DNA of 64,000 nt from IMG/VR virus record IMGVR_UViG_3300036770_008730; one strand, given 5' to 3'. This DNA is from a virus (lineage: Duplodnaviria > Caudoviricetes). Below the pieces are notes generated by a model. That model saw only the letters and a program-made list of their open reading frames with translations. It had not been told where the DNA came from and searched no databases. The translations under genes and the position numbers were made by a program. Positions within the stretch are counted from its first letter, which is position 1. Each line of letters begins with the position of its first letter. Below, piece by piece: positions 1 through 64,000 of the stretch.

Positions 1-345
1 ATGTACCAAATTAGAAAATGTCAAGAAATTGTGACTTATCATTGTTCACCAGTTTCTACAGTCGATCCTGAAAAGTTTAGAAACTTATCAATTGCCTACA
101 CCGGTAACTCAGAAAAGGAATTCTTAGAATATCTAAATAATTTATATCTAGATGATATCTATGACGAATTAGACGAGGATACTCAGATTGAATTGTCTTC
201 TTTTTACGAACCAGAAGAATGGGAAGAATATTTTAACTCAACTAACAAAGGAGAAAACTCTTGGTGTGAAATCGGTGAAGTGAATGAAGAATATAAAAAA
301 ACAGGTGGATTTGACGCAAGACACTCTACATTAGGTGATTACTAA
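1..345 (+). CDS. hypothetical acidic protein (may be 5'-truncated)
   Basis: Open frame from the window edge; no recognisable motif. Confidence 0.55.
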   Translation: MYQIRKCQEIVTYHCSPVSTVDPEKFRNLSIAYTGNSEKEFLEYLNNLYLDDIYDELDEDTQIELSSFYEPEEWEEYFNSTNKGENSWCEIGEVNEEYKKTGGFDARHSTLGDY

Positions 346-386
346 ATAATGGAAAAATCACTCATGTAGACATCAATATATAATTT

Positions 387-704
387 ATGTTTGATATTCA
401 TAAATATGATAAACATAAATTTAATAAGAATAAAGCTATTAATGATAAAATAAAAGCACTTTATTTACTATTTGATAAATATGTAGCTGATTCAAAACTC
501 AATTATTTCCAATCACAAAAATTAATCAATATTTGGATTCTAAAATTTATCTCATATGAAGAATATGAAATGGCTGAGGCTTTTAAACAAAGAAAGATTC
601 GGATGTGGAGAGATTGGCGTAAAATTCACAGATTAACATCTGTTAGATTATTTTGGCGTGTTTGGAGGATTCGACTTAAAAAACTATTATATAATAATAT
701 ATAG
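387..704 (+). CDS. hypothetical protein
   Basis: 105 aa ORF in the same-strand run. Confidence 0.55.
   Translation: MFDIHKYDKHKFNKNKAINDKIKALYLLFDKYVADSKLNYFQSQKLINIWILKFISYEEYEMAEAFKQRKIRMWRDWRKIHRLTSVRLFWRVWRIRLKKLLYNNI
695..703 (+). promoter_or_regulatory. late-promoter-like motif TAATATATA
   Basis: 6 nt upstream of ATG 709; the same motif recurs before many genes. Confidence 0.6.
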
Positions 705-708
705 TCAA

Positions 709-1869
709 ATGAAATGGATTAAACTTTTTGAAAGTTTCAAGGAAATTGAAAGTATTGTTTTAATTGGTGGTGGTATATCATCACTTTATGCAGCTTACTT
801 AATTAAAAAAAGATTTCCAAAGATTAAATATACCATTATCGAAAAGTCCGACAAATGTGGTGGGCGTGTTATTCAAGACGAACTAGACGGAGTGGATGTT
901 CCAACCGGTGCTCAATTTACAAGAATTGATAAAGATATATTATTAAATAAACTCTTAAAAGAACTTGAAATCGATTTAGATGTTTATAATTTAGATATTG
1001 ATTTCACATTCAGAAAGTCCGATGTTGATAGTATGATTTCAAAACTTAAAAAGAGTATGTCAAAATTCGATAGAAGTAAAATTACATTTTCCGAATTCGC
1101 AACTGATGTATTGGGTAAAAAAGAATATGAAAAATTTGTTGATATGATGGGTTATAGTGACTATGAAAATTCAGACTTTGAGGACACTATGACTAATTAT
1201 GGATTGGATGATAATTTACCTGGATATAAAGCAGCAGATGTTCCGTGGAATAAGGTTATTAAAAAGTTAATTTCAGAAGTAGGTCAAAAAAATATTGTTT
1301 TGAATACTGAAATCAAATCGATAAAAAATCAAAAGTCTAATTTTATTATTAACAATAAATGGAAGTGTGATGGTGTTATTATTGGAGTTACTATTAACTC
1401 ATTAAGAAAACTTATGGATGATTCTATTTACAATCAAATAGAGTCTCAGAGCTTCTTAAAAGTATTTGCTAAAACTACAGGAATGGAAGAAGTTGACAAA
1501 TATACAGTAGTAAACTCACCACTCAAAAAGGTTTTACCGGTAAAGAAAGATGTTTTTACAATCGCTTTTGCAGATAATAAAGATGCTACATATCTTAAAT
1601 CTAAAGATAAATCTTATTTTGAAAAGAGTTTATCAGAGCAATTTGATTCAGAAGTAAAGATTAAAAAAATGAAAAAATTCTTTTGGGAAGAAGGAACTCA
1701 TTATTTCAAACCACTACAAAAGAAATGGAAATCGAGAAAAGAGTTTTTAAAAGACGCACAACATCCACAAGACAACATTTGGGTAATTGGCGAAGTCGTT
1801 GCTGAAAAACAAGGTTGGGTGGAAGGAGCTTTAAATTCTGTAGAAAATATTTCTTTATTTAAGAAATAA
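709..1869 (+). CDS. FAD-dependent oxidoreductase, flavin amine oxidase family, with N-terminal capsid-targeting-like tag
   Basis: LIGGGISSLYAAY...IIEKSDKCGGR dinucleotide-binding motif; C-terminal WVIGE...GWVEGAL; start moved to MKWIKLFESF at 709. Confidence 0.85.
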   Translation: MKWIKLFESFKEIESIVLIGGGISSLYAAYLIKKRFPKIKYTIIEKSDKCGGRVIQDELDGVDVPTGAQFTRIDKDILLNKLLKELEIDLDVYNLDIDFTFRKSDVDSMISKLKKSMSKFDRSKITFSEFATDVLGKKEYEKFVDMMGYSDYENSDFEDTMTNYGLDDNLPGYKAADVPWNKVIKKLISEVGQKNIVLNTEIKSIKNQKSNFIINNKWKCDGVIIGVTINSLRKLMDDSIYNQIESQSFLKVFAKTTGMEEVDKYTVVNSPLKKVLPVKKDVFTIAFADNKDATYLKSKDKSYFEKSLSEQFDSEVKIKKMKKFFWEEGTHYFKPLQKKWKSRKEFLKDAQHPQDNIWVIGEVVAEKQGWVEGALNSVENISLFKK

Positions 1870-1873
1870 TTAT

Positions 1874-1881
1874 TATCTTTG
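1874..1881 (+). promoter_or_regulatory. Bacteroidota-type -7 promoter element (TAnnTTTG)
   Basis: TATCTTTG 20 nt before ATG 1901. Confidence 0.65.
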
Positions 1882-1900
1882 TTACTTAAAACATAAAATT

Positions 1901-2017
1901 ATGAATAGAAACGACTTTCAGGGTAAGAGAAAAGACCAATTGGAATTTTCTTATAAAATTACAGGAATTTCAATAGTATTATTAGGTTTAACTATTTTAG
2001 CAATTATTGTAGCATGA
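1901..2017 (+). CDS. 38-aa single-TM membrane peptide (not in ORF track)
   Basis: MNRNDFQGKRKDQLEFSYKITGISIVLLGLTILAIIVA; follows a promoter; ATGA overlap with the next gene. Confidence 0.6.
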   Translation: MNRNDFQGKRKDQLEFSYKITGISIVLLGLTILAIIVA

Positions 2018-2586
2018 TAGATAATTTTGAACAAATTTCAGAACTATTGAAATTTGATACTAATGATGATTTCTACCATCTTCAGATTCTTAAGCGAAAA
2101 AAAGAGAATCCCGAAATTGGTTCAAATTCACAAGTAATTAAAACTTATTATGTTTACTCGGTTGATTACCTACATAGTATAAAACCAGAGATTATTAACC
2201 TCTGTGAATTTCATAATGCCAGAGCTTGTATAAATCTAAATGCAAGGTCTTTAGAAAGAGCTGCCTTTCACACTCTTAAAAAAATCACTGATATAATTAT
2301 GAATAAAGATTACAAATCTGTTCATAAAGCATATGACTCTGTTTGTGGAACTTTTTGTACCGACAGAGACAAATCTTGGATAATTGATATTGATGTAAAG
2401 GATTTAAATGAAGTAAGTAGAATTTCTGATATTATTTGTTTGGTTGAACCTGTTGGTAATAAAACCATTTCCGTAGTTGAAACTAAAAATGGATACCACT
2501 TGATTTCTAAACCTTTCAATCTTTCTAAGGTCGATATACATCACGATATACATAAAAACAATCCAACAATTCTTTATATAAAATAA
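2014..2586 (+). CDS. hypothetical phage protein
   Basis: 190 aa; WIIDID and TKNGYHLI motifs suggest a conserved enzyme-like fold. Confidence 0.7.
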   Translation: MIDNFEQISELLKFDTNDDFYHLQILKRKKENPEIGSNSQVIKTYYVYSVDYLHSIKPEIINLCEFHNARACINLNARSLERAAFHTLKKITDIIMNKDYKSVHKAYDSVCGTFCTDRDKSWIIDIDVKDLNEVSRISDIICLVEPVGNKTISVVETKNGYHLISKPFNLSKVDIHHDIHKNNPTILYIK

Positions 2587-2590
2587 CAAT

Positions 2591-2818
2591 ATGGAACAAT
2601 TTACAAACATGATGAATCAATTCATCGAGATGCAACAAAAAACTCAAAACTTTTGGCAAGATGCTTTTAAAACCTCTGGAAAATTAACTGAAGATTACAC
2701 CACCATTATGGATAACTCGATTAAATTCCACCAAGCAGCCATTGAATATCACACTTCTATTGTTAAAATGATGGAGGCTATAAAAGATACTCAGGAAGTT
2801 CTTCTTAGAAAGAAATAG
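2591..2818 (+). CDS. hypothetical helical protein
   Basis: 75 aa, amphipathic Met/Gln-rich. Confidence 0.6.
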   Translation: MEQFTNMMNQFIEMQQKTQNFWQDAFKTSGKLTEDYTTIMDNSIKFHQAAIEYHTSIVKMMEAIKDTQEVLLRKK

Positions 2819-2829
2819 ATAATTGAAAT

Positions 2830-3540
2830 CTATTTTCCAAATCGAGATTTATGAACTTTATAGTTATGTAATATTTCCGAGTCTGTTAGAGCCTTTGAAT
2901 ATATCATCACATTATAAATGTTACCACCAAAGTAACCTTCAAAACTAGGTGTATTATTACCACCAATTCTAACAGAATTTGTAGATATATTAAAACTTGT
3001 TAGTATTAAAGATGATGATTGAACCAATGAGCCATCAACATATATCTTTAGTAACCCATTTATAACATCAATAATAGCAACAGCATTTATTAGTTGATTT
3101 GTATATGATAGTGGTGAGATTATAGACTCATTTGAAAATCCTGTATTACCTATACCAACATTGAGCTCACCAGTCGTTAAAAAAGCAAAAACATATTGCT
3201 CATAATATTGGAGATAATTATTTTGCTTAAATATAAATGGTGCATAAGCTCCATTGTATGTTCCATTATATTCTATCCAAGCACATAAAGTAATTGATTG
3301 TGTAGGATTTAGTGATGGATCGTTTGGTATATCTATAAAATCATCAACTCCATCAAAATAGATATTTCCAAAATTAGAAGTACTAAATGTGGGAGAATTA
3401 TTAAATAATCCGTTATTTTTTTCACTCGTTAGATCATTCCAATTGGAATCATAACCTGAATAAGATTTTTTGTTTGCTCCATCTAGATATAGTACTAAAT
3501 CATCTGTTATTATTCTACCACCACCTTGTAATGTACTCAT
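2830..3540 (-). CDS. LamG/concanavalin A-like lectin domain protein (putative virion adhesin)
   Basis: IITDDLVLYLDGAN start, FDGVDDFI, YFGGNIYNVMIYSKALTDSEILHNY. Confidence 0.8.
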   Translation of the reverse strand: MSTLQGGGRIITDDLVLYLDGANKKSYSGYDSNWNDLTSEKNNGLFNNSPTFSTSNFGNIYFDGVDDFIDIPNDPSLNPTQSITLCAWIEYNGTYNGAYAPFIFKQNNYLQYYEQYVFAFLTTGELNVGIGNTGFSNESIISPLSYTNQLINAVAIIDVINGLLKIYVDGSLVQSSSLILTSFNISTNSVRIGGNNTPSFEGYFGGNIYNVMIYSKALTDSEILHNYKVHKSRFGK

Positions 3541-3648
3541 TATATAAATCTCTTTTTTAATACATCATCTAAATAAAATACATCTAATTTATCGATTACA
3601 AGTGTTTCAACCATAAACTATATATAATTTTTGACAAATGTTATAGGA

Positions 3649-4359
3649 CTATAATCCAAATCTTGACTTTGTGGCATTATAGTTCTGAAGAACTTCTGAG
3701 GCTGATAGGGATTTTCCTCTATAAATACGGAAAATTGGAATTCTACCAATAAATGCAACATCACCCTCCGTTCTGTTTCCCAATTTTGCAGTAGTGGATC
3801 CTAAATTCGACCAATTAAAAGTGGTTCGGGTTACGGATGTATATTCAACTCCATTAATTGATAATCTAATATTAGTTCCATTTTTGACCGCAACAAGTTG
3901 ATACCAAGTATTAAAAGATATAGTAGGTGATGAAACAGAGACTACTGGTTCCATAACACCAGTTGCTCCATCTCCACCTATAACAAAGTTTCCACCGGGT
4001 CTTGAAATATACATAGTGGTTGAGTTTACATTTCCACTAACATCAATTCCAAATATATTTGACCTAAAGAGATTAGACCCAAAGGAAGTTTGATATAACC
4101 AAACTTCAATACTCCAATCACTAAAATTATTAAGACTGAGTAAAACATTCTGATTTATTTGAGCATATCCACCATTAAATAATAAACTACCTGAATTACT
4201 AGCAGTATATGATATCGAACCAACTATTGAAAAGTTATTCCTATTTGCGGTGAGGTCTGACCAATTTGTTCCAGTTTCTGGATAAGATTTTATATTTGCG
4301 GAATCTAAACAAACATATAATCCATCAGTAACTATTTTAGGTGAATAGTGAAAAGCCAT
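3649..4359 (-). CDS. LamG/concanavalin A-like lectin domain protein (paralog)
   Basis: SPKIVTDGLYVCLDSAN, WYQLVAV, FIGRIPIFRIY...LSASEVLQNYNATKSRF. Confidence 0.8.
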   Translation of the reverse strand: MAFHYSPKIVTDGLYVCLDSANIKSYPETGTNWSDLTANRNNFSIVGSISYTASNSGSLLFNGGYAQINQNVLLSLNNFSDWSIEVWLYQTSFGSNLFRSNIFGIDVSGNVNSTTMYISRPGGNFVIGGDGATGVMEPVVSVSSPTISFNTWYQLVAVKNGTNIRLSINGVEYTSVTRTTFNWSNLGSTTAKLGNRTEGDVAFIGRIPIFRIYRGKSLSASEVLQNYNATKSRFGL

Positions 4360-4417
4360 AAAGTATATATTAATCTAAACCTAGGTCTTTTAATTTCTTT
4401 TGCAATTTTTTTTCATG

Positions 4418-4903
4418 TTATTCATCTTTAAAGGTGAATAGCTCTTTCATAAATTCAATGAAATAGTTTTGATTTTCTATATTATAAGTTTCTATACCTC
4501 TGAATTGAATTTTCTTTGCCTTTTTTCGATGAATTGAATAACTATTCATAATAAATCGATATTCAACATAATTATTGGTATCTGGTTTGGTAGCAGGATA
4601 TAGCAAATCTTTTGTATTATCTTCATAGAATATGGTTATGATGGACTGGTCTGGGTTAATATTTTTGGGATAGTAAGTATAAAGATGAAGACCAACCTTA
4701 TTTGTGTCTAAACTATCAGATACAACACCAACAACAATAAAATCACCATCTTCTAATGGTGACTTGAAATCCATTATTGAATTTTTATATCTTCGAGTTA
4801 ATTCAAAACTATTGACAGAGTCTTTAATATAAAATCTTGAAACAGTAGATTGTGAGAATACCACCTCACTGATTAATAAGATGATTGTGAGTATTTTAAT
4901 CAT
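4418..4903 (-). CDS. secreted hypothetical protein
   Basis: Signal peptide MIKILTIILLISEVVFS followed by Gln. Confidence 0.65.
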   Translation of the reverse strand: MIKILTIILLISEVVFSQSTVSRFYIKDSVNSFELTRRYKNSIMDFKSPLEDGDFIVVGVVSDSLDTNKVGLHLYTYYPKNINPDQSIITIFYEDNTKDLLYPATKPDTNNYVEYRFIMNSYSIHRKKAKKIQFRGIETYNIENQNYFIEFMKELFTFKDE

Positions 4904-5186
4904 TGATTAGTTTATTTAGATTTTTATTTCTTAGAAACTCTTGAAAAAGTGTTTTATGAACTGTGCAACTGATATTAGAAAAGTATTTATATTTTTTTAC
5001 TTCACCAATTTTTTTGAAATTGACATTGTGTTTTATAGTAAAGGTCTCATTTTTTTCATCAATCGATAGTATTTCAATAGATGGTGTAGTTTCTTTATTT
5101 GACCAACATAACCTACTCTCTAGGTAATCTTTGTAAATTTGAAAATTATTGTCTAATAACATTAAATCTTTTTTCTTTAAGACCAT
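4896..5186 (-). CDS. hypothetical protein with C-terminal RNKNLNKLI motif
   Basis: 96 aa ORF with overlapping neighbours. Confidence 0.6.
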   Translation of the reverse strand: MVLKKKDLMLLDNNFQIYKDYLESRLCWSNKETTPSIEILSIDEKNETFTIKHNVNFKKIGEVKKYKYFSNISCTVHKTLFQEFLRNKNLNKLIND

Positions 5187-5709
5187 CGTATAAAATTATA
5201 ACATATCTACCAGATTTCAATTCACTAACATCGATTGAATTAGAGGTCAAATTGAACTGATTTACAATCAATCCCAATTCATTAATAATAATTATGTTTT
5301 TGATTGGTCTTTCCGATTGAATAAAAAACTTATCATGAGAGGGAATTGGATATAATTTAGTTTCAATTTCAGTTACAACTTCTTCTTCATTAGTCACATT
5401 ACAGAAAGAAAATGTAAAAATTATGTTTGTTGAAAATTGTGTTTTACATTCTTCAACACAAGGACAAGATTGCTCTGGAGTTAAACAAACAGTGATAACA
5501 TCAGCAGTGTCTGGAAATAAATATTTCCAAGCTACTAAAGCAGAATCATAAGATAAAAGTATTTGACCACTGGAACCAGAAATTGTGTCTGTGTAGGTTC
5601 CACTGAGTGTATATTGACAAACTGGACTTGTAACAAAAATGTTACCTGACCTAAACTGCGCAAAAGTTAAATTTGCAAATAATAAAAGTAATAATGTTAA
5701 TGTTTTCAT
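5146..5709 (-). CDS. secreted protein with T9SS type A C-terminal sorting domain
   Basis: Signal peptide MKTLTLLLLLFANLTFA-Q (start 5709); C-terminal KLYPIPSHD...IDVSELKSGRYVI...KRFNVIRQ. Confidence 0.8.
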   Translation of the reverse strand: MKTLTLLLLLFANLTFAQFRSGNIFVTSPVCQYTLSGTYTDTISGSSGQILLSYDSALVAWKYLFPDTADVITVCLTPEQSCPCVEECKTQFSTNIIFTFSFCNVTNEEEVVTEIETKLYPIPSHDKFFIQSERPIKNIIIINELGLIVNQFNLTSNSIDVSELKSGRYVIILYDGLKEKRFNVIRQ

Positions 5710-5972
5710 AATAAAAAAAAGTGATTGTCTTCCCATTCTGTTTTAAGTTTATTTTCTGTTTCAGTTGAAACACTAACAGAAACTGGAACTTTTGTTTTTT
5801 CGTGTTTAGAATATCTGAAGAAACAAGTATTATTTAAGTGATACTCAACTTTGATATACAAATCCTCCATAGCACAGTTGATAGAAGTTTTAGAATAGCC
5901 TTCAAGTTCAATCAATCTAAAACATCTTGGACACTTTATAAGTTTTGTCTTATATTTTTTTGTCTCATTCAT
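5706..5972 (-). CDS. hypothetical protein with CxxC
   Basis: Start moved to MNETKK at 5972; promoter TATATTTG at 5977-5984 on the minus strand. Confidence 0.6.
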   Translation of the reverse strand: MNETKKYKTKLIKCPRCFRLIELEGYSKTSINCAMEDLYIKVEYHLNNTCFFRYSKHEKTKVPVSVSVSTETENKLKTEWEDNHFFLL

Positions 5973-5988
5973 AGAACAAATATAAAAA

Positions 5989-6642
5989 TTATTTTGCAAA
6001 GTGCAAAATAGAAATTGTAATTAAAAGTAAACTTATTACTATGAAATTAAATTTAGCATGTAGTGAAGTTGCTGAGTCTATAGCTTCATACTCACACTTA
6101 TCAAAAGAAAAAGATTGTTCATAATGTTTATAGAATGAATTTTTATATCTGATTGAAAAAATGTAACCTATGAAACAAAGTAAAATGGCCGCAAATACTG
6201 GAACACCAACTATCATGTGTATAAATCCAAATTTGATAGAACTGATAATCCTATCTTTTACGGAAAATATTTGTGACCTAAAACTGAGCTCTTCCATTTT
6301 AGCCAAATAAGGTAAAATAGCAATCAGACAGAGATAAAATATTATAGTACCGATAAACGCAAAAGTGGATGTTCCTTCTGTTAGACCTGGATTTGCAATG
6401 AGATTTGTTCCAGAACCACCTAAAAGTTTAATCCAAGAAAATTTCAAAAATGATGGGAGTTCTACCATTGATAGTAGAGATAAAGTAGTTATTGTTCCTA
6501 AGAACAGAAGAAAGGCCCAGAAATAATCTTTCAGTTTACCGAAATAGATTTGTTTGAATAATTTTGGTTCATCCAAAAAAAATCTGATACCGTTCCAAAA
6601 TGTCAGACTAACTAGAATAAAAGTGATGATTGATAAAATCAT
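5989..6642 (-). CDS. CPBP (CAAX/Abi) family intramembrane metalloprotease
   Basis: Multiple TM segments; EELSFR, FGFIH and HAKFN motifs. Confidence 0.75.
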   Translation of the reverse strand: MILSIITFILVSLTFWNGIRFFLDEPKLFKQIYFGKLKDYFWAFLLFLGTITTLSLLSMVELPSFLKFSWIKLLGGSGTNLIANPGLTEGTSTFAFIGTIIFYLCLIAILPYLAKMEELSFRSQIFSVKDRIISSIKFGFIHMIVGVPVFAAILLCFIGYIFSIRYKNSFYKHYEQSFSFDKCEYEAIDSATSLHAKFNFIVISLLLITISILHFAK

Positions 6643-6848
6643 TTGTTTTGTTTTAACTTAATTAAGTTTATTATTATTACAATTGTGTTCATCAGGACTA
6701 CCGGATAAGCTTCGTGAAAATATCCATAGATTATAAACATTGAACAAGCAATAGAGTTTATGATTCTGAGTTTCCTAATATCTGTCATTAACATGGATAT
6801 AAGAACTATAATCATAGATAAATATCCCCAACTTTCTAAAAGTGTCAT
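6639..6848 (-). CDS. small inner-membrane protein (YgjV-like)
   Basis: GYLSMIIVLISMLM...KLRIINSIAC...YPVVLMN; three hydrophobic segments. Confidence 0.6.
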   Translation of the reverse strand: MTLLESWGYLSMIIVLISMLMTDIRKLRIINSIACSMFIIYGYFHEAYPVVLMNTIVIIINLIKLKQNK

Positions 6849-7117
6849 ATAACTGGATAATTTATTTGATATGGTTCAATTAAATCTTTTGTATCTTGTT
6901 TTACAAGTGACTCGTAAATAGGAATTAAATCATCATTCATTTTACTTTCACAACAACTAAGAACGAAAAGATACTGGTCATTTGATAGATGAATGAATCC
7001 AGACCTATCGGGATTTAAGAATTTATTTTTTACATTCTTCATTTTATTAGAGTCTATTGTATCTAATACAAAAACTTCTAATGTCGCAATTTGGTTAGAG
7101 GTTAATTTTAATTTCAT
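6845..7117 (-). CDS. hypothetical protein
   Basis: First gene of a coupled minus-strand operon; TATATTTG at 7159-7166. Confidence 0.6.
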   Translation of the reverse strand: MKLKLTSNQIATLEVFVLDTIDSNKMKNVKNKFLNPDRSGFIHLSNDQYLFVLSCCESKMNDDLIPIYESLVKQDTKDLIEPYQINYPVI

Positions 7118-7189
7118 AAAAGTGATATTGAAACTTTTCTGTTTTGTTTATATAAAAACAAATATACAAATAAATTTAAATCAAAAATT

Positions 7190-7915
7190 ATGGACTTAGG
7201 AAAAGAATTCAAAAAATACGCAAAAAGTGAAGGCATATCTTCACTTAACTTACATCACTTCGAAAATAGTATGACACCATATATATTAGAAGAAAGAGAA
7301 ATGAGAGTTACTCAAATGGATATTTTCTCAAGATTGATGAGAGATAGAATCTTATGGGTCGCAGGTGCAGTAGACGATAACATGTCTACGATCGTTCAAG
7401 CTCAGTTAATGTTCTTAGATTCGGTTGAAAAGAAAGATATTACAATGCACATCGACTCACCTGGTGGTTCTGTTAAATCAGGATTATCTATGGTAGATGT
7501 TATGAACTATATCAACTCCGATATTTGCACAATCAATACCGGCATGGCAGCATCTATGGGATCGGTTTTACTCTCATCCGGGACTAAAGGTAAAAGAGCA
7601 TCATTGAGATTTTCAAAAGTTATGACACATCAAGTAAGTCACGGAACTCAAGGTAATATTCAAGATACTCGTATAAATCAGTTAGAAGCTGAAAAATACA
7701 ACTACATTCTATTCAAAATATTAGGTGAGAATTGTGGTAAATCTTATAAAGAAGTTATTGAATGGTCGAGAAGAGATCGTTGGTATAACTCTGATGAAGC
7801 TCTAAAGTTTGGCCTTATTGATGAAATCATAGGTATTGATAAAAGTCCATCCATTGAAAAGTTATTAGAAGGATTTGACGAGTACTACAAAAACGAAGTA
7901 TTAGATAGAAGTTAA
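7190..7915 (+). CDS. clpP: ATP-dependent Clp protease proteolytic subunit
   Basis: DIFSRLMRDRI, IDSPGGSV, AASMGS (Ser), MTHQ (His), RDRW (Asp). Confidence 0.95.
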   Translation: MDLGKEFKKYAKSEGISSLNLHHFENSMTPYILEEREMRVTQMDIFSRLMRDRILWVAGAVDDNMSTIVQAQLMFLDSVEKKDITMHIDSPGGSVKSGLSMVDVMNYINSDICTINTGMAASMGSVLLSSGTKGKRASLRFSKVMTHQVSHGTQGNIQDTRINQLEAEKYNYILFKILGENCGKSYKEVIEWSRRDRWYNSDEALKFGLIDEIIGIDKSPSIEKLLEGFDEYYKNEVLDRS

Positions 7916-7964
7916 TTTTAGAAAAATTAGATTTAATATATACCATTAAATTTAATTTTCTCAA

Positions 7965-9497
7965 ATGATTAAAAGATATTTAGACTTTGTTAATGAATCT
8001 TTAGAACTTCTATTAGAATCAAATGTGGTCTACTCTGACAAACTTAGAACCGTCTTAAATAAGATAGGTGGTCCAATTGCTCAAAAACTAATTGAAATTG
8101 AAAATACTGATTTACCAGTTAGGTCAAACTTTTTTGATATAGTTCCTAAAAAGAACGACTCTATCAACTTTATGCCTGATAGAAAGGCGCAAGAGATTTT
8201 AGCAGATAAAACAGTTAGTGTAAGATTTATTGGATCTGATTCGGGTTGGTTAAAACATTCACCAGCTAATGATGAAATCTTTGCAACACTTGGATATACA
8301 CCACAAGGTGCTAATCCTTATAGACCAAATTCTTCAGACATTGGAACAATAGTATCTAGTTATGTATCACCGACATCCGGTAAGACGTATTGCTATGTTA
8401 ATTTTTCAGACACATCTGGGATCGAATTAGGAAAAGGTGTTTACAATAAAGAAAAGTTAAGAGAGACCACTGACCAAAAGGATAAACTTTGGGGCAAAGG
8501 TCGTCAAGAAATTGGAGTTGGTAGAGGAATTAGAGCTTTACTTTTAACAACTGGTGAAAAGTTTTTAGATAAAGATATAGAAGCATTTGTAAATCTTTAC
8601 AAAGCAACTCTTGATAAGATGAATGATAAATTTTCCTTATTCGAGGTTGTTGATGGAGATGATATATATCATTGGTATCAAAGAGAAAATTACTTTGAGA
8701 GAAAAGGACAGTTAGGTGGTTCTTGTATGGGATCAGCTAGAGAATCTTGGCTTGAGATCTATACCACCAATCCAAATCAAGTAAAATTGATTATTATGAA
8801 ATCCGAACAAGATGATTCTATGATTATAGGTAGAGCTCTTCTTTGGACTCTTAGAGATGGTAAGAAGTTTATGGATAGAGTTTACACTATCAATGATTCT
8901 GATATACAGTTATTTAGAGAATACGCAAAAGAAAATGGATGGTATGCTAAGTATCATAATGGTAGCACATCTAATAATTCATCAATTGCACCTGAAGGTG
9001 GTGTAGTAAATTTAGACCTAACTGTAATTTTAGACAAGAAAGATTACGAACATTTTCCTTATTTAGATACTTTAAAATACTTTACACCAGGAACTGGTAA
9101 GCTAAACAACACTAGTGGTGATTACTTATTGGAAGATACCGGTGGTGATTATGTAAGATGTGATTCTTGTGGTGGAAGTGGAACTCAAGAGTGTTATGAT
9201 TGTGATGGAAGAGGAGAACAAGAGTGTTATGATTGTGATGGTAGCGGAACAGAGGATTGTAATAATTGTGATGGAAATGGAACACAACCTTGCGATAATT
9301 GTGATGGAGAAGGTCAAATAGAAGATGAAGAAGGAAATTCAGAAGATTGTCCAGAGTGTGATGGAGATGGTCATAGAGATTGTGAAGATTGCGATGGTAG
9401 CGGAAAAATGGATTGTTCAACTTGTGATGGTGATGGTAGAAATGAATGTTCGTCTTGTGATGGTCGCGGCGAACATGAATGTCACGAATGTAACTAG
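7965..9497 (+). CDS. tagged 'SCM-GRALLW-DRxY' family protein with C-terminal DnaJ-like zinc-finger repeats
   Basis: MIKRYLDFVNES start; GSCM, GRALLW, MDRVY, PYLDT; nine CxxCxGxG repeats plus a final CxxC. Confidence 0.85.
   Translation: MIKRYLDFVNESLELLLESNVVYSDKLRTVLNKIGGPIAQKLIEIENTDLPVRSNFFDIVPKKNDSINFMPDRKAQEILADKTVSVRFIGSDSGWLKHSPANDEIFATLGYTPQGANPYRPNSSDIGTIVSSYVSPTSGKTYCYVNFSDTSGIELGKGVYNKEKLRETTDQKDKLWGKGRQEIGVGRGIRALLLTTGEKFLDKDIEAFVNLYKATLDKMNDKFSLFEVVDGDDIYHWYQRENYFERKGQLGGSCMGSARESWLEIYTTNPNQVKLIIMKSEQDDSMIIGRALLWTLRDGKKFMDRVYTINDSDIQLFREYAKENGWYAKYHNGSTSNNSSIAPEGGVVNLDLTVILDKKDYEHFPYLDTLKYFTPGTGKLNNTSGDYLLEDTGGDYVRCDSCGGSGTQECYDCDGRGEQECYDCDGSGTEDCNNCDGNGTQPCDNCDGEGQIEDEEGNSEDCPECDGDGHRDCEDCDGSGKMDCSTCDGDGRNECSSCDGRGEHECHECN
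9157..9494 (+). repeat. coding repeat array of CxxCxGxG units (mostly 33-nt period)
   Basis: caagagtgttatgattgtgatgg occurs at 9186 and again at 9219. Confidence 0.8.
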
Positions 9498-9498
9498 T

Positions 9499-9780
9499 AT
9501 GAAGTATATCAATTCATATAAAGTATTTGAAAGTCATTATAACAAAGAAGAGTTTATCGATGTTGTTTGTAGAGAACTTTCTAAATATCAAATAACACCA
9601 TTAGAGGTAAAAACCCTATTACAAAAATACGATAATCAAATAACTCAAAGTTTAGAATCTGGAATAAACCCTCAGGATTTTTCTAAACAAATTATTAGTG
9701 ATTTAGAATTAGATAACACCGGAGGTGCTTTATCTGTCAACTTTAATAAACCAAATGTTCCTGAGATAAAATATTTGTAA
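9499..9780 (+). CDS. small tagged hypothetical protein
   Basis: Start moved to MKYINSYKVFES at 9499, just after the upstream stop. Confidence 0.7.
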   Translation: MKYINSYKVFESHYNKEEFIDVVCRELSKYQITPLEVKTLLQKYDNQITQSLESGINPQDFSKQIISDLELDNTGGALSVNFNKPNVPEIKYL

Positions 9781-9785
9781 AAAGA

Positions 9786-9810
9786 AAATCCGTTTTAATC
9801 AAACGGATTT
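9786..9810. terminator. hairpin between convergent genes
   Basis: aaatccgttt / aaacggattt inverted repeat. Confidence 0.7.
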
Positions 9811-10502
9811 ATTGAAATATAATCTTCACAAATTTCATCATCATCGTGATAGTGCCACTCACCATCATCATTGTTAAAATAAATATCTCTACCATCAGAT
9901 CCTCTATAGATAATCTCATCTTCTTCATGTACCAAAGATACTTCTTTGTCAAATCTATCTGTGTAGAGAACACCACAATCATCGCTACCTTCGAGTGAAT
10001 AGGATAATCTAATATCTAAATCAGGAAACTTTTTTTGAAGATTATTTAAGAAATTAGCTGGTGGTGACCAAGCCGTATCAAAATATACATTGAACTCATC
10101 ATCACCTTTGACAAAATCACTAGCATCAATATCCCACTTAGTTCCATAAGTTATGATATTCCAATCATACCAATTATCAGCACCATATTCTTTTTTTAAT
10201 GCTTCACACTTTTCATCAGTATTGTTTTCACACGCAATTAAATTTACTTCAATTTCTGAACCTAACATTTCACTTAAATTAACATCACGTATTTTAGCAG
10301 TATCAGCATTTATCCACTTTTTACCTTTAGCAGAACTAGATGGCGCAATAGTATTTTTTACTTTTTCCGGCATCGGAAATATGTTCGCAAAAGTAAATGT
10401 TATATCACCATTGATGTTTGGTTTAAGAGCAACATCATAAAACTCTTTCATTTTTTCAGGATTTCCTGTGATAGTTAAATTGTTATAAGACCAGTTTGGC
10501 AT
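9795..10502 (-). CDS. DUF1281/YubB ferredoxin-like domain protein
   Basis: MPNWSYNNLTI, NWYDWNIITYGTKWD, FDTAWSPP. Confidence 0.8.
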   Translation of the reverse strand: MPNWSYNNLTITGNPEKMKEFYDVALKPNINGDITFTFANIFPMPEKVKNTIAPSSSAKGKKWINADTAKIRDVNLSEMLGSEIEVNLIACENNTDEKCEALKKEYGADNWYDWNIITYGTKWDIDASDFVKGDDEFNVYFDTAWSPPANFLNNLQKKFPDLDIRLSYSLEGSDDCGVLYTDRFDKEVSLVHEEDEIIYRGSDGRDIYFNNDDGEWHYHDDDEICEDYISINPFD

Positions 10503-10503
10503 A

Positions 10504-11064
10504 TTATTCGTTATTTAAGTTTACAATTACAGAGTCAGACCAATTGGGTTCATAATTGAACACCTTTTCCGAGTATTTATTTATAATAGGTTTTCCGGTG
10601 TTATAGGCACCAAAAGCCACTTTCCAATCACCATATTTGGAGTAAAGTTGTTTGAGAAGTAAAGCAGATATTTTAACATTCAGTTGTATATCCTTTAATA
10701 GTTTTTTATTTTGTATTTTTCTACCTAAAACAATTTTAGCAGTTCCAGGCATTATTTGCATCGGACCCAATGCACCTACTGAAGATTTCACACTAGGATT
10801 ATATTTGAAGTCAAAAGGTCCTTGCCAACCCGATTCAGTGGATGCTATTCCATACATATAATTTATAGGTATGTTAAGTGAGTCACTATAGAAATTACAA
10901 TAGTAATAGACTCTAAGTGATGGTGGTAAGTCTTTGTCAATGTTTTTATGGATTTCCAAATCGTGTTTTTTAGGTTTGACAGTAAGATATGTTAAACTGA
11001 CACCAATCAAAAAACAACTTGACATAAGAATCCAATTGTTTTTAAAGTATTGAATTATTTTCAT
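10504..11064 (-). CDS. lytic transglycosylase (SLT domain) with N-terminal membrane anchor
   Basis: IASTESG (catalytic Glu), GALGPMQIMPGTA, AFGAYNTG; TATATTTG promoter at 11069-11076. Confidence 0.85.
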   Translation of the reverse strand: MKIIQYFKNNWILMSSCFLIGVSLTYLTVKPKKHDLEIHKNIDKDLPPSLRVYYYCNFYSDSLNIPINYMYGIASTESGWQGPFDFKYNPSVKSSVGALGPMQIMPGTAKIVLGRKIQNKKLLKDIQLNVKISALLLKQLYSKYGDWKVAFGAYNTGKPIINKYSEKVFNYEPNWSDSVIVNLNNE

Positions 11065-11123
11065 AAAACAAATATACGAACTATTTTTTAATTTTTAATA
11101 TTTATTTTTTTAATAAATAGATT

Positions 11124-11855
11124 ATGAGAAAAATTAAAAGATATAAGCAGTTTTTTGAAGATTCAACCTCAACAGCTTCTTCAACATCCGGTAGTGGTGA
11201 TATATCAAATCCAACAGTAGGTACAATTCCTGGAATGCCTGGATTACCAGGTAGTGGAGATTTATCTTTTTATCTGAGAAGTAGGAAAAGAAAAAAAGGA
11301 AAAGCTAATCAAGTCACAGATTTAAGAGATTTAGCACCATCAAAGGAGGTTACTCATTTAAAAGAAAGTTTAGATTTCTCTCATAGAATACCGGAATTAA
11401 ATCCTGATATAAAATCAATAGTAAATGAATGTCTATCGGAATTAACTGACCAAGACTTTGAACTAACTATGTTAAAGTACGATAATAATAGAGAATCAGT
11501 TGAAATTGATGAAGATGAATCTGGTGAGTTTATTCAAGAAGAATTAAGAATATCATTACACAAAGTAATTAATATGATATGGACTGGCAATATGAGTTTA
11601 AGAGGTAATTTTAAAGAGAGTATAGAAGAAATAAAAACATATACATTGAGAGGTACAAAAGAACTCAATGATGAAGAGAAAAATCTAATAAATATAGTTG
11701 AGGTAGCTTCATTAAGGTTAAAAGATTTCTTGGAATATCAGAGTGGAGTATTCAACATTTCTTGGATAGTTGCTGGATCAGCAATGCCTTGGAATAGTGA
11801 AAGAACAGTAAATGTAAATGTTGACTTTACACTATTCAATGATTTAAAGATTTAA
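11124..11855 (+). CDS. tagged hypothetical protein
   Basis: MRKIKRYKQFFED start; TAATAAATA at 11111-11119. Confidence 0.7.
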   Translation: MRKIKRYKQFFEDSTSTASSTSGSGDISNPTVGTIPGMPGLPGSGDLSFYLRSRKRKKGKANQVTDLRDLAPSKEVTHLKESLDFSHRIPELNPDIKSIVNECLSELTDQDFELTMLKYDNNRESVEIDEDESGEFIQEELRISLHKVINMIWTGNMSLRGNFKESIEEIKTYTLRGTKELNDEEKNLINIVEVASLRLKDFLEYQSGVFNISWIVAGSAMPWNSERTVNVNVDFTLFNDLKI

Positions 11856-11878
11856 TATATAAAAAAAAGCCATTAACA

Positions 11879-12331
11879 ATGAAAAAAACAACTTTCGCAA
11901 AAGCAAATCTTAACGAATTAAAAAATCCACCAGCTAATCATGTAGCTGTATGGGTCGATTCTAATAATGTTTTTACTACTTTAGATCCTAATGGAAATAG
12001 TATTTCACTAGGTTCTTTAATAAATAAAAACACACAAACTGGAACAACTTATAGTTTATTAGCATCTGATGGTGGTAAAATTGTTGAGATGAACAATGGA
12101 TCCACAAACTCAGTAACTATACCTACAAATGCAACCGTTCCATTTCAAATAGGAACACAAATACTAATTTCTCAATATGGTGCAGGTCAAACGGGCTTCA
12201 CCTGGTCTTCAGGAACAGTAACGGTTAGAAGTGTTGGTAACAAAACGAAGTTAAATGGTCAATATGCAGCAGCAACTCTTTTTAAGAGAGACACTAATGA
12301 ATGGTATATCTTTGGGGATATAACTACATAA
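11879..12331 (+). CDS. putative virion/tail-fibre-associated protein
   Basis: TYSLLASDGGKIVEMNN...VTIPTNATVPFQIGTQILISQYGAGQ module; TTAATATATA at 11852-11861. Confidence 0.6.
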   Translation: MKKTTFAKANLNELKNPPANHVAVWVDSNNVFTTLDPNGNSISLGSLINKNTQTGTTYSLLASDGGKIVEMNNGSTNSVTIPTNATVPFQIGTQILISQYGAGQTGFTWSSGTVTVRSVGNKTKLNGQYAAATLFKRDTNEWYIFGDITT

Positions 12332-12352
12332 AAAGATAGAAATTTAAAATAG

Positions 12353-12395
12353 AAAAGACCGAATTAATTGTGTGAATCAATCAATTCGGTCTTTT
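12353..12395. terminator. bidirectional intrinsic terminator
   Basis: aaaagaccgaatt / aattcggtctttt inverted repeat. Confidence 0.8.
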
Positions 12396-12603
12396 TTAGT
12401 TTCAGAATTCACATTTCATTCACTATCATCATACGCCTTTTATTTCGACAGTATCGGTATGACTTGATACTAATCTACTGCGGGACAAACAGTTTTTTCA
12501 TCCCCCTAACCTCGGCAAAAGTTAGCCTGTTATTTGTTGTAATTGCCGTTACTAACTTATTACAGGATATTTGTTGTTTTGGTTTCGGTATAACTTAAAT
12601 ACC
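12353..12603 (-). ncRNA. candidate structured non-coding RNA (about 250 nt)
   Basis: Lies between a full Bacteroidota promoter and a terminator; no ATG-started ORF of note; several complementary segment pairs. Confidence 0.45.
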
Positions 12604-12609
12604 TTAATA

Positions 12610-12641
12610 CAAAAGTATGGTTTTTTTCTTAATTTGCCAAA
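12610..12641 (-). promoter_or_regulatory. Bacteroidota-type promoter (-33 TTTG, 20-nt spacer, -7 TACTTTTG)
   Basis: Minus strand reads tttggcaaattaagaaaaaaaccatacttttg. Confidence 0.7.
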
Positions 12642-12681
12642 CTTTTTTAATATATAATTCTCAAAAAATAAAAATTAAAGA

Positions 12682-13059
12682 ATGAAAGAAGCATTTGGAC
12701 CACACATCACTATTGACCTCAAAGGTTGCCCTAAGGAAGTTTTATCAAATTATGATTTACACTTTGAATATTTGAAGAAATTGCCTGGATTAATCCAAAT
12801 GACTCCTATAACACAACCTTATGTATTTCCTTACTCTGGTTTAGTTCCATCTGATAAAGGCATCACTGGAATTGTAATAATTGCTGAAAGTCACCTTTCA
12901 ATTCACTCTTTCGAAGAAAAGGGATATTCATTTATTGATATATTTTCTTGTAAAGACTTTGATACAGAAAAGGCAATTCAAATTACATTGGAAATGTTTA
13001 AACCAGAATCTTATGAAATCAACACGGTTAAAAGAGGTTTAGATTTCCCAAGAGACTAA
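12682..13059 (+). CDS. speD: S-adenosylmethionine decarboxylase proenzyme (or related pyruvoyl decarboxylase)
   Basis: FGPHITIDL, GITGIVIIAESHLSIH self-cleavage motif, DIFSC; TTAATATATA at 12647-12656. Confidence 0.9.
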   Translation: MKEAFGPHITIDLKGCPKEVLSNYDLHFEYLKKLPGLIQMTPITQPYVFPYSGLVPSDKGITGIVIIAESHLSIHSFEEKGYSFIDIFSCKDFDTEKAIQITLEMFKPESYEINTVKRGLDFPRD

Positions 13060-13096
13060 TTTTTGAAATTAATATATACAAAAAAGAAATATTTTT

Positions 13097-13960
13097 ATGA
13101 AATATATTGTGAAGTATCATGATTTTGAGTCCGTTAATGAAGAACTTAATTGGTGGCAAAAATTACTATTAGGTGGTGGAATTATTGGATCAATGTTTGC
13201 CCCAAAGGATGTTTCTGGTCAAACAAAAGATGATAGCAAAAGAGTCACAGTACACACTAAAACAAAATCTGATAGAAGTGCTGAAATACTTCAAAAAAGG
13301 GGTTGGTCTTTAGATAGTACTACTATTGATACATTATGGAAAAAAGTTCAAATAGCAAAACCTGATACAGAACTTGTAACAAGTACTTTACAATTTGACG
13401 ATGCTCAGTTTTTTCCATCTGGTAAATTCACACTTACTCAGGAAATGATGGATGGTATCATTGAAGAGTTAAAAAGAATAGATTCTGAAGGTGGCGTTAT
13501 AACAGATGTCATGATTGAGTCTTCAACTGATAAACAAGGACTTAGTCAAAATCTTCAAAGATCATTATCAAATATGGGTTATACTTCAAATAATCAGGGT
13601 TTGTCACAAGCTAGATGTAATGCAATTAAAAGCTATTTAATGAGCTTACAAATAAGTCCCTCAATTATACAAGAAAATCCTCTTTGGGAACAAGGTACTG
13701 CAACAATCGACCAGTCGGCTAGATATGTGTTTGTGAGGTTCGCTTATATAGTTATTGATCAAAATATCACACCAGGTGAATTTGAATACATACCTCAAAT
13801 TAAAAAAACTTACCATCTATCAAAAGAAAGTGAGTATAAGAAAGTTAAAATAAAAAAGAGTTCGTTTAAATGGGGAACTAAAAAAGTTAGAAAACACGGA
13901 CCAATTAAAAATCGTAAACTAAACCTTAAAGGTGTTGAATGTAGAATGCCTGGTGGATAA
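13097..13960 (+). CDS. tagged protein with signal/TM segment and OmpA-like peptidoglycan-binding domain
   Basis: MKYIVKYHDFESVNEE, hydrophobic WWQKLLLGGGIIGSMFA, FFPSGKFTL, IESSTD, NQGLSQARCNAIKSYL. Confidence 0.7.
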   Translation: MKYIVKYHDFESVNEELNWWQKLLLGGGIIGSMFAPKDVSGQTKDDSKRVTVHTKTKSDRSAEILQKRGWSLDSTTIDTLWKKVQIAKPDTELVTSTLQFDDAQFFPSGKFTLTQEMMDGIIEELKRIDSEGGVITDVMIESSTDKQGLSQNLQRSLSNMGYTSNNQGLSQARCNAIKSYLMSLQISPSIIQENPLWEQGTATIDQSARYVFVRFAYIVIDQNITPGEFEYIPQIKKTYHLSKESEYKKVKIKKSSFKWGTKKVRKHGPIKNRKLNLKGVECRMPGG

Positions 13961-14000
13961 TTTACCGATCGATTAAAAACAAATCACCTCAAATAATTTT

Positions 14001-15677
14001 ATGTATATAAGGAGATATAGTAACTTTGTAAAAGTTAAAAGAATAAATGAGTCGATTGCCTTATTTGAAGCAGTTCTAAATATTGATAAAAATATTGTAG
14101 ATGTATTAGACCAAATGGTGTCTGATAAAAATGCTGATGAGAAATATAAAATAATTGCTGGCACCATTAAAAGTGGTATAGGTCAAGATTATAAATCAAA
14201 TCGATATGATCAAGTAAGTTTATCATCTGATAATAAAAATTTTAGTGTAAAATCAGGTAAGCAGACAAACACACAGAGCATATCAAAAGTCATTAGAACA
14301 ACTTTAATGGCTATAAATCCTAATTTCTTCAAAGATAATTCACAAATAAAAGATGATACTATTCAGAAATTTGCAGATTATATAATTGGTAAAATGTCTA
14401 TTTCAGCTCCGTCTGGTGATACTGAAACCAAAATAGTTACAGGTGAAGAAATTAAATTCTGGTATGATAGAAAAAACATGAAGAATAAAACAGGTAGCGA
14501 ATTATCTAAATCTTGTATGGCGTCGAATTATAAATTAAATTTCATGGATTTTTATGTTAAAAATAAAAATATTAGTTTAGTTGTTAAATTAGATGCTGAT
14601 AAAAAACTTATAGGTAGAGCTCTACTTTGGAAACTCGAAAGTTCAAGTGAAGGAAATGAATATTTCTTAGACAGACGTTACTGCAATGAGAATTCAGACG
14701 AAGAGTTTCTTTATAATTGGGTTAAGTCACAACCTGGATATTCTAAAACAGGTAAAAGAGAAAGTAAAGCTTTGAGTTCAAATACATCTGATGAAATGGT
14801 TGTAAAACTAGATGTTGCCATTACTAAGACTTATCCGTATGTTGATACGATGAAATATCTTTATATCAAATATGAGAATGGAAATTTAATCAATGAAGGA
14901 TTTTTATCAAATAAAAAAATGGGAGAAGGTAATAAAAATGAATTTGTGGGAATAGTTGAATATCCTGGTCACAAAATTTTTGTTCTTCAAGATACCGAGG
15001 GATGTAGAAAATCACTGGATCCGGAGGATAGACATCTTAACAGCAAAGGTATAACTAAAATTATAACCGGATTGAATAAACAAATTGATGTGAGTGAATA
15101 CGACAAACCACTAGGTGATGCCAAGTCTGTAATTAACTTACTTAATTTTTTCAAGAAATCAGGTGATTTAGCATCAATGTTTGATATAAAGATTACTGAT
15201 GATGATGTTGAGGATGAGGGTTATGAAAAATTTGATAACTCTACACTTGTAAAACCTGGTCTAAATGTAAAAATGGTAAATAGTTATTCAGGAGATAGAG
15301 ACTCGGTCAAATATATGTGTTTAAGAGCATATGATGTGTCTAAGCTAATGGATGATAGAGAATTTGCTGAAATTGTAGAAAAGATTAGCACGATGTATAT
15401 GCTAGAACATAAAAAATTGATGACGGAAATTGACCTAATTATTCTTGGTAGATTAGATGAGGTTAAGTCGAGTGAAGTTTATTACGTCGGCGCTGATAAT
15501 TTACGATACGAAAAAGATAGTGATTCGGATGATTTAGACACAGACAATTTACCAAAACTAACCTCTGAACAAAAAGAAGAAAGAGCAAATGAATTATTAG
15601 TTAAATTATCTAAGAACGATGAAGCTCTTAAATTAAGACAGGAACTAATAAAGTTAGCACCTATGTTAAGAGGTTAA
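14001..15677 (+). CDS. tagged 'SCM-GRALLW-DRxY' family protein (paralog 2)
   Basis: MYIRRYSNFVKVKRINES; KSCM, GRALLW, LDRRY, YPYVDT. Confidence 0.85.
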   Translation: MYIRRYSNFVKVKRINESIALFEAVLNIDKNIVDVLDQMVSDKNADEKYKIIAGTIKSGIGQDYKSNRYDQVSLSSDNKNFSVKSGKQTNTQSISKVIRTTLMAINPNFFKDNSQIKDDTIQKFADYIIGKMSISAPSGDTETKIVTGEEIKFWYDRKNMKNKTGSELSKSCMASNYKLNFMDFYVKNKNISLVVKLDADKKLIGRALLWKLESSSEGNEYFLDRRYCNENSDEEFLYNWVKSQPGYSKTGKRESKALSSNTSDEMVVKLDVAITKTYPYVDTMKYLYIKYENGNLINEGFLSNKKMGEGNKNEFVGIVEYPGHKIFVLQDTEGCRKSLDPEDRHLNSKGITKIITGLNKQIDVSEYDKPLGDAKSVINLLNFFKKSGDLASMFDIKITDDDVEDEGYEKFDNSTLVKPGLNVKMVNSYSGDRDSVKYMCLRAYDVSKLMDDREFAEIVEKISTMYMLEHKKLMTEIDLIILGRLDEVKSSEVYYVGADNLRYEKDSDSDDLDTDNLPKLTSEQKEERANELLVKLSKNDEALKLRQELIKLAPMLRG

Positions 15678-15685
15678 TTAAAATA

Positions 15686-16213
15686 TTATCTGACAAACAA
15701 CATTGTTCCAACAATTCTGTAGTTAAGAGAAGATTTAATACCAGTAGGATTTGAAAAATACTGACAATTAACACCAGCAAATACAAAGTCCCCAGTTAAT
15801 AATATCTTATTGTGTTTTGGGGAAGATTTCCATCCTTCAATAATTTCGGTAGACATTTTTTCTAAAATTGTGGTATCATCTACTTTATAGTTTTTACTGA
15901 TAGATAAAGCCACTTCAGCAATGTGAAGATATCTTTTTTTAGGAGCATAAAACTCATATCGATTAGTAAAGTCAACTAAAGTATCTTCAGTATGACCACT
16001 GATAGAATTCGGCCAGATATCCAAATTTTTTCTATAAAGATAAGATGTATGATGTTTAGCCGCTTTGAAAGTAGCAGTATCAAACTTAACTTCTTTTAAA
16101 CCTTTTTCAATTCTATACTGATTTACTTTTGTAAAAACCAAACTATCTAATTTAGTTTGAGAAAAACCTAAAATAGATAATAGTAATATGATAATTGTAA
16201 GTATTTTCTTCAT
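15686..16213 (-). CDS. secreted CAP (SCP-like) domain protein
   Basis: Signal peptide then Gln; VNQYRIEKGL, AAKHH, WKSSPKHNKILL; TATATTTG at 16218-16225. Confidence 0.8.
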   Translation of the reverse strand: MKKILTIIILLLSILGFSQTKLDSLVFTKVNQYRIEKGLKEVKFDTATFKAAKHHTSYLYRKNLDIWPNSISGHTEDTLVDFTNRYEFYAPKKRYLHIAEVALSISKNYKVDDTTILEKMSTEIIEGWKSSPKHNKILLTGDFVFAGVNCQYFSNPTGIKSSLNYRIVGTMLFVR

Positions 16214-16247
16214 ACTACAAATATAATAAAAAAATTATAAAAACAAA

Positions 16248-16496
16248 CTATAATTTATCTTTAAATTTCGAGATTTTATCTTGAATACTTTCTGGTGAAA
16301 ATCCAAATATCAATGCCATTAAAAATATAAACAATACTAAAATCAATACGGATAGGGTAAGAGCCACTGGTATCCATAAAGGTGAAGTAACCCACCACCA
16401 AGACCAATCTATATTGTTAGTTAATTTAAGAATTAAAAAGACGATAAAAAGTAAAGTTGGTAAACCGATTCCAGTTGATGTATTTTTAGACTTCAT
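16248..16496 (-). CDS. small membrane protein of a common phage family
   Basis: LLFIVFLILKLTNNIDWSWWWVTSPLW motif. Confidence 0.75.
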   Translation of the reverse strand: MKSKNTSTGIGLPTLLFIVFLILKLTNNIDWSWWWVTSPLWIPVALTLSVLILVLFIFLMALIFGFSPESIQDKISKFKDKL

Positions 16497-16707
16497 TTAG
16501 TTGATATTGTTTCTTTAGAATTACTATTTCAAAAAGACCATAGACATTATTAAATAATTTATCATTATATAAAATGTCAGATTCACTACACTTCAAATCA
16601 GCGCAATAAGCACCGATATAATCAATGAATTTTTTTAATATTTCGTTGGTAGATTCTATACCATTGAAAAAATCGATTGCTAATTGTCTTAAAGTTTGAG
16701 GTTCCAT
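16486..16707 (-). CDS. hypothetical protein
   Basis: 73 aa, overlaps its neighbour. Confidence 0.55.
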   Translation of the reverse strand: MEPQTLRQLAIDFFNGIESTNEILKKFIDYIGAYCADLKCSESDILYNDKLFNNVYGLFEIVILKKQYQLNEV

Positions 16708-16850
16708 GAATTTAACATTAATTTTTTATTAATTATTTATTAAATTTCTATTAAGATTTTGGTCCTAATCCTTTATCACGAATTGCATCTAAGTGTGTAA
16801 ATACAACACTCATGTGAGATTTTAACCTCATAAAAATATTTAGAAAAAAA

Positions 16851-17654
16851 TTATACATTTTGTTTTATTATCAAATTTATATTAAAAAACTTTTTCAAAG
16901 TTTCAACGTGTTCAATTAAATCTTCATCCTCATCGTCAACAAACCAATTTATATCTAAATTTTCTATTTTATCTTTTAAATGTTTTAACATTTCAAAAAG
17001 TGTTTTGTTAGAAGATGAGTTAAAATATTCCAAATCAATATTAAGTGTTAGCTTATCAAAATTAAATTTATCAACCTCTTGTATAACTTGTTTATAAAAG
17101 TGAATAGAATTTTCAGGTATAGACCTACCCTCAATTTCCATTTTAGAAATTTCTTTATTTATAGAAACATGTGGTGTTTTATCCGTCTTTGGGATAAAAA
17201 AGAAATTATTAGACTCATCAGTGAGTTTTATTTTATTAATTCTGTTCTGATGTCTACCACCCTCAAAAGCTGTTTTTAGAAAAATATCCACACAAGATAA
17301 TGCATCACTCTCACTAATGTATCTACCCGGTAAAACTAAAACATTAGCATCATTGTGTAATCTAGCCATCTCAGTGATTTCTTTATTCCAACAAAGAGCT
17401 GAACGAATATCATTCCATTTATTTGCTGCCATATTTATACCATTACCAGACCCACAGATTAAAATACCAATATCTGCCTTTTTTGTTGTTACATCTTTAC
17501 AAACAGCATGCGCAAAATCTGCATAGTCACAACTTTCTTTGGATAAACATCCCTTATCAAAAAAGGGTAAGTTTATTTGATTTAAATATGTTTTAATTTT
17601 CTCTTTAATTTCGTAACCAGCGTGGTCAGATCCTATTGAAATATGATTTATCAT
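16851..17654 (-). CDS. rpiB: ribose-5-phosphate isomerase B fused to a C-terminal SiaC/DUF1987-like domain
   Basis: IGSDHAG, ILICGSGNG, ARLHNDAN, FEGGRH; then TDKTPHV...IEGRSIPEN...LEYFNSSSNK...INWFVDDEDED. Confidence 0.85.
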   Translation of the reverse strand: MINHISIGSDHAGYEIKEKIKTYLNQINLPFFDKGCLSKESCDYADFAHAVCKDVTTKKADIGILICGSGNGINMAANKWNDIRSALCWNKEITEMARLHNDANVLVLPGRYISESDALSCVDIFLKTAFEGGRHQNRINKIKLTDESNNFFFIPKTDKTPHVSINKEISKMEIEGRSIPENSIHFYKQVIQEVDKFNFDKLTLNIDLEYFNSSSNKTLFEMLKHLKDKIENLDINWFVDDEDEDLIEHVETLKKFFNINLIIKQNV

Positions 17655-17674
17655 ACTACATTATATTTTAATTT

Positions 17675-18067
17675 CTACAATAGTTTTAATGAAATAAAAA
17701 AAGACTTTATACTTTGTAATTTTAGACCTTCAAGAAATTCATCATCAGAATGAAACTTTCTATCATAACCACTTGAAGTAAAAGAACTTTCTATGGTGTA
17801 GATATAGTTTATATCAAAATCAAATTCATCTGAAATCATTTTGAATGCTCTATCTATCTCATCAGATATTTCTGACCATAAAAAATTTTTTGAATTGCTA
17901 TAACCATATCTTTCTTGTGTTCTTTCATCTACTGGTTTCCAAATTCTTATTGTTAAGGATTCTTCCTCTTCTCCAAAGTCAACTTTAAATCCAGCATCTA
18001 TAATCCAAGCTAAATAACTTTTCAAGTCATCTTTTAACTGTTGTTTTGATTCATTAATTCTTCTCAT
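17675..18067 (-). CDS. tagged hypothetical protein
   Basis: MRRINES start; coupled to the lysozyme gene. Confidence 0.65.
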   Translation of the reverse strand: MRRINESKQQLKDDLKSYLAWIIDAGFKVDFGEEEESLTIRIWKPVDERTQERYGYSNSKNFLWSEISDEIDRAFKMISDEFDFDINYIYTIESSFTSSGYDRKFHSDDEFLEGLKLQSIKSFFISLKLL

Positions 18068-18873
18068 ATTGAATTTAAAAATAATGCACTTTCTTTTTCT
18101 CTTCTATCTGCTAAACCTGGAAAATCATCTGATAGATTAAATTTTTTTATCTTTTCACCGGCTTTCTTAAAATTACCTTTCTTTAATTCTTGCAAGAATT
18201 GACCCTTTCTAAAGATACCAATACCAGAATTATAAGCTATTGAAACCATGGCATCATACATATCCTGGTTTATCATTGTATTATGATCCTTTTCCTCCCA
18301 TTGATGAAAAACTCTTCTAACGCCATCTTCTGCGGTTTTTAAGTCTTGTCTAAGTAATTCTTCTGCCTCTGCTTCTGTAATCTCATCTCCAATTTTGTAT
18401 TTTGAGACATTTACTGACTCAGCATGTCCATATCCTATAGTAATTTTACCATCACCAATTGAATAAGCTCGTAGTTTTAATTTTTCAGAATCTTTTATGT
18501 GATTAATGCCATTTTGTGAAATAGAAAATTCATATCCCTTTTTAAAGTTTGATTTATTGTCTATTGAAATTGCATCTTTTTTTTCTTGATCTTTAGACTG
18601 TTTTTGTAAAACTTCTATTGCGATTTTTTTTGTATCATCATCTACACTTGATGTATTTACGATATTATAAACAGTTGCGGACGCATTAAAAGTAAGCAAT
18701 GTAGCCATAAGATGTTTAAGAACTCTAACTTTAGCTGACTTAGATAAATTTTGTATTTTTTTAGAAACATTATTCCAAATTGAACCGATACTCATTGATT
18801 CATTTACAGAATAGTTGATATAATCAATTATTTGCTGTTCTAAAAAATATTCATAACTTTTAATCTTTTTCAT
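18064..18873 (-). CDS. GH24 phage lysozyme with N-terminal tag and hydrophobic segment
   Basis: HIKDSEKLKLRAYSIGDGKITIGYGH, YDAMVSIAYNSG, GLADRREKE; MKKIKSYEYFLE start; motif at 18879-18888. Confidence 0.85.
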   Translation of the reverse strand: MKKIKSYEYFLEQQIIDYINYSVNESMSIGSIWNNVSKKIQNLSKSAKVRVLKHLMATLLTFNASATVYNIVNTSSVDDDTKKIAIEVLQKQSKDQEKKDAISIDNKSNFKKGYEFSISQNGINHIKDSEKLKLRAYSIGDGKITIGYGHAESVNVSKYKIGDEITEAEAEELLRQDLKTAEDGVRRVFHQWEEKDHNTMINQDMYDAMVSIAYNSGIGIFRKGQFLQELKKGNFKKAGEKIKKFNLSDDFPGLADRREKESALFLNSI

Positions 18874-18938
18874 CAGAGTATATATTAATTATAAATATTA
18901 AGCTCTAAACTCCTTAAATTATTTAATGTATAATCTAT

Positions 18939-19397
18939 ATGAAACTTGCTTTTTTACTTATCATATTTATTTCAACATTTGGGTTTTGTCAAAACTCAGA
19001 GTCCTATTTTGCAATAAGACTAACCGAAGACTTATATGAACATTTTGATAGCTCAGGTGTATTAAGAATGGAGTATCCAGACACGTGCGAATGTGGATTT
19101 GAAATGTCATCAAAGGCTTGGATGTTTGCAAAAAGAATAGATGCTTATGATTCCTTATTATTAAATGAATTGGCAGATGAATGGTTGATTGATGATTTAT
19201 TAAATTCTTTAAAAAAGGAATTTAAGAAAAGAAAATTTGATAGTAAAGAAAGTATTTCTCATATTTACATCAATACCTCAATCATTCCACTGAGTAATAG
19301 ATTTAATATTTTTAGATGGAAGAGAAAAGTTACTTATAGAGTAAAAATGACAATTTATTATAAACCCGTAATTAAAAATGAAAAAAAAGAAAATTGA
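18939..19397 (+). CDS. secreted hypothetical protein
   Basis: Signal peptide MKLAFLLIIFISTFGFC followed by Gln. Confidence 0.65.
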   Translation: MKLAFLLIIFISTFGFCQNSESYFAIRLTEDLYEHFDSSGVLRMEYPDTCECGFEMSSKAWMFAKRIDAYDSLLLNELADEWLIDDLLNSLKKEFKKRKFDSKESISHIYINTSIIPLSNRFNIFRWKRKVTYRVKMTIYYKPVIKNEKKEN

Positions 19398-19872
19398 AAA
19401 GCTATCAATGTTAATAGCTCACGAACTAAATCACCACAGAGAAACACCAATTAAGATTAGTGAAAATATAGACTGGTCCGAATATGATCCAGAGGTAAGT
19501 GAAAAGTTCAAAAAAATGTTTTTTAATCTTCTATCAAACAGAGATAATATTAGACTAGAGGCTAATGATGAGTTAATTTCTATATCAACAGAAGATTTAA
19601 CATCCATAAAAAAAGCCAATAAAAGAAATTCTATTAGTCCTGAAGAACACTATCTTAGAATTGATATTACAAAAGAAGGATTTCAGATTAATAGAGGATA
19701 TAGACAAAGAACTAATTTTATAGACAAAAATATGTATAGTGATTTGATAGAAAAAGTCAAAAAATCTCAGCGAGATTATAACTCAAAGGTTTTCAATGAG
19801 GTTTGGTCAGAAATTATGAAAGACTCCGGTATTGTTAGAGACCACAATTTAGATGAATTATTCAATGGCTAA
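19378..19872 (+). CDS. hypothetical protein with C-terminal RDHNLDELF motif
   Basis: 164 aa ORF. Confidence 0.65.
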   Translation: MKKKKIEKLSMLIAHELNHHRETPIKISENIDWSEYDPEVSEKFKKMFFNLLSNRDNIRLEANDELISISTEDLTSIKKANKRNSISPEEHYLRIDITKEGFQINRGYRQRTNFIDKNMYSDLIEKVKKSQRDYNSKVFNEVWSEIMKDSGIVRDHNLDELFNG

Positions 19873-20260
19873 AGTTTACATAGTTCGTTCTCACTTTGAA
19901 AACTACGAGTCTACAACTTGGAAGATTATAGGTCTTTTCACAACTAAAAAACAAGCTCAAGAAATAGCAAAGAAGTGGGAAGATTTTTATCTAGAAAAGT
20001 CGAATATTTTCAATGAACCAAAAGGATGGACCTTATCTGAAAAGGATATAGAATACGGTAATGAGAATTGGGAAGAGTCTGAAGAATTAGCTATGCGTAG
20101 AATTAAATACGCTGAAATTATTGAGTTCCATGAGATTGTGATTGAAGAGTTTGAACTCGATAAAGACCGTTCACTGGAGATTGAATTTATTACGGATGAT
20201 ATGTTGAGTTTAATGACTCAATGGGATAGAAATTATAAACTAGAAAAAATAATAAAATAA
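19865..20260 (+). CDS. hypothetical protein with C-terminal RNYKLEKII motif
   Basis: Start moved to MAKVYIV at 19865. Confidence 0.65.
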   Translation: MAKVYIVRSHFENYESTTWKIIGLFTTKKQAQEIAKKWEDFYLEKSNIFNEPKGWTLSEKDIEYGNENWEESEELAMRRIKYAEIIEFHEIVIEEFELDKDRSLEIEFITDDMLSLMTQWDRNYKLEKIIK

Positions 20261-21588
<1,328 letters not shown>

Positions 21589-21589
<1 letters not shown>

Positions 21590-21810
21590 TGATAACTTTG
21601 GAATTGTTAAATAAATTTTCACATGAATGTCTAAGATGGAAAGAAGATGTAAATGTTCTTTATTACACCTTAAGCAATTTTTCCGGATCTGAAGGTGTTG
21701 ATATCCACCTTACATTTAATAACGGAGGAGGTGAGTTTGTTAGTAAAGAAAGATATGAAGACTGGTTACAATCAAGAAGAGATGAAAAAATAGATAAAAT
21801 TCTAAATTAA
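21589..21810 (+). CDS. hypothetical protein with C-terminal RDEKIDKIL motif
   Basis: 73 aa, coupled to purA. Confidence 0.65.
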
Positions 21811-21832
21811 TAAAATTCCATATCTTTGTATT

Positions 21833-22273
21833 ATGAAAGATGGTAGAAAAATAGTTTATGTCGATATGGATGATACTCTTTGTGATTTTATAGGGCCATT
21901 CAAATCAGGTGAATATAAAATCAAATTTCCCCAATCAAAGGTTGGATTCTTTTTAGATTTAAAACCTTTGGATTTTGCAATTGAAGGAGTTAAGACATTA
22001 CAAACAAAATACGATGTTTGGATTTTGACTAGACCTTCAATTAAAAATACTCATTGTTATACAGAAAAAGCAGAGTGGATAAAAAAATACTTTGGAGAGG
22101 ATATGTTAAATAAAATGATTCTTTGTCCTGATAAATCTTTAGTCAAAGGTGATTTTCTTATCGATGATGATGTTAAGCACGGACAACCAGAGTTTGAAGG
22201 TGAGTGGTTACATTTTGCCACAGATAAATTTCTTAATTGGAAGTTAGTTGTAGAATATTTAATGAATAAATAA
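21833..22273 (+). CDS. 5'(3')-deoxyribonucleotidase (HAD, NT5C-like)
   Basis: YVDMDDTL, ILTRP, DKSLVKGDFLIDD; TATCTTTG at 21821-21828. Confidence 0.85.
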   Translation: MKDGRKIVYVDMDDTLCDFIGPFKSGEYKIKFPQSKVGFFLDLKPLDFAIEGVKTLQTKYDVWILTRPSIKNTHCYTEKAEWIKKYFGEDMLNKMILCPDKSLVKGDFLIDDDVKHGQPEFEGEWLHFATDKFLNWKLVVEYLMNK

Positions 22274-22274
22274 T

Positions 22275-22493
22275 ATGAAAGAATATCAATATCCAAAACC
22301 AGGTGGAATTTACAGACACTATAAAGGTGGCCTCTATGAGGTATTATTTCTTTCAAAACACACAGAGACAGATGAGATTTTGGTCACTTACAAATCGATA
22401 CATTTTGGTTCTTATTATTCAAGACCACTTGATTCCTGGAATAAACCAGTTGATTTAAATACTAATTCAAAAAGATTTACACTAGAGAAATGA
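22275..22493 (+). CDS. DUF1653 family protein
   Basis: YRHYKGGLYEVLFLSKHTETDEILVTYKS. Confidence 0.8.
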   Translation: MKEYQYPKPGGIYRHYKGGLYEVLFLSKHTETDEILVTYKSIHFGSYYSRPLDSWNKPVDLNTNSKRFTLEK

Positions 22494-23035
22494 CAATAGG
22501 AATATTTGCTTCTGGTAAGGGTAGTAATGCTGAAAACATAATAAGGTATTTTCACAACACAAATCATAAAATTATAATTTTCACTAATAATGAAGATGCT
22601 GGAGTTATTGAAATTGCTTGGACTTTTAATGTAAATTGCATCATATTCAATAAATATGAAAAACTAATTAATATATTAGATTTTAATCAAATAGATTTTA
22701 TTGTTCTGGCTGGATATACTAAGATTATACCACCGGATATTATTGAAAAATACGAAAATAGAATTATCAATATACATCCGTCTTTACTTCCTAAATATGG
22801 TGGTAAAGGAATGTGGGGTATGAATGTTCATAAAAGTGTAATAGAAAATAAAGAAAAAGAGTCAGGAATAACCATTCACTATGTTTCGGAAAATTATGAT
22901 GAGGGTCGAATTATTGAACAACATAAATTAGAGGTTTTACTCTGTGACACACCAGAAACTTTAGCAAAAAAAATCTCTCAATTAGAGAGAGAACATTTTC
23001 CCAAATGCATTAAAAGATTAATCTCCTTCTTTTGA
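22490..23035 (+). CDS. purN: phosphoribosylglycinamide formyltransferase
   Basis: IFASGKGSNA, VLAGY, INIHPSLLPKYGG, SGITIHYVSENYDEG. Confidence 0.92.
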   Translation: MTIGIFASGKGSNAENIIRYFHNTNHKIIIFTNNEDAGVIEIAWTFNVNCIIFNKYEKLINILDFNQIDFIVLAGYTKIIPPDIIEKYENRIINIHPSLLPKYGGKGMWGMNVHKSVIENKEKESGITIHYVSENYDEGRIIEQHKLEVLLCDTPETLAKKISQLEREHFPKCIKRLISFF

Positions 23036-23704
23036 AGATTTTTCGGAAGCATATTTAACACCCATAATTGTTCCCACAATACTAAATGCGTTAGTCAATA
23101 GTATACCAATGATATTACTCCAGGTTGATCCAATTACTTGCGTATCTGTTCCCATTAACATAGCAAATAGATACATAGCGGTAGTAACAACACCAACTCC
23201 TAAAATCACATAAAGAGCTACTCTTACAATTGTTCCAATAAGTTCAAATTGACTTTTTTTCTGAATTAAATCTAAGTCATTTTCCGCAGACTTTTTTGCA
23301 TTTAAGGCTTCTTCTTTTGCTTTCTCAGCCTCATCTTTTGCTTTCTCAGCTTCAATCATAGAATACTCAGCAGATTCTTTTGCAATTTCAGCTTCTTCTC
23401 TAAGTCTCTGAGCCTGTAACATAGCCTCTTCTGAATTTGCTAAAGATTGTTTAAGTTCTTCTTGAATTTTTTCATTTTCTTCTTTCCATTTAACAAGTTC
23501 GTTATTCTGAGACTGAACTTGTCTTGTTATCTCAAGTCTTTTTCTTCTACTCTCTTTATCCTTTTCTATAGAATCTTGAATATATTTTGAAAATTCATCA
23601 TCGTCATCATTTTCAATAACTTTCAAAATATTTCCTTCTAATGAAACTCTTTTCGTTTTGTAAACTTCAAGAAGTTGCTTTTTTGTTTCTTTATTTAATT
23701 TCAT
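23018..23704 (-). CDS. coiled-coil protein with two C-terminal TM helices
   Basis: E/A/K-rich heptads followed by two hydrophobic helices; third gene of the sensor operon. Confidence 0.75.
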   Translation of the reverse strand: MKLNKETKKQLLEVYKTKRVSLEGNILKVIENDDDDEFSKYIQDSIEKDKESRRKRLEITRQVQSQNNELVKWKEENEKIQEELKQSLANSEEAMLQAQRLREEAEIAKESAEYSMIEAEKAKDEAEKAKEEALNAKKSAENDLDLIQKKSQFELIGTIVRVALYVILGVGVVTTAMYLFAMLMGTDTQVIGSTWSNIIGILLTNAFSIVGTIMGVKYASEKSSKEGD

Positions 23705-23707
23705 GAT

Positions 23708-24139
23708 TTATTTATAAACTTTGAACGGCGCTGTTCTATTTTTATAATTAGGAAAATCTTTTTTGAAGTCTTCCAATCTAGGCTCAATATCATCAGACTT
23801 AATAATCCAAAATTGAGCACCAGCTTGTAATGCCTTAGATTGTTCTGTTGGCTCATTTGAAGAAGATATGATACCAATAACAACATGGTTTCCATATTGA
23901 TAGTTGATTCTTCTAATCAATTCAATTCCATCAAAAGATGATCCTACAATGTTCAAGTCTACGAAAACACACTCTGGTTTACCGTCGGAGTTTGCCATCC
24001 ACCCTTTGAATAATTTTTCTGCCTCGTCAGCACTTGTCATACTTTCTAAAGAAAGCGTAATATCTAAAAGACTACAAGCGTCTTCAAAAACTAAATGGAA
24101 TAAATCCTCATCATCGACTAATAAAATTGAATCAATCAT
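23708..24139 (-). CDS. single-domain response regulator (receiver)
   Basis: ILLVDDED, VFVDLN (phospho-Asp), IISSS, WIIKS; start moved to MIDSILL. Confidence 0.9.
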   Translation of the reverse strand: MIDSILLVDDEDLFHLVFEDACSLLDITLSLESMTSADEAEKLFKGWMANSDGKPECVFVDLNIVGSSFDGIELIRRINYQYGNHVVIGIISSSNEPTEQSKALQAGAQFWIIKSDDIEPRLEDFKKDFPNYKNRTAPFKVYK

Positions 24140-26292
24140 ATACTTACTTTTATTTTTAATTTTGTCCCACATTCGGGCAATTTTTCTGCTGTTATTTCAA
24201 ATCCATGTTCGTGTAGTATGGATTTACATATGTTAAGACCTAAACCACTTCCTGTTTCTTGCTGCCCCTCTTTTCTAACATAAGGTTTTGATAAATGTTC
24301 AAATTCTTCTTGACTAATTCCCCTACCATTATCTTCGACACATATATAACTTTTTCTCAAACCGAATTGTTTTCTTTCGGCTTCAAAGTAAATCTTTACA
24401 AATTTTGTTGCACTATCATTATACTTAAGACCATTTCTTATCAGATTATCAATTGAGGTACAGAAAAGAGCCTCATTAACTACCAACACCGGTAAATTTT
24501 CATCTAAAATAACTTGTGACTTATAGGAAGTGCTTGATAAATAATCTTCTAAAATTAATTTTATATTACAAGCCGTTTTAGATAGAACTACTTCTTTTTT
24601 TACTAAGTTAGTAAACTCATATACTCCTTTGTAAACTTTCTGAGTATGTTTTAATCCCTCTTTTATCATTTTTAGAGGAGCTTCTATTTTTAGATTTTTT
24701 ATATCTTCCTCGGTTAGTCTTCTTTCTAATGAACTCACACCTCTTGGAATATAAGTGTTAATTCCTGAGTGCATATCATGTCTCAGTATTTTAGCAGCAT
24801 GTTCCAAGTAAGTATTTTTCTTGTCTATTTCTAATGATTGAATAACTTTATCGGTTATATCAGTCGCTATTTTCATTATACTTATAACACTTCCTTTATT
24901 ATCAAATATTGGATTATATGTCGCTTGAATCCAAACTTCTTTTCCATCTTTTGTTAATCTCTTAAATTCAGATGAAACAAATTGACCGGAACTTAATTTT
25001 TCCCAAAGTTCAACATATTCTTTTGTTGATTTATTTTCGATAAAAATACTATGATGTCTTCCAACTAACTCATTGAGTTCATAACCCATGGATTTGCAGA
25101 AGTTATTATTTGCAAATTTTATATCACCATTAATATCAAACTCAATAACCATATTTGATTGATTAATAGCATCCATTCTGTATCTAAAGTCAAGTTCTTT
25201 TCTTTTTAGTTCACTAACATCTTGTCTTATGGATGTAAATCCAATCAACTCATTCGTATCTGAATCAAATTCCGCCTTTATATAAGTATCAACATAATAT
25301 AGTGTTCCATTTTTAGCTTTATTAGTAACTATCATATTCCATATTTTTTTCTCTTTAATAATAGTCTTATACATTTCTTTCCAAAATTCCTTATTGTGTT
25401 GACCAGAGTTTACTATATTATGATCTTTCCCTAAAACTTCCTCCATACTATAACCAGAAACCTCTGTAAATTTTTTATTAACATAAGTAATTTTACCATT
25501 TGAATCTGCTTTAGAAATAAGTGTTGCTTCATCTATAAATTTTTCTATCTCAATCAATTGTTTCTTTTGTTTATTACCTTCTTTTATAGAATGTGCGAAT
25601 GAATAAAGTGTAGATAACATTTGAGAGAAATTTACCTCTAAACTATTCCAAATTCTTTTTTCTAAACTCTCAATACAAATTACACCAATTACTTTTCCAT
25701 CATACATTATTGGAACATCTAACATTGATTTTATTTCAAGTGGTTGTAAATAAGAATCTTTGAAACAACTAGTAGCTGGATGTGATTCAGCATCATTTGC
25801 CACTATTATAGGATCAACTTGTAAGTGATTAAAGTAAGGCTCAAAGTCTTTTTTTAAAAGCTCAGTGCCAGAATACCAATTATCTTCTTTTTTCACATAT
25901 AATTGTTGACAAATTATAGATGTTTTATCTTTATTATAAAGCCAAATTGAACATCTATCAGTACAAATCGAGTTACAAACTTCCTTTGTAAGCGACATTG
26001 CTCCTTCTCTAACTTTTCCATCATAAAAAGATTGATTTTGAGATTGTAGAACAATGACTTCTTTCAGTTTTTTCTGATAGTCAAATTGTTTAATAATTTG
26101 TTTATTTTTATCCAATAAGTCCTTTATCACAAAATAAAATGGTGGCAGAAATGAAAGGAACAAAATATATCCCATAGCTATCCTAAAGTCAGTAGCCTCA
26201 TAAAAATCAAAAACTAAAAGAGTTTGATTAAGAAAAAATAATATCATTATGATAGCTGCTAAATAGCAGGAAAATTTAGTAAGTTTTTTCAT
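24136..26292 (-). CDS. sensor histidine kinase (2TM-GAF-PAS-PAS-HisKA-HATPase)
   Basis: SMLDVPI...GVICIE GAF; two PAS/PAC repeats; LRHDMHSG H-box; NLIRNGLKYN, EDNGRGI, GSGLGL; motif at 26298-26307. Confidence 0.92.
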   Translation of the reverse strand: MKKLTKFSCYLAAIIMILFFLNQTLLVFDFYEATDFRIAMGYILFLSFLPPFYFVIKDLLDKNKQIIKQFDYQKKLKEVIVLQSQNQSFYDGKVREGAMSLTKEVCNSICTDRCSIWLYNKDKTSIICQQLYVKKEDNWYSGTELLKKDFEPYFNHLQVDPIIVANDAESHPATSCFKDSYLQPLEIKSMLDVPIMYDGKVIGVICIESLEKRIWNSLEVNFSQMLSTLYSFAHSIKEGNKQKKQLIEIEKFIDEATLISKADSNGKITYVNKKFTEVSGYSMEEVLGKDHNIVNSGQHNKEFWKEMYKTIIKEKKIWNMIVTNKAKNGTLYYVDTYIKAEFDSDTNELIGFTSIRQDVSELKRKELDFRYRMDAINQSNMVIEFDINGDIKFANNNFCKSMGYELNELVGRHHSIFIENKSTKEYVELWEKLSSGQFVSSEFKRLTKDGKEVWIQATYNPIFDNKGSVISIMKIATDITDKVIQSLEIDKKNTYLEHAAKILRHDMHSGINTYIPRGVSSLERRLTEEDIKNLKIEAPLKMIKEGLKHTQKVYKGVYEFTNLVKKEVVLSKTACNIKLILEDYLSSTSYKSQVILDENLPVLVVNEALFCTSIDNLIRNGLKYNDSATKFVKIYFEAERKQFGLRKSYICVEDNGRGISQEEFEHLSKPYVRKEGQQETGSGLGLNICKSILHEHGFEITAEKLPECGTKLKIKVSI

Positions 26293-26392
26293 CCGATTAT
26301 ATATTAATTTTGAAACTAAAATTAAAGTCTCTATATAAATATTCTAGATTATCCAAAAAATCATGTAACATCATGATAGTATTATTATATTA

Positions 26393-26424
26393 TTTTGCGG
26401 TCTTAAATCTTTTCCTTATATTTG
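26393..26424 (+). promoter_or_regulatory. Bacteroidota-type promoter (-33 TTTG, 20-nt spacer, -7 TATATTTG)
   Basis: tttgcggtcttaaatcttttccttatatttg directly before ATG 26429. Confidence 0.7.
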
Positions 26425-26428
26425 TATT

Positions 26429-27181
26429 ATGAACATAATGTATTTAGGTGATATTCACGGAAACTTCAACTTACTTCATCAGTATTTGAATCTTTATGAT
26501 ATAAAGAACACTCATATCATACAAGTTGGTGATTTCGGTGTTGGATTTAGACCAGTTGATAAGGAAAAGAAAATGCTTGAGATGTTTCATCCAAATTTAG
26601 TGAAACGAAATGTTGTAGTTTATGCAATTAGGGGTAATCATGATTATAAACCTTACTTTGATAATGACCCATTTGAATTTACCAATATAAAATTACTTCC
26701 TGATTACACGGTTCTTAACTTAGAAGATAAAAATATTCTTTGTATAGGTGGCGCTGTCAGTGTGGATAGAATGTATCGCTACACAAAAAAACAACGATGT
26801 GGTATTTATGAAGATACTAAAATCGGAGTTGAAACTTGGTGGCCAGATGAAATATTTAATCTCGAAGTAGATAAATTAAAAGATTTACGAGATATAAACA
26901 TTATGGTTACTCATACTTGTCCGGATTACTGTCCACCGGATAATACTTTTGGATTTGGTCCTTTTGTTGAAGGTATTATTCGAGATACAGGGGATAAAGA
27001 ATTAAAGACAGATTTAATGTATGAAAGAAAGCAAATGACTGATGCCTTTGAGATTGTTAAATTAAACAATAATATAGATTTCCATTACTATGGACACTTT
27101 CACAAAAGCGATACTTTCACAAAAGATTATACTAAGCACAGATTACTAAATGTTGGAGAATTATGGGAAGAGAGATTTTAA
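26429..27181 (+). CDS. calcineurin-like metallophosphoesterase
   Basis: GDIHG, GDFG, RGNHD, THT, GHFH. Confidence 0.9.
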   Translation: MNIMYLGDIHGNFNLLHQYLNLYDIKNTHIIQVGDFGVGFRPVDKEKKMLEMFHPNLVKRNVVVYAIRGNHDYKPYFDNDPFEFTNIKLLPDYTVLNLEDKNILCIGGAVSVDRMYRYTKKQRCGIYEDTKIGVETWWPDEIFNLEVDKLKDLRDINIMVTHTCPDYCPPDNTFGFGPFVEGIIRDTGDKELKTDLMYERKQMTDAFEIVKLNNNIDFHYYGHFHKSDTFTKDYTKHRLLNVGELWEERF

Positions 27182-27205
27182 CTCTCTTCTCTTAAAATTT
27201 GATAA

Positions 27206-27400
27206 ATGAGAAGTCAAACAATTTTAATAGTTCGTTGGAAATTGACAGGTAGAATGGAAGTATTTGTCAATCTAGGCAAACTTTATACTACATATAGTTC
27301 ATCTAGTCTTGGTGTAAGTCGTTACACTTTGGATAGAAAAAATTTGTTTGAAGGGTTTCAGAATGAAATTGTTGAAATCTTAAAAGCTCCCGTAAAGTAA
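27206..27400 (+). CDS. small hypothetical protein
   Basis: 64 aa ORF filling the gap. Confidence 0.55.
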   Translation: MRSQTILIVRWKLTGRMEVFVNLGKLYTTYSSSSLGVSRYTLDRKNLFEGFQNEIVEILKAPVK

Positions 27401-27401
27401 A

Positions 27402-28064
27402 TTACTTCTTTGTTGTTAAATCTATTGAAGATTTTTCTTCAAGAGATCTTATAGCCACATAATCACCAGCGTCATAGACTTCATATTCTCTATCTATTTC
27501 ATCTTGTTTTCTAGCAAGTTCTTCTTCAAGCATTCTGGTAAATTCACCTGTCACACCATGGTCTTGTTTATCTAAATAAATATCCAGATCATTTCTTTGG
27601 TTATATTCATCATAAGAACTATCCAAATCCCATTTAGTGACTCTCATTCCTTTAGAATTGAAAAATCTTTCTATTTCATTTTTAAAAATATAAAGTGTTC
27701 TCCATTCATATTTTGATATAAATTCATATTCCTCTTCTCCTAGATCTTTAGGATTGAGTTCAATTCTAAGTTGACTGTGTGCAAAAGACATACTGAAATT
27801 CCAATTTCCCAATCTTTCTTCAGCTGCTAAAACATCTTCTATATTCTCTGTAATTAATTTTAATTTTTGAACCATAGATTTAGCATCTTGTAAATGTGAA
27901 AAGTCCATTTCTAAATTCCATCTAAGAATGTATTTTTTTCCATTACCTATTCTGTAGCTTCCTATGTCTGGATTACCAAAAGCATCATTGATATAAACTA
28001 AGTTTTCTATAATCTCACTTATCTCGTCATCTTTTGATTCAAAGAATTTTTTCAAATGTTTCAT
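27402..28064 (-). CDS. tagged hypothetical protein
   Basis: Start moved to MKHLKKFFES; TTAATATATA at 28070-28079 on the minus strand. Confidence 0.75.
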   Translation of the reverse strand: MKHLKKFFESKDDEISEIIENLVYINDAFGNPDIGSYRIGNGKKYILRWNLEMDFSHLQDAKSMVQKLKLITENIEDVLAAEERLGNWNFSMSFAHSQLRIELNPKDLGEEEYEFISKYEWRTLYIFKNEIERFFNSKGMRVTKWDLDSSYDEYNQRNDLDIYLDKQDHGVTGEFTRMLEEELARKQDEIDREYEVYDAGDYVAIRSLEEKSSIDLTTKK

Positions 28065-28110
28065 ATTGTTATATATTAAATTTTTCACAAAGAGAATCAT
28101 ATTTATATAT

Positions 28111-28539
28111 ATGATAATGAAGTTTGATATCTACAGTCGTCTTTATTTAGCACATCATAAGTTTAGTTCATCTATTGAAAATGAGATGTTTGACACTTGT
28201 AGTCCAGTAGTTCAGACTCAAATTATCAAATTTGCTAAAAGTTTATTACTCTATGAAATACATGATAAATTAACTATAGTTGCTCTTAACGAAAGAGAAA
28301 AAGAACAATTTGAGAATTTTTCAGAAATGATTGGAGTTGCTTATGATTTAATTGATGTTACTGAAAAGGCAGTTTTAGGTGAATTAAAAACGAGTAGACT
28401 TGCTATGAAAAAAGTTGTCAATCCTTATCTAAAAAGAAATCTAACTGTTGATTTAGTATTGGATAAAATCAATATTAAAGGAATCGAAAGTTTATCATCA
28501 ATAGATAGATTAATTTTAGAAGAAGTATCATCAAATTAG
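28111..28539 (+). CDS. hypothetical protein with C-terminal 'VDLVLDKI..KGIESLS' motif
   Basis: Start moved to 28111. Confidence 0.65.
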   Translation: MIMKFDIYSRLYLAHHKFSSSIENEMFDTCSPVVQTQIIKFAKSLLLYEIHDKLTIVALNEREKEQFENFSEMIGVAYDLIDVTEKAVLGELKTSRLAMKKVVNPYLKRNLTVDLVLDKINIKGIESLSSIDRLILEEVSSN

Positions 28540-28630
28540 GAGCTTTTAAGATTTCAACAACATTTTATAATAAACGGACACTCACATAAACTATTTTTCA
28601 TATGAATTATATAATAAAGAAATTATTTTC

Positions 28631-29452
28631 ATGGGTTCACCACTAATAAATATAATTACTAGAGTAAGTCGTAAAAATTACTTTAAAAGGTGTTATGATT
28701 CTATAAGAAGTCAAACTTATAAAAATATAAATCATATTTGCACTTATCAAAATGATGATTTAGGAAAATTTTTACAAGATTTTACAAATATTGATATTGT
28801 CAAAGTACCAGATACTAAAAGAATACCAAATTTATTTTATAGTTATAATCATCATCCTGTAATGGATAATTTTATACAACCTGACTATGATTTTATGAAC
28901 ATCAAAGGTCATACTGGTAAAGATGAATATGAAAAAACTTCAATTCCCGTCGCTGAACAAAAATTCGAGTCTGGTCCATTTTATTGCACCAGTGTTACTG
29001 GAACATCAAGAGTCACATTCATACATTCACCATATAATTCTTATTTAAAAATAGCTGAGAAATCTGTGAAATATGGTTGGGTTTTTTACTTAGATGATGA
29101 TGATGTTTTTATTGACAATTACTTTTTAGAAAAAATTGTGGAACAAATCAATCAATTTGATGAAGATACTTTACATATATTTAAGATTAAACTGGAATCA
29201 GGAATCTCACCTCCAGAGAAATTCTGGTTACACATGAAATGGGGTCATCCGTTTATTATTCACGTATTCGGAGGTAGTAATTTCATGTTTCATAGTAAGT
29301 ATTTAGAATACACCGCTTGGGATGAATGGTCTGGTGCTGATTACAGGACCGCAAAAAACTTAGAGAGAGTAGTCAAAAATAAAAACTTCATAGATGAAGT
29401 TTCAATTTACGCGGCTAACAATGGGGGTAATATTAATGATTTAGAATATTGA
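28631..29452 (+). CDS. glycosyltransferase family 2-like protein
   Basis: LINIITR...CYDSIRSQTYKN, FYLDDDD, GADY. Confidence 0.75.
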   Translation: MGSPLINIITRVSRKNYFKRCYDSIRSQTYKNINHICTYQNDDLGKFLQDFTNIDIVKVPDTKRIPNLFYSYNHHPVMDNFIQPDYDFMNIKGHTGKDEYEKTSIPVAEQKFESGPFYCTSVTGTSRVTFIHSPYNSYLKIAEKSVKYGWVFYLDDDDVFIDNYFLEKIVEQINQFDEDTLHIFKIKLESGISPPEKFWLHMKWGHPFIIHVFGGSNFMFHSKYLEYTAWDEWSGADYRTAKNLERVVKNKNFIDEVSIYAANNGGNINDLEY

Positions 29453-29591
29453 CTCTAAATCCAGCCAATTTAATTTCATAATTTTTATATATAGATAATC
29501 AACTACAATTCATTTTTAGGTGGGAAAATTTTTGTTGGGAATTGTAAGTCAAAAAATATTGATTATATGGATTCTGGTCCCAGTATAAAAA

Positions 29592-29834
29592 ATGACAAAA
29601 CAAAAACTAGCAACTCTATTCCTAATGTTAGGAATGTTCTTCAATCCGTTTGGGTTCGACGCGATTCAGATCCTGTTGATCAAATTAACAGGTTCTTATT
29701 ATGGAGCCAATTTGGTTTTGTATTGCCTTGCGGTTTGTTGCTTTGGATTATACTTCTTATTTTCGGGTAATAACCCTATAAATGAAATAGGACAAATAGT
29801 AAAATCTTCTTATAAACGAATTAAGAAGCAGTAG
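29592..29834 (+). CDS. small two-TM membrane protein
   Basis: LATLFLMLGMFFNPFGFD; two hydrophobic segments. Confidence 0.6.
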   Translation: MTKQKLATLFLMLGMFFNPFGFDAIQILLIKLTGSYYGANLVLYCLAVCCFGLYFLFSGNNPINEIGQIVKSSYKRIKKQ

Positions 29835-30438
29835 TCATTTTAAATAACCTTTTAACCATCGAGGAAATTCTATCTATATCTTCTTCTTTATCTGGATGGT
29901 ATGAATTTGCACCTATTGAATACTTACTTGATATATTGTAAGAGTCAAACCACTCAGTATATTTTTGATTTAGCCTTTTCCAATATATTTCATCTACTGA
30001 TTGTTCCATTTCTCGACCTCGAGACTTTATCCTTTTCATTGCTGTTTCTAAATCACAATTTATATAGACCAATAGAGTTGGATTTTTGGAATGTTCTAAC
30101 ATATTATCAAGTAGTGTAGAGTAAGTGGAAAATTCATCATCTGTCATATATCCATCTTCATTCAACATAGATGCAAAGATTTTATCTCCAAAAATAGAAC
30201 GGTCTAAAATACCACCTCCATTTTTGTGAATTTCCTTAATCATTCTAAACCTTTCATTTAAAAAATGAATTTGTAAAGTAAAAGCCCATCTTTTTTTGTC
30301 TTTGTAGAACTCTTCTAAAAGATTCATTGTTGATTGATTCTGTAATTCATGAAAAATAGGAATACCTAATTTATCAGATAACTTTTGAGCTAATGTCGAT
30401 TTCCCAGCACCGACTACACCATCTACTACTATCACCAC
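29821..30438 (-). CDS. deoxynucleoside kinase
   Basis: VDGVVGAGKST P-loop, LQIHFLNERF, LDRSIFGD, IKSRGREME. Confidence 0.9.
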   Translation of the reverse strand: MVIVVDGVVGAGKSTLAQKLSDKLGIPIFHELQNQSTMNLLEEFYKDKKRWAFTLQIHFLNERFRMIKEIHKNGGGILDRSIFGDKIFASMLNEDGYMTDDEFSTYSTLLDNMLEHSKNPTLLVYINCDLETAMKRIKSRGREMEQSVDEIYWKRLNQKYTEWFDSYNISSKYSIGANSYHPDKEEDIDRISSMVKRLFKMTTAS

Positions 30439-30506
30439 TTGAAATTATTTTTATATTCTATTTGTTAAATTGGACTAAGTTTAGTAGCAAGTGGTTAATT
30501 AGATTA

Positions 30507-30529
30507 AAAAGGGAGCTAAGCTCCCTTTC
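30507..30529 (-). terminator. intrinsic terminator
   Basis: aaaagggagc-taa-gctccctttt. Confidence 0.75.
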
Positions 30530-30530
30530 T

Positions 30531-31367
30531 TTATGCCAATTCCTCAACTTGTTTTTTACTTCTCATCATTTCATATGCTCTAGCTAATCTAGTCATTCCA
30601 ATTCCACCACCGAATCTTGGAAAGAATTCATATCCTAAGAATAATTCTAATTCTTTTTCAACTCTCTCTTTACCAAACAATTCGAATAGTTTTGAACAAT
30701 ATTTACCATCTTCTATTGTGTAAAACATTTCTCTCATTTTTTCTACATCACAACTTCTTTCAGCTGATCCAATAGTTTCTTGACCATAAAGAATAACATC
30801 TACTTTATTAAATATCCCATCTTTGTTATGTTGCATATTCCAGAAAGGATTAGTTCTCAGTGGGAAGTTTTGAAGTGACACAACCGCTCCTTTTTCATTC
30901 CACATTTTTTGTTCGTGTTCATTTTCTAAAATTGGAACTCCACCGTATTCTTGACAAACATCTTCATAGTTTACTTCTACTGGTTTATCAAATCCTAAAT
31001 AATCTAAAAGTTCTGATTCTAATTTAAGTAGTTCTTTCATACCACCCTTTGACTCGAACTCAAACATTGGGAAGATTAATTCATGTCTTCCAGGAATTGG
31101 ATTTTTTTCTTGTCTGTAAGAAGTTGAGATACAGAAGCATCCTTCCCAAGTTGGATTCATAAGTAGTTCGTGTTCTAACCACATTTGACCTGTTTGTGGA
31201 AGAGGCCATACTTCACCACAATAATTGTAGGTGGTGATTGAGTGAGGATTTTCACACGCTGCTAAGATTGATAATCTTGATTGTGTTGGTACTTCGATGA
31301 AGTTTTTTTGCAAAAAAAATGCTCGCATCTTTTGTACGAGCTCATGATAAGTTTTTGTGTTTCTCAT
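30531..31367 (-). CDS. class II aaRS-like catalytic domain only (Asn/Asp-RS-like; archaeal-type asparagine synthetase-like)
   Basis: FIEVPT, LPQTGQ, SYRQE...GRH, ETIGSAER, GGGIGMTRL; no anticodon-binding domain; start moved to MRNTK. Confidence 0.75.
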   Translation of the reverse strand: MRNTKTYHELVQKMRAFFLQKNFIEVPTQSRLSILAACENPHSITTYNYCGEVWPLPQTGQMWLEHELLMNPTWEGCFCISTSYRQEKNPIPGRHELIFPMFEFESKGGMKELLKLESELLDYLGFDKPVEVNYEDVCQEYGGVPILENEHEQKMWNEKGAVVSLQNFPLRTNPFWNMQHNKDGIFNKVDVILYGQETIGSAERSCDVEKMREMFYTIEDGKYCSKLFELFGKERVEKELELFLGYEFFPRFGGGIGMTRLARAYEMMRSKKQVEELA

Positions 31368-31556
31368 AGGAAATTTTTTTTTTGATACAGTTTTTACGCC
31401 GTTCCAAAAAAAATAATTCTTTGTATATATCAAAATATTGTTTCTCCTTTTCAAATTTTTTTTAGAAAATTTCACAGATGATTATACAACTACTAATTTT
31501 ATTAGTATTTTCATAATTTTTTTTTATATATAATTTGTAAAAAAATAAAAATCAAA

Positions 31557-31700
31557 ATGGCAAAAACCACTACATCAACCGTTAGAAATCATCTCTCAAA
31601 ACCTAAGAAAAAAAGAGCTGGTAGACATTCAAAGAAAAAAACATCTAGTAATAAAAATTGTAAAAACTATAAAAAGAAGTATAGAGGACAAGGTAGATAA
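31557..31700 (+). CDS. 47-aa highly basic peptide ending YRGQGR (not in ORF track)
   Basis: MAKTTTSTVRNHLSKPKKKRAGRHSKKKTSSNKNCKNYKKKYRGQGR. Confidence 0.75.
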   Translation: MAKTTTSTVRNHLSKPKKKRAGRHSKKKTSSNKNCKNYKKKYRGQGR

Positions 31701-31730
31701 AACTAATCTTATCATCTTTATATAAATTTA

Positions 31731-32066
31731 ATGGATATTATTTTACAATTTTTTTGGATTAATTTAATTTTATTTTTACACTTTAATACTGATGTGATTT
31801 ATCAATATTTAAAGATAACAAAATTGAAATTATTTAAAATTAAGGAATTTGAGAATTATAAATTAGAAAATCCTAAAGCGGATTATTATTCCTATTTGAG
31901 GATAAAACATAAAAATTTTTTTGTAAACCTCCTTACTTGTAAACCTTGTTTTCTTTTTTGGATTTGTTTATTGATTTGTATTATTTATTCATCACTAATT
32001 CTATTTCCAGTTATTTACCTAACTTCTTATATAATATATAAAATACTTGATAAACATGTCTATTGA
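31731..32066 (+). CDS. membrane protein with CxxC (LLTCKPC)
   Basis: Hydrophobic N- and C-terminal segments. Confidence 0.6.
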   Translation: MDIILQFFWINLILFLHFNTDVIYQYLKITKLKLFKIKEFENYKLENPKADYYSYLRIKHKNFFVNLLTCKPCFLFWICLLICIIYSSLILFPVIYLTSYIIYKILDKHVY

Positions 32067-32343
32067 AAAAGTAAAAATATCCAGAACATTAGTAGTGAAT
32101 TCACCTATTCATCTTTGGAAATTAATTAAGACGAAGGATGAAATATTGCAATTAAATTCACATCTAAATATATTTTGTTACTATGTTGATAAATATTTAA
32201 ATGGATGTAGGTGTGATGATGAATCAAATAAAGAAACCATAAACAATGAATATCAGATAATTAAAAACACATCGACCTTAGTGGAGTTTATCAAAACTCA
32301 ATTTAATTGTAATACAGTTATTTTTAATGATAATGATTGGTAA
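32056..32343 (+). CDS. hypothetical protein
   Basis: Start moved to MSIEKV; GCRCD motif. Confidence 0.55.
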   Translation: MSIEKVKISRTLVVNSPIHLWKLIKTKDEILQLNSHLNIFCYYVDKYLNGCRCDDESNKETINNEYQIIKNTSTLVEFIKTQFNCNTVIFNDNDW

Positions 32344-32346
32344 TAA

Positions 32347-32373
32347 AAAACCCATACTTTAAGTATGGGTTTT
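32347..32373. terminator. bidirectional terminator
   Basis: aaaacccatact-tta-agtatgggtttt between convergent genes. Confidence 0.8.
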
Positions 32374-32377
32374 ATTT

Positions 32378-32794
32378 TTAGTTAGCCTCTACGACTTCGA
32401 TGTCAAAAACTAGTTCTTCTCCTGCCAGTGGATGGTTTCCATCAACCACCACATGATCTTCGTAAACTTCAGTCACTAAAACTTGAACTGGTTGATTATC
32501 ATCAGCGACCGCTTGTAATGTTTGACCAACCTGAACAGGTCCAGGTAGTTTGTCTAATGGAACTTTAACAATAAGCTCTTCTCTTACAGAGCCATAGGCT
32601 TCTTCTGGTTTGATGTTTATTGTTACTAAATCGCCAACTTTTTTTCCAATTAAAGCATTTTCAAATCCTGGAATGATTTGACCAGCCCCAATCTGGAAAT
32701 AAAGAGGGTCTTTACCTGATGATGTATCAAAAACATCGCCATTTGTAAATCTTCCGGTGTAGTGTACTTTAACTGTACTTCCTTGTTGAATCAT
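32378..32794 (-). CDS. FKBP-type peptidyl-prolyl isomerase (SlyD/SlpA-like)
   Basis: VKVHYTG, FDTS, QIIPGFE, PEEAYG, DGNHPLAG. Confidence 0.92.
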   Translation of the reverse strand: MIQQGSTVKVHYTGRFTNGDVFDTSSGKDPLYFQIGAGQIIPGFENALIGKKVGDLVTINIKPEEAYGSVREELIVKVPLDKLPGPVQVGQTLQAVADDNQPVQVLVTEVYEDHVVVDGNHPLAGEELVFDIEVVEAN

Positions 32795-32836
32795 GATATT
32801 TGTTTTTCTTTATTATAGATAAATAAAATTGAAAGT

Positions 32837-33112
32837 TTAATAGGAAGCTTCTATCTCAACTATTTTATTGGTTGAGTTTGACTTTTCTGAAATTCCTTTT
32901 ATTCTTAATGTATGGTGATTTGGAAGCTTTACTGATGTGTCATAATACCATTTGTTACCAACCTTATATTGAAAGGAGTTACCAAGGAAATCATCTATAT
33001 CCCATTCTGTAGAATTAATTGGCACATCAATATTAATGATGTAAGTTTGTGGATTAGTTTTTAATCCACTTAAAAAAAGTTTTTTTAGTTCTTTGAATTT
33101 CAACATATCCAT
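32837..33112 (-). CDS. hypothetical protein, start uncertain
   Basis: Fills the gap but its 5' end overlaps the upstream gene. Confidence 0.4.
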   Translation of the reverse strand: MDMLKFKELKKLFLSGLKTNPQTYIINIDVPINSTEWDIDDFLGNSFQYKVGNKWYYDTSVKLPNHHTLRIKGISEKSNSTNKIVEIEASY

Positions 33113-33644
33113 CAGGGTTAAATTGTTCTTTAGTTAGGTTACAAGTAAATTGATGTCCTTTATACTTGGCTATAAGTCCAGGATAAGACATCGAACTTCC
33201 ATTAAATTGTATATCTTTATGATCGGTAAGTTGTGATGCGGAAACTTTTATATTTAATTCCTCTTTAATTCCTCTTACACCAGCCACAGATGGTGATTCT
33301 CCAAATTTCATTTTCTCTGAAACAGAAGACAACATCTTTCTTTTTCTTACCCTACCATCATTGAATTCTTGTCTATCCTCAATGAGATGATAAATATTTT
33401 CTTCCTCATCTTTATAGAAAACTTCTACCCCAACAAATTCAATAATTCTATGAAGTGATTCTCCATTCTCTATTAACTGACATTCATTATTCACTAACTC
33501 CTCATATAGATCTTGTAAGTCTTTAGCCTTACCGGTTCCCCAACTTGAAATAGGTATTGAAAATTTTCGCAAGTAATTCTCTAGTTCCTCTACTGACTGA
33601 AAATCTTTTGATTTAAAGTCTTCAAATAGTTTTATAAAACGCAT
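33054..33644 (-). CDS. tagged Nudix-like hydrolase
   Basis: MRFIKLFEDF start; degenerate Nudix box EKMKFGESPSVAGVRGIKEELNI; motif at 33649-33658. Confidence 0.65.
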   Translation of the reverse strand: MRFIKLFEDFKSKDFQSVEELENYLRKFSIPISSWGTGKAKDLQDLYEELVNNECQLIENGESLHRIIEFVGVEVFYKDEEENIYHLIEDRQEFNDGRVRKRKMLSSVSEKMKFGESPSVAGVRGIKEELNIKVSASQLTDHKDIQFNGSSMSYPGLIAKYKGHQFTCNLTKEQFNPDGYVEIQRTKKTFFKWIKN

Positions 33645-33686
33645 AGCATATATATTAAACTTATCATATTATTATTTAATAATAGT

Positions 33687-34370
33687 ATGAGGGAATCTTT
33701 CACTGAGTATAAAAAAACAATTGAATTAAATGTGATTAATTGTTCTTTCATATATGCCGGTGATGTTATTAACTCTAAAGATGAGTCTTTTCAACAAATA
33801 AAAAATACACCACTAACATCTCCTTCTTTCATAAGAAATTGTATCATTGACATCTATAACAAAAGTTTTCAAGAATTAATTTTAAGAGCCAAAGAGTTTG
33901 TTATAGCAGAAGAGTCATTAGTTGATAATGAGTTTTATAAATCCGACCTCTTAACAAAGATTAGAAATTTAGGAATTGATAATCATTATTGGTTTTTAAG
34001 TGAAAAGAAATCTTTTTTAATTGACACATTTTCAAATCAAACAGATAGAATTATGCCCAATTACTTTTATGAATCAAAAAAGTATGATGGGTTGAACTTA
34101 GATGTTTTGCACTGTCCACTTATTGTGGAAGATGAAGGCGAGACGATTGTTTATGTTACTGACAGACCAATTCAGAGTTTATGTTATGTAATTCAAAATA
34201 TGGACTACACAATAACTAAATGTGAAGAAGATGTTAAAGAACCACATCTAATGACATGGAAACATGAAATAAAATATCCTTTTTATAATTGCGATTATAA
34301 CTCATATAAAATTATTATCAAAAATATATCTCAGATTAGAAATCAAAAAATAAATGAATTACTTAAATGA
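33687..34370 (+). CDS. hypothetical protein with C-terminal RNQKINELL motif
   Basis: 227 aa ORF. Confidence 0.65.
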   Translation: MRESFTEYKKTIELNVINCSFIYAGDVINSKDESFQQIKNTPLTSPSFIRNCIIDIYNKSFQELILRAKEFVIAEESLVDNEFYKSDLLTKIRNLGIDNHYWFLSEKKSFLIDTFSNQTDRIMPNYFYESKKYDGLNLDVLHCPLIVEDEGETIVYVTDRPIQSLCYVIQNMDYTITKCEEDVKEPHLMTWKHEIKYPFYNCDYNSYKIIIKNISQIRNQKINELLK

Positions 34371-34744
34371 CAATTGATCTAAATGATATACCAATTGGAG
34401 TTGCTGAATCTCAATACCAACTAGATATATTAAAGTCTGGAAAAATTTATAAAGAATTACTTAAAATGAGTGAAAAAAAATATACTTGTATTATAGTTTC
34501 AATGCCGGTTTATAATGTTTTGGTGCACCATGATAAGTTTTATCAGAACCCATTCGATTCAATAGAATCAACTACTGAAGTGGGTATATTCTGTGGATAT
34601 AAAGTTTTTTTGGACCTGACTCTACAAGAAAATTTGATTCAACTCACTTATGATTTTCAAGAGAAGAGAGATAATGTTTTAGATAATCTTCTAGAAAATG
34701 AGGAAATAAAAAAAGACCTTAAAATTAAGGTCTTAAATTGTTAA
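34367..34744 (+). CDS. hypothetical protein, possible gp23 capsid A-domain-like fragment
   Basis: CIIVSMPVYNVL...VGIFCGYKVFLD; subterminal RDNVLDNLL. Confidence 0.5.
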   Translation: MTIDLNDIPIGVAESQYQLDILKSGKIYKELLKMSEKKYTCIIVSMPVYNVLVHHDKFYQNPFDSIESTTEVGIFCGYKVFLDLTLQENLIQLTYDFQEKRDNVLDNLLENEEIKKDLKIKVLNC

Positions 34745-36236
34745 ATTTTTTGAAGTTTATAACTTTCTTTTCCGTTGTTGGTTTTATCACTTTACCATAT
34801 GGATCAAGTTTAGTCACCTGTTCTGTTGGAATAACCTTATAATCTTCTGGTTTATCTTGTTCTCTACTTTCACCCGCTTCGCCCCAAACCGTTTGTATAG
34901 GAAAATTAACACCTGAAAGATCGGTTATGATTTTATTTTTAAACATATCGATGAATCTAACTCCTTCAAAACCTTTACTGTTACATGTACCAAATATATT
35001 TGAAATAGAACCAATTCCACCGTGGCCTCCTGAAACAGTAATTTCATCTTGTCCGATTGAAGTATCTGGATCATAATAACCTAAATGCTGTTGGAAATTT
35101 TTTAATAACTCTGTCATATAAACTCCCAAATCATCAACTGTTTTACCATTCTTTAACACCGGTAGATTCTGAGTCTCAGTCATAGGTTTATAAGAACAAA
35201 CTTGAAGTGTTCCTCCATATTGGAGTAGAATAAATTTAGGTTCTTTTGATAATAGTCCGTTTTTGAAATCTGTTTCAATTATAGAACGAGCTCTTAACGC
35301 ATTAGCCCAAGTTCCAGTAGGAACAAATGCTAAATCACCAATCATTGTATAACCATCTAATCTAATTTTACCAGCTGATAAAAAGTCATTCATAAAGTCT
35401 TGATGTGATTGATAGTTCTTTTTAGCTCCACCTAACTTTCCTCTTGTTTTTTGTTGCATTTGATTCAATCTCCATTCGGAGTCAGAAATAAAGTCTTTTG
35501 ATTGACCTTTCATAGGTCCTGATGGAAACACATTATGTTCACCGTAAACAGTTTTCATCACATTGAAAATTGAATATATTGATGCATCTTTACAATTGTG
35601 AATAACTGATATAAGTGTTTGATGATCAGCTCTTTTTAAGAATTGATTAAAAGCTGCTGCGAATTCAAGTCTTTTATTTGGAGATTTTTTAATTTCAGAT
35701 AAATCAAAATCTAAAAGTCTTGACCAACTAACATTGTATTGTTGATACTTTGCAGCATCAATCATATCTATTACAGACAGAACTAACTCATCTTGTGGGA
35801 CTCCAAGTGATTGACAAATCGCTTCATAAGCTGAAGCTGTTTTTTTCTTTTGAACTGGAGAAGATTTATATTTCTCTAAATCTTCAGCACTGAATGATCC
35901 GTGATGATCTAAGTAATAGTCGATATATTGGTCTCTTTCATCACCTGGCATACTTGCAAAATCTACCACAACATTTATGAGTTTAGGATCTACTGATGTG
36001 TATTTCCAACCATCCATATAATTTAAGATACCATATTTCTCTATTGTAAAACCTTTATTAAGAAGATACTTCTTAACTTCGATTGCTGAAAAAATTCCAT
36101 CCATATCATCATGTGTATATAGAGCTACGACTTTTCCTTTTTTTCCTTTTCTCATCCAATATTCTTGATCTACTGGAAGTCTTGGTGATGCCTCTTCGTT
36201 GAGAGGCATAAAATTATTGAAGTTTCTTATTTTCAT
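34725..36236 (-). CDS. tagged DHH-family phosphoesterase-like protein
   Basis: MKIRNFNNFMPLNEE; THDDMDG, VVDF, LDHHG, GGHGG; motif at 36241-36250. Confidence 0.75.
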   Translation of the reverse strand: MKIRNFNNFMPLNEEASPRLPVDQEYWMRKGKKGKVVALYTHDDMDGIFSAIEVKKYLLNKGFTIEKYGILNYMDGWKYTSVDPKLINVVVDFASMPGDERDQYIDYYLDHHGSFSAEDLEKYKSSPVQKKKTASAYEAICQSLGVPQDELVLSVIDMIDAAKYQQYNVSWSRLLDFDLSEIKKSPNKRLEFAAAFNQFLKRADHQTLISVIHNCKDASIYSIFNVMKTVYGEHNVFPSGPMKGQSKDFISDSEWRLNQMQQKTRGKLGGAKKNYQSHQDFMNDFLSAGKIRLDGYTMIGDLAFVPTGTWANALRARSIIETDFKNGLLSKEPKFILLQYGGTLQVCSYKPMTETQNLPVLKNGKTVDDLGVYMTELLKNFQQHLGYYDPDTSIGQDEITVSGGHGGIGSISNIFGTCNSKGFEGVRFIDMFKNKIITDLSGVNFPIQTVWGEAGESREQDKPEDYKVIPTEQVTKLDPYGKVIKPTTEKKVINFKKFNNLRP

Positions 36237-36239
36237 ATC

Positions 36240-36644
36240 TTATATATTAATTTTACAGATGGAAATATTTATATGGTCAAGTTCTTTTCTAATATGATTT
36301 ATTTTCCAACCATAATCTTTCAATCTTAAACTTGATATGTTGATAATATCATTGAATTCATCTGAGTCAACTAATTGCTCTAAATCAAATTCCACCATTC
36401 TTTGACTCATATTTTGGTAATTCTTCTTTCCAATATTTACTGATATATATGGTTCTAAATCAAATTTTAAATTTGAATAATCTGATGACTTTGTTATAAG
36501 TTTTTCTGTGAATTTTACATTTATATAGTAATCTTTTTCTTCTAAATCATAAAACATATCCTTTATATCCTCAGGATAAAGACCATATTTTTCGAGATAA
36601 TCTATCTCTTCATTATTCTCAAAGAATGGTTTTAGATATTTCAT
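36240..36644 (-). CDS. tagged hypothetical protein
   Basis: MKYLKPFFEN start. Confidence 0.7.
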   Translation of the reverse strand: MKYLKPFFENNEEIDYLEKYGLYPEDIKDMFYDLEEKDYYINVKFTEKLITKSSDYSNLKFDLEPYISVNIGKKNYQNMSQRMVEFDLEQLVDSDEFNDIINISSLRLKDYGWKINHIRKELDHINISICKINI

Positions 36645-38032
36645 TTTTTTGGTATAAATTTTCCGTAACCTTTCATCACTCCTTTATCGGTTCCTTTCTG
36701 ACCTTCTTCCTCAAATTTAGTATCAAAGAAATTATCATTATCTGTTACTACTTTAACATCACTATCCATAGATGCATAAGGTCCTAATTTACCACTTCTA
36801 AATACACCACCAAACATATCACCGTTAAGATATCCATCCATGAAATAGCAAGAATGCAATTGACTATCTTCAACCCTACAGTTAAGAACTTTAGAATTTT
36901 GAACATCGGTAAATTTTAACTTACATTTGGTTAGTTGTGAATTATCAATTTCTGAACCAACTATAAAACAATCTTCTAATATACCTTCCACTTTGCAGTT
37001 TATTAACTCTACTGATTTTAGTGTTGAATTTGTTTTAATTTGAGCATCCACTAATTCTATTGTTTGTGTATTGGTAACATAATTTATCATACACTCTTTT
37101 AAAGAATCAACAGAGTCAATTATATTGAACAAATTAGTAAAAATTTTACTATAATATGCGGATACAACATCATAATTACTATTCTGATCTATTTGAATTT
37201 GAACATTTGGAAAATCAATTATAAAGTTATCATATTTAGAAAAGTTTTTAAAAGTAGATATATTTGTTTCCAAATACTCTTCAAGTTTATTTATATCCTC
37301 TGAATTGAATCCTACATCTATACAATCATGTAGAGTTATAATAAATCTGTCTAAGAAATAAATAAGTTGACCAATATTTTTCTCATAGTCCTTACCACCT
37401 ATGTACCTAAATTCTAGCCTTTGTGAATTTTTATCATTGTTTATATGAAGAAAGTTTATACCATAATATTTGTCTGATGGTAGCCTTAGATTATTTTTTA
37501 CTACCTCAACTGGTATGTTGAAAAAGTCATATTCTTTATATGGAATTATCTTTTTAACTGTTTTAGCATAAACATTATTTTTTCTTGATGGAAAAACTCT
37601 GTAAATTTCATTTTCATCTATATTTAAAATCAATTTTAATACATTTAAATCATTAAGGTTTTTTTCTCCATCAAATGATATATTAAAATGTATCGATGAT
37701 TTTTCATTTGTATATCCATAGTTTTGGATAAATTTTATAATTTTTACCAAATAATATTTTGCATCGAAGTAGTTTAATGGACCAGTTACTAACTCAACCA
37801 TATTAGAACCACCTGATAAATCCGGTTCTATTTTGAAGTTTTTAGAATCAGGTGTCATATCCGAGTGGTATTGCCTAAACCCCCAGACCTTTACAGGATT
37901 CAGTTCTTGATTTAGCAATTCGAGTGTTTTATAGAAAGATAGTTCTTTCAGGTAAAATTCGAACTCAAATCCTATTTTTGAATTTTTTAATTTATTGGTT
38001 TGATTGAGAAACTTCTCAGAATATTTTTCCAT
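36641..38032 (-). CDS. putative amidoligase (COOH-NH2 ligase type 2) with C-terminal beta-helix-like repeats
   Basis: IGFEFEF, ELVTGPL, SSIHFNIS, KYYGIN, LEFRY; start moved to MEKYSEK; motif at 38039-38048. Confidence 0.75.
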   Translation of the reverse strand: MEKYSEKFLNQTNKLKNSKIGFEFEFYLKELSFYKTLELLNQELNPVKVWGFRQYHSDMTPDSKNFKIEPDLSGGSNMVELVTGPLNYFDAKYYLVKIIKFIQNYGYTNEKSSIHFNISFDGEKNLNDLNVLKLILNIDENEIYRVFPSRKNNVYAKTVKKIIPYKEYDFFNIPVEVVKNNLRLPSDKYYGINFLHINNDKNSQRLEFRYIGGKDYEKNIGQLIYFLDRFIITLHDCIDVGFNSEDINKLEEYLETNISTFKNFSKYDNFIIDFPNVQIQIDQNSNYDVVSAYYSKIFTNLFNIIDSVDSLKECMINYVTNTQTIELVDAQIKTNSTLKSVELINCKVEGILEDCFIVGSEIDNSQLTKCKLKFTDVQNSKVLNCRVEDSQLHSCYFMDGYLNGDMFGGVFRSGKLGPYASMDSDVKVVTDNDNFFDTKFEEEGQKGTDKGVMKGYGKFIPKK

Positions 38033-38160
38033 GTCTTTATATATTAAAAATCTATTTTTAAAACCTAAATACAACAAATACTTGAGGAGGTAGATTTGTT
38101 TTTATATATAATTTCAATTATGATAGGTAATAAATTAGTGGACATTCCACAGATAAGTAA

Positions 38161-38559
38161 TTGAAATTAATGGAGTTCTTCTGTGTATATTGCAAAACCC
38201 GTAAGAAATTTGATAAGTTTGTCAAAGTCAATCGTATTAAGAATAAGTATATTATTGATTTGAAAAAAATAATGGACGAAGAAGAAATAAATTTTTCCAA
38301 TGATAAGACTTATTTGAAAATTTTAGTTTTTAATAAAATACAACAAGCTATAGATAAAAAGAAAGATATTTATTACATTCCTGATTTCGATAATGAATTT
38401 TCGATAGAAAAATTACTCAACTTGAAAAAAATACTTGCTGAGAATAATTTTAATGTTTTAATTTTTTATAATGAATTTAGAAAAAGTCCAGAAGTAATTG
38501 ATGATGTTTTTTCAAATCTGTCGAAATTTTCCAACTCGCAAATAATAAGAGATTACTAA
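38161..38559 (+). CDS. hypothetical protein
   Basis: 132 aa ORF; start could be 38170. Confidence 0.6.
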   Translation: MKLMEFFCVYCKTRKKFDKFVKVNRIKNKYIIDLKKIMDEEEINFSNDKTYLKILVFNKIQQAIDKKKDIYYIPDFDNEFSIEKLLNLKKILAENNFNVLIFYNEFRKSPEVIDDVFSNLSKFSNSQIIRDY

Positions 38560-38598
38560 CCTTTTAATATATAGCTGTATAAAAATTATAATTAAAAA

Positions 38599-40710
38599 AT
38601 GGCTATTTTAGGTGGATCACCACTCGGTCTTATTGGTTCTAGAAGTAGACCAGAAACTTCCGGTAAATCTAGTTTTCCATTTGATGGTGCATCAATAGGG
38701 GTTCAAAGATATAATCAGTCTAATGACGTTTTCAGAACCTATACTCCCAGTAAAACTGTAAAAGATAATAAAGAAGAAAGATTCGAACCAAGCGCCCCAG
38801 GGCCACAAAATAAGTCAAGTATTTCTATATTTTCAAGTACTACTAGACCAAATAGGTTCACACCATTTCCAAATTTTGATAAAAAAGCCGCACCAAAAGA
38901 TGATCTTCCAAATATATCCGAAAATGGACTTTCACCATCAAGATTACATAGAGATGATCTATATGATACAAGTATATTGAATATATTAAATCAACTTAGA
39001 GGAACAAGAGCTGAATTAAGAGCCTCACACTTTGCTTATCTTAAAAATGTTGGTGTTTTTCCAAATAACAGACTCATGATAGCTCGAAGGTTTGAGTCAT
39101 CGGGAGCTTCTGTAACAAATATACTCAGAAAGGGTTCACCTGCTATGTCAGTTATGATTAGTTGGGTTCCACAAGACGCAGACTTTTTTACAATAGGATT
39201 TGGAGAGGAGTGGATGGCTGCTGAAGTTGATTTTACAGCAGTATTGAATGATTTGGGTAATGATTTCACCAAAGCATCAGGATTAGGAGATAAAATGGGT
39301 GGTGGATTAGGAGTAATACCTTTACCTGGATTCACAGAGACAATACAGAGATATGTGTTGGAGAAAATGGGTATAATGAGTGATGGATCATCTTCTTTTA
39401 TACCAGCTGGTGAACCAAATCTTATTAAGGAGGCGAAAAGAAGGAAGACCATTGGGTATAGTGAGGCCGGATCTGGTCTCAAAGCTAGCTTTACAGTTAA
39501 AATGACTTGTGAGTGGGAACAAAAATTTATTTCTGGATTAGATCCAACTATAGTTTGGTTAGATATTGTTCAACAATGTTTGAGATTTGGAACTTCAAAT
39601 AGTGTTACTTATGGTTTGTCCGGTGGATTTGAAGCTAAGATTATGAGATATGTTAATAATCCTATGTTGATGCTTTATGATTTAATAGACGCGATAAAAT
39701 CAGGCATTAATAAAATAAAGGCTGAGATTAAAAAATTATTTGATAAAGCAATTGCTGCAGTTGGTCCAAAACCGGAAACCCCAAAAGAACAACAGGAATC
39801 TAATGCTAAAGCGGAAGCTGAAGCCGAGAAAAAAAGTTTAAACGAAAAAATGGCAGATATTTTTTCTACATTAGAGGCTGGAGCGACAGCATTGTTAAAA
39901 AGAATTATTGGTAAATATAAAGTTAGAATTGAAGGTATATTACATGCACTTGTAGGGTCTCCTTCTGGTCCTTGGCACATAACAATAGGAAATCCTATGA
40001 GGCCGGTCTTTTCTTCAGGTGATATGGTTATTAGTGATATGGTAAATCTTACATTTGGTTCAACTTTAGCATTTAATGATTTGCCATCAACCATAAAAGC
40101 TGAATTCACATTGACTCCTGCGAGAAATCTAGGTCTACAAGAGATTTTTGCCAGATTTAATAGTGGTCATGTCAGATCAGTTCTTGCTTACCCCACTCAA
40201 GCAGAGAAGGAAACCTTCGCAAAGGCACTTGGGATAGATGTTGAAGGTGACTCATATACTCCCGATCCAGATCGATCAAGTCAGGCAAATCAAGATCAAC
40301 AGGAGTCAGCATCTGCTAAACTCAATAAGTCAGTTGATGATAAAATAAATGAATACTATGGAAATCCACCAAAGGATAACCCACCGCCATATTATGGACC
40401 AAGTTCGCAATTGAATTACAGAGATGAGTCTCCTTCGAGAGCAAATGGTCAAAGTTCACCTGATAAAAATACAAATACTAACGTATCAAATAGTCAGGCT
40501 GAAACAACCACAACAACAACCACCGTTGCTCCATCAGCAACAACGACTACTACAACTGTTAATCCAAACTCTCTAAATCCAAAACAAGAAGAGACTAAGA
40601 CAAAGTTTAGTATGGTACAAAACAACACTACCAATTCGGATGCAAATGGACCAACATTCAATGAATCAACTTCTACACTTGGTCCAAAAAAAGCTGATGG
40701 TAGTTTTTAA
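38599..40710 (+). CDS. putative baseplate/tail structural protein
   Basis: First gene of the tail module; TTAATATATA at 38564-38573; Thr/Asn-rich tail. Confidence 0.6.
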   Translation: MAILGGSPLGLIGSRSRPETSGKSSFPFDGASIGVQRYNQSNDVFRTYTPSKTVKDNKEERFEPSAPGPQNKSSISIFSSTTRPNRFTPFPNFDKKAAPKDDLPNISENGLSPSRLHRDDLYDTSILNILNQLRGTRAELRASHFAYLKNVGVFPNNRLMIARRFESSGASVTNILRKGSPAMSVMISWVPQDADFFTIGFGEEWMAAEVDFTAVLNDLGNDFTKASGLGDKMGGGLGVIPLPGFTETIQRYVLEKMGIMSDGSSSFIPAGEPNLIKEAKRRKTIGYSEAGSGLKASFTVKMTCEWEQKFISGLDPTIVWLDIVQQCLRFGTSNSVTYGLSGGFEAKIMRYVNNPMLMLYDLIDAIKSGINKIKAEIKKLFDKAIAAVGPKPETPKEQQESNAKAEAEAEKKSLNEKMADIFSTLEAGATALLKRIIGKYKVRIEGILHALVGSPSGPWHITIGNPMRPVFSSGDMVISDMVNLTFGSTLAFNDLPSTIKAEFTLTPARNLGLQEIFARFNSGHVRSVLAYPTQAEKETFAKALGIDVEGDSYTPDPDRSSQANQDQQESASAKLNKSVDDKINEYYGNPPKDNPPPYYGPSSQLNYRDESPSRANGQSSPDKNTNTNVSNSQAETTTTTTTVAPSATTTTTTVNPNSLNPKQEETKTKFSMVQNNTTNSDANGPTFNESTSTLGPKKADGSF

Positions 40711-40725
40711 AAAAATTAAAAAGTT

Positions 40726-41238
40726 ATGGTAGATATAAAATCAGTATATTTTGGATTCTTTGACAGGAATAGTGGTACACACAAAGGTCAGGAGATGTCA
40801 CCTAGAATAAAACCTACTTTCTCAATAGAAAGTGGTGATTTATGGTTACAGTATAGGGTTTTGGAATGGCAAGAGATGAGAATAGACTTAGTATTAATTT
40901 CTATGTATGGTGAGATTCCTAATGCGATGGATGCTGTAGATATTATTTTAGCAATAAATGGTATTGATAATCCACTGAACATAAAAGCCGGGATGATTCT
41001 TATTTATCCAAATAATATTGATAATATAGATGATTTCAGATATCAAGATCAGTCTATAAAAGAAGAAAGACAGAACCCACTTGAATTGCTTGGTAAGGCA
41101 AACAAAAACACAAGAGTTGATGAAAAGAGAAAAGCATTTGTTCAGAATGGATACTCTTTACCACCAACAGTTAACAAAAATCCAATTAGTCCTGTGAGAG
41201 TAGAGTCTGGAAATTTTATAGCAGGAGGAGTAAAATAA
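40726..41238 (+). CDS. baseplate wedge gp53-like / LysM-type protein
   Basis: RIDLVLISMYG...IILAINGIDNPLNIKAGMILIYP. Confidence 0.7.
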   Translation: MVDIKSVYFGFFDRNSGTHKGQEMSPRIKPTFSIESGDLWLQYRVLEWQEMRIDLVLISMYGEIPNAMDAVDIILAINGIDNPLNIKAGMILIYPNNIDNIDDFRYQDQSIKEERQNPLELLGKANKNTRVDEKRKAFVQNGYSLPPTVNKNPISPVRVESGNFIAGGVK

Positions 41239-41248
41239 TTAAAAATAT

Positions 41249-43294
41249 ATGAGTGATTTTTTTGATTCAATTAAAAATAAAGCTGACCAAGTCAAGGATA
41301 ATTTCTTAGATAAGTTAGGATTGTTAAGAGGTGATTGGCCACAAACATCAGCTCAACCACCATTTGGTAAACCAGGGTTCTTACCACCACAACTTATTAG
41401 TCCAACTTTGAAGATGAAAAAGTCCAAACCGGACAAAAAAGAGGATGAAATCGATGAAGAAGAAACTCCCACTGAGAGAAAAGACGGAGAATATACTTAC
41501 ACCGACTGGTTAGGATACAAGATAACAGAAAATAGCCAATATAAGTTATCTACTCCACTTATGACTAAAGATAGATTTAATCTAAGCGTAAATTTACCAA
41601 AAGACAGAGACGCTAGAAAAACTGATCCATATTCAATAAGAGATACTTTAATTTTATACAACGATTCCACACAGGATTATTTTAAACACAGTTTACAAGT
41701 TATAAATAATCTCAATAGTGATTTTCCAGAGACACAACCACTTCGAAAAGGAGAGGGTTCTACATCTAGGTTGTATAATTTTATGAACAATGTTAAAACC
41801 ACACCTTATGAAAATAACGATCCTGTTATGTTTGGTTTTGAAATAATAATAGATGCGGTTAGTTCACCTTTACTAAATGGTTCTATTTATGACTTTTTAG
41901 ATACCTTTAGTAATGAAATTCAGGAGGTAAAAGCTAGATATGAAGTCTATGAAGACTTTAAAAATCAATTTAAGAAACTATTTAAAACTAGAGGAACGGT
42001 CAGAGTGGATGAATCATTGACTAAAATGACTAATTTAGGATCTAATCCAGCAACCATTGATTCTAAGCAAAACTTTTTTAATCCCGGTAGAAGAGCTTAC
42101 ATGGCTTATTTTCTAAAGAAAGTTGAGGGATTGTCAAATCTATCTGAAAAAAATACACCAGGTACAAAAAAATTTATTACCGATTATGGTAAAGATATAA
42201 TTAAATTAGAATTTTATGAAGATGTTTCTTTGACATTAGGAACACTTGCTCATCTTTATAAACTACTTTATTGGTCCAAACCAAATGGAAAGGGAATAAT
42301 ACCAGAAAATTTATTGAGGTTTAATTGTGATATAATCGTCTCTGAATGTAGAAATCTAAACAGAGTTAGAAGGGCAGCTGATACCGGAAATCTTGAGATT
42401 GTTAAGGATAATGTTTCTAGATATGTATACTCACTTAGAGAGTGTCAGTTTTACTTCGATGCATATACTCACCCAGATTCAATTGATAACTCCAATATAA
42501 CTACGACAGAGGCATATACTTGTCAATTTGATTATAAATATAGCTCTGTAAAATTTGAGAGATGGACACCAAGTTCGGATAATTTTGGAAAATATGTTGG
42601 ATATCACAACGGCGCCATTTGGAAAATTGGAAATACAAACACAAGGGGAGCATCATATTCACAATCGGTTCCAAAGTTTTTGACCGTTGGTGAAAATATT
42701 TTTTTTCAAAATGGTGTTACTAAACCCTTTGTTCTTAAAGATGATTTTAGTATTGTTGGTAAACAAGATGAAATTGCAAACCCACAGGATCCGTCTTTGC
42801 CACAGGATAGTCTTGCAGATAGAGCAGGCCAACAGTTAAAAAACTTTGCAAAGAGGTCAGGAGATAAAGCTAAAGGACTAGCAAAGCAAGCTGGTAATAG
42901 ACTTGTAGCATCAGCGGTGAAAGAAGCTCAAAGTTTTGTAAACACGAAGGTTGCTTTATTGAACAGTAGTATAAATAAAATCTTAAATGGTATAGGTATA
43001 GATGGATTAAATCAACCAAGAAATATTTATACTGGTCAAAACTTAGATTTAAGAGGTAGACTTTTTTATGATGTTAGAGGAGAGATGTTGAATTTTGTTG
43101 GTGGTGTGTTAGGTAATCAGGTATTGGGCGCGGGTGCTGGAGTTGGTGGTACAATAGTAGTTCCTCCTAAACCACCAAAATATAATCCATTTACTCAAGA
43201 TAATAGAACCGCTCAACAATTATATGGAACATCAGACTTTACAAAGATTCAATTTCCATATTATGCACAAAGATTCCCACCTCCTATTACATAG
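41249..43294 (+). CDS. putative tail/baseplate structural protein
   Basis: 681 aa between gp53-like and gp5-like genes. Confidence 0.55.
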   Translation: MSDFFDSIKNKADQVKDNFLDKLGLLRGDWPQTSAQPPFGKPGFLPPQLISPTLKMKKSKPDKKEDEIDEEETPTERKDGEYTYTDWLGYKITENSQYKLSTPLMTKDRFNLSVNLPKDRDARKTDPYSIRDTLILYNDSTQDYFKHSLQVINNLNSDFPETQPLRKGEGSTSRLYNFMNNVKTTPYENNDPVMFGFEIIIDAVSSPLLNGSIYDFLDTFSNEIQEVKARYEVYEDFKNQFKKLFKTRGTVRVDESLTKMTNLGSNPATIDSKQNFFNPGRRAYMAYFLKKVEGLSNLSEKNTPGTKKFITDYGKDIIKLEFYEDVSLTLGTLAHLYKLLYWSKPNGKGIIPENLLRFNCDIIVSECRNLNRVRRAADTGNLEIVKDNVSRYVYSLRECQFYFDAYTHPDSIDNSNITTTEAYTCQFDYKYSSVKFERWTPSSDNFGKYVGYHNGAIWKIGNTNTRGASYSQSVPKFLTVGENIFFQNGVTKPFVLKDDFSIVGKQDEIANPQDPSLPQDSLADRAGQQLKNFAKRSGDKAKGLAKQAGNRLVASAVKEAQSFVNTKVALLNSSINKILNGIGIDGLNQPRNIYTGQNLDLRGRLFYDVRGEMLNFVGGVLGNQVLGAGAGVGGTIVVPPKPPKYNPFTQDNRTAQQLYGTSDFTKIQFPYYAQRFPPPIT

Positions 43295-43353
43295 TCAACA
43301 TTTTTTTCAAGACTTAGTATAACTTAATATATATACAAAGATTTGAAAATTTT

Positions 43354-45210
43354 ATGATTAAAGTCGAAGAGGGAAAAAGTTATGTTGGTGTTGTAGAGGA
43401 TAATAATGATCCAAAAAAAATCGGCCGCGTCAAAGTTCGAGTTATGAATGTCTTTGATGATTTGGAAGCCGAGGATATACCTTGGGCTAGACCTTGGAAA
43501 GATTTGGGTGGTAATTCTTTTAACCTACCCGATAAAGGAAAAGTGGTTACTGTAGTTTTCGAAAGTGCAAATATTTATAAACCAGAATATATATGCTCAG
43601 ACCATTTCAACATAAACCTCGAAAAGAAATTATCCCAATTAGGTGAAGCTGATTATTTAAGCATGAAGGCTTTAATTTTCGACCACAAGACTCAAATTTA
43701 TGTAAATGAAGGTGAGGGTCTAAAGCTTGATCACAAATTCAACATGATTAATATTAAAGACAAAAGTATAAATGTTAATCTCAAAGATAATTTTGGAAAG
43801 ATAAATTTAGGAACAGCTAACTCAACACAAAGGGCTATTTTAGGTGATAATTTTTTAAACTGGTTTGATGATTTTGTTAAAATTTTACTTGGAGACCAAG
43901 GAGGTCCATTTCTTGGAAATCTCGGTGCTCCTGTTATCGCAACACCAGCATTGATGTCAAATTTACAAATTTATCAACAAAAGAAAATACCTAAATTTCT
44001 TTCTAAAAACGTTTATATTGTTGATAATGAAGATGTTGCAAAATTAGATAGAATAGCCGAAGGTCAAAAAGGAGACACTTGGAAATCTACAGTAAAAGAA
44101 AATGAATTAACAAAGAATGAACCAGTTAACTACAAAGCAACTCCTGGATCTTCAGCAACTCAGTTTGATAAACCGGCTGAAAATGCACCCACACAGTCCA
44201 GTGCTGACCAAGCTGTTTCTCAAAATCCAGCTCTGAATCCGGATTCTACTAGTCCTAATCAATCTGTTAATCCAGCTGATATAAATAACGGAGCACCACC
44301 AAAACCTGAGCCACATCCAGATGTAGATGTTCTAATTCAGTTAATGAATGATAAAGGTTATACAATTTTCACCGAACCTTATAAGCTGAATATAGTTGCT
44401 ATCAGAAATCAATGTTTGAGGGTCAATGATGTATATACTGATGATTTTGTTGATGATTTATATGTTATGTGGAAAGATGATGCTAACAACTGGGAGTTAA
44501 GAAAATATAAGATATCAACAACACCAGGCGTGGAATTTGTTATAACTGATTCTTGGATTCGAGATAGAAAAGCTTTGAATAAGGTTGATTTTTGGCAGTC
44601 GGTTAAAGGTCAAAAATCCACTATAAAGGATTATTACAAAATCGAGACCGTTGATAATTTTGCACCAAATGGTGAAAATGGATTAACAATATTAGCACCC
44701 TCTCAATATATTGATGTTTTCATATTATCAACATTCCGTGGTGATCAGGCTTTATTAACACATGGAGACTCTCTACAGGCTGTTTATATTGATAATGATT
44801 ATACACTACCTTTTAACTTTAAGCCTTCTAATTTTACATCACCAAAAACCGTAAATCTACAAGGTAAAGGTGATTTCAAAATCGGATTACACAAGGGATA
44901 TCCAGGTGGGAAAAAAGTTGGAGACTGGTCAGAGGGTTCTCATTGTTTCCAGGATGCAAATGCACTTGATGATTTCTTTTCATTGTGTTCAAAGCATGTT
45001 GAAAGACATAAAAATCCAACAACTGGAAATGTCTTTTTCAGTTACACCTTAGCTTTGAAAGGTGATTGGGATCAAGCTCTTAGAGATAATGAAATTGATA
45101 AGCAAGATCAATCAAGTCCTTTACCACCAGCAACTCCTACACAGTTACCATCCACTGAACAATCTGCGACTCAATCAGTAATTGCCACTCAATCATCCGT
45201 AAATAATTAA
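43354..45210 (+). CDS. gp5-like baseplate hub/spike protein with C-terminal cell-wall-enzyme-like domain
   Basis: YVGVVEDNNDPKKIGRVKVRV...PWA...LPDKGKVVTVVFE OB-fold; C-terminal LNIVAIRN...STTPG...LHKG...WSEG. Confidence 0.8.
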   Translation: MIKVEEGKSYVGVVEDNNDPKKIGRVKVRVMNVFDDLEAEDIPWARPWKDLGGNSFNLPDKGKVVTVVFESANIYKPEYICSDHFNINLEKKLSQLGEADYLSMKALIFDHKTQIYVNEGEGLKLDHKFNMINIKDKSINVNLKDNFGKINLGTANSTQRAILGDNFLNWFDDFVKILLGDQGGPFLGNLGAPVIATPALMSNLQIYQQKKIPKFLSKNVYIVDNEDVAKLDRIAEGQKGDTWKSTVKENELTKNEPVNYKATPGSSATQFDKPAENAPTQSSADQAVSQNPALNPDSTSPNQSVNPADINNGAPPKPEPHPDVDVLIQLMNDKGYTIFTEPYKLNIVAIRNQCLRVNDVYTDDFVDDLYVMWKDDANNWELRKYKISTTPGVEFVITDSWIRDRKALNKVDFWQSVKGQKSTIKDYYKIETVDNFAPNGENGLTILAPSQYIDVFILSTFRGDQALLTHGDSLQAVYIDNDYTLPFNFKPSNFTSPKTVNLQGKGDFKIGLHKGYPGGKKVGDWSEGSHCFQDANALDDFFSLCSKHVERHKNPTTGNVFFSYTLALKGDWDQALRDNEIDKQDQSSPLPPATPTQLPSTEQSATQSVIATQSSVNN

Positions 45211-45288
45211 TTTATTTTTAAGGTATTAAAATGATTAAATTTATTATTAAAAATTAATATATACCTTAACAAAAAATATTATAATATT

Positions 45289-45528
45289 ATGAATTATCCA
45301 AAATATCCAGTATCAATTTACTATTATAAAAGATACATGAGTGGTCAAACAGAGGTTAGTATTTCCGGGGTTACTCAATCAATGCCTACTTATTCTGGTG
45401 GGTTTTATGTAGCGCAAATGGCTTATGCAAATATTTTAGCGACTGGGTCTACTTATGAGATTTGTCTGGATAACCTTCTTGCAATTGCGACTGCAAGCAC
45501 TACTCCAGATCCAGGAATTGTTATTTAA
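45289..45528 (+). CDS. small late hypothetical protein
   Basis: TTAATATATA at 45254-45263. Confidence 0.55.
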   Translation: MNYPKYPVSIYYYKRYMSGQTEVSISGVTQSMPTYSGGFYVAQMAYANILATGSTYEICLDNLLAIATASTTPDPGIVI

Positions 45529-45531
45529 TCA

Positions 45532-47973
45532 TCACACTAGATATTCATTTGGTCTACTAGGTTCAACCTTCCAAAAAGACCCTTTTAGGTCTGATACATT
45601 TTTAACGTAAACTACTCTTGTAGCATCACTGTTTCCCGGATCGTTTATTATTATAACATCCTCTCCATTGATGGTTGCCTTACCTGCAATAACCATGTAG
45701 TGACCTGGATAAGTCTTTAATACTCCTTTTCCATTAAGACCTCCTGAATTTTTAACACACCAAAGCACCGGTCTATTTGAATTAATTTGTTCTGATATTT
45801 CTTTATCTTTCTCTTTAATATCAGTCAACGAAAGTCCACATGTTTCTAAAAGAGTTTTTCTCAGATTCTTTGAATAAGATGTTCCTGAACAAGCGGCCTC
45901 GGAAGTATTCTTGAATGTCGTAGGAAAGCTACCAGGTCTACCTGAATTTTCACAAGCTAACTTGGCCATTTTAATAGGATTCGTATAGAATGCCTTTGAT
46001 TGATCTTTCTTCATTTTTCCCCAATAATTAACAACCATTGATAAGCTCGTAATACCACATCCGCCCGCATTTATAGTAGAGTATCCTAAATCACCACATC
46101 CTTTATATTTAGTTAACTTATGCCATTCATAGTGTGTCTGAACTTCAAAATCTTGAACAGTGCCATTTATATTAACCTTACCTTTAGCGGGTCCAAATTT
46201 ATTATTTGACCAACCAGTCTTTAAGTCTTCCTGATCCATTTTGTAAGTTGTATCTCTTGGTGAAGTACTTCCATTTCTCACCGGGAATGTCTTACTGAAT
46301 TTAGGATCCTCAACAAAAACAGTCTTGCCATCTTTAGTTGTCACTAAACCATATATTTGACCTCCCCATCTACTATCCCACTGACCATAATAAGGAACTT
46401 TTGTCAAATCAGAATATTTATCAACAGAATTCGGTGGTAACCCAGAGACTGAATAGGACCTATTATCAGAAACCTCTACTACTGTTTTAGGTGTTTCTTT
46501 TGCTTCGTTAGTCGTATTTGTTTGACTATTTGGTGTAATAATTTCTTTATCACTTACAACTTTCGATGGAGGTGTCGTTGTATTATCTTTTACTTGATTT
46601 GATTCTGCAAATTGTTGAAGTTTAGCATTTTCTTCCTCGTCTCTTATATGGTCATTTGCTTGAAATTGATTAAGTTCAATTTCGACATATTCATCACTTA
46701 ATGCCTCTTCATCCAAATCGATTTCCTCTTGTCTGTATTTTGGTTGACTTTGTTGAGGAACATTATTAGTATTGGGCACCACAAATAACTCCAAAGCGGG
46801 TTCTTTTCTAAAGAATGTTTTTTCATCTTCAACATTGAATATGAATTTTGGCTCATCAGCTGCTGGTGCTATTTCCGGTAGAGATTGAGTAGCTGTTACT
46901 GATTGAGTGACTGAGTCTGTTGTCTTTGGCTCTTCTTTTTTAAATGGAAAGGTTACATATTCGTAGTTGTCTCCTGCTTGAATGAATGCTTTATAAAGAC
47001 TAATAACTTCCCAATTTCCATAAAAATAGGTTTCATCTTTACTTAATTGACCTCTTGTTCTTTGAAATTTTGGATTATTTTTCAAATCTTCTAAATTACC
47101 ACTTAGGTAAAGAGTTTTCAGTGATTGAAAAGGTACATTATTCGGAACAGGAGGATCTCCCGAAATTTGATAGTTATTTTGAAATCCAATTGTTGCGATA
47201 AATCTCATATCAGTATAGTATGGATTTTCCATTTTACTTTCACAGATATTGTTGAAAACCGAATATCCAGCCTGACCATCATCAGCTCCATATCCTTTTG
47301 CTTTGAACGGAGAATCTTTTATAATAATATTACCATCGGGTGTAAAAGAAGAAATAGAAAAAGTAAAAGTTTCTTTCCCCTCTCTAAGTGCTCTTAGATA
47401 GTCCAATCCAAAATCATATTCTTCTTCTTTTTTGATGTATTTTTTCATTTCATCATGAAAATATTCAAAATAGTAAAGACCTGGTGACCAAAGATTAGGA
47501 TTTTTACCCTGTGGAGTTTTCAAAGCTAATTTTTTATTTAAACTTTTAACTCTATTTAGACCTTCCAAAATCTTACTTTTTAATGGTTTGAGATCTTGTT
47601 TTGGTATCATTGTGTCTCCGTTAATATCTTTGTTGAATTGTGATACTATCTCCGCGGATGCTGAGTCAACCTGACCTGAAAAATATTTAACCTTTGGGCT
47701 AAGGTCATCGCCTGTATCAAGATTGTAAGAATATTTATAGAGATCTCCTATTGTTTTGACAGAGGTATTACCTTCTGGAAATGAACATTGTTTCAACTGA
47801 GTAATATTAGAAACAGATGCCAATATTAATTTAGCATCATTTACCTCTACCTTTAATTCTTCTATTACTTTATCAAATTCTTTATTGAATGCTTCAACAA
47901 AAGCTAGAATATCACCAGTTGGTGCTTTAGCGGTTGATGATGTTGTTTCAGATGATGTTGATGCCGTTGCCAT
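45532..47973 (-). CDS. large protein with C-terminal C39-like cysteine peptidase domain
   Basis: PYYGQWD, GGCGITSLSM (Cys), GHYMV (His), INDPG (Asp). Confidence 0.75.
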   Translation of the reverse strand: MATASTSSETTSSTAKAPTGDILAFVEAFNKEFDKVIEELKVEVNDAKLILASVSNITQLKQCSFPEGNTSVKTIGDLYKYSYNLDTGDDLSPKVKYFSGQVDSASAEIVSQFNKDINGDTMIPKQDLKPLKSKILEGLNRVKSLNKKLALKTPQGKNPNLWSPGLYYFEYFHDEMKKYIKKEEEYDFGLDYLRALREGKETFTFSISSFTPDGNIIIKDSPFKAKGYGADDGQAGYSVFNNICESKMENPYYTDMRFIATIGFQNNYQISGDPPVPNNVPFQSLKTLYLSGNLEDLKNNPKFQRTRGQLSKDETYFYGNWEVISLYKAFIQAGDNYEYVTFPFKKEEPKTTDSVTQSVTATQSLPEIAPAADEPKFIFNVEDEKTFFRKEPALELFVVPNTNNVPQQSQPKYRQEEIDLDEEALSDEYVEIELNQFQANDHIRDEEENAKLQQFAESNQVKDNTTTPPSKVVSDKEIITPNSQTNTTNEAKETPKTVVEVSDNRSYSVSGLPPNSVDKYSDLTKVPYYGQWDSRWGGQIYGLVTTKDGKTVFVEDPKFSKTFPVRNGSTSPRDTTYKMDQEDLKTGWSNNKFGPAKGKVNINGTVQDFEVQTHYEWHKLTKYKGCGDLGYSTINAGGCGITSLSMVVNYWGKMKKDQSKAFYTNPIKMAKLACENSGRPGSFPTTFKNTSEAACSGTSYSKNLRKTLLETCGLSLTDIKEKDKEISEQINSNRPVLWCVKNSGGLNGKGVLKTYPGHYMVIAGKATINGEDVIIINDPGNSDATRVVYVKNVSDLKGSFWKVEPSRPNEYLV

Positions 47974-47979
47974 TATAAT

Positions 47980-50091
47980 TTATACTTTTTTCATAGTTCC
48001 CTCTATTTCAATACCATTCTCAAGAACATTGGTGACTGTTATCTCATATTTTGTACCATCGTTTTGTACAACTTGAACTTTATCACCTACTTTATATTTT
48101 GCGTTTGGTTTTGGTTGGTCAGTTTGTTGATTTTCATTTTTATTTCCATCTTTAGACTCTGGTGCCTGTTTTTTATCATCCTTCATCTCTTCTGGAGTTT
48201 TACCCAACTCTTTTCTTGCGAGACTTAGTTTTTGAGTAAATTTATTTTTACCACCTGATGATGTCATTTCAAATGATATGTCTATTATTATCCATTCACC
48301 ACTGTATCTATGATCCATTCCTTGATCACTTGTAGGTGAACTACCTATGTGATAAAATAACATGTGAACCTTCTGTAATCTATATAAGTTATAATTTATG
48401 TTAGGTAGTGATATTTGGCAAACTATACTTGTTAAGTTGTCAAGGTTTTTTCTATTTTGTTCTACTGCATAATTGTAATTTTTATGAACATTTTCAGAAT
48501 CAACTTTTCCAAGGAATCTTTTTTGAACTTTTTTATCCAAAAACTTGTTATCACCTGATTCACCTTTTAGCACATGTTTTGTACCGTCACTACTTGATTG
48601 TGAATCTACTTCAAACTCAACCATAGTTTTCTTATCTTCATCATAATACCTAGTAACTGTTCTGTATCCTGTTTTTAGTTTTGTTGCAGTAGATTGATTC
48701 AAAACTTTAAAATCTTGATAATATCCACAACTTTCTTTTTGAGATGGCTCATTGGTTAGAACTAATGGTACTAATTTCCTTTCTTCTTTTTTTATTCTAT
48801 CTAAATTTGTAGTTTCTACCATATAGTCATTGTCGATAGCTCTTTTCCATTCTTTTTCCACATCAACATAATTTAGACAATAATAGAAATCAATATATCC
48901 ATATAAAAAGGTTGTATCGTCTTTATAAGAATGTTCTATAATTTCTTTTATGAAATCTTTATATTCTTTGTTCGTATTTATCCATTTCATATCATCATCT
49001 GTATTGTCGATGTTTGAATTGAATCCTAAATCTAATTTTTTAGAAATCTTTCTAAGAACCTCAAAAGAAGTTCCTTTATATGTTTTAGAAGATGGTACAT
49101 ATAAATCATCCACATCAATAGTTCCTTCAAAATAATATGATGAATCTGGATTTTTTTTATGATTTCTAATTTTAAACTTTAAATGTATAGATTTTATTAA
49201 ATCAACAGTGGAATTTAAAAATAGCTCAATTTTTGTATCGTCTCTAGGTGGTTGATCTTTGATAAATCCATTACTATCTGAAAATGTCATCTTACATCTT
49301 GGTATGTTATCCTCATAGTAAAGAATTATATTTTTTATTTGAGTTTCTCTAGCAATTTCTATACCATTATAATATATTAATGGCTTCAGACCCATACCCA
49401 TTCCTGATTCAACTGCCTCATCTTTATTATTTTGTATTTCTCTTTTTATAGGTTGAAGTTTTTGATTGGTATCATCTATTTGAGTAATAATTGGTCTGTC
49501 ACCGGATTCTTTTTTATCTTCTTCTGGTTTTTTATCTTGTTCAATCACTGATGGCTCAGGCTCTACATCTATATCGAATTCTGTTTTTTCCAGATCATTA
49601 CTTGTAGGTATTACTTCTATTGTATATCTTCCACCCTGACTTAATTGAAGTCCAGAGAAAGAAACAGATCCTGCTATTACATCTAATTCAACAACTCCAA
49701 CTAACTCACCTGGTCCACTTTTTTTGACTAGTTTAATCTTACTAACTACTGTCTTAGGATCTATGGGTGTACTGAATGTACTAGCCTGTTTTGGTGGTGT
49801 AGAGTTTGTTCCAGTCTCTACTGTAATAAAAACATTAGAATATTTACTTGATGTCCCAAAACTATTACTAGCAATTAAGTTAATTGAATATGTTCCCAAT
49901 TGATTGAACTGAGCGGTTGGATTGGATGCGGTAATTGAAGACCATATAACACTTGTACTGGGAGTTGCGGACCACTGATAAAATGTTGCATTTGCAGTGG
50001 TATTTGTTATAGTAATTGAACCTCCAGGTTTTATTTTATCTGGACTAAATGTAAAATTGATAGTTGGTATCTGACTCGATGCAGTTGGCAT
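47980..50091 (-). CDS. PKD-domain protein with baseplate-hub (gp27/GPD)-like region
   Basis: N-terminal FTFSP...YQWS...GTYSINLIASN PKD; C-terminal YSGEWIIIDISF...FTQKLSLAR. Confidence 0.6.
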   Translation of the reverse strand: MPTASSQIPTINFTFSPDKIKPGGSITITNTTANATFYQWSATPSTSVIWSSITASNPTAQFNQLGTYSINLIASNSFGTSSKYSNVFITVETGTNSTPPKQASTFSTPIDPKTVVSKIKLVKKSGPGELVGVVELDVIAGSVSFSGLQLSQGGRYTIEVIPTSNDLEKTEFDIDVEPEPSVIEQDKKPEEDKKESGDRPIITQIDDTNQKLQPIKREIQNNKDEAVESGMGMGLKPLIYYNGIEIARETQIKNIILYYEDNIPRCKMTFSDSNGFIKDQPPRDDTKIELFLNSTVDLIKSIHLKFKIRNHKKNPDSSYYFEGTIDVDDLYVPSSKTYKGTSFEVLRKISKKLDLGFNSNIDNTDDDMKWINTNKEYKDFIKEIIEHSYKDDTTFLYGYIDFYYCLNYVDVEKEWKRAIDNDYMVETTNLDRIKKEERKLVPLVLTNEPSQKESCGYYQDFKVLNQSTATKLKTGYRTVTRYYDEDKKTMVEFEVDSQSSSDGTKHVLKGESGDNKFLDKKVQKRFLGKVDSENVHKNYNYAVEQNRKNLDNLTSIVCQISLPNINYNLYRLQKVHMLFYHIGSSPTSDQGMDHRYSGEWIIIDISFEMTSSGGKNKFTQKLSLARKELGKTPEEMKDDKKQAPESKDGNKNENQQTDQPKPNAKYKVGDKVQVVQNDGTKYEITVTNVLENGIEIEGTMKKV

Positions 50092-50147
50092 TTAAATGAT
50101 TAATTTCTATTATCATTTATATATTATCAAAGAGAACCTTCAATGAA

Positions 50148-51758
50148 TCAAATATTGACTTTTATGACTTTATAGGGATATTTTCTTTTTTGATAAAATC
50201 TTTCTCTTTCTCTAAAATGGTTATATAAGATATTATTATGATTTTGAAAAGTATAAACATCAACTAAGTCAAAAATCATAGCTTTCTTTTTATCATCATG
50301 TAGTCTGAGAGCTCTACCAATTGATTGAATTATTATCTGTTCAGATTTAAAAGAATCGGCAAATATAACATTGAAAATCGCATTAATAGAAACACCTGTA
50401 CTTAGTGTTCCATATGAGGCAACAAGAACTTTAACGCTATTATCCGTTTGCTCCATTTGTTTCTTTATCTCCTCTCTTTTCTTCCCACTTATTTCTCCAT
50501 CGATATAAAAAAACTCTTTATTAGTTAATTCTGTTTTTAATTTTTCAAATATCTTTTGACCATATTCTATTGTATGAAAGAGTAGTAGTGTGTTAGATTC
50601 ACACTTATCAACTATCTTTTTTATAAATTCTAGCCTTTTATCCGAGATATGTATGTAGTCTTTTTCTAACTCAAAAGCATCTTTACCTGCACCAGCCTTC
50701 TTAATCAATTTTATTCTCTCATCAAATTCAGCATCATTATGATTCATAATTACCGCCTTAATCTCCATAGGGGTTATTATACCCTTATCCTTTAACTCAA
50801 CAGCTGATACTTCTGTTATTTTTGGTCCTAACACAGATTGTATTGTTAATATTTCACAAGTATTATCTTCTGGAAAAGTACCAGAAACTCCAAATCTTGA
50901 ATAAGCTGATTTGAAAGTGTGTCCTAAAATCGTTGTGATCGTTTTAGCTTTAGCTCCGTGAGCTTCGTCTGTCACAACCGTGTGAAATTGTTTGAAAAAT
51001 TCCTTTGGCCATTTTTCTAAAGATTGATAAGTTCCGATATAAATATTCGCATCTTGTGTACCAGACCATTTTCTTGGTCTTTCAGACATAACTTCTTCTA
51101 TTCTGATATCAACAGGAGAGTGATTTGTATTCAGTATTACTTCGGATTTCTTTTCTCTCATCTCAATAATGTTACTCAAGCCAAGATTATATTCTACTAT
51201 GTTATCATAAAATTGAGTTACGAGTGTTATTGAGGGAACAATTATTAAAAACTTTGCTTTTGGATCAATGTTTTTTAAAGTGTAAAAAATAACTATAGAA
51301 ATGATTAAAGACTTTCCACCAGATGTTGCTACTTCAGCCATACAGTATCTATTTTTAAGAATTTTATAAGCTGATTCTATTTGATGATCGTAAGGCATGA
51401 AATCTATCAGTTCCTTTTGTTTATTAAGAACTTTATGTGTTTTGAAAAATTCTTTGCAGAATTCTTTTACTTTATCTAAAGTAACATCTCTATTGATTGG
51501 AAATTCTTCTTTATTTTCAACTACAAATTGTGCTCCTATTTCTTGACATCCTCTCATAGCCTCTTTCCAAAGTCCTAAATTTATTCTACCATTTTTGAAA
51601 TAGGATTGTTGACCATTCCAGACTCCCATTTTGAAAGCTGGCATATATCTATATCCTTTTACGTGACGAGTTAACCATAGACCGACTTGATGATATTCAA
51701 TCCTGGTGGCTTCTTGAACTACTAATTCTTCTGTATTTTTATCATATTTAAATTTCAC
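50148..51758 (-). CDS. uvsW: UvsW-like superfamily 2 DNA helicase
   Basis: PYDHQ, ATSGGKS, IIVPSITLVTQ, TYQS, DEAH, STGVSI, QSIGRALR. Confidence 0.92.
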   Translation of the reverse strand: MKFKYDKNTEELVVQEATRIEYHQVGLWLTRHVKGYRYMPAFKMGVWNGQQSYFKNGRINLGLWKEAMRGCQEIGAQFVVENKEEFPINRDVTLDKVKEFCKEFFKTHKVLNKQKELIDFMPYDHQIESAYKILKNRYCMAEVATSGGKSLIISIVIFYTLKNIDPKAKFLIIVPSITLVTQFYDNIVEYNLGLSNIIEMREKKSEVILNTNHSPVDIRIEEVMSERPRKWSGTQDANIYIGTYQSLEKWPKEFFKQFHTVVTDEAHGAKAKTITTILGHTFKSAYSRFGVSGTFPEDNTCEILTIQSVLGPKITEVSAVELKDKGIITPMEIKAVIMNHNDAEFDERIKLIKKAGAGKDAFELEKDYIHISDKRLEFIKKIVDKCESNTLLLFHTIEYGQKIFEKLKTELTNKEFFYIDGEISGKKREEIKKQMEQTDNSVKVLVASYGTLSTGVSINAIFNVIFADSFKSEQIIIQSIGRALRLHDDKKKAMIFDLVDVYTFQNHNNILYNHFRERERFYQKRKYPYKVIKVNI

Positions 51759-51898
51759 AAAGTATATAGTATTTTACTCTAAGTATATAGTTTTATAGTA
51801 AAAAGTTTGTCTATAAAAGTTTAACCTTAATTTTTTTGTGGTTTTTTATAGAGGGAAACAAAACTTTGTTATATATAATAAAAAAATAATAAAATATC

Positions 51899-52270
51899 AT
51901 GGAAAAATTTATATCATTTTTCAAACAATTATTCGGAAAAAAACAAACAACCACAGAGACAGCTGAAACTAAAGTTGAACCAGTTGCTGTAAAGGAGCCG
52001 GTAAAAGAGGTTATTTTGGAACCGATTAAATCTGAACCAGTAAAAGAGGAACCAGTAAAAGAGGAGCCTGTTCAAGCAATTGAAACAAGACTAGCTGAAA
52101 AGTCTTCAAATGAGAAAAAAGTAACAGCTAAAGATATTAAATCTAAAGCTAGAAAAACTCAAAACACTGAACAAAAGAAATCAGATAAACCAGTTCAGAA
52201 AAATCAAAAACCAAAACCTAATAATAATCCTAACAGGAAGCCAAATCCTAAAAAGAAGGAAGGTCAATAA
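51899..52270 (+). CDS. low-complexity Lys/Glu/Pro-rich protein
   Basis: KEEPV repeats; basic C-terminus. Confidence 0.65.
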   Translation: MEKFISFFKQLFGKKQTTTETAETKVEPVAVKEPVKEVILEPIKSEPVKEEPVKEEPVQAIETRLAEKSSNEKKVTAKDIKSKARKTQNTEQKKSDKPVQKNQKPKPNNNPNRKPNPKKKEGQ

Positions 52271-52276
52271 AAAATT

Positions 52277-52300
52277 AACCCACTCAATGAGTGGGTTTTT
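52277..52300 (+). terminator. intrinsic terminator
   Basis: aacccactc-aat-gagtgggttttt. Confidence 0.75.
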
Positions 52301-52325
52301 TAATGCTAAATTAAATATATACCCT

Positions 52326-53015
52326 ATGAAATATTTAGTAGAGTGGAGAATTTTTGAATCAAAAGAAGATAAAAAACCAAGTAAGGACGTTGAAAATGAA
52401 ATAAAAAGATTCAAATCTAAATGGGGAATTGAACTTGACCAGAATTTCACATTGAGAGAAATAAAGGTCATATCTGAAGGTCTTTCTTATTATAATACTA
52501 AGTTTATAAAAAATCGTATAGATAGAATAATACGAAAAGATATGGGTGCTGTGAAAGGTAGATGGAAAAACACTGAAAAAAAGAAATGGATGTTTTTAAA
52601 TCCAAAAATTTTTAATTTCAAAAAAAGGTGGAAAAATGAAGATGTTGATATTCCGTATGCTGTGTTTACAGTAGTACATGAAACCGCACATTGTATAGAT
52701 TATTTGGAAAGAATTTCCTTTTCTAAGGAATGGCAGTCTTTATCAGGATTTAAAAAATGTGATATTCATGATAAAGTTCCGGATGGATATATTAGATACA
52801 TTGAAAGAAGACCTGGTAGAAAAGGTCCAAAAAAATCTGAGTGGATTCATAAAGAAGATTCAAACTTTTGTAGAAAATATAGTTCAAAAAATCCAAGAGA
52901 AGATTTTGCTGATTCACTAGCATTTACAATTTTAGGACTTTCTGAAAAAATGAAAGGTGAAGATGGTAAAGAAAAACTTAAAATAATTAAAAAATTATTA
53001 AAAAGGGCTGAGTAG
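52326..53015 (+). CDS. tagged zinc metallopeptidase (HExxH zincin)
   Basis: Start moved to MKYLVEWRIFES; VVHETAHCID and YSSKNPREDFADS. Confidence 0.75.
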   Translation: MKYLVEWRIFESKEDKKPSKDVENEIKRFKSKWGIELDQNFTLREIKVISEGLSYYNTKFIKNRIDRIIRKDMGAVKGRWKNTEKKKWMFLNPKIFNFKKRWKNEDVDIPYAVFTVVHETAHCIDYLERISFSKEWQSLSGFKKCDIHDKVPDGYIRYIERRPGRKGPKKSEWIHKEDSNFCRKYSSKNPREDFADSLAFTILGLSEKMKGEDGKEKLKIIKKLLKRAE

Positions 53016-53026
53016 TTTTGAAATAA

Positions 53027-53713
53027 CTAAAAATCTGTAAGATCAACAGCCTGAACAGTTTCTTTATTAAATAAAAAAACCTCAATTCCTCTTAATCCAC
53101 TAATCCATTGTTCTCTACGCTGACTTGGTAATTCTAATACGTTTTGGATAGCAATTGATATTTTTTCTTCAGGAGTATTATCATATATCACTGCATTCAT
53201 AGTTGATGCACCCAAATGCGTAAGAATTTTAATTTTGAAATTTGTTTTATATATCTTTAGTTTGTGATAGACATCTATAACATCCTGTATCAACTCATCG
53301 GTGTTTTGATATTTTAATCTTATATAGCTCTCATAGTAATATCCACCATCCCAAGACGGATAATCTTCAATATCTTCAGTTCTATCTGTAAATGGTAATA
53401 GACAATCCTTCATATCTGAGTAATCTATTTTTAATGAATAAGCATTGAAAAAGGATTCTTGTGATCCATCATCTACCATATCTTGATAGTATTGAACATA
53501 GTCTTCTGTAATCTTATCAATTAATTCATCTAAAGCTACCTTTGTTTCGGAACTAAAAATACAATTCCCAGTCATAGGGTCATCTGTTCTATTAGTTAAA
53601 ATGTGTTCTATGAGTGGATTGAATATTTGGTTCCAGTCTTCCGCATTAACAAGTGGGTGTTTAGTCCACCTTTCTTTTTTCTTTTCTAAGATAAGTTTAG
53701 AGAATTTCTTCAT
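53027..53713 (-). CDS. hypothetical protein with tag-like N-terminus
   Basis: MKKFSKLILE; motif at 53718-53727. Confidence 0.7.
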   Translation of the reverse strand: MKKFSKLILEKKKERWTKHPLVNAEDWNQIFNPLIEHILTNRTDDPMTGNCIFSSETKVALDELIDKITEDYVQYYQDMVDDGSQESFFNAYSLKIDYSDMKDCLLPFTDRTEDIEDYPSWDGGYYYESYIRLKYQNTDELIQDVIDVYHKLKIYKTNFKIKILTHLGASTMNAVIYDNTPEEKISIAIQNVLELPSQRREQWISGLRGIEVFLFNKETVQAVDLTDF

Positions 53714-53736
53714 TCTCTATATATTAAGCAAATAGA

Positions 53737-54393
53737 TTACTTTTTTTTGAAGATTATTTCATCAATCATTCCGTATTTTTTGGCATCATTGGATGACATC
53801 CAATAATCTCTATCACCATCTTTGTAAACTCTATCATAGTTTTGTCCAGTTCTATCAGAGATAATTTCATATAATTCCTTTTTTAACAAATTCATCTCTC
53901 TAGCTTCAATTTCTATATCTGAAGCTTGTTGCATCCATCCACCATAAGTAAGTGGTTGATGAATCATTGTCCTACTTCTTTTAAGAGCCTTTCTTTTTCC
54001 TTTAGACCCAGAGCAAAGTATAACTGCTGCCATCGATGCCGCAAGTCCAGTATTAACGGTTACTATATCAGATTTTATATAGTCCATAACATCTAACAAA
54101 CCAAGTCCAGAATAAACAGAACCACCTGGCGAATCAATGTAAATTTTAATATCATCATTTGATTCACTATCAAGATACATAAGTTGAGCTTTAATGATGT
54201 TACAAACATCCGAATCTATTTCAGTTGATAAGAAAATAATTCTTTCTTCTAGTAGTTTAGAGAATACATCTACTGGTATTCCATTACTTTCGAGTAGTTG
54301 AGCTGTGTTATTTACTTTCTTAATTTTTTTGAAGTAGTCTTCTATTTTATGAGTGCTTACAATCTGATTTGAGTATTTTATAAAGTCGTTCAT
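53737..54393 (-). CDS. clpP: ATP-dependent Clp protease proteolytic subunit (second copy)
   Basis: DVFSKLLEERIIFL, IDSPGGSV, AASMAA, MIHQP, DRDYW; start moved to MNDFIK. Confidence 0.95.
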   Translation of the reverse strand: MNDFIKYSNQIVSTHKIEDYFKKIKKVNNTAQLLESNGIPVDVFSKLLEERIIFLSTEIDSDVCNIIKAQLMYLDSESNDDIKIYIDSPGGSVYSGLGLLDVMDYIKSDIVTVNTGLAASMAAVILCSGSKGKRKALKRSRTMIHQPLTYGGWMQQASDIEIEAREMNLLKKELYEIISDRTGQNYDRVYKDGDRDYWMSSNDAKKYGMIDEIIFKKK

Positions 54394-54517
54394 TTGAATC
54401 TGGTTTTTTGTTTTTATATCAAATCGAATTAAAAGTTTAATATATACTAAGATGTGTGAATATTTTGAAAAATTCACATAATAGAAAATTAATATATAAA
54501 AAAAAATAAAAATTAAC

Positions 54518-54967
54518 ATGAAGACTACAATAGAAGTTAACGGTTATGAAATCGTAATTGAAGAAACAGGCGGAATGGTTTCCGTTAGTGCTCTTAAAGA
54601 TGGTGAAACTGTCGAAGAATTTTCATTAGAGACTACTGAAGGAGCTGAGGGAACTGAAGGAGAAGAAGTTCAATCATTCGGCGAATATGAAGAGGAAGAA
54701 GATTTTGAAGGTGAAGAAATGCCTGAAGAGACTGGTGATCTTGAGGATGAATTAGAAGAGGAAGAAGAAGATGAAATGCCTGAAGAAGATGAATTAGAAG
54801 AGGAAGAAGAAGATGAAATGCCTGAAGAAGATGAATTAGAAGAGGAAGAAAATGCTCCTGCTCTTGAATCATTCAGTTCTTTTCTTAATAAGAAATCTAA
54901 ATCTAATACTAACAACAAAAAAACTACTAAAAAAAATAGTAATTCAAAAGTAGTTAAGAAAAAGTAA
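54518..54967 (+). CDS. highly acidic repeat protein (scaffold/core-like)
   Basis: DELEEEEEDEMPEE repeats, then ALESFSSFLNKK and a basic tail; TTAATATATA at 54489-54498. Confidence 0.75.
   Translation: MKTTIEVNGYEIVIEETGGMVSVSALKDGETVEEFSLETTEGAEGTEGEEVQSFGEYEEEEDFEGEEMPEETGDLEDELEEEEEDEMPEEDELEEEEEDEMPEEDELEEEENAPALESFSSFLNKKSKSNTNNKKTTKKNSNSKVVKKK
54746..54850 (+). repeat. 42-bp tandem repeat, 2.5 copies
   Basis: gatgaattagaagaggaagaagaagatgaaatgcctgaagaa at 54746 and 54788, partial copy at 54830. Confidence 0.9.
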
Positions 54968-54968
54968 T

Positions 54969-55973
54969 ATGATAATTAAAAAATATACAGACTTCTTAAA
55001 AGAGGAATATTTACAAGGAAATTTCAAAGATTCCACAGGTTCTGATTATAAAGTATATCAGTTACTATACTACGCTTTTGATTGGGATGATAATATTCTT
55101 AGAATGCCAACTGAGATAATACTTGTTAATCAAGATGGAAATGAGGTTGGTATGTCCACAGAGGATTTTGCAAAATATAGAGATATTATAGGAAAAAGTC
55201 AATTTGAATATAACGGTCAAACTATCACCGGATATGCCAATGACGCCTTTAGATACTTTAGAGATGACGCCGATCCAGATATCTTTACTAAAGATGTTGA
55301 AAAAGCACTAAATGAAAAAAGATTTGCTAAGTCTTATAATGATTTTATTGAGTGTCTAACAACCGGGTCTCTTTTTGCAATCATCACTGCTCGTGGTCAT
55401 GAGCCATTACCTATGAGAAAAGGTATAGAGTTTATGATTAACAAATTAACACCTACTCAAAAAACAAGCATGATAGACCATCTAAAAATGTTCTCTCATC
55501 TATTTGATGAGCCAATTAAACCTGATGATATTTTGATAAAAGAGTATCTTGATAAGTGTGAATATATTGGAGTATCTTCACCATCAAGAGGAGGAAAGCC
55601 TGATAATCCTGAAAAGGCAAAAGAAGATGCTTTCTTTGGTTTTGTCGAAAAATGCAATACTTTTTCAAAAGAACTTGAAAACAAATTCAATAGTGATCCA
55701 GAGACTCTTAAAAGAGGGGAAAGGTGGAAAGTTATTGCTAAAATAGGATTCTCTGATGATGATGCAAAAAACATCAAACATTTAGATGATGTTGTGAGAG
55801 AATTGAAAAATGAAACATACTCGAATGTAAAAGAATTTTACATGAAAGATACTGGTAAAGAAGATTTACAAACAAATGTTTATACAAAATATCAAGAGGG
55901 TGAACCTAATCCAACATCAGAATCAGTTGTTAGAAAATTTGACAGATTCTTAAAAAAAAAGCTAACTCGTTAA
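54969..55973 (+). CDS. tagged HAD-superfamily phosphatase-like protein
   Basis: MIIKKYTDFLKEE; AFDWDDNI, IITARGH, GFSDDD. Confidence 0.75.
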   Translation: MIIKKYTDFLKEEYLQGNFKDSTGSDYKVYQLLYYAFDWDDNILRMPTEIILVNQDGNEVGMSTEDFAKYRDIIGKSQFEYNGQTITGYANDAFRYFRDDADPDIFTKDVEKALNEKRFAKSYNDFIECLTTGSLFAIITARGHEPLPMRKGIEFMINKLTPTQKTSMIDHLKMFSHLFDEPIKPDDILIKEYLDKCEYIGVSSPSRGGKPDNPEKAKEDAFFGFVEKCNTFSKELENKFNSDPETLKRGERWKVIAKIGFSDDDAKNIKHLDDVVRELKNETYSNVKEFYMKDTGKEDLQTNVYTKYQEGEPNPTSESVVRKFDRFLKKKLTR

Positions 55974-56191
55974 CAGAAACATCACATCAAACTCCCGGTT
56001 TAGAGTCTTCAGTGTTAAAGTTTACTCAGTTTGGAAATATGGCAGCTCATTTAAATCCTACCGGTCCAGATCAAAGGCAGGATGATAGAGCAAATGCTTT
56101 TAGAAGAGCTACTAATTATTTATCAGGTGTTTCAAAGGAAATATTGAAACCAAAAAGAAGAATTAAAAGAAAAAAGAAGTCCTCTAAATAG
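55961..56191 (+). other. 76-codon -1-frame extension of the HAD gene (frameshift or homopolymer error)
   Basis: A_AAA_AAG at 55955-55961; -1 frame open to TAG 56189-56191, followed by a terminator. Confidence 0.65.
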
Positions 56192-56204
56192 TAGAGGATT
56201 TTTT
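56180..56204 (+). terminator. intrinsic terminator
   Basis: tcctcta-aatag-tagagga-tttttt. Confidence 0.7.
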
Positions 56205-56394
56205 AGTTTAAACGAATTGCATCCATTTTAAGAATGCACCTAATAAATCCATCAAACTCAACATAATAATCTCTTGTAGATTCAGAATCTATAATAAACT
56301 CTTCACCAATATGTTTATTATACCAAGACTTTTCAGAGTTGGACTTTTTTATTTTAATTTTTATTGGCTTAGCAGCTTTTGCGAATTTTGTCAT
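56203..56394 (-). CDS. small hypothetical protein
   Basis: 63 aa; shares a palindromic promoter-like motif with the divergent gene. Confidence 0.6.
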   Translation of the reverse strand: MTKFAKAAKPIKIKIKKSNSEKSWYNKHIGEEFIIDSESTRDYYVEFDGFIRCILKMDAIRLN

Positions 56395-56408
56395 TTAATA
56401 TATATTAA
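56395..56408. promoter_or_regulatory. palindromic bidirectional late-promoter-like motif
   Basis: TTAATATATATTAA between divergent starts 56394 and 56414. Confidence 0.6.
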
Positions 56409-56413
56409 TCAAT

Positions 56414-58315
56414 ATGAAAGTGTTTAAATATTTTGATTTTTTATTAGAAGCAACTAGAGTTCAAAAAACAATGAGACTTCACTATTCAGAGAAGTTTAGA
56501 AGTCTTCTACAAAAGATGCAAAAAAATAATGATTTCGCATCACTACTTTTAGCAGCCGAAGACTCAAATCAAATCTCAGATATCTACACATTAATTGATG
56601 TGACTGATAAAAATGATATGATTTCTTGCATACAAGTAAATCGTATTTTAAGATCGAATCCCGATACTAAAACCTATACAAATGATGATGTTTATTTTTT
56701 GAATAGATCAATCACCAACGATGAAAAAAATGAGTTTTGGAAGAATGGCAGAACTAATATGGGAATTGGAAAATGGATGAGAAGGGTTGTTGTTGATTTA
56801 TATAAATCACCATCAGTCCTAAATGATAAAAAACTGGAAGATTTTGTCAATCTCTATAAATCTACTTTTGATGGTATTAATAATGTTAAAGAAGAAAGAT
56901 TTCAACTAGTAGAAGGTGACGAAATTAGAAAATGGTATCATGCAGATAACTATTTTGAACTAAAAGGTCAATTAGGAAATTCTTGCATGAGATATACAAG
57001 ATGTCAAGATTACTTAGATATTTATGTTAAAAATCCAGAAGTTTGCAAATTGTTAATTTACAAAAGTGAAGAAGACCCTGAAAAGATTATTGGACGAGCT
57101 CTTATCTGGAATATTAAACCAACACCGAAAGGTATTACAAAATACATGGATAGAATTTATACCATCGCTGATTCTGATAGGTTACTATTTCAAGATTGGG
57201 CTACTGAAAATGGCGTAAATTATGGATACTCTGGTGTCAAATATATTCAACTTAATAATGTTAATTTCAACAAATATCCATATATGGACACATTTATCTA
57301 TCTAAATAAAGAAACAAAGTCTTTAACAAATGACGATGGTGTTTGGCCTGGACAAAGCTATATAAAAATACAAGACACAAACGGTGGATATACTGACGAT
57401 GATAGCGTTTGGTCAGAATATCACGGTGATTATATATCAAGAGAAAATGCTGTTTATTGTGACTACAGTGACGATTGGATTCACATTGATGATGCTAATT
57501 ATCTTGACTATAAGGATGTATATGTTGGTCCTAATGTAGATACCGCTTATTCGGAATATCACGGAGAGACCTTTTTAACGGATGATGTTGTTTGGTCAGA
57601 ATGTATGAATGATAATCTTTATCCAGAATATTCAAATGTTGTTGAAATGAAAACAAGTTACCAAGGTGATACAGATTGGGTTATTAGCACTCGAACAGAT
57701 CTTTGTTTGAAAGTTGGTGATGATTATTATAGTAGAAAAGATTATATAAAAGATCCATATAGTGATGAATATCATTTCTTAGATGAAAAAGAAATGAAAA
57801 CTTATGAAGATAGATTCAAAGAAAGTTGGGGTGATAAACTTTATGATAAGTTACTAAAAGACATTATTCCTGAAGGAATGAGAAATGAAGAATTCAATAT
57901 TTTAAGAGAATGGGTAGTTTCTGAAATTAAAAAGGATATATTAGAGGAAAACTATGATATACATTTAATTTCTGAGATTGAAAATAATGAAATATTTAGA
58001 CGAAACATCAATTTCTTCTATGCTGCACAACGGGATAAAGAAATAAAACCTACTGCAAAAGATTTGGTGCCGTTAATTATTGCCTGTAAAATAAAACCAG
58101 TGAGTGTGCGAGGATATGTTAGTACTGGATTATATAAAGAATTACACACAATGGCTACAAGTATGATAAATCCCGAAGATAAAGATTTAGTAAAGAAGTA
58201 TAAATTTTATGCAGAAAATAGATTTATCTCAATCATCAATAGATTGGCCTTATCTATAAGTTCCGAATCACTTGGATTAGATTTGTATAAGAAGTTCTTA
58301 TTTATTAATAGTTAA
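56414..58315 (+). CDS. tagged 'SCM-GRALIW-DRxY' family protein (paralog 3) with acidic aromatic repeats
   Basis: MKVFKYFDFLLEA; NSCM, GRALIW, MDRIY, YPYMDT; WSEYHG / YSEYHG / WSEC repeats. Confidence 0.85.
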   Translation: MKVFKYFDFLLEATRVQKTMRLHYSEKFRSLLQKMQKNNDFASLLLAAEDSNQISDIYTLIDVTDKNDMISCIQVNRILRSNPDTKTYTNDDVYFLNRSITNDEKNEFWKNGRTNMGIGKWMRRVVVDLYKSPSVLNDKKLEDFVNLYKSTFDGINNVKEERFQLVEGDEIRKWYHADNYFELKGQLGNSCMRYTRCQDYLDIYVKNPEVCKLLIYKSEEDPEKIIGRALIWNIKPTPKGITKYMDRIYTIADSDRLLFQDWATENGVNYGYSGVKYIQLNNVNFNKYPYMDTFIYLNKETKSLTNDDGVWPGQSYIKIQDTNGGYTDDDSVWSEYHGDYISRENAVYCDYSDDWIHIDDANYLDYKDVYVGPNVDTAYSEYHGETFLTDDVVWSECMNDNLYPEYSNVVEMKTSYQGDTDWVISTRTDLCLKVGDDYYSRKDYIKDPYSDEYHFLDEKEMKTYEDRFKESWGDKLYDKLLKDIIPEGMRNEEFNILREWVVSEIKKDILEENYDIHLISEIENNEIFRRNINFFYAAQRDKEIKPTAKDLVPLIIACKIKPVSVRGYVSTGLYKELHTMATSMINPEDKDLVKKYKFYAENRFISIINRLALSISSESLGLDLYKKFLFINS

Positions 58316-58563
58316 TCTATGATTTTTTTTATATTGTGTTCTCTATCGATAGAGACTTGATTTTGATAATACCATCTACGAAAATCGCTTGCAAAGTAAA
58401 CAAATTCTTTTTCACCACTACCGTCTAACTTATCTTCCATAATACATCCTTGACCACAAATAAATCTATCGAAGCTTTGTTTCCAGTGCTCCGGGATATA
58501 AGAATCTCTAACATCGACGTTAGCATCATATAACTCTTTTAGTGTCGGTATTCTTTCTTTCAT
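58312..58563 (-). CDS. hypothetical protein with C-terminal REHNIKKII motif
   Basis: TATATTTG at 58569-58576 on the minus strand. Confidence 0.65.
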   Translation of the reverse strand: MKERIPTLKELYDANVDVRDSYIPEHWKQSFDRFICGQGCIMEDKLDGSGEKEFVYFASDFRRWYYQNQVSIDREHNIKKIID

Positions 58564-58623
58564 AGTTACAAATATACAAAAATATATTAATAAACTAAAT
58601 AATTGTTTTAGAATATATCATGT

Positions 58624-59811
58624 GTGGATAAATCTTATGTCGCTAATATTATTCAAAACGTATTAAATAAAGAGTTTTCTTCTACTCATAGAAGAAAAAT
58701 AATAACATATGCAGATCGTTTAAACATATGTTGTCCATACTGTGGTGATGGAAAATCAGACCATAAAAAAAGAGGTAATTTTTATTTCAATCGTTTAATT
58801 TATATTTGCTTTAATTGTGATAAGAAAACCACATTTGATAGATTTTGTAAAGACTTCAACGAACAATTAGATCCTGAAAAGAAACTAGAAATGATTGAAC
58901 ACTTAAATAGTGTTATGACATATTCTGATTATGAAGGAGACTTTGTTGATGCCAGATTAGAAAATCTAATTGACTTAACAGAGCTTGAAAGGGTTTTTTC
59001 ACAAGACCTTACTCCCATATCCGATTTCAAACCAATTCAAGTAAATGGAGGAGTCTACAAATATCTAATCGGAAGAGGTATTCCACCAGAATATCATAAT
59101 AACATTTATCAAGCCAAATACTGGAAAAATGAAGATGAACACGAGTGGATTATTGTTCTATTAAATAGAAGAGGTGATAAGATTTTAGGAATGCAAATTA
59201 GAAATTTGAAAGAAGGCAGAAAAAGAATGTTCAAAATTTACAATTATGAGAATCTTTTAGAATGGGTAAATATTGGAAAAGATACTGGAGAATCAGATAT
59301 GAATAGTTTAGTAATTTACAACAAACTTTCTTACTACTTTAACATATTAAATGTTGATTTCGGTGAAAGAATTACTGTATTTGAAGGATATTTAGATTCT
59401 TTATTTTTTCCAAATTCAATTGGACTTGTTGGTGTAAATACAGACTTTCGCTTTTTAGAAAATAATAATTTAGATTTACAATACTTTTTTGACAATGATG
59501 AAGCCGGGTATAAAAAATCTGAAGAAAAATTAAAAAATGGATATTCTATTTTCTTATGGAAAAAGTTATTTGAAGATATTGTTGAAAAAAAGAATTCAGA
59601 CGATCCATATAAACTCTTACATAGAATTGGCAAGGTAAAAGATGTAAACAAACTTTGTCAGCTTGTTCCAGATGCTTATAAAAAACTACAATTACAAAGC
59701 TTTTTTAGTAAAGATATTTTAGATATAAAGTGGATTCCTAAGTTTAGAAAAACAAAGAAGAAAGAAGAAACCGACTATAATAAAAAGTTTGACTCTTTCA
59801 AATATCTTTAA
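58624..59811 (+). CDS. T4 gp61-like DNA primase
   Basis: CPYCGD and YICFNC zinc site; YLIGRGI; VFEGYLDS and FDNDEAG TOPRIM; GTG start. Confidence 0.85.
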   Translation: MDKSYVANIIQNVLNKEFSSTHRRKIITYADRLNICCPYCGDGKSDHKKRGNFYFNRLIYICFNCDKKTTFDRFCKDFNEQLDPEKKLEMIEHLNSVMTYSDYEGDFVDARLENLIDLTELERVFSQDLTPISDFKPIQVNGGVYKYLIGRGIPPEYHNNIYQAKYWKNEDEHEWIIVLLNRRGDKILGMQIRNLKEGRKRMFKIYNYENLLEWVNIGKDTGESDMNSLVIYNKLSYYFNILNVDFGERITVFEGYLDSLFFPNSIGLVGVNTDFRFLENNNLDLQYFFDNDEAGYKKSEEKLKNGYSIFLWKKLFEDIVEKKNSDDPYKLLHRIGKVKDVNKLCQLVPDAYKKLQLQSFFSKDILDIKWIPKFRKTKKKEETDYNKKFDSFKYL

Positions 59812-59813
59812 CC

Positions 59814-60287
59814 TCAAATAAAAACTATTTTCTCGTTACTATATTTGGTATTTTTTCTTGAAAGATAATACATAAAATCTAAGTTTCCTCTTTCTGCATT
59901 ACAGTCTTTACAACAAACAATTAAATTTACTTGGCAATTATTCCCACCATTTGAAATTGGAACTATGTGGTCCGCTGTTGCATTTTCCAAATTAAGAGGT
60001 TTTTCACAATAAAGACATTTTGCTTTTTTGTTAGAAATAACAAATTCTCTGGCATATCCTGAAGTTCTTCTCTTAACATTTTTACCGTTGTATTTCAGAC
60101 CAACAACAACAAAGTTTTTTAGTATTTTGTATTTCCTTCTGTATATCTCACACATTTTATAATGTCGATTTATTGCAACTGATAAATTAATCAGATATTT
60201 CCATCTTTTGTATGTTTTACTATCAACTGAAATAAAGTGTGGATGTTCTGCGGTTGCAAGGAAAATTAAAGTTTTAATCAAATTCAT
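59814..60287 (-). CDS. HNH endonuclease
   Basis: CLYC...TADHIVPISNGG...NLIVCCKDCN. Confidence 0.85.
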   Translation of the reverse strand: MNLIKTLIFLATAEHPHFISVDSKTYKRWKYLINLSVAINRHYKMCEIYRRKYKILKNFVVVGLKYNGKNVKRRTSGYAREFVISNKKAKCLYCEKPLNLENATADHIVPISNGGNNCQVNLIVCCKDCNAERGNLDFMYYLSRKNTKYSNEKIVFI

Positions 60288-60370
60288 ATCTATTCATATC
60301 CTAAGTTATATATTGATAAAGTCCTCTTTCCTAAAATTATATATATCCATGAAAAAATAAATTAATCACT

Positions 60371-60709
60371 ATGGCAAACGAAAAAAAGGCAGTAACTCCA
60401 GCTGCAACAACTGGTTCTAAAAAATGGTTTTTTGGTTGGGAAAACATTAAATGGGTTTGTAAAGAACTTATGAATGTTTATTCTGCTAAGGATTCTTACT
60501 TTTCTAAGAAAAGAATTGAATCAGGAGTAGCTTTTATCATCGCTCAATGGGGTATGATATTCTTCTTACTTGAAAAACATTCAACACTTTCAATGGGAGA
60601 ATTTTTATTATGGGCCGGTGCTGAATTTGCAGTATCTGGATACATCATCAATAAAATTCAGAGTGAGAAAAAGACTCAATCTGAAACACAAACAGAAGAA
60701 CAACTTTAA
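60371..60709 (+). CDS. small membrane protein (holin-like candidate)
   Basis: Two hydrophobic segments, charged C-terminus. Confidence 0.55.
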   Translation: MANEKKAVTPAATTGSKKWFFGWENIKWVCKELMNVYSAKDSYFSKKRIESGVAFIIAQWGMIFFLLEKHSTLSMGEFLLWAGAEFAVSGYIINKIQSEKKTQSETQTEEQL

Positions 60710-60713
60710 AACT

Positions 60714-60738
60714 AAAAACCCTCTAAAAGAGGGTTTTT
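60714..60738. terminator. bidirectional terminator
   Basis: aaaaaccctct-aaa-agagggttttt. Confidence 0.8.
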
Positions 60739-60739
60739 T

Positions 60740-61252
60740 TTATTTTTTATACTTTTGAAATTTTCTTGTATTTCTGTAGCTCTTAGATTCTTTTTGCATT
60801 GTCATCTCTAAGTCCTCAACTGCCTGTTGGTCAGACACTTCTCTCTCGTCTGAAATTTCTTCTGTAGATTCACTTGCTAATAAATAGTCAGCAACTTCTT
60901 GAGCGGTTTTAAACTTCTTTTTATCAACATGAAATACACCTTCACCGGTCTCGTCATTAAATGTCTCAGATGGAAATAGTATTGTTTTTTCTTTGTAAAT
61001 AACTGAATTATTTGACACTGTTGATCCTGGTAATAATTCTGATAAAGTATTTAAATTGTCAGAATAAACATCACCTCCTTCTTGTTCTGTTCCTAACTCC
61101 TCATCTTCAATTGGACCTTCTGCTTTTGGTAATTCACCTTCCAATTGTTCAATCTCAACATCTTCTTCGGATGACATAGGAGCAACATTTGCCGGTGGAA
61201 CCATATCTTCATTAATTTTATTCTTTACGAATTGATTATATCTTTTAATCAT
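60740..61252 (-). CDS. tagged acidic hypothetical protein
   Basis: MIKRYNQFVKNKINED start at 61252. Confidence 0.7.
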   Translation of the reverse strand: MIKRYNQFVKNKINEDMVPPANVAPMSSEEDVEIEQLEGELPKAEGPIEDEELGTEQEGGDVYSDNLNTLSELLPGSTVSNNSVIYKEKTILFPSETFNDETGEGVFHVDKKKFKTAQEVADYLLASESTEEISDEREVSDQQAVEDLEMTMQKESKSYRNTRKFQKYKK

Positions 61253-61285
61253 TTTCAATAGTTATTTTTTTGTATATATAAAATT

Positions 61286-61783
61286 TTAATTTTCAGTTTT
61301 TCCACTCAATTCACCAACTACATAATCTAAGAAGGAATCAAGTTCATATTCTAAACCATTACAAAACTCGAAAACATCATATTCATATCCTTCTTCATCT
61401 TTAGTTAGTGAATAGAAATCAGGAACGACTTGACCATTGTCATATGAAATTATACATCCTTCAAGTCTTCCCTCTAATTTTTTACCATTTGGCCAAGTTA
61501 GGTCTGGAACATAAAGAACTCCTTTGTAATGTTTTTCATCACCGAAATCTTCTATCTCACTTAGTTCAAATTTGAAATAACCGTGATCATCTTCAAAAAC
61601 AGATTCCATTTCTTTTTTTGCTAAATTAACATGATGTAATTCCTGTTGACCTGATTTATGAGAGTCTAAAAATTCTTTTTCCTCTTTTGATAAAGATGAC
61701 ATACCAAACTTGGAAATCTTATCAAGTAAGTCATCCAATCGTTGATTGGAAGTGTATCCTTCATATCTCATTAAATGTTTCAT
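61286..61783 (-). CDS. tagged hypothetical protein with 'LDDLLDKISKFGMSSLS' motif
   Basis: MKHLMRYEGY start at 61783. Confidence 0.7.
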   Translation of the reverse strand: MKHLMRYEGYTSNQRLDDLLDKISKFGMSSLSKEEKEFLDSHKSGQQELHHVNLAKKEMESVFEDDHGYFKFELSEIEDFGDEKHYKGVLYVPDLTWPNGKKLEGRLEGCIISYDNGQVVPDFYSLTKDEEGYEYDVFEFCNGLEYELDSFLDYVVGELSGKTEN

Positions 61784-61822
61784 AACTTTCACATAGTATA
61801 TATTCTGGTTTTAAATAGATAA

Positions 61823-62170
61823 TTAGTGATATTCATTGGTATCACTGAACATATCATTTCCATATTCTCTGATTTGTTTTTTTACAACATCTAACATCGT
61901 ATTTAGACCAACGCCTTCATATTGATATATCCCCACAAAATCATGAGCCATCTCTTCGGTATCAAATGGTACGAAATCTTGTTTTTGTAGAATAGAAACT
62001 AATTTTCTATCTCTATTTTGGTTTTTTATTTCATTAATAAAAGATTCAATAAGAAAAACAATAAATCCACCTGAACCGTCTTTTGGGTGATTTCTTATCA
62101 TATCAAAATCAATACCATGATAATAGTAACAAAGTCTGTTATTTATTATTTCTTTTTCAATTAATGTCAT
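61823..62170 (-). CDS. hypothetical protein
   Basis: Internal RDRKLVSIL motif. Confidence 0.6.
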   Translation of the reverse strand: MTLIEKEIINNRLCYYYHGIDFDMIRNHPKDGSGGFIVFLIESFINEIKNQNRDRKLVSILQKQDFVPFDTEEMAHDFVGIYQYEGVGLNTMLDVVKKQIREYGNDMFSDTNEYH

Positions 62171-62399
62171 CGAAAATATCGTCTAATTTTTGATCTCTAA
62201 TTTCTGATTTATAAACTTCTAGTATTTTATTCTTGAAAAGTTCATCTTCATCAAACCTATCTTTGAATTCTAAAAAATAAGAATTAGATATTTTAAGAAG
62301 AGCCATCTTCGCCCTGGTCAATTTTTCTCCAAACTGATTTGAGCATAGTCTATTTTCTAAATAAGATAGATAAAGTGGATACAATTGGTCATTTTTCAT
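62157..62399 (-). CDS. hypothetical protein with C-terminal RDQKLDDIF motif
   Basis: 80 aa ORF. Confidence 0.6.
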   Translation of the reverse strand: MKNDQLYPLYLSYLENRLCSNQFGEKLTRAKMALLKISNSYFLEFKDRFDEDELFKNKILEVYKSEIRDQKLDDIFDDIN

Positions 62400-62430
62400 A
62401 ATTTATATATCCACATTTAATATATACATT

Positions 62431-63090
62431 ATGATATTAAAATTTAAACTTTTTGAAGCTCAACAAAGACATTACGGTAAAGGAACTTTATTCTCTGATA
62501 ATCACAGAATACCAAATCTACCAGAACAGTGTGCAATGATTGATATTGATGGTGTATCACTATCAGGAAATCAAATAAATGCTATAATCGAGGATAAATT
62601 CAAATTCGATTCGAAAGCATTAGGTAATCCTTTAGAAGGAGAAGGAACTTGGCAAAGAAAAAAATTAGTAGATATCTCCAAAACACTGAGATGTCCTTTA
62701 ATTTTGAATGAGTTATCAACAAAAACTTATATCAAGTTTGATAATAATTTACAACCAGAAAAAATAGATTCACTTGATGAATACTCAGTTATTGAAACTG
62801 CTAATAGAGTATTTGTAGAAATTAGATTTGGTAGACCAAAGGCAATAATGTTTAGAATTGAGGATATAAAAGTTGATGATTTGCCAAATTCGGATTTATT
62901 TAAAGTCGCTTTACAACTATCTCAGAAATTAAATTGTGAACTCTACATCATAAGTGATGACTATAAACCTGGAAAAATATATATCAGAAAATACTTTTCA
63001 AAAGATGGTCAAAAGTCACCAACTTATGTAATAGATTGCGAAAATCCAATAACATGGATTACTGTTTACAAGCAATTAAATCTACTTTAA
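62431..63090 (+). CDS. tagged hypothetical protein
   Basis: MILKFKLFEA; TTAATATATA at 62417-62426. Confidence 0.7.
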   Translation: MILKFKLFEAQQRHYGKGTLFSDNHRIPNLPEQCAMIDIDGVSLSGNQINAIIEDKFKFDSKALGNPLEGEGTWQRKKLVDISKTLRCPLILNELSTKTYIKFDNNLQPEKIDSLDEYSVIETANRVFVEIRFGRPKAIMFRIEDIKVDDLPNSDLFKVALQLSQKLNCELYIISDDYKPGKIYIRKYFSKDGQKSPTYVIDCENPITWITVYKQLNLL

Positions 63091-63998
63091 AATCCTTTTC
63101 CAAAAATATCTAAAACGACTGAAAGTCTTTTTGTTATTTCTGGCATTCCAAGTGGCTCAATAATAGAATTTATCGGTGACAAAATTGACTTATCAAATTG
63201 CTCATCAAAATCAATAGCTGGTGCAAACTCAATCGGATAAGCACCTCTTTGATAAGCAAACATATCCGTTACCGATTTATCTTTACAACAGTAGTATTTA
63301 ATCTTCATTCCTGATTTTATAAATTCATACTTAGACTGTAATTCTTTGTTTTTGAATAAAAGATAATTATGGTGTGCTGCTGACTTAACTGCAAAGTGAG
63401 CCCCAGAAACAAAGTTCAGAGGTAAAGTTTTATCATTATGAACCTTTGTTTCATATTTTGAAACTGAAGATTGCATACAAATATCATCAATATCAGCTAA
63501 CTCAAATTCTCTTCTTAGTTGTTTTACTTGTTTAAGTAAGTCTTTTATATTAAAACTATCAGGGTGTGTAAATAAATACTTTACAATACTAACAATCTTA
63601 TCTCTGGCAAATGCTGGTGTAGATGATCTTACAAGCTCTACTCCCTTTGGGTAAATATAGTTTAATCTATCATATGGAATACCATCTTCGAATAAAATAT
63701 GTTGAATATATTTCTTTTTTGCTATATTGATAATTGACTCTGAAATCCTTTCAAGTTCGAAATCTTCTTTGTTTTCAACTCCAAATGAGTCAGCATATTC
63801 TTCTAAACATTTTTTGAAGTAACCACCATATCTGTAATGGTCTATACCTTGAATAAAATCAATTTCATTAGACCAATTCCACTTGATTTTACTTTTGTCA
63901 ATTTGACCATTTTTTATTAACCCCTTTAATGTTCTATCTTTTACAAAATGACCATCTATAAGAATAACTTCGAAGTCTCCGGTCTTAAGATAGTTTTC
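63087..63998 (-). CDS. family B DNA polymerase (T4 gp43-like), C-terminal part, cut by the window edge
   Basis: Manual translation shows the frame open from the edge: FELERISE...AKKKY...KGVELVRSSTP...IDFDEQFDKSILSP. Confidence 0.9.
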   Translation of the reverse strand, partial: ENYLKTGDFEVILIDGHFVKDRTLKGLIKNGQIDKSKIKWNWSNEIDFIQGIDHYRYGGYFKKCLEEYADSFGVENKEDFELERISESIINIAKKKYIQHILFEDGIPYDRLNYIYPKGVELVRSSTPAFARDKIVSIVKYLFTHPDSFNIKDLLKQVKQLRREFELADIDDICMQSSVSKYETKVHNDKTLPLNFVSGAHFAVKSAAHHNYLLFKNKELQSKYEFIKSGMKIKYYCCKDKSVTDMFAYQRGAYPIEFAPAIDFDEQFDKSILSPINSIIEPLGMPEITKRLSVVLDIFGKGF

Positions 63999-64000
63999 TA

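Follow-up and report, generated by a model that had tools for sequence, protein, structure and literature searches.

Introduction

In phage T4 a short N-terminal capsid-targeting tag, MKTYQEFIAE (PMC8442874), brings internal proteins (IPs) as well as foreign proteins into the head, where it is cleaved off by gp21 (PMC9958956; PMC5694885). The conserved tag has been reported for IPII and IPIII only, and activation of T4-family proteases takes place within the closed prohead (PMC9958956). A 64,000-nt piece (hereafter the window) of an uncultivated giant phage (megaphage) of Bacteroidota carries one shared short N-terminal peptide, similar in appearance to the T4 tag, on about a fifth of its genes. 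The T4 tag fits the heptad [FYW].[EDQ][FY][ILV].E found in the tags and scaffold of this lineage, and the tags end in (I/L/V/F)-x-Glu, the form of T4-protease sites. Whereas the T4 internal proteins are small and basic, the tagged proteins here are mostly acidic (median pI 4.9) and reach 633 aa, and the share of genes tagged (about 12–27%) would be an unprecedented number if all of them are head proteins.

Distribution and form of the tag

The original prediction listed 19 tagged genes, and all 19 N-termini and start codons were confirmed in the window (Table 1). Ten of these genes lie on the plus strand and nine on the minus strand. The tag is a peptide of 9–17 residues in which basic residues are accompanied by an aromatic residue at i and another at i+3, followed by (I/L/V/F)-x-Glu, and it forms a module on 17 unrelated protein families, all from late-promoter genes. 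The proteins had been described as about 19 unrelated ones; the bodies are indeed mostly unrelated (16 of 19), but 7965, 14001 and 56414 are the only paralogs of one another and the number of families is therefore 17, with two weak members (18067 and 61783). The starts proposed at 28064 and 52326, both internal to longer ORFs, proved correct: each has a late-promoter motif 4–5 nt upstream and within the longer ORF, which places the start at 28064, and the starts of the orthologs agree. None of the cytoplasmic housekeeping-type genes (PurA, PurN, RpiB, FKBP, kinase) is tagged.

Table 1. Tagged genes and additional late-promoter motifs in the window. Genes are named in the text by their start (on the minus strand, the higher coordinate); arrows mark predicted cut points.
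Coordinates	Strand	Length (aa)	Tag	Late motif or context	Product and remarks
709..1869	+	386	MKWIKLFE↓SF	695-703, 5 nt before ATG	L-amino-acid/amine-oxidase-like flavoenzyme
7965..9497	+	510	MIKRYLDFVNE↓S	7934-7942	Multi-copy paralog family, 9-15 copies in each Mahaphage genome; strict heptad YLDFVNE in tag
9499..9780	+	93	MKYINSYKVFE↓S	Operon-internal, directly 3' of 7965 gene	
11124..11855	+	243	MRKIKRYKQFFE↓D, then Ser/Thr/Gly-rich linker	Exact motif absent within 45 nt upstream; TTAATATTTA-like variant only	Top matrix score of window, 17.1 bits
13097..13960	+	287	MKYIVKYHDFESVNE↓E, then hydrophobic segment	13070-13078	OmpA-like peptidoglycan-binding domain (Pfam OmpA 1.3e-5, slightly under curated cut-off)
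14001..15677	+	558	MYIRRYSNFVKVKRINE↓S	Operon-internal, after 13097	Paralog of 7965 and 56414
17675..18067	-	130	MRRINE↓S	Start overlaps lysozyme gene stop	Weakly tagged; cleavage-type I-N-E site only, matrix score at background level
18064..18873	-	269	Bipartite leader MKKIKSYEYFLE↓Q ... SVNE↓S	18879-18887	GH24 phage lysozyme with 116-residue N-terminal extension
27402..28064	-	220	MKHLKKFFE↓S	28070-28078	
33054..33644	-	196	MRFIKLFE↓DF	33649-33657, 4 nt before ATG	
34725..36236	-	503	MKIRNFNNFMPLNE↓E	36241-36249	Weak DHH-phosphoesterase-like match (Pfam DHH 0.003, under cut-off); orthologs start MRIKKFNRFELITEG and MRIKKFNNWVNINEE
36240..36644	-	134	MKYLKPFFE↓N	Operon-internal, downstream of 36641-38032 (late motif 38038-38046)	
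52326..53015	+	229	MKYLVEWRIFE↓S	52314-52321	Weak zinc-metallopeptidase-like match (Pfam Peptidase_Mx1 0.0017, under cut-off); orthologs start MKHLKNFQLFES, MKHLKHFSIFES, MKHLKKFEIFES
53027..53713	-	228	MKKFSKLILE↓K	53718-53726	Orthologs retain MKKFSKLILE(S/T) at 36-48% overall identity
54969..55973	+	334	MIIKKYTDFLKE↓E	After 54518-54967 (late motif 54490-54498)	HAD-phosphatase-like (lead only; atlas feature and structure matches to viral HAD/DUF2608 clusters); strict heptad YTDFLKE in tag; orthologs start MVKKFNQYISES and MVKKFGQFIKES
56414..58315	+	633	MKVFKYFDFLLE↓A	56396-56404	Paralog of 7965 and 14001; orthologs start M(R/K)FLS(N/S)YLDFIFEA
60740..61252	-	170	MIKRYNQFVKNKINE↓D	Variant motif TTATATATA upstream	
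61286..61783	-	165	MKHLMRYEGY		DUF6576 (Pfam 1.4e-8); weakly tagged, no nearby hydrophobic-x-Glu; start uncertain, public gene call begins 4 codons later at MRYEGY
62431..63090	+	219	MILKFKLFE↓A	62418-62426, 4 nt before ATG	
43325..43333	+			TAATATATA motif	Untagged gp5-like baseplate hub gene (43354-45210) begins 20 nt downstream
38565-38573, 45255-45263, 50118-50126 (- strand)				TAATATATA motif	Before other untagged baseplate-region (hub-neighbour) genes

Two motif models place the tag preferentially at gene starts. A simple pattern (M, up to five residues, an aromatic residue, two residues, an aromatic residue or Leu, up to three residues, Glu) matches 13 of the 88 gene starts compared to 3.3 ± 1.7 in shuffled N-termini (maximum 10 in 2000 shuffles), and occurs at 3.1% of internal positions. 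A 10-column matrix, learned de novo by EM on proteins of the distant relative LR756502 without a homolog in the window (283 N-termini) and thresholded at the 99th percentile of internal segments, blindly recovered 12 of the 88 window N-termini where 0.9 were expected, and 11 of these were already among the listed genes. The terminal site [ILVFM]-x-E lies within residues 2–18 of 18 of the 19 tags compared to 15 of 69 untagged genes (Fisher p = 6e-9); it is present in 27% of internal 17-mers and is therefore unspecific taken alone. Seven of the 19 tags close with [IVL]-N-E. Additionally, the helical hydrophobic moment of residues 2–12 is higher in tagged than in untagged genes (0.47 versus 0.24; p = 2e-4) and is 0.45 for the T4 tag.

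Late promoters of the tagged genes

The motif TAATATATA occurs 24 times in the window (3.4 expected). A shared motif had been proposed upstream of most tagged genes, and such an enrichment was found, with 12 of the 19 tagged and 14 of 68 untagged genes having AATATATA in the 45 nt before their start (p = 0.001). Among the seven remaining tagged genes, five lie inside operons and 11124 and 61252 have a variant motif only; a TAATATATA-type late promoter heads the units of all 19, although for 11124 it is only a degenerate variant. The motif also precedes untagged genes of the baseplate region (Table 1) and, in LR756502, the portal, protease, and capsid genes, a placement that shows it to be the predicted promoter class of structural (late) genes. 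The Bacteroidota promoter TAnnTTTG was found before none of the 19 tagged genes and six of 68 untagged genes, a difference that is not significant (p = 0.33). In nine tagged genes the late motif ends 4–5 nt before the ATG, and in 56414 it ends 9 nt before, implying leaderless or near-leaderless mRNAs.

Conservation of the tag outside the protein fold

The 709 flavoenzyme matches Pfam NAD_binding_8 and Amino_oxidase and, with Foldseek TM scores of 0.78–0.81, L-amino-acid oxidases, while alignments to its PDB homologs begin at query residue 14–15. The AF2 model has a mean pLDDT of 92.8, with residues 1–10 below 50 (pLDDT 42) and the tag not modelled as a helix. Within the family the tag shows the highest conservation of any segment, although it falls outside the predicted fold: M(K/R)W(I/L)KLFE.F is retained in 120 orthologs with E8 invariant, and in 36 aligned orthologs E8 is again invariant and conservation reaches at least 90% at M1, K5, F7, and F10, compared to a mean column identity of 66%. 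In the lysozyme the Phage_lysozyme domain (Pfam, 2e-26) spans residues 128–261 and PDB lysozymes align from residue 117. Among its homologs 85 of 120 are tagged, with S(I/V)NE(S/G) nearly invariant, and some have no leader (e.g., P0202, 149 aa); the occurrence of homologs with and without the leader marks the tag as modular. More broadly, orthologs with 30–60% identity retain the motif class as individual letters vary, and the conserved positions exhibit synonymous codons and F/Y/W, K/R, and I/L/V swaps. As judged from these alignments, the tag is shown to be under selection at the level of the peptide.

A T4-type head module in relatives

The relatives considered were Mahaphage-clade genomes of 634–735 kb and 75 protease ORFs from 80 metagenome contigs. 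In these relatives the lineage encodes a predicted T4-type head: the portal is of the gp20 type, the capsid protein of the gp23 type, and the protease belongs to S77 (the gp21 family). LR756502 has matches to Portal_T4 (1e-57) and Gp23 (4e-28), and its protease combines a weak S77 match with the signature GxFxE....NxNxRxY; as the S77 Pfam match reaches 17–20 bits against a curated cut-off of 27, the assignment rests on the signature and on BLAST matches to annotated prohead proteases. The protease of the relatives also matches prohead proteases from T4-like cyanophage and E. coli jumbo phage. In the relatives this protease is fused to the scaffold. The fusion also occurs in LR756501 and LR756504, in the 75 metagenome ORFs, and in the IMG/VR relative G003; the hub proteins of G003 and the window share 56% identity.

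The scaffold of the relatives carries about 11 YSEY(I/L/V)AE repeats (median 11 in the 75 ORFs from the 80 metagenome loci). Within 242 kb of LR756502 (71,500 residues), the strict heptad occurs at nine N-termini, 11 times in the scaffold, and twice elsewhere. Further, the capsid-protein propeptide is nearly invariant through ...EYAEFHSINE↓N in 49 lineages; the (I/L/V/F)-x-Glu form is common to the tag ends, the scaffold repeats (about 11 times), and the end of the conserved propeptide. A check of T4 gp22 for the strict heptad found no copy; mimicry of a scaffold repeat by the tag is therefore without T4 precedent.

Alternative explanations

A chance product of Lys/Phe/Ile/Asn-rich composition and of the selection of examples has a probability close to nil: the genome has 30% G+C and MK- starts are frequent in untagged genes as well, but none of the 2000 shuffles reached the 13 observed matches, the independent matrix exceeded its expectation (12 versus 0.9), and the motif is conserved in orthologs. 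This reading is refuted by the shuffle test and the matrix. It is highly improbable that the shared N-terminus acts mainly at the level of the nucleic acid. On that view, the first codons would form an unstructured stretch rich in A and U, required by late and mostly leaderless mRNAs for starting transcription or initiating translation where the host does not use Shine-Dalgarno sequences. The short spacing between motif and ATG in nine tagged genes and the AT-only codons of MK(Y/H)(I/L)K, which resemble the promoter itself, fit such a role. However, tags also occur on genes with leaders of 18–22 nt (7965 and 13097) and on operon-internal genes (9499, 14001, and 54969), while five leaderless late genes (387, 4359, 26292, 38032, and 56394) are untagged; the conserved positions tolerate synonymous codons and swaps among F/Y/W, K/R (AGA or CGT), and I/L/V; AT-richness does not account for the Glu and the aromatic pair; and shuffling N-termini without changing their composition does not yield the motif.

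Two further explanations accept a function of the peptide itself. The tag could serve the prohead protease (or another late protease) as a substrate or a regulatory propeptide and be no packaging signal. Late enzymes carrying it would never enter the head; it would hold them inactive or mark them to be processed or degraded at a set time in the cytoplasm. The best-supported feature of the tag is its (I/L/V/F)-x-Glu site, which matches those of the scaffold and the capsid propeptide, and a tag on 12–27% of genes is easier to accept as a processing signal than as a cargo signal. We nevertheless consider this unlikely, because proteases of the T4 family become active within the closed prohead (PMC9958956), so that substrates elsewhere would stay uncut, and because mere cleavage would not need the conserved basic and aromatic part upstream of the site, whose resemblance to the scaffold repeat suggests docking. 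Alternatively, the tag could be a common helix by which late proteins dock on a different partner, be it a phage chaperone, a membrane, a host factor, or a compartment for replication or assembly, and are thereby localised outside the capsid; this would be consistent with a tag that is amphipathic and conserved yet outside the fold, and with very diverse cargo that is in part envelope-acting (lysozyme, OmpA-like). We regard this as rather improbable, as it leaves unexplained the protease motif that ends 18 of the 19 tags, the near-confinement of the strict heptad beyond N-termini to the protease-scaffold, and the fit of the T4 tag.

Capsid targeting as the favored explanation

The shared N-terminus is thus probably a capsid-targeting propeptide of the T4 type, a reading that is well supported, but only circumstantially. 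The proposed equivalence to the T4 tag agrees with all of the sequence-level tests that were run (site form, late promoter, conservation, modularity, and the head module in relatives), with the number of unrelated proteins reduced to 17 families. During prohead assembly the tag would dock on the protease-scaffold core, probably by forming an amphipathic helix similar to a single scaffold repeat and to the end of the capsid-protein propeptide, and the activated protease would cut it after the Glu, as with the scaffold and the capsid propeptide, leaving the freed enzymes in the head. Candidate cargo encoded in or just beyond the window includes the L-amino-acid-oxidase-like flavoenzyme, the GH24 lysozyme, and OmpA-like, HAD-like, SET, and PPK2 proteins. 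Less certainly, the cargo may exit the head together with the DNA and, as infection begins, act within the envelope or cytoplasm of the phage's Bacteroidota host. Packaging, cleavage, and ejection of the tagged proteins are what we infer for this uncultivated lineage. The tag may have a second role in translation, which is conceivable because many tags are encoded at the very start of mRNAs that appear to be leaderless. With a shared T4-like tag on so many of its genes, this giant phage probably packs a large, predictable set of enzymes, and perhaps injects it.

A shared N-terminal tag on mostly unrelated proteins

Nineteen genes in the window begin with a short shared peptide (the tag), and every one of the 19 N-termini listed in the original prediction was found at its start. 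The tag is enriched relative to shuffled N-termini, with a loose pattern matching 13 of the 88 gene starts compared to 3.3 ± 1.7 in the shuffles (none of 2000 reached 13) and a match rate of 3.1% at internal positions. As circularity was to be avoided, an independent matrix was trained on non-homologous proteins of a relative, LR756502 (242 kb; 6 proteins with any window homolog removed, 283 left), using an EM motif search of residues 2-20 with 300 random seeds, the best-scoring of which converge on [KHY][IL][KR]K[FY][NE]EF.E. Scored with this motif, built blind in the relative, 12 of the 88 window N-termini exceed the 99th percentile for internal segments, where 0.9 would be expected, and 11 of these belong to the 19 predicted starts. 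The twelfth (11064), with its host-type promoter and a membrane helix, is likely to be a false positive. Two earlier versions of the search were discarded: with the initiator Met included it collapsed to 'starts with M', and training on loci orthologous to the window, later replaced by the non-homolog LR756502 set, caught the conserved N-termini of the baseplate hub and its neighbour.

The tag is 9-17 residues long, is common to different families and occurs in two registers, MK(Y/H)(I/L)K.F..F and MIK(R/K)Y..F(I/V).E, often as a bipartite peptide with a second (I/V)-N-E site. The second register is missed by the matrix because the matrix is gapless, and is caught by a heptad test (see below). 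Tagged genes amount to 22% of the window genes (19/88) and, depending on the criterion, 12-27% of those in LR756502; the weak entries among the 19 are 18067 (MRRINES) and 61783. The expectation of about 19 unrelated proteins holds for most of the bodies behind the tag, the exceptions being 7965, 14001 and 56414, the only ones alike past residue 25, so that the 19 proteins represent 17 families.

Among IMG/VR orthologs, the class of motif is kept and the letters vary (e.g., MKYLVEWRIFES corresponds to MKHLKNFQLFES, MKHLKHFSIFES and MKHLKKFEIFES). Almost all of 120 database orthologs of the flavoenzyme at 709 (51-90% identity) start with M(K/R)(W/Y)(I/L)K(L/F)FE.F, and in an alignment of 36 sequences E8 never varies, M1, K5, F7 and F10 each reach 90% conservation or more, and the mean column identity is 66%. 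In the AlphaFold2 model of this protein, residues 1-10 have a pLDDT of 42 (mean pLDDT for the model, 92.8), and solved homologs start at the Rossmann strand, corresponding to query residue 14-15. For the lysozyme at 18873, the tag is present in 85 of 120 homologs, together with a second near-invariant element, S(I/V)NE(S/G), about 25-32 residues in, and there are also catalytic-domain homologs that lack any leader. Synonymous codons and conservative replacements are used at the conserved tag positions, and the helical hydrophobic moment of residues 2-12 in tagged proteins is twice that in untagged proteins and equal to that of the T4 tag. The tag is thus a modular, conserved linear signal, which lies outside the folds and does not simply follow from base composition.

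Proteins behind the tag

The identified bodies include an L-amino-acid/amine-oxidase-like flavoenzyme, a GH24 lysozyme, an OmpA-like domain behind a hydrophobic segment and DUF6576; matches to DHH and metallopeptidase families are weak and a HAD-like assignment is a lead only. NCBIfam, PHROGs and Pfam returned no function for about half of the tagged proteins. The tagged proteins range from 93 to 633 aa and are mostly acidic, and isoelectric point does not separate them from the untagged proteins. The central domain of the paralogous family formed by 7965, 14001 and 56414 is also present in 72-kb Cellulophaga phages, and near its C-terminus the 7965 copy has weak Pfam matches, below cut-off, to DnaJ-type zinc-finger-like families (BSD2_CRD, Anti-TRAP). 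The copy number of the family recalls the paralogous inner-body proteins of phiKZ. The last 44 residues in orthologs of the tagged HAD-like gene (54969-55973) are matched by a small ORF at 56039-56191, which suggests a split or a frameshift of that gene in this genome or in its assembly. An exact-match public contig carries the genome ~10 kb past the window, where more tagged genes are present.

A putative protease site in the tag and the head module of the relatives

Sites of the gp21 type have the form (L/I or similar)-x-Glu, expected some 10-20 residues into the protein. In line with this, (I/L/V/F/M)-x-Glu is present within residues 2-18 in 18 of the 19 tags compared to 15 of 69 untagged proteins (22%; p = 6e-9), and [IVL]-N-E closes seven of the window tags. 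The T4 record holds L-T-E65 in gp23, L-R-E10 in gp24 and F-D-E10 in Alt.

The gp20/S77/gp23 head module was read in the relatives, as the protease gene of the window genome falls outside the window. The IMG/VR genome G003, with a hub 56% identical to that of the window, has a weak Peptidase_S77 match with the signature GxFxE....NxNxRxY; the S77 Pfam score in the relatives is below cut-off, and by tblastn the G003 protease matches proteins annotated as prohead proteases in T4-like cyanophages and E. coli jumbo phages. In LR756502, the protease gene has the gene for a gp20 portal (Pfam, 1e-57) on one side and that for a gp23 capsid protein (4e-28) on the other. The protease of LR756502 (L014:20001-22100) and G003 is fused to a scaffold-like region, a long coiled coil with about 11 tandem 14-residue repeats, YSEY(I/L/V)AE.LD.NI., each holding one (I/L/V)-A-E site; behind the repeats come an acidic linker and a helical C-terminal domain. 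The same repeat-bearing fusion is present in LR756501, LR756504 and 75 protease ORFs from 80 metagenome loci (median for the ORFs, 11 repeats; YSEYIAE and YSEYLAE commonest). None of the 80 relatives with the protease in this metagenome scan came from the sample known to contain the window genome.

In the 242 kb of LR756502 there are 22 copies of the strict heptad [FYW].[EDQ][FY][ILV].E: nine are N-terminal, each in a different protein and at positions 5-7, 11 are in the scaffold and two elsewhere in 71,500 residues, a rough composition-based estimate also being ~2. The window has three N-terminal heptads (YLDFVNE, YTDFLKE and YFDFLLE) and one internal. The N-terminal 43 residues of the capsid protein are near-invariant in 49 lineages and end in ...EYAEFHSINE|N, beyond which the sequence diverges; a phmmer search of a relative's capsid protein against the PDB had no match. 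Covariation between tag and scaffold across lineages was uninformative, because the repeat is identical in all tag-bearing lineages examined.

Promoter classes and genome setting

The late promoter motif TAATATATA occurs 24 times in the window (3.4 expected), and in nearly all cases a gene in the same orientation starts shortly after it. It stands before 12 of 19 tagged genes, compared to 14 of 68 untagged genes (p = 0.001); five other tagged genes are operon-internal, downstream of a tagged or late gene, and the last two, 11124 and 61252, have a variant motif only. The motif is also found ahead of the untagged genes of the hub and baseplate region, with leaders of 20-26 nt, and, in LR756502, of the portal, protease-scaffold and capsid genes. 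From this promoter motif, we infer that the tagged genes are expressed late, together with the head genes. In many genes, tagged and untagged, the motif, as (T)AATATATA, ends just 4-5 nt before the ATG, so that mRNAs with little or no leader are expected, whereas the baseplate genes in the window and the head genes in the relatives have A-rich leaders of 20-26 nt.

A Bacteroidota host-type promoter, TAnnTTTG, precedes none of the 19 tagged and six of the 68 untagged genes, a difference that is not significant. Two of the six products (11064 and 16213) have a hydrophobic N-terminal segment at the start, and signal peptides in the style of Flavobacteria are encoded by several other window genes. 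These features suggest a separate class of genes dependent on the host RNA polymerase.

The window has a G+C content of 27-34%, carries genes on either strand and encodes a gp5-like baseplate hub, a UvsW-like helicase and an endolysin-type lysozyme. Its nearest relatives by protein are the uncultured LR745206, LR756502, LR756504 and LR756501/3 (634-735 kb) and several IMG/VR contigs; the 634-735 kb relatives belong to the Mahaphage clade of Al-Shayeb et al., with predicted hosts among the Bacteroidetes (PMC7162821). A megablast search with the baseplate region had no match in the phage collection, and no tRNA or Rfam family was found in the window. The housekeeping-type genes (PurA, PurN, RpiB-SiaC, FKBP, the class-II synthetase-like protein and the GAF-PAS kinase with its receiver) are untagged, and the kinase and receiver look like a phage-borne two-component pair.

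Several gene models deserve comment. Orthologs of the helicase have 536 aa, a length that the window gene at 50148-51758 (-) reaches via a GTG start at 51758 and not from the first ATG. In one relative (L001:363-3218) the helicase gene is interrupted by an extra ORF between its two halves, possibly an intein or homing endonuclease. Two untagged paralog pairs, 2830-3540/3649-4359 (-) and 7190-7915/53737-54519, share 29% and 45% identity, respectively, and the true start of 53737-54519 is probably 42 codons downstream of the longest-ORF start, as in its orthologs.

Promoter motifs, tagged genes and auxiliary genes of the window genome
Feature	Position	Remarks
Late motif 4-5 nt before ATG	695-703, 18879-18887, 28070-28078, 33649-33657	
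Late motif 4-5 nt before ATG	36241-36249, 52314-52321, 53718-53726, 62418-62426	
Late motif 4-5 nt before ATG	4364-4372, 26298-26306, 38038-38046, 56399-56407	
Bacteroidota-type TAnnTTTG (-7) motif few bases upstream	gene starts 5972, 11064, 16213, 21833, 26429, 58563	
Tagged paralog family, 510-633 aa	7965-9497, 14001-15677, 56414-58315	9-15 copies per Mahaphage genome
SET-domain protein	beyond window	tag MKYVKLFEEF
DUF5824 protein	beyond window	tag MEHLLSFEDLFE
PPK2 kinase	beyond window	tag MKILDYLKFINEE
RpiB fused to SiaC-family domain	16851-17654	auxiliary metabolic/translation-related set
Adenylosuccinate synthetase (PurA)	20261-21589	auxiliary metabolic/translation-related set
PurN-like formyltransferase	22490-23035	auxiliary metabolic/translation-related set
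Class-II aminoacyl-tRNA-synthetase-like protein, truncated, 278 aa	30531-31367	auxiliary metabolic/translation-related set
FKBP prolyl isomerase	32378-32794	auxiliary metabolic/translation-related set
Membrane GAF-PAS histidine kinase (718 aa, late-type promoter), then receiver-domain protein (154 aa)	23708-26292 (-)	

Comparison with known packaging systems

The capsid targeting sequence of T4 internal proteins was reportedly described by Mullaney & Black in 1996. In T4, an N-terminal tag of ~10 residues puts an internal protein, or any protein fused to it, into the scaffolding core; this sequence, MKTYQEFIAE on IPII and IPIII, is removed by the prohead protease gp21, which cuts after Glu, as are the related propeptides of IPI, Alt and gp24 (PMC8442874, PMC9958956, PMC5694885). 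The window shares with T4 a short N-terminal peptide on unrelated proteins, with an aromatic pair at i/i+3 and then (I/L/V)-x-Glu, the T4 tag itself matching the strict heptad seen in the megaphage (PMC8442874). Predicted late expression and a similar hydrophobic moment are also shared, and the relatives have a gp20/gp21/gp23-type head module. The systems differ in scale, with a handful of tagged proteins in T4 compared to 19 of 88 window genes and 12-27% in the relative, and in (putative) cargo, mostly acidic enzymes of 93-633 aa here and small, basic proteins in T4. The megaphage tag is also more variable, has two registers and is often bipartite, and in the relatives protease and scaffold form one protein, with a repeat that matches the tag, whereas T4 gp21 and gp22 are separate genes. 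No copy of the strict heptad was found in T4 gp22, gp67 or gp68, so that T4 lends no support to the idea of a tag imitating a scaffold repeat.

In phiKZ, propeptides are cleaved at the motif (S/A/G)-x-Glu. The head-loaded Dar antirestriction proteins of phage P1 are delivered with the DNA and act first in the host; by description, the delivery of head-loaded phage proteins is what they have in common with the present proposal, but P1 loading follows a hierarchy of specific proteins with no portable decapeptide, unlike the short tag here. Capsid targeting in P1 has been discussed (PMC9024508). The phiKZ-like giant phages process their head proteins with gp175/gp245, and in phiKZ and SPN3US the head takes up tens of different proteins, many of which have N-terminal propeptides that a gp21-related protease cuts off after Glu (PMC5694885, PMC7411985, PMC10052503). 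Paralogous head-protein families are a further likeness, and mature SPN3US gp47 starts with a membrane segment (PMC5694885), as is predicted here for the OmpA-like protein. They belong, however, to another lineage with another host phylum and other head genes, and process eight to about twenty proteins compared to a fifth of the proteome here. Their propeptides mostly have 80-130 residues and no shared short tag (PMC5694885); measured against this published description, tags of 9-17 residues that are shared between families and have a hydrophobic P3 do not fit propeptides of the phiKZ/SPN3US type.

Interpretation

Since everything tested fits an enlarged T4 system, the shared N-terminus is probably a capsid-targeting, prohead-protease propeptide of the T4 type, as judged from sequence, although the very large share of tagged genes, the S77 score below cut-off and the mostly acidic proteins, unlike the internal proteins of T4, call for caution. 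It is possible that the tag has a second role in the translation of leaderless mRNAs, as nine tags start 4-5 nt past the promoter motif and their mRNAs are probably leaderless; however, genes with a leader and genes inside operons carry tags too, and there are leaderless genes that do not. The observation in the original prediction is confirmed and its interpretation, as a packaged and injected effector set, is partly supported: delivery into the host is a further step taken from T4 IPI and Alt and the ejection proteins of SPN3US, and would be plausible for the lysozyme and the OmpA-like protein with its membrane segment.

A more tentative proposal, which we rate as rather less than even, is that Mahaphage-clade phages load about a tenth to a quarter of their proteome, some hundred enzymes, into the capsid. 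Each cargo protein would carry one copy of a peptide imitating the 14-residue repeat of the protease-scaffold fusion and would thereby co-assemble with the scaffold, the same cut then releasing it. Infection would start with the delivery of ready-made enzymes predictable from sequence, including lysozyme, oxidase, SET, PPK2, phosphatases and peptidases. Full-text literature searches returned no paper joining huge or metagenomic phages with capsid targeting, and two jumbo-phage reviews make no mention of such a tag; what would be new is the greatly expanded form of a known T4 mechanism, and the prediction is checkable by mass spectrometry.

Most megaphage genes are without a known function or a cultured host. 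If the T4-type reading is true, a simple sequence rule would list the head-carried proteins of the largest known phages, a tag resembling a scaffold repeat would provide a concrete model of cargo loading, and the T4 tag used for protein packaging would be extended to a much larger natural system. The tagged proteins would be the first phage proteins that the host cell meets, and therefore prime candidates for roles in host take-over and anti-defence.

Follow-up and report, generated by a model that had tools for sequence, protein, structure and literature searches.

A Predicted Type A Cargo Protein of the Host Type IX Secretion System Encoded by a Putative Huge Bacteroidota Phage

The stretch of viral DNA analyzed here (64,000 nucleotides, referred to as the window) encodes a small protein, P0001. 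This protein is probably true type A cargo for the host type IX secretion system (T9SS), and the phage that encodes it is probably a huge one that infects Bacteroidota; of the explanations considered, this one best accounts for the evidence as a whole. The T9SS is a Bacteroidota-type system, and the surface proteins that it exports drive gliding, adhesion, and polymer degradation. The P0001 open reading frame (positions 5146 to 5709 on the minus strand, stop codon included) encodes 187 amino acids with no internal stops. P0001 is a three-part protein, consisting of a Sec signal peptide, an Ig-like passenger, and a C-terminal type A sorting domain (CTD) (Table 1), and it thus shows the complete plan of a type A T9SS substrate. 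An earlier note, made from the sequence alone, had described a signal peptide, a Cys-rich passenger, and a T9SS CTD in this reading frame, and translation, hidden Markov models (HMMs), and fold comparisons bore this description out. Its proposal that the protein is a phage-encoded substrate for the host T9SS likewise gained support, from the HMM matches, the fold of the CTD, and the phage context of the gene. An in-frame ATG at position 5736 would extend the protein by nine residues; the start at 5709 matches the MK N terminus of distant homologues and has a 4-nt overlap with the stop of the preceding gene.

TABLE 1 Domains of P0001, genes of the surrounding block, and further signals in the window
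Feature	Position	Strand	Basis or remark
Two 236-aa Laminin_G_3 (concanavalin-like) genes after the block	2830..4359	-	PF13385, E = 1e-20 and 3e-14
161-aa secreted protein; its signal peptide ends in VFS, followed by Gln	4418..4903	-	sequence
96-aa protein directly downstream of P0001	4896..5186	-	overlaps the 3' end of the P0001 gene
P0001, type A T9SS C-terminal sorting domain	5149..5370	-	residues 114-187; HMMs and fold matches
P0001, acidic linker	5371..5391	-	residues 107-113; modeled as disordered (pLDDT <50)
P0001, passenger, 8-strand Ig-like beta-sandwich	5392..5658	-	residues 18-106; models and invariant Cys
P0001, Sec signal peptide	5659..5709	-	residues 1-17; read from sequence
97-aa Cys-containing protein directly upstream of P0001	5706..5999	-	stop overlaps the P0001 start by 4 nt
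217-aa multi-pass membrane protein	5989..6642	-	CPBP/Rce1-like motifs EExxxR, FxxxH, and HxxxN read from sequence
69-aa small membrane protein	6639..6848	-	homologues in L002 (82%) and L008 (70%); weak YgjV-like match below cutoff
90-aa protein, first gene of the block, no family	6845..7117	-	ORF; homologue in L008 (42% identity)
Bacteroidota-type -7 box (TATATTTG)	7159..7166	-	42 nt upstream of the first block gene; candidate promoter
Protein with signal-like N terminus followed by Gln	15686..16213		
Protein with signal-like N terminus followed by Gln	18939..19397		

To characterize the sorting domain, we compared P0001 with curated models. PF18962 matched residues 119 to 177 with 32.2 bits (E = 1.3e-7; gathering score, 27 bits). 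TIGR04183, the model by which the earlier note had proposed to check its claim, matched residues 119 to 185 of 187 with 23.6 bits (E = 3.8e-5), narrowly passing its cutoff of 23 bits by 0.6 bits. The motifs quoted in the earlier note (YPIP, IDVSELKSGRYVI, and C-terminal KRFNVIRQ) are all present. In an NCBIfam scan with E values up to 10, TIGR04183 was joined by two type A-dependent equivalogs and no other model; the type B model (TIGR04131) gave no match. At the level of sequence, a profile of the P0001 family also matches the CTDs of two Flavobacterium johnsoniae proteins, FspA (8glj_D, E = 4.8e-6) and NucA (8glk_D, E = 8e-5).

The AlphaFold model of P0001, built on a 19-sequence alignment (mean pLDDT, 85), consists of two beta-sandwiches and a disordered linker at residues 107 to 113, with residues 118 to 186 forming a seven-strand sandwich. 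In a fold search independent of Foldseek, residues 114 to 187 matched the CTDs of F. johnsoniae RemZ (8gl8, Z = 9.5), NucA (8glk, Z = 9.5), FspA (8glj, Z = 9.0), and RemA (8gl6, Z = 8.9), superposing with root mean square deviations of 1.9 to 2.2 over 70 to 72 residues at up to 24% identity; the CTDs of mirolase, PorZ, and RgpB followed at Z values of 7.1 to 8.0. The F. johnsoniae proteins, whose structures are bound to SprA and PorV, thus share with P0001 a seven-strand C-terminal tag. Unlike P0001, they belong to the host and have large passengers (adhesins and a nuclease), whereas P0001 is viral, has a passenger of ∼85 residues, and is known from sequence and model. The P0001 CTD lies at the extreme C terminus, as the TIGR04183 match extends to residue 185 and the fold matches extend to residue 187 of 187. 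The acidic linker is the likely region of tag removal and would contain the cleavage site. A six-frame search of the 64-kb window with a profile made from the family's own CTDs, which does detect CTDs on unrelated cargo genes elsewhere, found no second CTD.

Read by eye, the N terminus of P0001 has a single Lys, a 14-residue hydrophobic core, and the residues T-F-A, followed by Gln18, and a signal peptidase I cut is predicted between A17 and Q18. Gln18 is invariant in the alignment of 19 family members, which, together with the N-terminal pattern, agrees with the previous reading of a Sec signal peptide that ends before Gln. Cleavage directly before Gln is known as the “Bacteroidetes Q-rule” (PMC5837995), and Porphyromonas phages have been found to encode signal peptides of this kind (PMC10367356). 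Including P0001, we read four signal-peptide-like N termini in the 64-kb window, and all four are followed by Gln.

The passenger (∼85 residues; residues 18 to 106) contains six invariant cysteines (C31, C75, C82, C84, C88, and C103), in keeping with its earlier description as a small Cys-rich domain. The family alignment shows one further invariant passenger residue, D55, and P0001 has all of the family-invariant columns, i.e., these seven positions and Q18. Modeled alone, the passenger formed an eight-strand Ig-like sandwich with a pLDDT of 90.7. Its fold matches in the PDB were generic (filamin, cytokine receptor, Ig, and carbohydrate-binding module [CBM]-like domains), the best of them having a Z of 6.4, which is within the common range of the search. 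A Foldseek search with the whole model likewise gave only generic two-Ig-domain matches. The list included Porphyromonas gingivalis RgpB (5ag8), which resembles P0001 in having an Ig-like domain followed by a CTD sandwich (5ag9, CTD match at Z = 7.1). Unlike in P0001, the Ig-like domain of RgpB stands after a protease domain, and it has no sequence relationship to the P0001 passenger. The passenger lacks a catalytic signature and belongs to no Pfam family, and PHROGs has no family for P0001. The passenger most likely acts by binding. In the ESM Atlas, the top structural match of the passenger was a cluster in which every labeled member is viral, and the second-best match was from Bacteroidota. 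We also considered the passenger as a repeat unit of large proteins, as phmmer aligned it to four stretches of P0023 and 12 stretches of P0030. This was rejected, P0023 being a Calx-beta protein for which hhalign against the passenger profile gave a probability of 0.05.

Judging from this architecture, the P0001 precursor would be exported by the Sec system and cut by signal peptidase I after Ala17, and the exposed Gln18 would be cyclized, as in most exported proteins of Bacteroidota. In the periplasm, the passenger would then adopt its Ig-like sandwich fold, which three disulfides probably lock. Recognition of the C-terminal beta-sandwich by the PorV/SprA translocon would take P0001 across the outer membrane, and removal of the tag in the acidic linker would leave the passenger, the presumed working part of P0001, at the surface of the cell or free in the medium. 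As to its role there, we favor, with low confidence, a remodeling of the infected cell surface (receptor masking or the exclusion of other phages) ahead of jamming of the T9SS. The generic fold of the passenger (its best Z being 6.4) gives no functional clue, so surface remodeling is a preference rather than a finding. In Flavobacterium, mutations that affect gliding genes are reported as one way in which phage resistance arises (PMC9804748).

We then compared conservation along the gene. Between the window and contig L020, which carries a 94%-identical copy of the P0001 gene, the whole-gene dN/dS was 0.16, based on few substitutions (8 nonsynonymous and 13 synonymous). For the passenger the ratio was 0.05, again based on few substitutions (1 nonsynonymous and 6 synonymous), and for the CTD it was 0.24, on similarly small counts. 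From these sequence comparisons, the gene appears to be under purifying selection. It is intact in freshwater metagenome contigs of other studies, where the sole change in length is an in-frame deletion of 3 nt. Across 10 phage-type family members, the mean pairwise identity was 42% in the passenger versus 25% in the CTD, and against P0009 the figures were 58% and 20%. A conserved passenger with a variable CTD is the usual pattern for functional cargo with a generic tag, and the stronger conservation of the passenger therefore seems to favor real cargo over a pure jammer of the T9SS. None of the data sets listed as carrying the block was an RNA data set, and two metatranscriptome runs gave short unrelated pieces only.

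The case for jamming comes from three phage-like contigs (L001, L033, and L034), in which genes of 99 to 101 amino acids consist of a signal peptide, ∼10 linker residues, and a CTD. These CTDs are 71 to 82% identical to that of P0001, the genes lie in conserved synteny, and their dN/dS is 0.15 to 0.19. Their signal peptide differs from that of P0001 and also ends before Gln. Homology between the minigenes and P0001 begins inside the acidic linker, and either deletion of the passenger or recombination of a CTD onto a passenger could account for the relation. These ratios suggest that the bare sorting domain is itself under selection and that the tag may have its own use in these phages. We therefore kept a T9SS decoy as the main rival explanation. 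In this view, the CTD of P0001 would occupy PorV, SprA, or the sortase PorU, with the result that host surface proteins, phage receptors possibly among them, are exported more slowly, and P0001 could do without its passenger. A comparison of the window with L001 points the same way, since the CTD is 71% similar whereas the neighbouring Laminin_G_3 genes reach 35 to 40%. Nevertheless, we consider a decoy unlikely. Pure jamming fits poorly with a passenger that is better conserved than its tag, that has a dN/dS of 0.05, and that retains six invariant cysteines, and one small cargo is not obviously enough to saturate a secretion system.

To place the cargo in its family, we ran an exhaustive phmmer search with P0001. 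It returned 107 matches; full-length relatives of ∼175 to 200 amino acids had E values of 1e-103 to 1e-9, and the weaker matches were mostly CTDs on unrelated cargo. In the tree, a single split with a support of 100/99 separates 13 phage-type members, 5 of them with a verified phage context and the others on contigs of 1 to 2 kb, from 9 bacterial-type members. The bacterial branch is found on chromosomal contigs with purD, leuS, ECF sigma factor, and SprB genes and in lake metagenome-assembled genomes (MAGs) labeled as Flavobacteriales, “Chitinophaga pinensis,” or Bacteroidetes. These freshwater Bacteroidota proteins (e.g., P0135, on a 57-kb bacterial contig) share with P0001 the signal peptide, the Gln, the six-Cys passenger, and the CTD at 23 to 29% identity. 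Unlike P0001, they are chromosomal, and a large cargo gene often precedes theirs. A common origin of the phage lineage and this small T9SS cargo family is most likely, and a single transfer between Bacteroidota and the huge-phage group, in either direction, is the simplest reading.

The bacterial homologues also offer a different view of what P0001 does. It could be a host-type accessory, i.e., a small secreted binding module, possibly glycan binding, that works beside larger T9SS enzymes, and the phage would retain it in order to maintain or change the physiology of the host surface while a long infection lasts rather than as a weapon against other phages. The homologues share the architecture of P0001, and at five or more loci the gene immediately preceding theirs is larger and also bears a CTD. 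These larger genes encode BNR-like or beta-helix passengers (L004, L006, and L007) or match the CTD profile (L011 and L014). Weak fold matches of the passenger to CBM41, CBM56, and starch-binding modules (Z = 5.5 to 5.8) and the glycoside hydrolases among the cargo genes of the “Cryophage” (PMC7468147) fit the same idea. On the other hand, the phage gene is adjoined by small membrane or secreted proteins and by no large T9SS enzyme, Z values of 5.5 to 5.8 are within the common range of the search, and adjacency may mean little, given that Bacteroidota cluster their T9SS cargo genes in any case. An accessory of the host type thus seems improbable.

Whether the C-terminal sandwich serves type IX secretion at all also had to be considered. 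DUF3244 proteins of Bacteroides (BT_1867, 4g5a, Z = 9.7; BVU_0276, 3d33, Z = 9.0) match the fold of the P0001 CTD as well as true CTDs do, and with a TIGR04183 pass as narrow as that observed here, P0001 might be a periplasmic or envelope protein like these stand-alone domains. DUF3244 proteins consist of little beyond the CTD-type sandwich and are the closest analogue of the minigenes of L001 and L033; unlike them, P0001 has a separate passenger. Several observations make a merely CTD-like domain very unlikely: two independent curated models pass, the family profile matches experimentally trapped substrates by sequence, the domain stands at the extreme C terminus after a disordered linker, like in real cargo, and both the annotation and the scores of the bacterial homologues identify them as Por_Secre_tail. 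Secretion as type A cargo remains our preferred explanation.

We investigated the genomic setting of the cargo gene. It lies within a tight, co-oriented, envelope-directed block that runs from 7117 to 4418 on the minus strand with several stop/start overlaps. The 217-aa membrane protein has homologues in L002 (50% identity) and L008 (43%). It had no Pfam match, and in an ESM Atlas feature search an Rce1-like cluster (PF02517) ranked 11th with a score of 0.90, which we regard as a lead only. A homologue of the 97-aa protein (42% identity) occupies the equivalent position in L002, and the zinc-ribbon hints in this protein are weak and below cutoff. In L002, L020, and L008/L009, a homologue of the 96-aa protein likewise adjoins the cargo gene, and homologues of the 161-aa protein are 50% identical in L002 and 95% identical in L020. 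The Laminin_G_3 genes have PHROG matches of the virion-structural type. Contig L002 repeats seven genes, from the 69-aa protein through Laminin_G_3, in unchanged order and with identities of 33 to 82%. As for the expression of the block, the motif of the -7 box was not enriched in the window (118 found versus ∼105 expected), so the single site upstream of the first gene is weak as promoter evidence, and scans for sigma-70-type promoters and terminators were at chance level.

The position of the cargo gene varies between related contigs. In L008/L009, the P0001 homologue is retained and its neighbours are rearranged, with the cargo genes standing beside a homologue (56% identity) of the window's histidine kinase gene. 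In L018/L019, the cargo gene is found at another site, between PaaA-DUF6576 and HU genes, and the syntenic 80-kb contig L001 has no cargo gene at that site. Searches of five published huge-phage relatives, run without a positive control, found neither the passenger profile nor the 217-aa gene. Because of these differing sites and the negative searches of the published relatives, the P0001 gene is a mobile accessory gene and not a core gene. In the 18 kb around the ClpP homologue of LR745206, ClpP was the sole gene in common with the window, and for this reason no insertion site could be defined.

The window encodes a gp5-like baseplate hub, a primase, and a UvsW-like helicase, along with the auxiliary proteins ClpP, adenylosuccinate synthetase, and a GAF-PAS histidine kinase. 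Many of its open reading frames belong to no family, and the GC content is even throughout at ∼29 to 34%. The UvsW-type helicase is 80% identical to that of LR745206 (634 kb) and 77% identical to that of LR756502 (642 kb), and the gp5-type hub is 39% identical over >90% of its length. By sequence similarity, the window thus appears to be part of a huge phage of the Mahaphage type, ∼0.6 Mb in size and kin to LR745206 and LR756502. Al-Shayeb et al. described four complete genomes of 634, 636, 642, and 735 kb and placed the largest genomes in the Mahaphage clade, with predicted Bacteroidetes hosts; the main text of that paper does not mention the T9SS (PMC7162821). LR745206 and LR756502 are, we infer, genomes from that study. 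The host of the window phage is probably a member of Bacteroidota and would accordingly have a T9SS. The argument of the earlier note that the CTD points to such a host was strengthened by the predicted hosts of the relatives, the Q-rule signal peptides, and the presence of the bacterial branch in Bacteroidota MAGs. Megablast of window positions 1 to 20000 and tblastn of P0001 gave no match among 50,697 phage records, and two scans of IMG/VR, with P0001 and with a family alignment as queries, found no relatives. The family occurs in bacterial chromosomes too, yet bacterial contamination or a chimeric assembly can be dismissed as extremely improbable in view of a gene order that is repeated in independently assembled contigs from several samples, contigs of other studies that join the P0001 gene to its neighbours, the even GC content, the strongly supported split between phage-type and bacterial-type members, and the all-viral labels of the top ESM Atlas cluster.

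Sorting domains are not confined to the window phage. In a search of five published huge-phage records with PF18962, each of the five gave one or two matches, above the cutoff in four of them, and none of the 14 control genomes gave a match above the cutoff. The matching proteins range from ∼115 to 500 amino acids and have signal-like N termini, several of which precede Gln; in one of them, the CTD-like domain is internal. None of their passengers matched the P0001 passenger profile. We found no mention of this recurrence of CTDs in huge phages in the literature searched. A broader reading is that manipulation of the host T9SS is general in this clade of huge phages of Bacteroidota. Every genome would have at least one small protein that combines a signal peptide and a CTD, with exchangeable passengers; in some lineages the gene would be reduced to a decoy, and P0001 would put an Ig-like module made by the phage on the infected cell and so block the adsorption of rivals. 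We regard this as speculative and, as stated, unlikely. Under such a general strategy, a bare sorting domain would compete for PorV, SprA, or PorU as a plug or decoy. To our knowledge, the control of a bacterial secretion system by a virus through sorting tags of its own has never been shown experimentally.

A phage-encoded cargo with a type A CTD was published in 2020 for the “Cryophage,” where it was termed a unique occurrence, and Bellas et al. proposed that this phage hijacks the T9SS of its host (PMC7468147). The novelty implied by the earlier note was therefore overstated. Like the Cryophage, the window phage has a presumed Bacteroidota host and type A sorting-domain cargo, and the accessory status of the P0001 gene, with its differing sites in related contigs, recalls the Cryophage cargo genes, which are variable between variants. 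Unlike the Cryophage cargo (an endoglucanase, a GH39 protein, and a PA14 protein), P0001 is small, nonenzymatic, Ig-like, and Cys rich, and it is found in a phage that is apparently of the ∼0.6-Mb Mahaphage type, with CTD-only relatives.

P0001 thus extends the single published report, on the Cryophage, to the largest known phages and does not introduce a new principle. Its added value lies in the huge-phage setting, in a family common to phages and Bacteroidota, and in the natural CTD-only variants. P0001 is small and easily expressed, and together with these variants it could be used to probe whether phage CTDs are tags or also inhibitors. In combination, a CTD and Q-rule signal peptides provide a practical marker of host phylum for assigning uncultured huge phages to Bacteroidota. 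Phage proteins that are fed into the T9SS could change who infects, or attaches to, the infected cell.

The type A T9SS C-terminal sorting domain (CTD) was found in related phage-like contigs as a minigene. In its product of 99 to 101 aa, the CTD is preceded by just a signal peptide, which ends ahead of a Gln, and a short linker of acidic character, with nothing else. The CTDs of the three minigenes are 71 to 82% identical to that of the window, and the dN/dS of the minigene is 0.15 to 0.19. The minigene is a candidate bare-tag T9SS decoy. It adjoins a Collar-domain gene, and this site is conserved among the related phage-like contigs.

Sorting domains also occur in published huge phages related to the window: all five records (LR756502, LR745206, LR756501, LR756504, and LR756500; loci L026 to L032) contain one or two PF18962 matches, preceded by signal-like N termini, and the Pfam cutoff was exceeded in four of the five. 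The passengers of these proteins had no match to the passenger of P0001, the predicted T9SS cargo of the window. The protein from LR756501 (L028) carries its CTD-like domain internally, with ∼300 further residues after it.

The close P0001 homologue P0004 (on a 1,153-bp contig) is 78% identical to P0001 in the passenger and 86% in the CTD. Just past C88, the fifth conserved Cys, it carries a passenger insertion of ∼43 residues with four extra Cys, and an insertion is thus tolerated at this position. Larger CTD-bearing cargo genes, with BNR-like or beta-helix passengers, lie directly upstream of bacterial P0001 family members, with which they may form a two-gene unit.

Features in the window and in compared loci
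Feature	Locus	Coordinates (strand)	Remarks
CTD-only minigene	L001	10142-10444	phage-like contig
CTD-only minigene	L033	1592-1891	phage-like contig
CTD-only minigene	L034	within gene 515-943	phage-like contig
Larger CTD-bearing cargo gene plus bacterial family member	L004	6517-10603	
Same	L006	8266-10570	
Same	L007	3612-5961	
Same	L014	4638-6597	
Same	L011	1-946	
217-aa multi-pass membrane protein	window	5989-6642 (-)	CPBP/Rce1-type motifs; same block as P0001 gene
Signal-peptide-like N terminus, then Gln	window	4418-4903 (-)	VFS-Q
Same	window	15686-16213 (-)	GFS-Q
Same	window	18939-19397 (+)	GFC-Q
First ClpP-like gene	window	7190-7915 (+)	
Second ClpP-like gene	window	53737-54519 (-)	
510-aa protein	window	7965-9497 (+)	long C-terminal run of CxxCxGxG-type repeats; directly after ClpP
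GAF-PAS-PAS histidine kinase	window	24136-26292 (-)	counterpart L008 7441-8178

In both L002 and L008, the gene for the 217-aa membrane protein is conserved along with its block. All three motifs of the CPBP/Rce1 type, EExxxR, FxxxH, and HxxxN, occur in the protein in this order; a Pfam search with it gave no match, and an Atlas search returned an Rce1-like cluster (score, 0.90), a lead only.

Elsewhere in the window, the first and second ClpP-like genes are 72 to 74% and 39% identical, respectively, to the same ClpP-like frame of LR745206, and the 510-aa protein has weak, below-cutoff matches to the BSD2 and Anti-TRAP zinc fingers. The histidine kinase is 56% identical to its counterpart in the related contig L008; as it is conserved there, this sensor kinase is not confined to a single phage sequence.

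Besides P0001, three window proteins place Gln after a signal-peptide-like N terminus. Judged by these N termini, the arrangement fits the Bacteroidetes Q-rule of signal peptide cleavage before Gln, a fit that supports Bacteroidetes as the host phylum.

Follow-up and report, generated by a model that had tools for sequence, protein, structure and literature searches.

What would a phage do with a sensor kinase of its own, and on what would such a system act? The question arises from a three-gene module in an uncultured phage with a genome of roughly 0.6 Mb. We analysed a window of 64,000 nucleotides from this virus (IMGVR_UViG_3300036770_008730), in which a kinase, a receiver and a coiled-coil hairpin protein are encoded by three coupled genes, all on the minus strand. 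The original prediction had placed a coupled operon here, and the frames do overlap or follow one another closely, the third gene starting 3 nt past the receiver stop. The relevant features, by position in the window, are as follows.

24136..26292, minus strand: sensor histidine kinase, 718 aa, with two transmembrane (TM) segments, GAF, PAS, PAS, DHp and catalytic domain (Pfam, hydropathy, PDB alignment)
23708..24139, minus strand: receiver-only response regulator, 143 aa, its start overlapping the kinase stop (ATGA) (Pfam Response_reg)
23018..23704, minus strand: candidate output protein, 228 aa, with N-domain (1-70), variable-length coiled coil and membrane hairpin (about 155-216) (alignment A1, AlphaFold2, hydropathy)
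26298..26307, minus strand: TTAATATATA promoter-like motif, 5 nt upstream of the kinase ATG
22974..22992, minus strand: terminator-like hairpin and T8, operon end, 26 nt past the third gene
18064..18873, minus strand: lysozyme-domain protein, 269 aa, a possible once-adjacent lysis partner, given as context (Pfam, PHROG)

A search of the INPHARED phages gave no near DNA match to the window and only partial protein matches (PAS or ATPase domain); no cultured relative was found. Window DNA is present in subsurface, freshwater, lagoon and marine metagenomes; no RNA run was among the matching data sets listed.

The motif ahead of the kinase gene had been described as late-type and as lying 6 nt before the start codon; it is present, at a measured distance of 5 nt. 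TTAATATATA occurs 20 times in the window against 1.2 copies expected, far above chance, and in 19 of the 20 cases it lies 4-25 nt upstream of the ATG of an ORF. Among these genes are the baseplate-hub gene (43354) and the lysozyme-domain gene (18873), whose ATG follows the motif after 5 nt; because of these two, the late-type label is plausible. The exact motif, however, was not found before the kinase in related phage loci: degenerate ATATATA cores precede it in the closer relatives L116, L117, L001 and L008, and another group of related loci has ATATTTAT there. The T4 late consensus TATAAATA was also considered as the motif of the window and was rejected, as it is not positioned before genes here.

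The first gene encodes a membrane GAF-PAS-PAS histidine kinase, as predicted. Hydropathy placed two TM segments at the N-terminus (about 10-28 and 38-56) with a linking loop of about 9 residues, and Pfam identified GAF (101-231), two PAS domains (about 256-360 and 379-482) and HATPase_c (614-716; 54.6 bits against a cut-off of 26.4). With its H-box and with N, G1 and G2 boxes in the ATP-binding part, the protein is a predicted class I (HisKA-type) kinase that lies outside the curated DHp models (Pfam HisKA and relatives). A Pfam scan at E ≤ 0.01 gave no match to a HisKA-type family, and the DHp region was recognised by alignment to solved PDB kinases alone. In that alignment H505, within the stretch LRHDMH, coincides with the phospho-histidine of 8f71 and HK853/3dge. 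H505, N616, N620, D654-x-G-x-G658 and G681-x-G683-x-G685 are invariant in 19 homologues.

All three sensor domains (GAF, PAS, PAS) are predicted to be cytoplasmic and there is no periplasmic domain; the cue read by the kinase should therefore be intracellular or in the membrane. Of the original proposal that the kinase senses host or environmental state, the first part is retained in this form, and sensing of the outside environment is disfavoured. We also considered a flavin-binding first PAS domain. The FAD-binding residues of Aer, which we take to be Arg57, His58 and Asp60, are not kept there as judged by eye, and the idea was set aside.

The receiver matched Pfam Response_reg with 38.6 bits (cut-off 30.2). 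This domain is the sole family match in the 143-aa protein, in agreement with the prediction of a stand-alone receiver without a DNA-binding output domain. Translation almost certainly starts at the ATG at 24139; a 154-aa ORF from 24172 is less likely, because the receiver relatives compared begin with MI(D/N)S or MIDT. The phospho-site residues are intact: the canonical positions of the acidic pocket, the phospho-Asp, the Ser/Thr and the Lys are all occupied, and D9, D10, D61, S92, W111 and K114 are invariant in 10 homologues, with a mean column identity of 85%. The residue after K114 is an invariant Ser (S115) in place of the Pro of the usual Lys-Pro pair, a trait common to the whole phage receiver family. 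The receiver occurs in every cassette locus.

The third protein was modelled by AlphaFold2 as one long helix (36-184) followed by a second helix (189-226), and hydropathy placed TM segments at about 155-173 and 198-216. Alignment A1 revealed a conserved N-domain, a coiled coil that varies in length and, with very high conservation, the hairpin; 60 columns of A1 are invariant. Pairwise matches made here gave hairpin identities of 54-67%, and many of the invariant residues in the hairpin are polar or small. The family has 264 representatives at 50% identity. Comparison with Pfam, PHROGs and NCBIfam returned no holin, antiholin or lysis family, the coiled-coil matches being at chance level, and the one weak match was to phrog_1544, of unknown function. 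A search of the PDB with the model (E ≤ 0.001) gave no fold match; a single long helix is a poor query.

How stable is this set of genes? All 17 IMG/VR loci that reach beyond the kinase gene have the order kinase-receiver-hairpin, and so do four MAG contigs; in L028, one of the four, the receiver and hairpin frames are split. Synteny across related phages had been put forward as a check, and the trio is kept in every locus with enough flank. These three are the only gene families common to all loci compared. More than 100 close cluster representatives of the kinase, together with the representatives of the hairpin family, show that such modules are not rare, contrary to what had been supposed. 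The contigs that carry the cassette range in GC from 0.31 to 0.66.

These data bear on the view that the trio is a bacterial passenger without a role in the phage life cycle. The genes that flank the cassette do differ between phages and, in the window, are auxiliary metabolic genes (purA, formyltransferase, 5'-nucleotidase), as a passenger would have it. The cassette itself behaves otherwise: its gene order does not vary over many phage lineages, and purifying selection acts on each of the three genes (dN/dS against L116: kinase 0.29, receiver 0.024, third protein 0.11). A phage promoter-like motif stands ahead of it and a terminator behind. The ESM Atlas clusters of the third protein are 94-100% viral, and a scan of 185,579 species genomes found this protein on 8 MAG contigs only, with clashing phylum labels; at least four of the 8 bear phage lysis genes. 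Selection and synteny led us to discard the passenger idea, which we consider highly improbable.

Two kinds of gene arrangement point to the third protein as the output. The receiver is always followed by a protein with the N-terminal domain of the third gene, and this holds also for proteins that end in a kinase core: directly upstream of proteins built of N-domain, coil, HisKA and HATPase_c lies a receiver with 73% identity to that of the window. A complex prediction for the receiver with residues 1-160 of the third protein scored 0.02, which gives no verdict either way. Secondly, other phages have PAS or GAF domains fused straight to the hairpin of the trio, with neither kinase nor receiver. 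PAS-coil-hairpin (P0182) and PAS-PAS-coil-hairpin proteins (372-385 aa) both exist, and all 80 IMG/VR loci kept covered essentially the whole PAS-hairpin fusion. In P0136, a GAF domain matching kinase residues about 72-238 with 50% identity (a 246-column BLASTP match) is joined to a stretch 54% identical to residues 59-221 of the third protein. Such fusions indicate that the hairpin is, as read from domain architecture, the common output of the sensor domains of the kinase. The coiled-coil two-TM protein, named in the original prediction as a possible output, is thus the best candidate on three grounds: the invariant trio, the sensor-hairpin fusions and the pairing of receiver with N-domain. 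We consider it likely that the genes form a working relay in which this protein would be the output.

Alternatively, the receiver could act mainly on host proteins, or the kinase could cross-talk with host regulators, so as to reprogramme the host, the third protein being a mere scaffold or anchor. Receiver-only proteins such as CheY and DivK work by protein contact and can have several targets. The phage receiver is the best-conserved part of the cassette, and among solved structures its best relative is 3ilh, a stand-alone regulator from bacteria, all of which would suit a host target. Its identity nevertheless stays at 65-76% on contigs whose GC ranges from 0.42 to 0.66; hosts should therefore be very different, and a phage-encoded partner fits better than one supplied by the host. 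The invariant polar and small residues of the hairpin also exceed the needs of an anchor, and the sensor-hairpin fusions do without any receiver. We regard host reprogramming as improbable and retain the third protein as the probable output.

What would this output act on? In 67 of 84 PAS-hairpin fusion loci an endolysin-type gene (GH19, PG_binding_1, Phage_lysozyme or Peptidase_M15_3) lies at most 4 ORFs away, counts that are not independent because many of the loci are close relatives (75-84% identical). The median gap between fusion and endolysin is 246 nt, in 18 arrangements, and Phage_holin_4_1 is nearby in 28 of these loci. GH19 and glucosaminidase genes are found 1.1 kb from the GAF fusion. 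The trio itself adjoins endolysins in five of about eleven lineages: a GH19 or PG-binding endolysin is found next to it, on either side and on either strand, in L001, the L002, L008 and L012 groups, and L017. No endolysin was found near the cassette in several other loci (L011, L021-L023).

In the window, 4.1 kb separate the cassette from the nearest lysozyme-domain gene, with an inserted plus-strand block of purine/nucleotide genes (18939-23035) in between. The product of this lysozyme-domain gene matches Pfam Phage_lysozyme (2.2e-26) as well as PHROG endolysin families. It starts with a capsid-targeting-like peptide and may for this reason be a virion enzyme rather than an endolysin. The layout recurs in the 591-kb relative L117, where a GH108 gene occupies the position of the lysozyme-domain gene. 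The proposed connection of the membrane protein with lysis thus holds at the level of the family, but in the window the cassette is not adjacent to lysis genes. As a holin or antiholin the third protein would be putative: it has two TM segments and its family is strongly linked to lysis cassettes, a linkage that its gene in the window does not show.

In a rival reading the relay is real and the hairpin is its output, but in a role other than lysis: a block to superinfection or DNA entry, control of ion flow or proton-motive force, or organisation of the membrane for assembly. Lysis genes would then be close by only because genes for late membrane proteins cluster. No holin family matches the hairpin, and its conservation, far above that usual for holins, could signal another conserved membrane role; a recognisable Phage_holin_4_1 holin is already present in many loci, and an adjacent endolysin is missing from several trio loci and from the window. 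Such a role would leave unexplained why the linkage extends to four endolysin families through so many arrangements at so short a median distance, and why it appears independently in the PAS-fused, GAF-fused and three-gene forms. We consider a non-lysis role rather unlikely. For an action of the output on lysis itself, we judge the chances to be about even.

From these results we propose a mechanism. The kinase, held in the membrane by two TM helices with almost no periplasmic loop, would use its GAF and two PAS domains to read a cue inside the cell or in the membrane, autophosphorylate on H505 and pass the phosphate to D61 of the receiver. Once phosphorylated, the receiver would bind to the small N-domain of the third protein, and the signal would travel along the long, probably dimeric, coiled coil to the two-helix hairpin. 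Within the membrane the hairpin would modulate the lysis machinery in the manner of a holin or antiholin, and the time of host lysis would be set by the sensed state. Phosphotransfer, the binding of the receiver to the N-domain, the action of the hairpin and the direction of the shift in lysis are steps that we infer from the sequences. Relatives fuse the sensor domains onto the hairpin and have the genes among lysis genes, and the module would thus probably allow the phage to match the moment of lysis to the condition of the infected cell. Taken as a whole, a phosphorelay complete within the phage, with a membrane protein and not a transcription factor as its output and with a probable effect on lysis, seems to us about as probable as its opposite. 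To a broader reading we give slightly less credence than that: the hairpin may serve as effector in a modular family, confined to phages, of lysis regulators gated by a signal, which take their input either from fused PAS/GAF domains or from a phosphorylated receiver via the N-terminal docking domain.

We found no published description of this phage module in the literature. Phage lysis timing is commonly portrayed as a hard-wired holin clock, T-even lysis inhibition being the classic exception; a sensor system that is widespread and coupled to lysis genes would alter this view. If the proposal is true, many environmental phages, from contigs of about 30 kb to genomes of 0.6 Mb, would time their burst by an intracellular signal. 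The fusions and the full relay together would mean that many aquatic phages tune burst time, which bears on burst size and on ecological models. It would add a first case in which a two-component output runs through a coiled coil onto a membrane hairpin, not onto DNA, an enzyme or a motor, and would define a new class of receiver output together with a new small docking domain shared by membrane and kinase outputs. For experiments, a simple system in two parts is available in the fused forms, a sensor-hairpin protein beside a known holin and endolysin.

The closest parallels lie in several known systems. Class II holins and pinholins such as S21-68 have two TM helices. The phage hairpin resembles them in its two TM segments, its probable N-in, C-in topology, its small-residue GxxxG-like packing motifs and, at the level of the family, its position in lysis cassettes. 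It differs in having about 150 residues of cytoplasmic coiled coil and input domain ahead of it and in lacking a profile match to holin families; recognisable holins often stand alongside, and formation of a hole by the hairpin would be putative only.

Receiver-only pathways are exemplified by CheY with FliM, DivK with DivL/PleC, and pairs of a PAS kinase with a stand-alone receiver. As we propose for the phage, these receivers have no output domain and work by binding to a partner protein, and the variant with a receiver before an N-domain-kinase protein resembles the control of a second kinase by DivK. In the phage, however, the partner family has no Pfam domain and consists of N-domain, coiled coil and membrane hairpin; the receiver has Ser where Pro is normal after the conserved Lys, and the whole system is viral.

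In T4 lysis inhibition, the holin T is controlled by RI and RIII, which are antiholins (PMC11413866, PMC8385771, PMC6832632). The likeness would be that a phage-encoded sensor protein delays holin triggering on a signal, and the phage of the window is, from its gp5-like hub, T4-like in build. RI, in contrast, responds in the periplasm to superinfection and binds directly to the holin, without kinase, receiver, PAS or GAF, whereas the sensors of the module are cytoplasmic and the hairpin protein matches no PHROG lysis family.

Staphylococcal LytSR with LrgAB/CidAB is a two-component system wired to holin- and antiholin-like membrane proteins (PMC2996381), and LytSR is described, as cited in that paper, as sensing the state of the membrane or of cell energy (collapse of the membrane potential). 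LytSR is cellular and the phage module viral; LytS is a multi-TM sensor, whereas the phage kinase has two TM segments and cytoplasmic GAF/PAS domains; and LytR is a DNA-binding, transcriptional regulator, whereas the phage receiver lacks LytTR or any other output domain. No family match relates LrgA/CidA to the hairpin in sequence. Both systems have membrane-protein genes directly downstream of the regulator.

Three minus-strand ORFs fill positions 23018-26292 of the window:

24136..26292, minus strand, histidine kinase, 718 aa
23708..24139, minus strand, receiver-only protein, 143 aa; its ATG overlaps the kinase stop (ATGA)
23018..23704, minus strand, third gene, 228 aa; it starts 3 nt past the receiver stop

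The receiver gene was taken as 23708..24139 because the relatives compared start at the same point. A terminator-like hairpin with eight T lies 26 nt downstream of the third gene. By hydropathy, the kinase begins with two hydrophobic segments (≈ 10-28 and ≈ 38-56) separated by a loop of ≈ 9 residues, and Pfam places a GAF domain at 101-231, PAS domains at ≈ 256-360 and 379-482 and HATPase_c at 614-716. Since the kinase has no periplasmic domain, it must sense within the cytoplasm or the membrane. No HisKA model of Pfam matched; residues 480-718 align with the solved kinases 8f71 and HK853 (3dge), and H505 falls on their phospho-histidine. H505, N616, N620, D654-x-G-x-G658 and G681-x-G683-x-G685 were invariant in 19 kinase homologues. 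The receiver scored above the Pfam cut-off for Response_reg. In an alignment of its homologues (mean column identity 85%), D9, D10, D61, S92, W111 and K114 were invariant, as was a Ser in place of the usual Pro after the Lys. The third protein consists of a conserved N-terminal domain of ≈ 70 residues (N-domain), a coiled coil whose length differs among phages, and a strongly conserved hairpin of two transmembrane (TM) helices; AlphaFold2 modeled one helix at 36-184 and a second at 189-226. The ORFs and domains thus agree with the original prediction of three coupled genes encoding a membrane GAF-PAS-PAS kinase, a stand-alone receiver and a coiled-coil two-TM protein, and the receiver residues D9, D10, D61, S92 and K114 bear out its claim of an intact phospho-site.

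The kinase is on record on a 598,435-bp contig and has more than 100 cluster representatives (61-84% identity) on contigs of up to 591 kb. Synteny across related phages, proposed as a check, was found: the order kinase, receiver, third gene was kept in 17 of 17 IMG/VR loci extending past the kinase gene, and these three were the sole families common to all loci compared. The kinase core, receiver and third protein are constant, and the sensor part differs: the GAF domain is joined by two PAS domains or by one, or is missing, and some loci have a second kinase. This additional, shorter kinase, which shares the H-box, is encoded after the first kinase and ahead of the receiver in L001, L008/L009 and L021, giving one receiver two sensors. 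Across 185,579 species, each represented by one genome, the hairpin occurred on only eight contigs; all eight come from MAGs, their phylum labels clash, and their GC content spans 0.31-0.66. Clusters of the third protein in the ESM Atlas were 94-100% viral. On one MAG contig (L028, 5563-6557), the receiver and hairpin genes are both broken into two frames, reflecting either a decaying cassette copy or an assembly error. Against the closest relative, L116, dN/dS was lowest in the receiver (0.024), higher in the third protein (0.11) and highest in the kinase (0.29). The receiver could act on a host protein, but its high conservation across a wide GC range argues against this; we infer that its target is phage-encoded.

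That the third protein might be the output, as originally suggested, is supported by the other domain combinations in which its parts occur. Single-gene PAS-PAS-coil-hairpin fusions of 372-385 aa were found on four MAG contigs and in 80 IMG/VR loci, all with no kinase or receiver present. Their PAS domains are up to 46% identical to the kinase PAS region and their hairpins, joined through a short coil, 60-67% identical to that of the third protein. An exhaustive profile search yielded 264 representatives of the third-protein family. In one (P0136), a GAF domain that corresponds to kinase residues ≈ 72-238 is fused to a segment sharing 54% identity with residues 59-221 of the third protein, and another (P0182) combines the hairpin with one PAS domain. 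These fusions suggest that the hairpin takes the kinase's own sensor domains as direct inputs. The N-domain, in turn, also precedes a soluble HisKA-HATPase_c core (P0249, P0255, P0267 and P0269). At three loci (L109, L113 and L114), a 143-aa receiver lies directly upstream of the N-domain-kinase gene; the L109 receiver, the only one compared, is 73% identical to that of the window, and L113 and L114 have a PAS kinase upstream of the receiver. Since the pairing of receiver and N-domain outlasts a swap of the output domain, the N-domain is the predicted receiver docking site.

We clustered the ORFs around the fusion gene and named the main families by Pfam. They were Glyco_hydro_19, PG_binding_1, Phage_lysozyme, Peptidase_M15_3 and Phage_holin_4_1, together with a small two-TM protein and spanin-like proteins. 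One of the first four, endolysin-type families lay within four ORFs (median gap 246 nt) in 67 of the 84 fusion loci, which are not independent; the 67 represent 18 different arrangements. The holin family was nearby in 28 loci. GH19 and glucosaminidase genes lie 1.1 kb from the GAF fusion. The three-gene cassette itself adjoins GH19 or PG-binding endolysins, upstream or downstream and on either strand, in L001, L017 and the L002, L008 and L012 groups; L011 and L021-L023 have no endolysin near the cassette. The small protein of this neighbourhood (82-106 aa; noted in L029-L108) is the immediate neighbour of the fusion gene, before or after it, in 40 of the 84 loci and lies within two ORFs in 44. 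It looks two-TM by eye (a 19-residue hydropathy scan flagged one segment), has no Pfam or PHROG family, and may be the membrane partner of the hairpin; in the L004 group, a distantly related protein comes after the cassette.

Since many loci also carry a recognizable holin, the hairpin is likelier to be a regulator (antiholin or trigger) than the sole holin, and most likely it modulates the holin-endolysin system. Several points count against a role in lysis: the hairpin protein had no holin-family match in Pfam or PHROGs and no fold match, its conservation is unusually high for a holin, the fusion loci are not independent, and in the window the cassette is not adjacent to lysis genes. The proposed link to lysis stands at the level of the family, through adjacency to endolysins and holins, but not in the window. 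There (GC ≈ 30%; the other genes include a helicase and a baseplate hub, and many ORFs are orphans), the cassette lies between a metallophosphatase gene and a plus-strand block; this block and two further features are:

18939-23035, plus strand, island with nucleotide-metabolism genes among its ORFs: adenylosuccinate synthetase (purA), NT5C-like 5'-nucleotidase, PurN-like formyltransferase
18064..18873, minus strand, Phage_lysozyme-domain protein beyond the purine block, with TTAATATATA in front, as for the cassette
30531-31475, minus strand, class II aminoacyl-tRNA-synthetase-like protein of only 314 aa (Pfam tRNA-synt_2)

The 591-kb relative L117 matches this layout, with a shorter island and a GH108 enzyme replacing the GH24-type lysozyme domain, which suggests that the cassette and the lysozyme gene were once paired and that the purine block came between them. 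Alternatively, the capsid-targeting-like start of the lysozyme protein may mark it as a virion enzyme. A possible holin of this phage is encoded at 16248-16496, downstream of the lysozyme gene and also on the minus strand; its 82 aa include two or three hydrophobic segments, and it has no family match. A single minus-strand ORF at 16851-17654 combines LacAB_rpiB (ribose-5-phosphate isomerase B) with a SiaC-family regulatory phosphoprotein domain; L117 has RpiB only at the matching position. Both huge phages have conserved the tRNA-synt_2 protein close to the cassette (L117 6699-7535, 278 aa). No tRNA genes were found in the window.

TTAATATATA is a genome-wide promoter-like element: it occurs 20 times in the window (for example at 4364-4373, 18879-18888, 43324-43333 and 62417-62426) versus 1.2 expected, and 19 of the 20 copies lie 4-25 nt upstream of an ORF's ATG. 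The spacing is bimodal (4-5 or 17-25 nt); if it works as a -10-type element, the short-spaced class would give nearly leaderless transcripts. The motif predicted before the kinase start is present, but 5 nt rather than 6 nt from the ATG. Genes led by TTAATATATA include the gp5-like baseplate hub (43354), the lysozyme-domain protein (18873) and several whose products have a capsid-targeting-like N-terminus, making the label "late-type" a fair one for a putative timing. The exact motif was absent upstream of the kinase in related phages; ATATATA cores are found there in the closer relatives L116, L117, L001 and L008, and ATATTTAT in another group.

We read the module as a predicted self-contained relay. 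The GAF and PAS domains would receive a cytoplasmic or membrane cue, the kinase would phosphorylate H505 and then D61 of the receiver, and the receiver would bind the N-domain, after which the third protein's coiled coil would carry the signal to the hairpin, which would then modulate the holin-endolysin system. No RNA run was among the sequencing runs listed. We found no description of the trio or of PAS-hairpin proteins in the literature on huge or jumbo phages, two-component systems and holins or antiholins. Among cellular systems, LytSR with LrgAB/CidAB comes closest: it senses membrane potential and governs proteins of the holin-like kind, but through transcription (PMC2996381). The nearest phage analogue, T4 lysis inhibition, works through the antiholins RI and RIII (PMC11413866, PMC8385771, PMC6832632), without a phosphorelay. 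In our view, the kinase and receiver of the trio are ordinary, and the viral membrane hairpin as their output is new.
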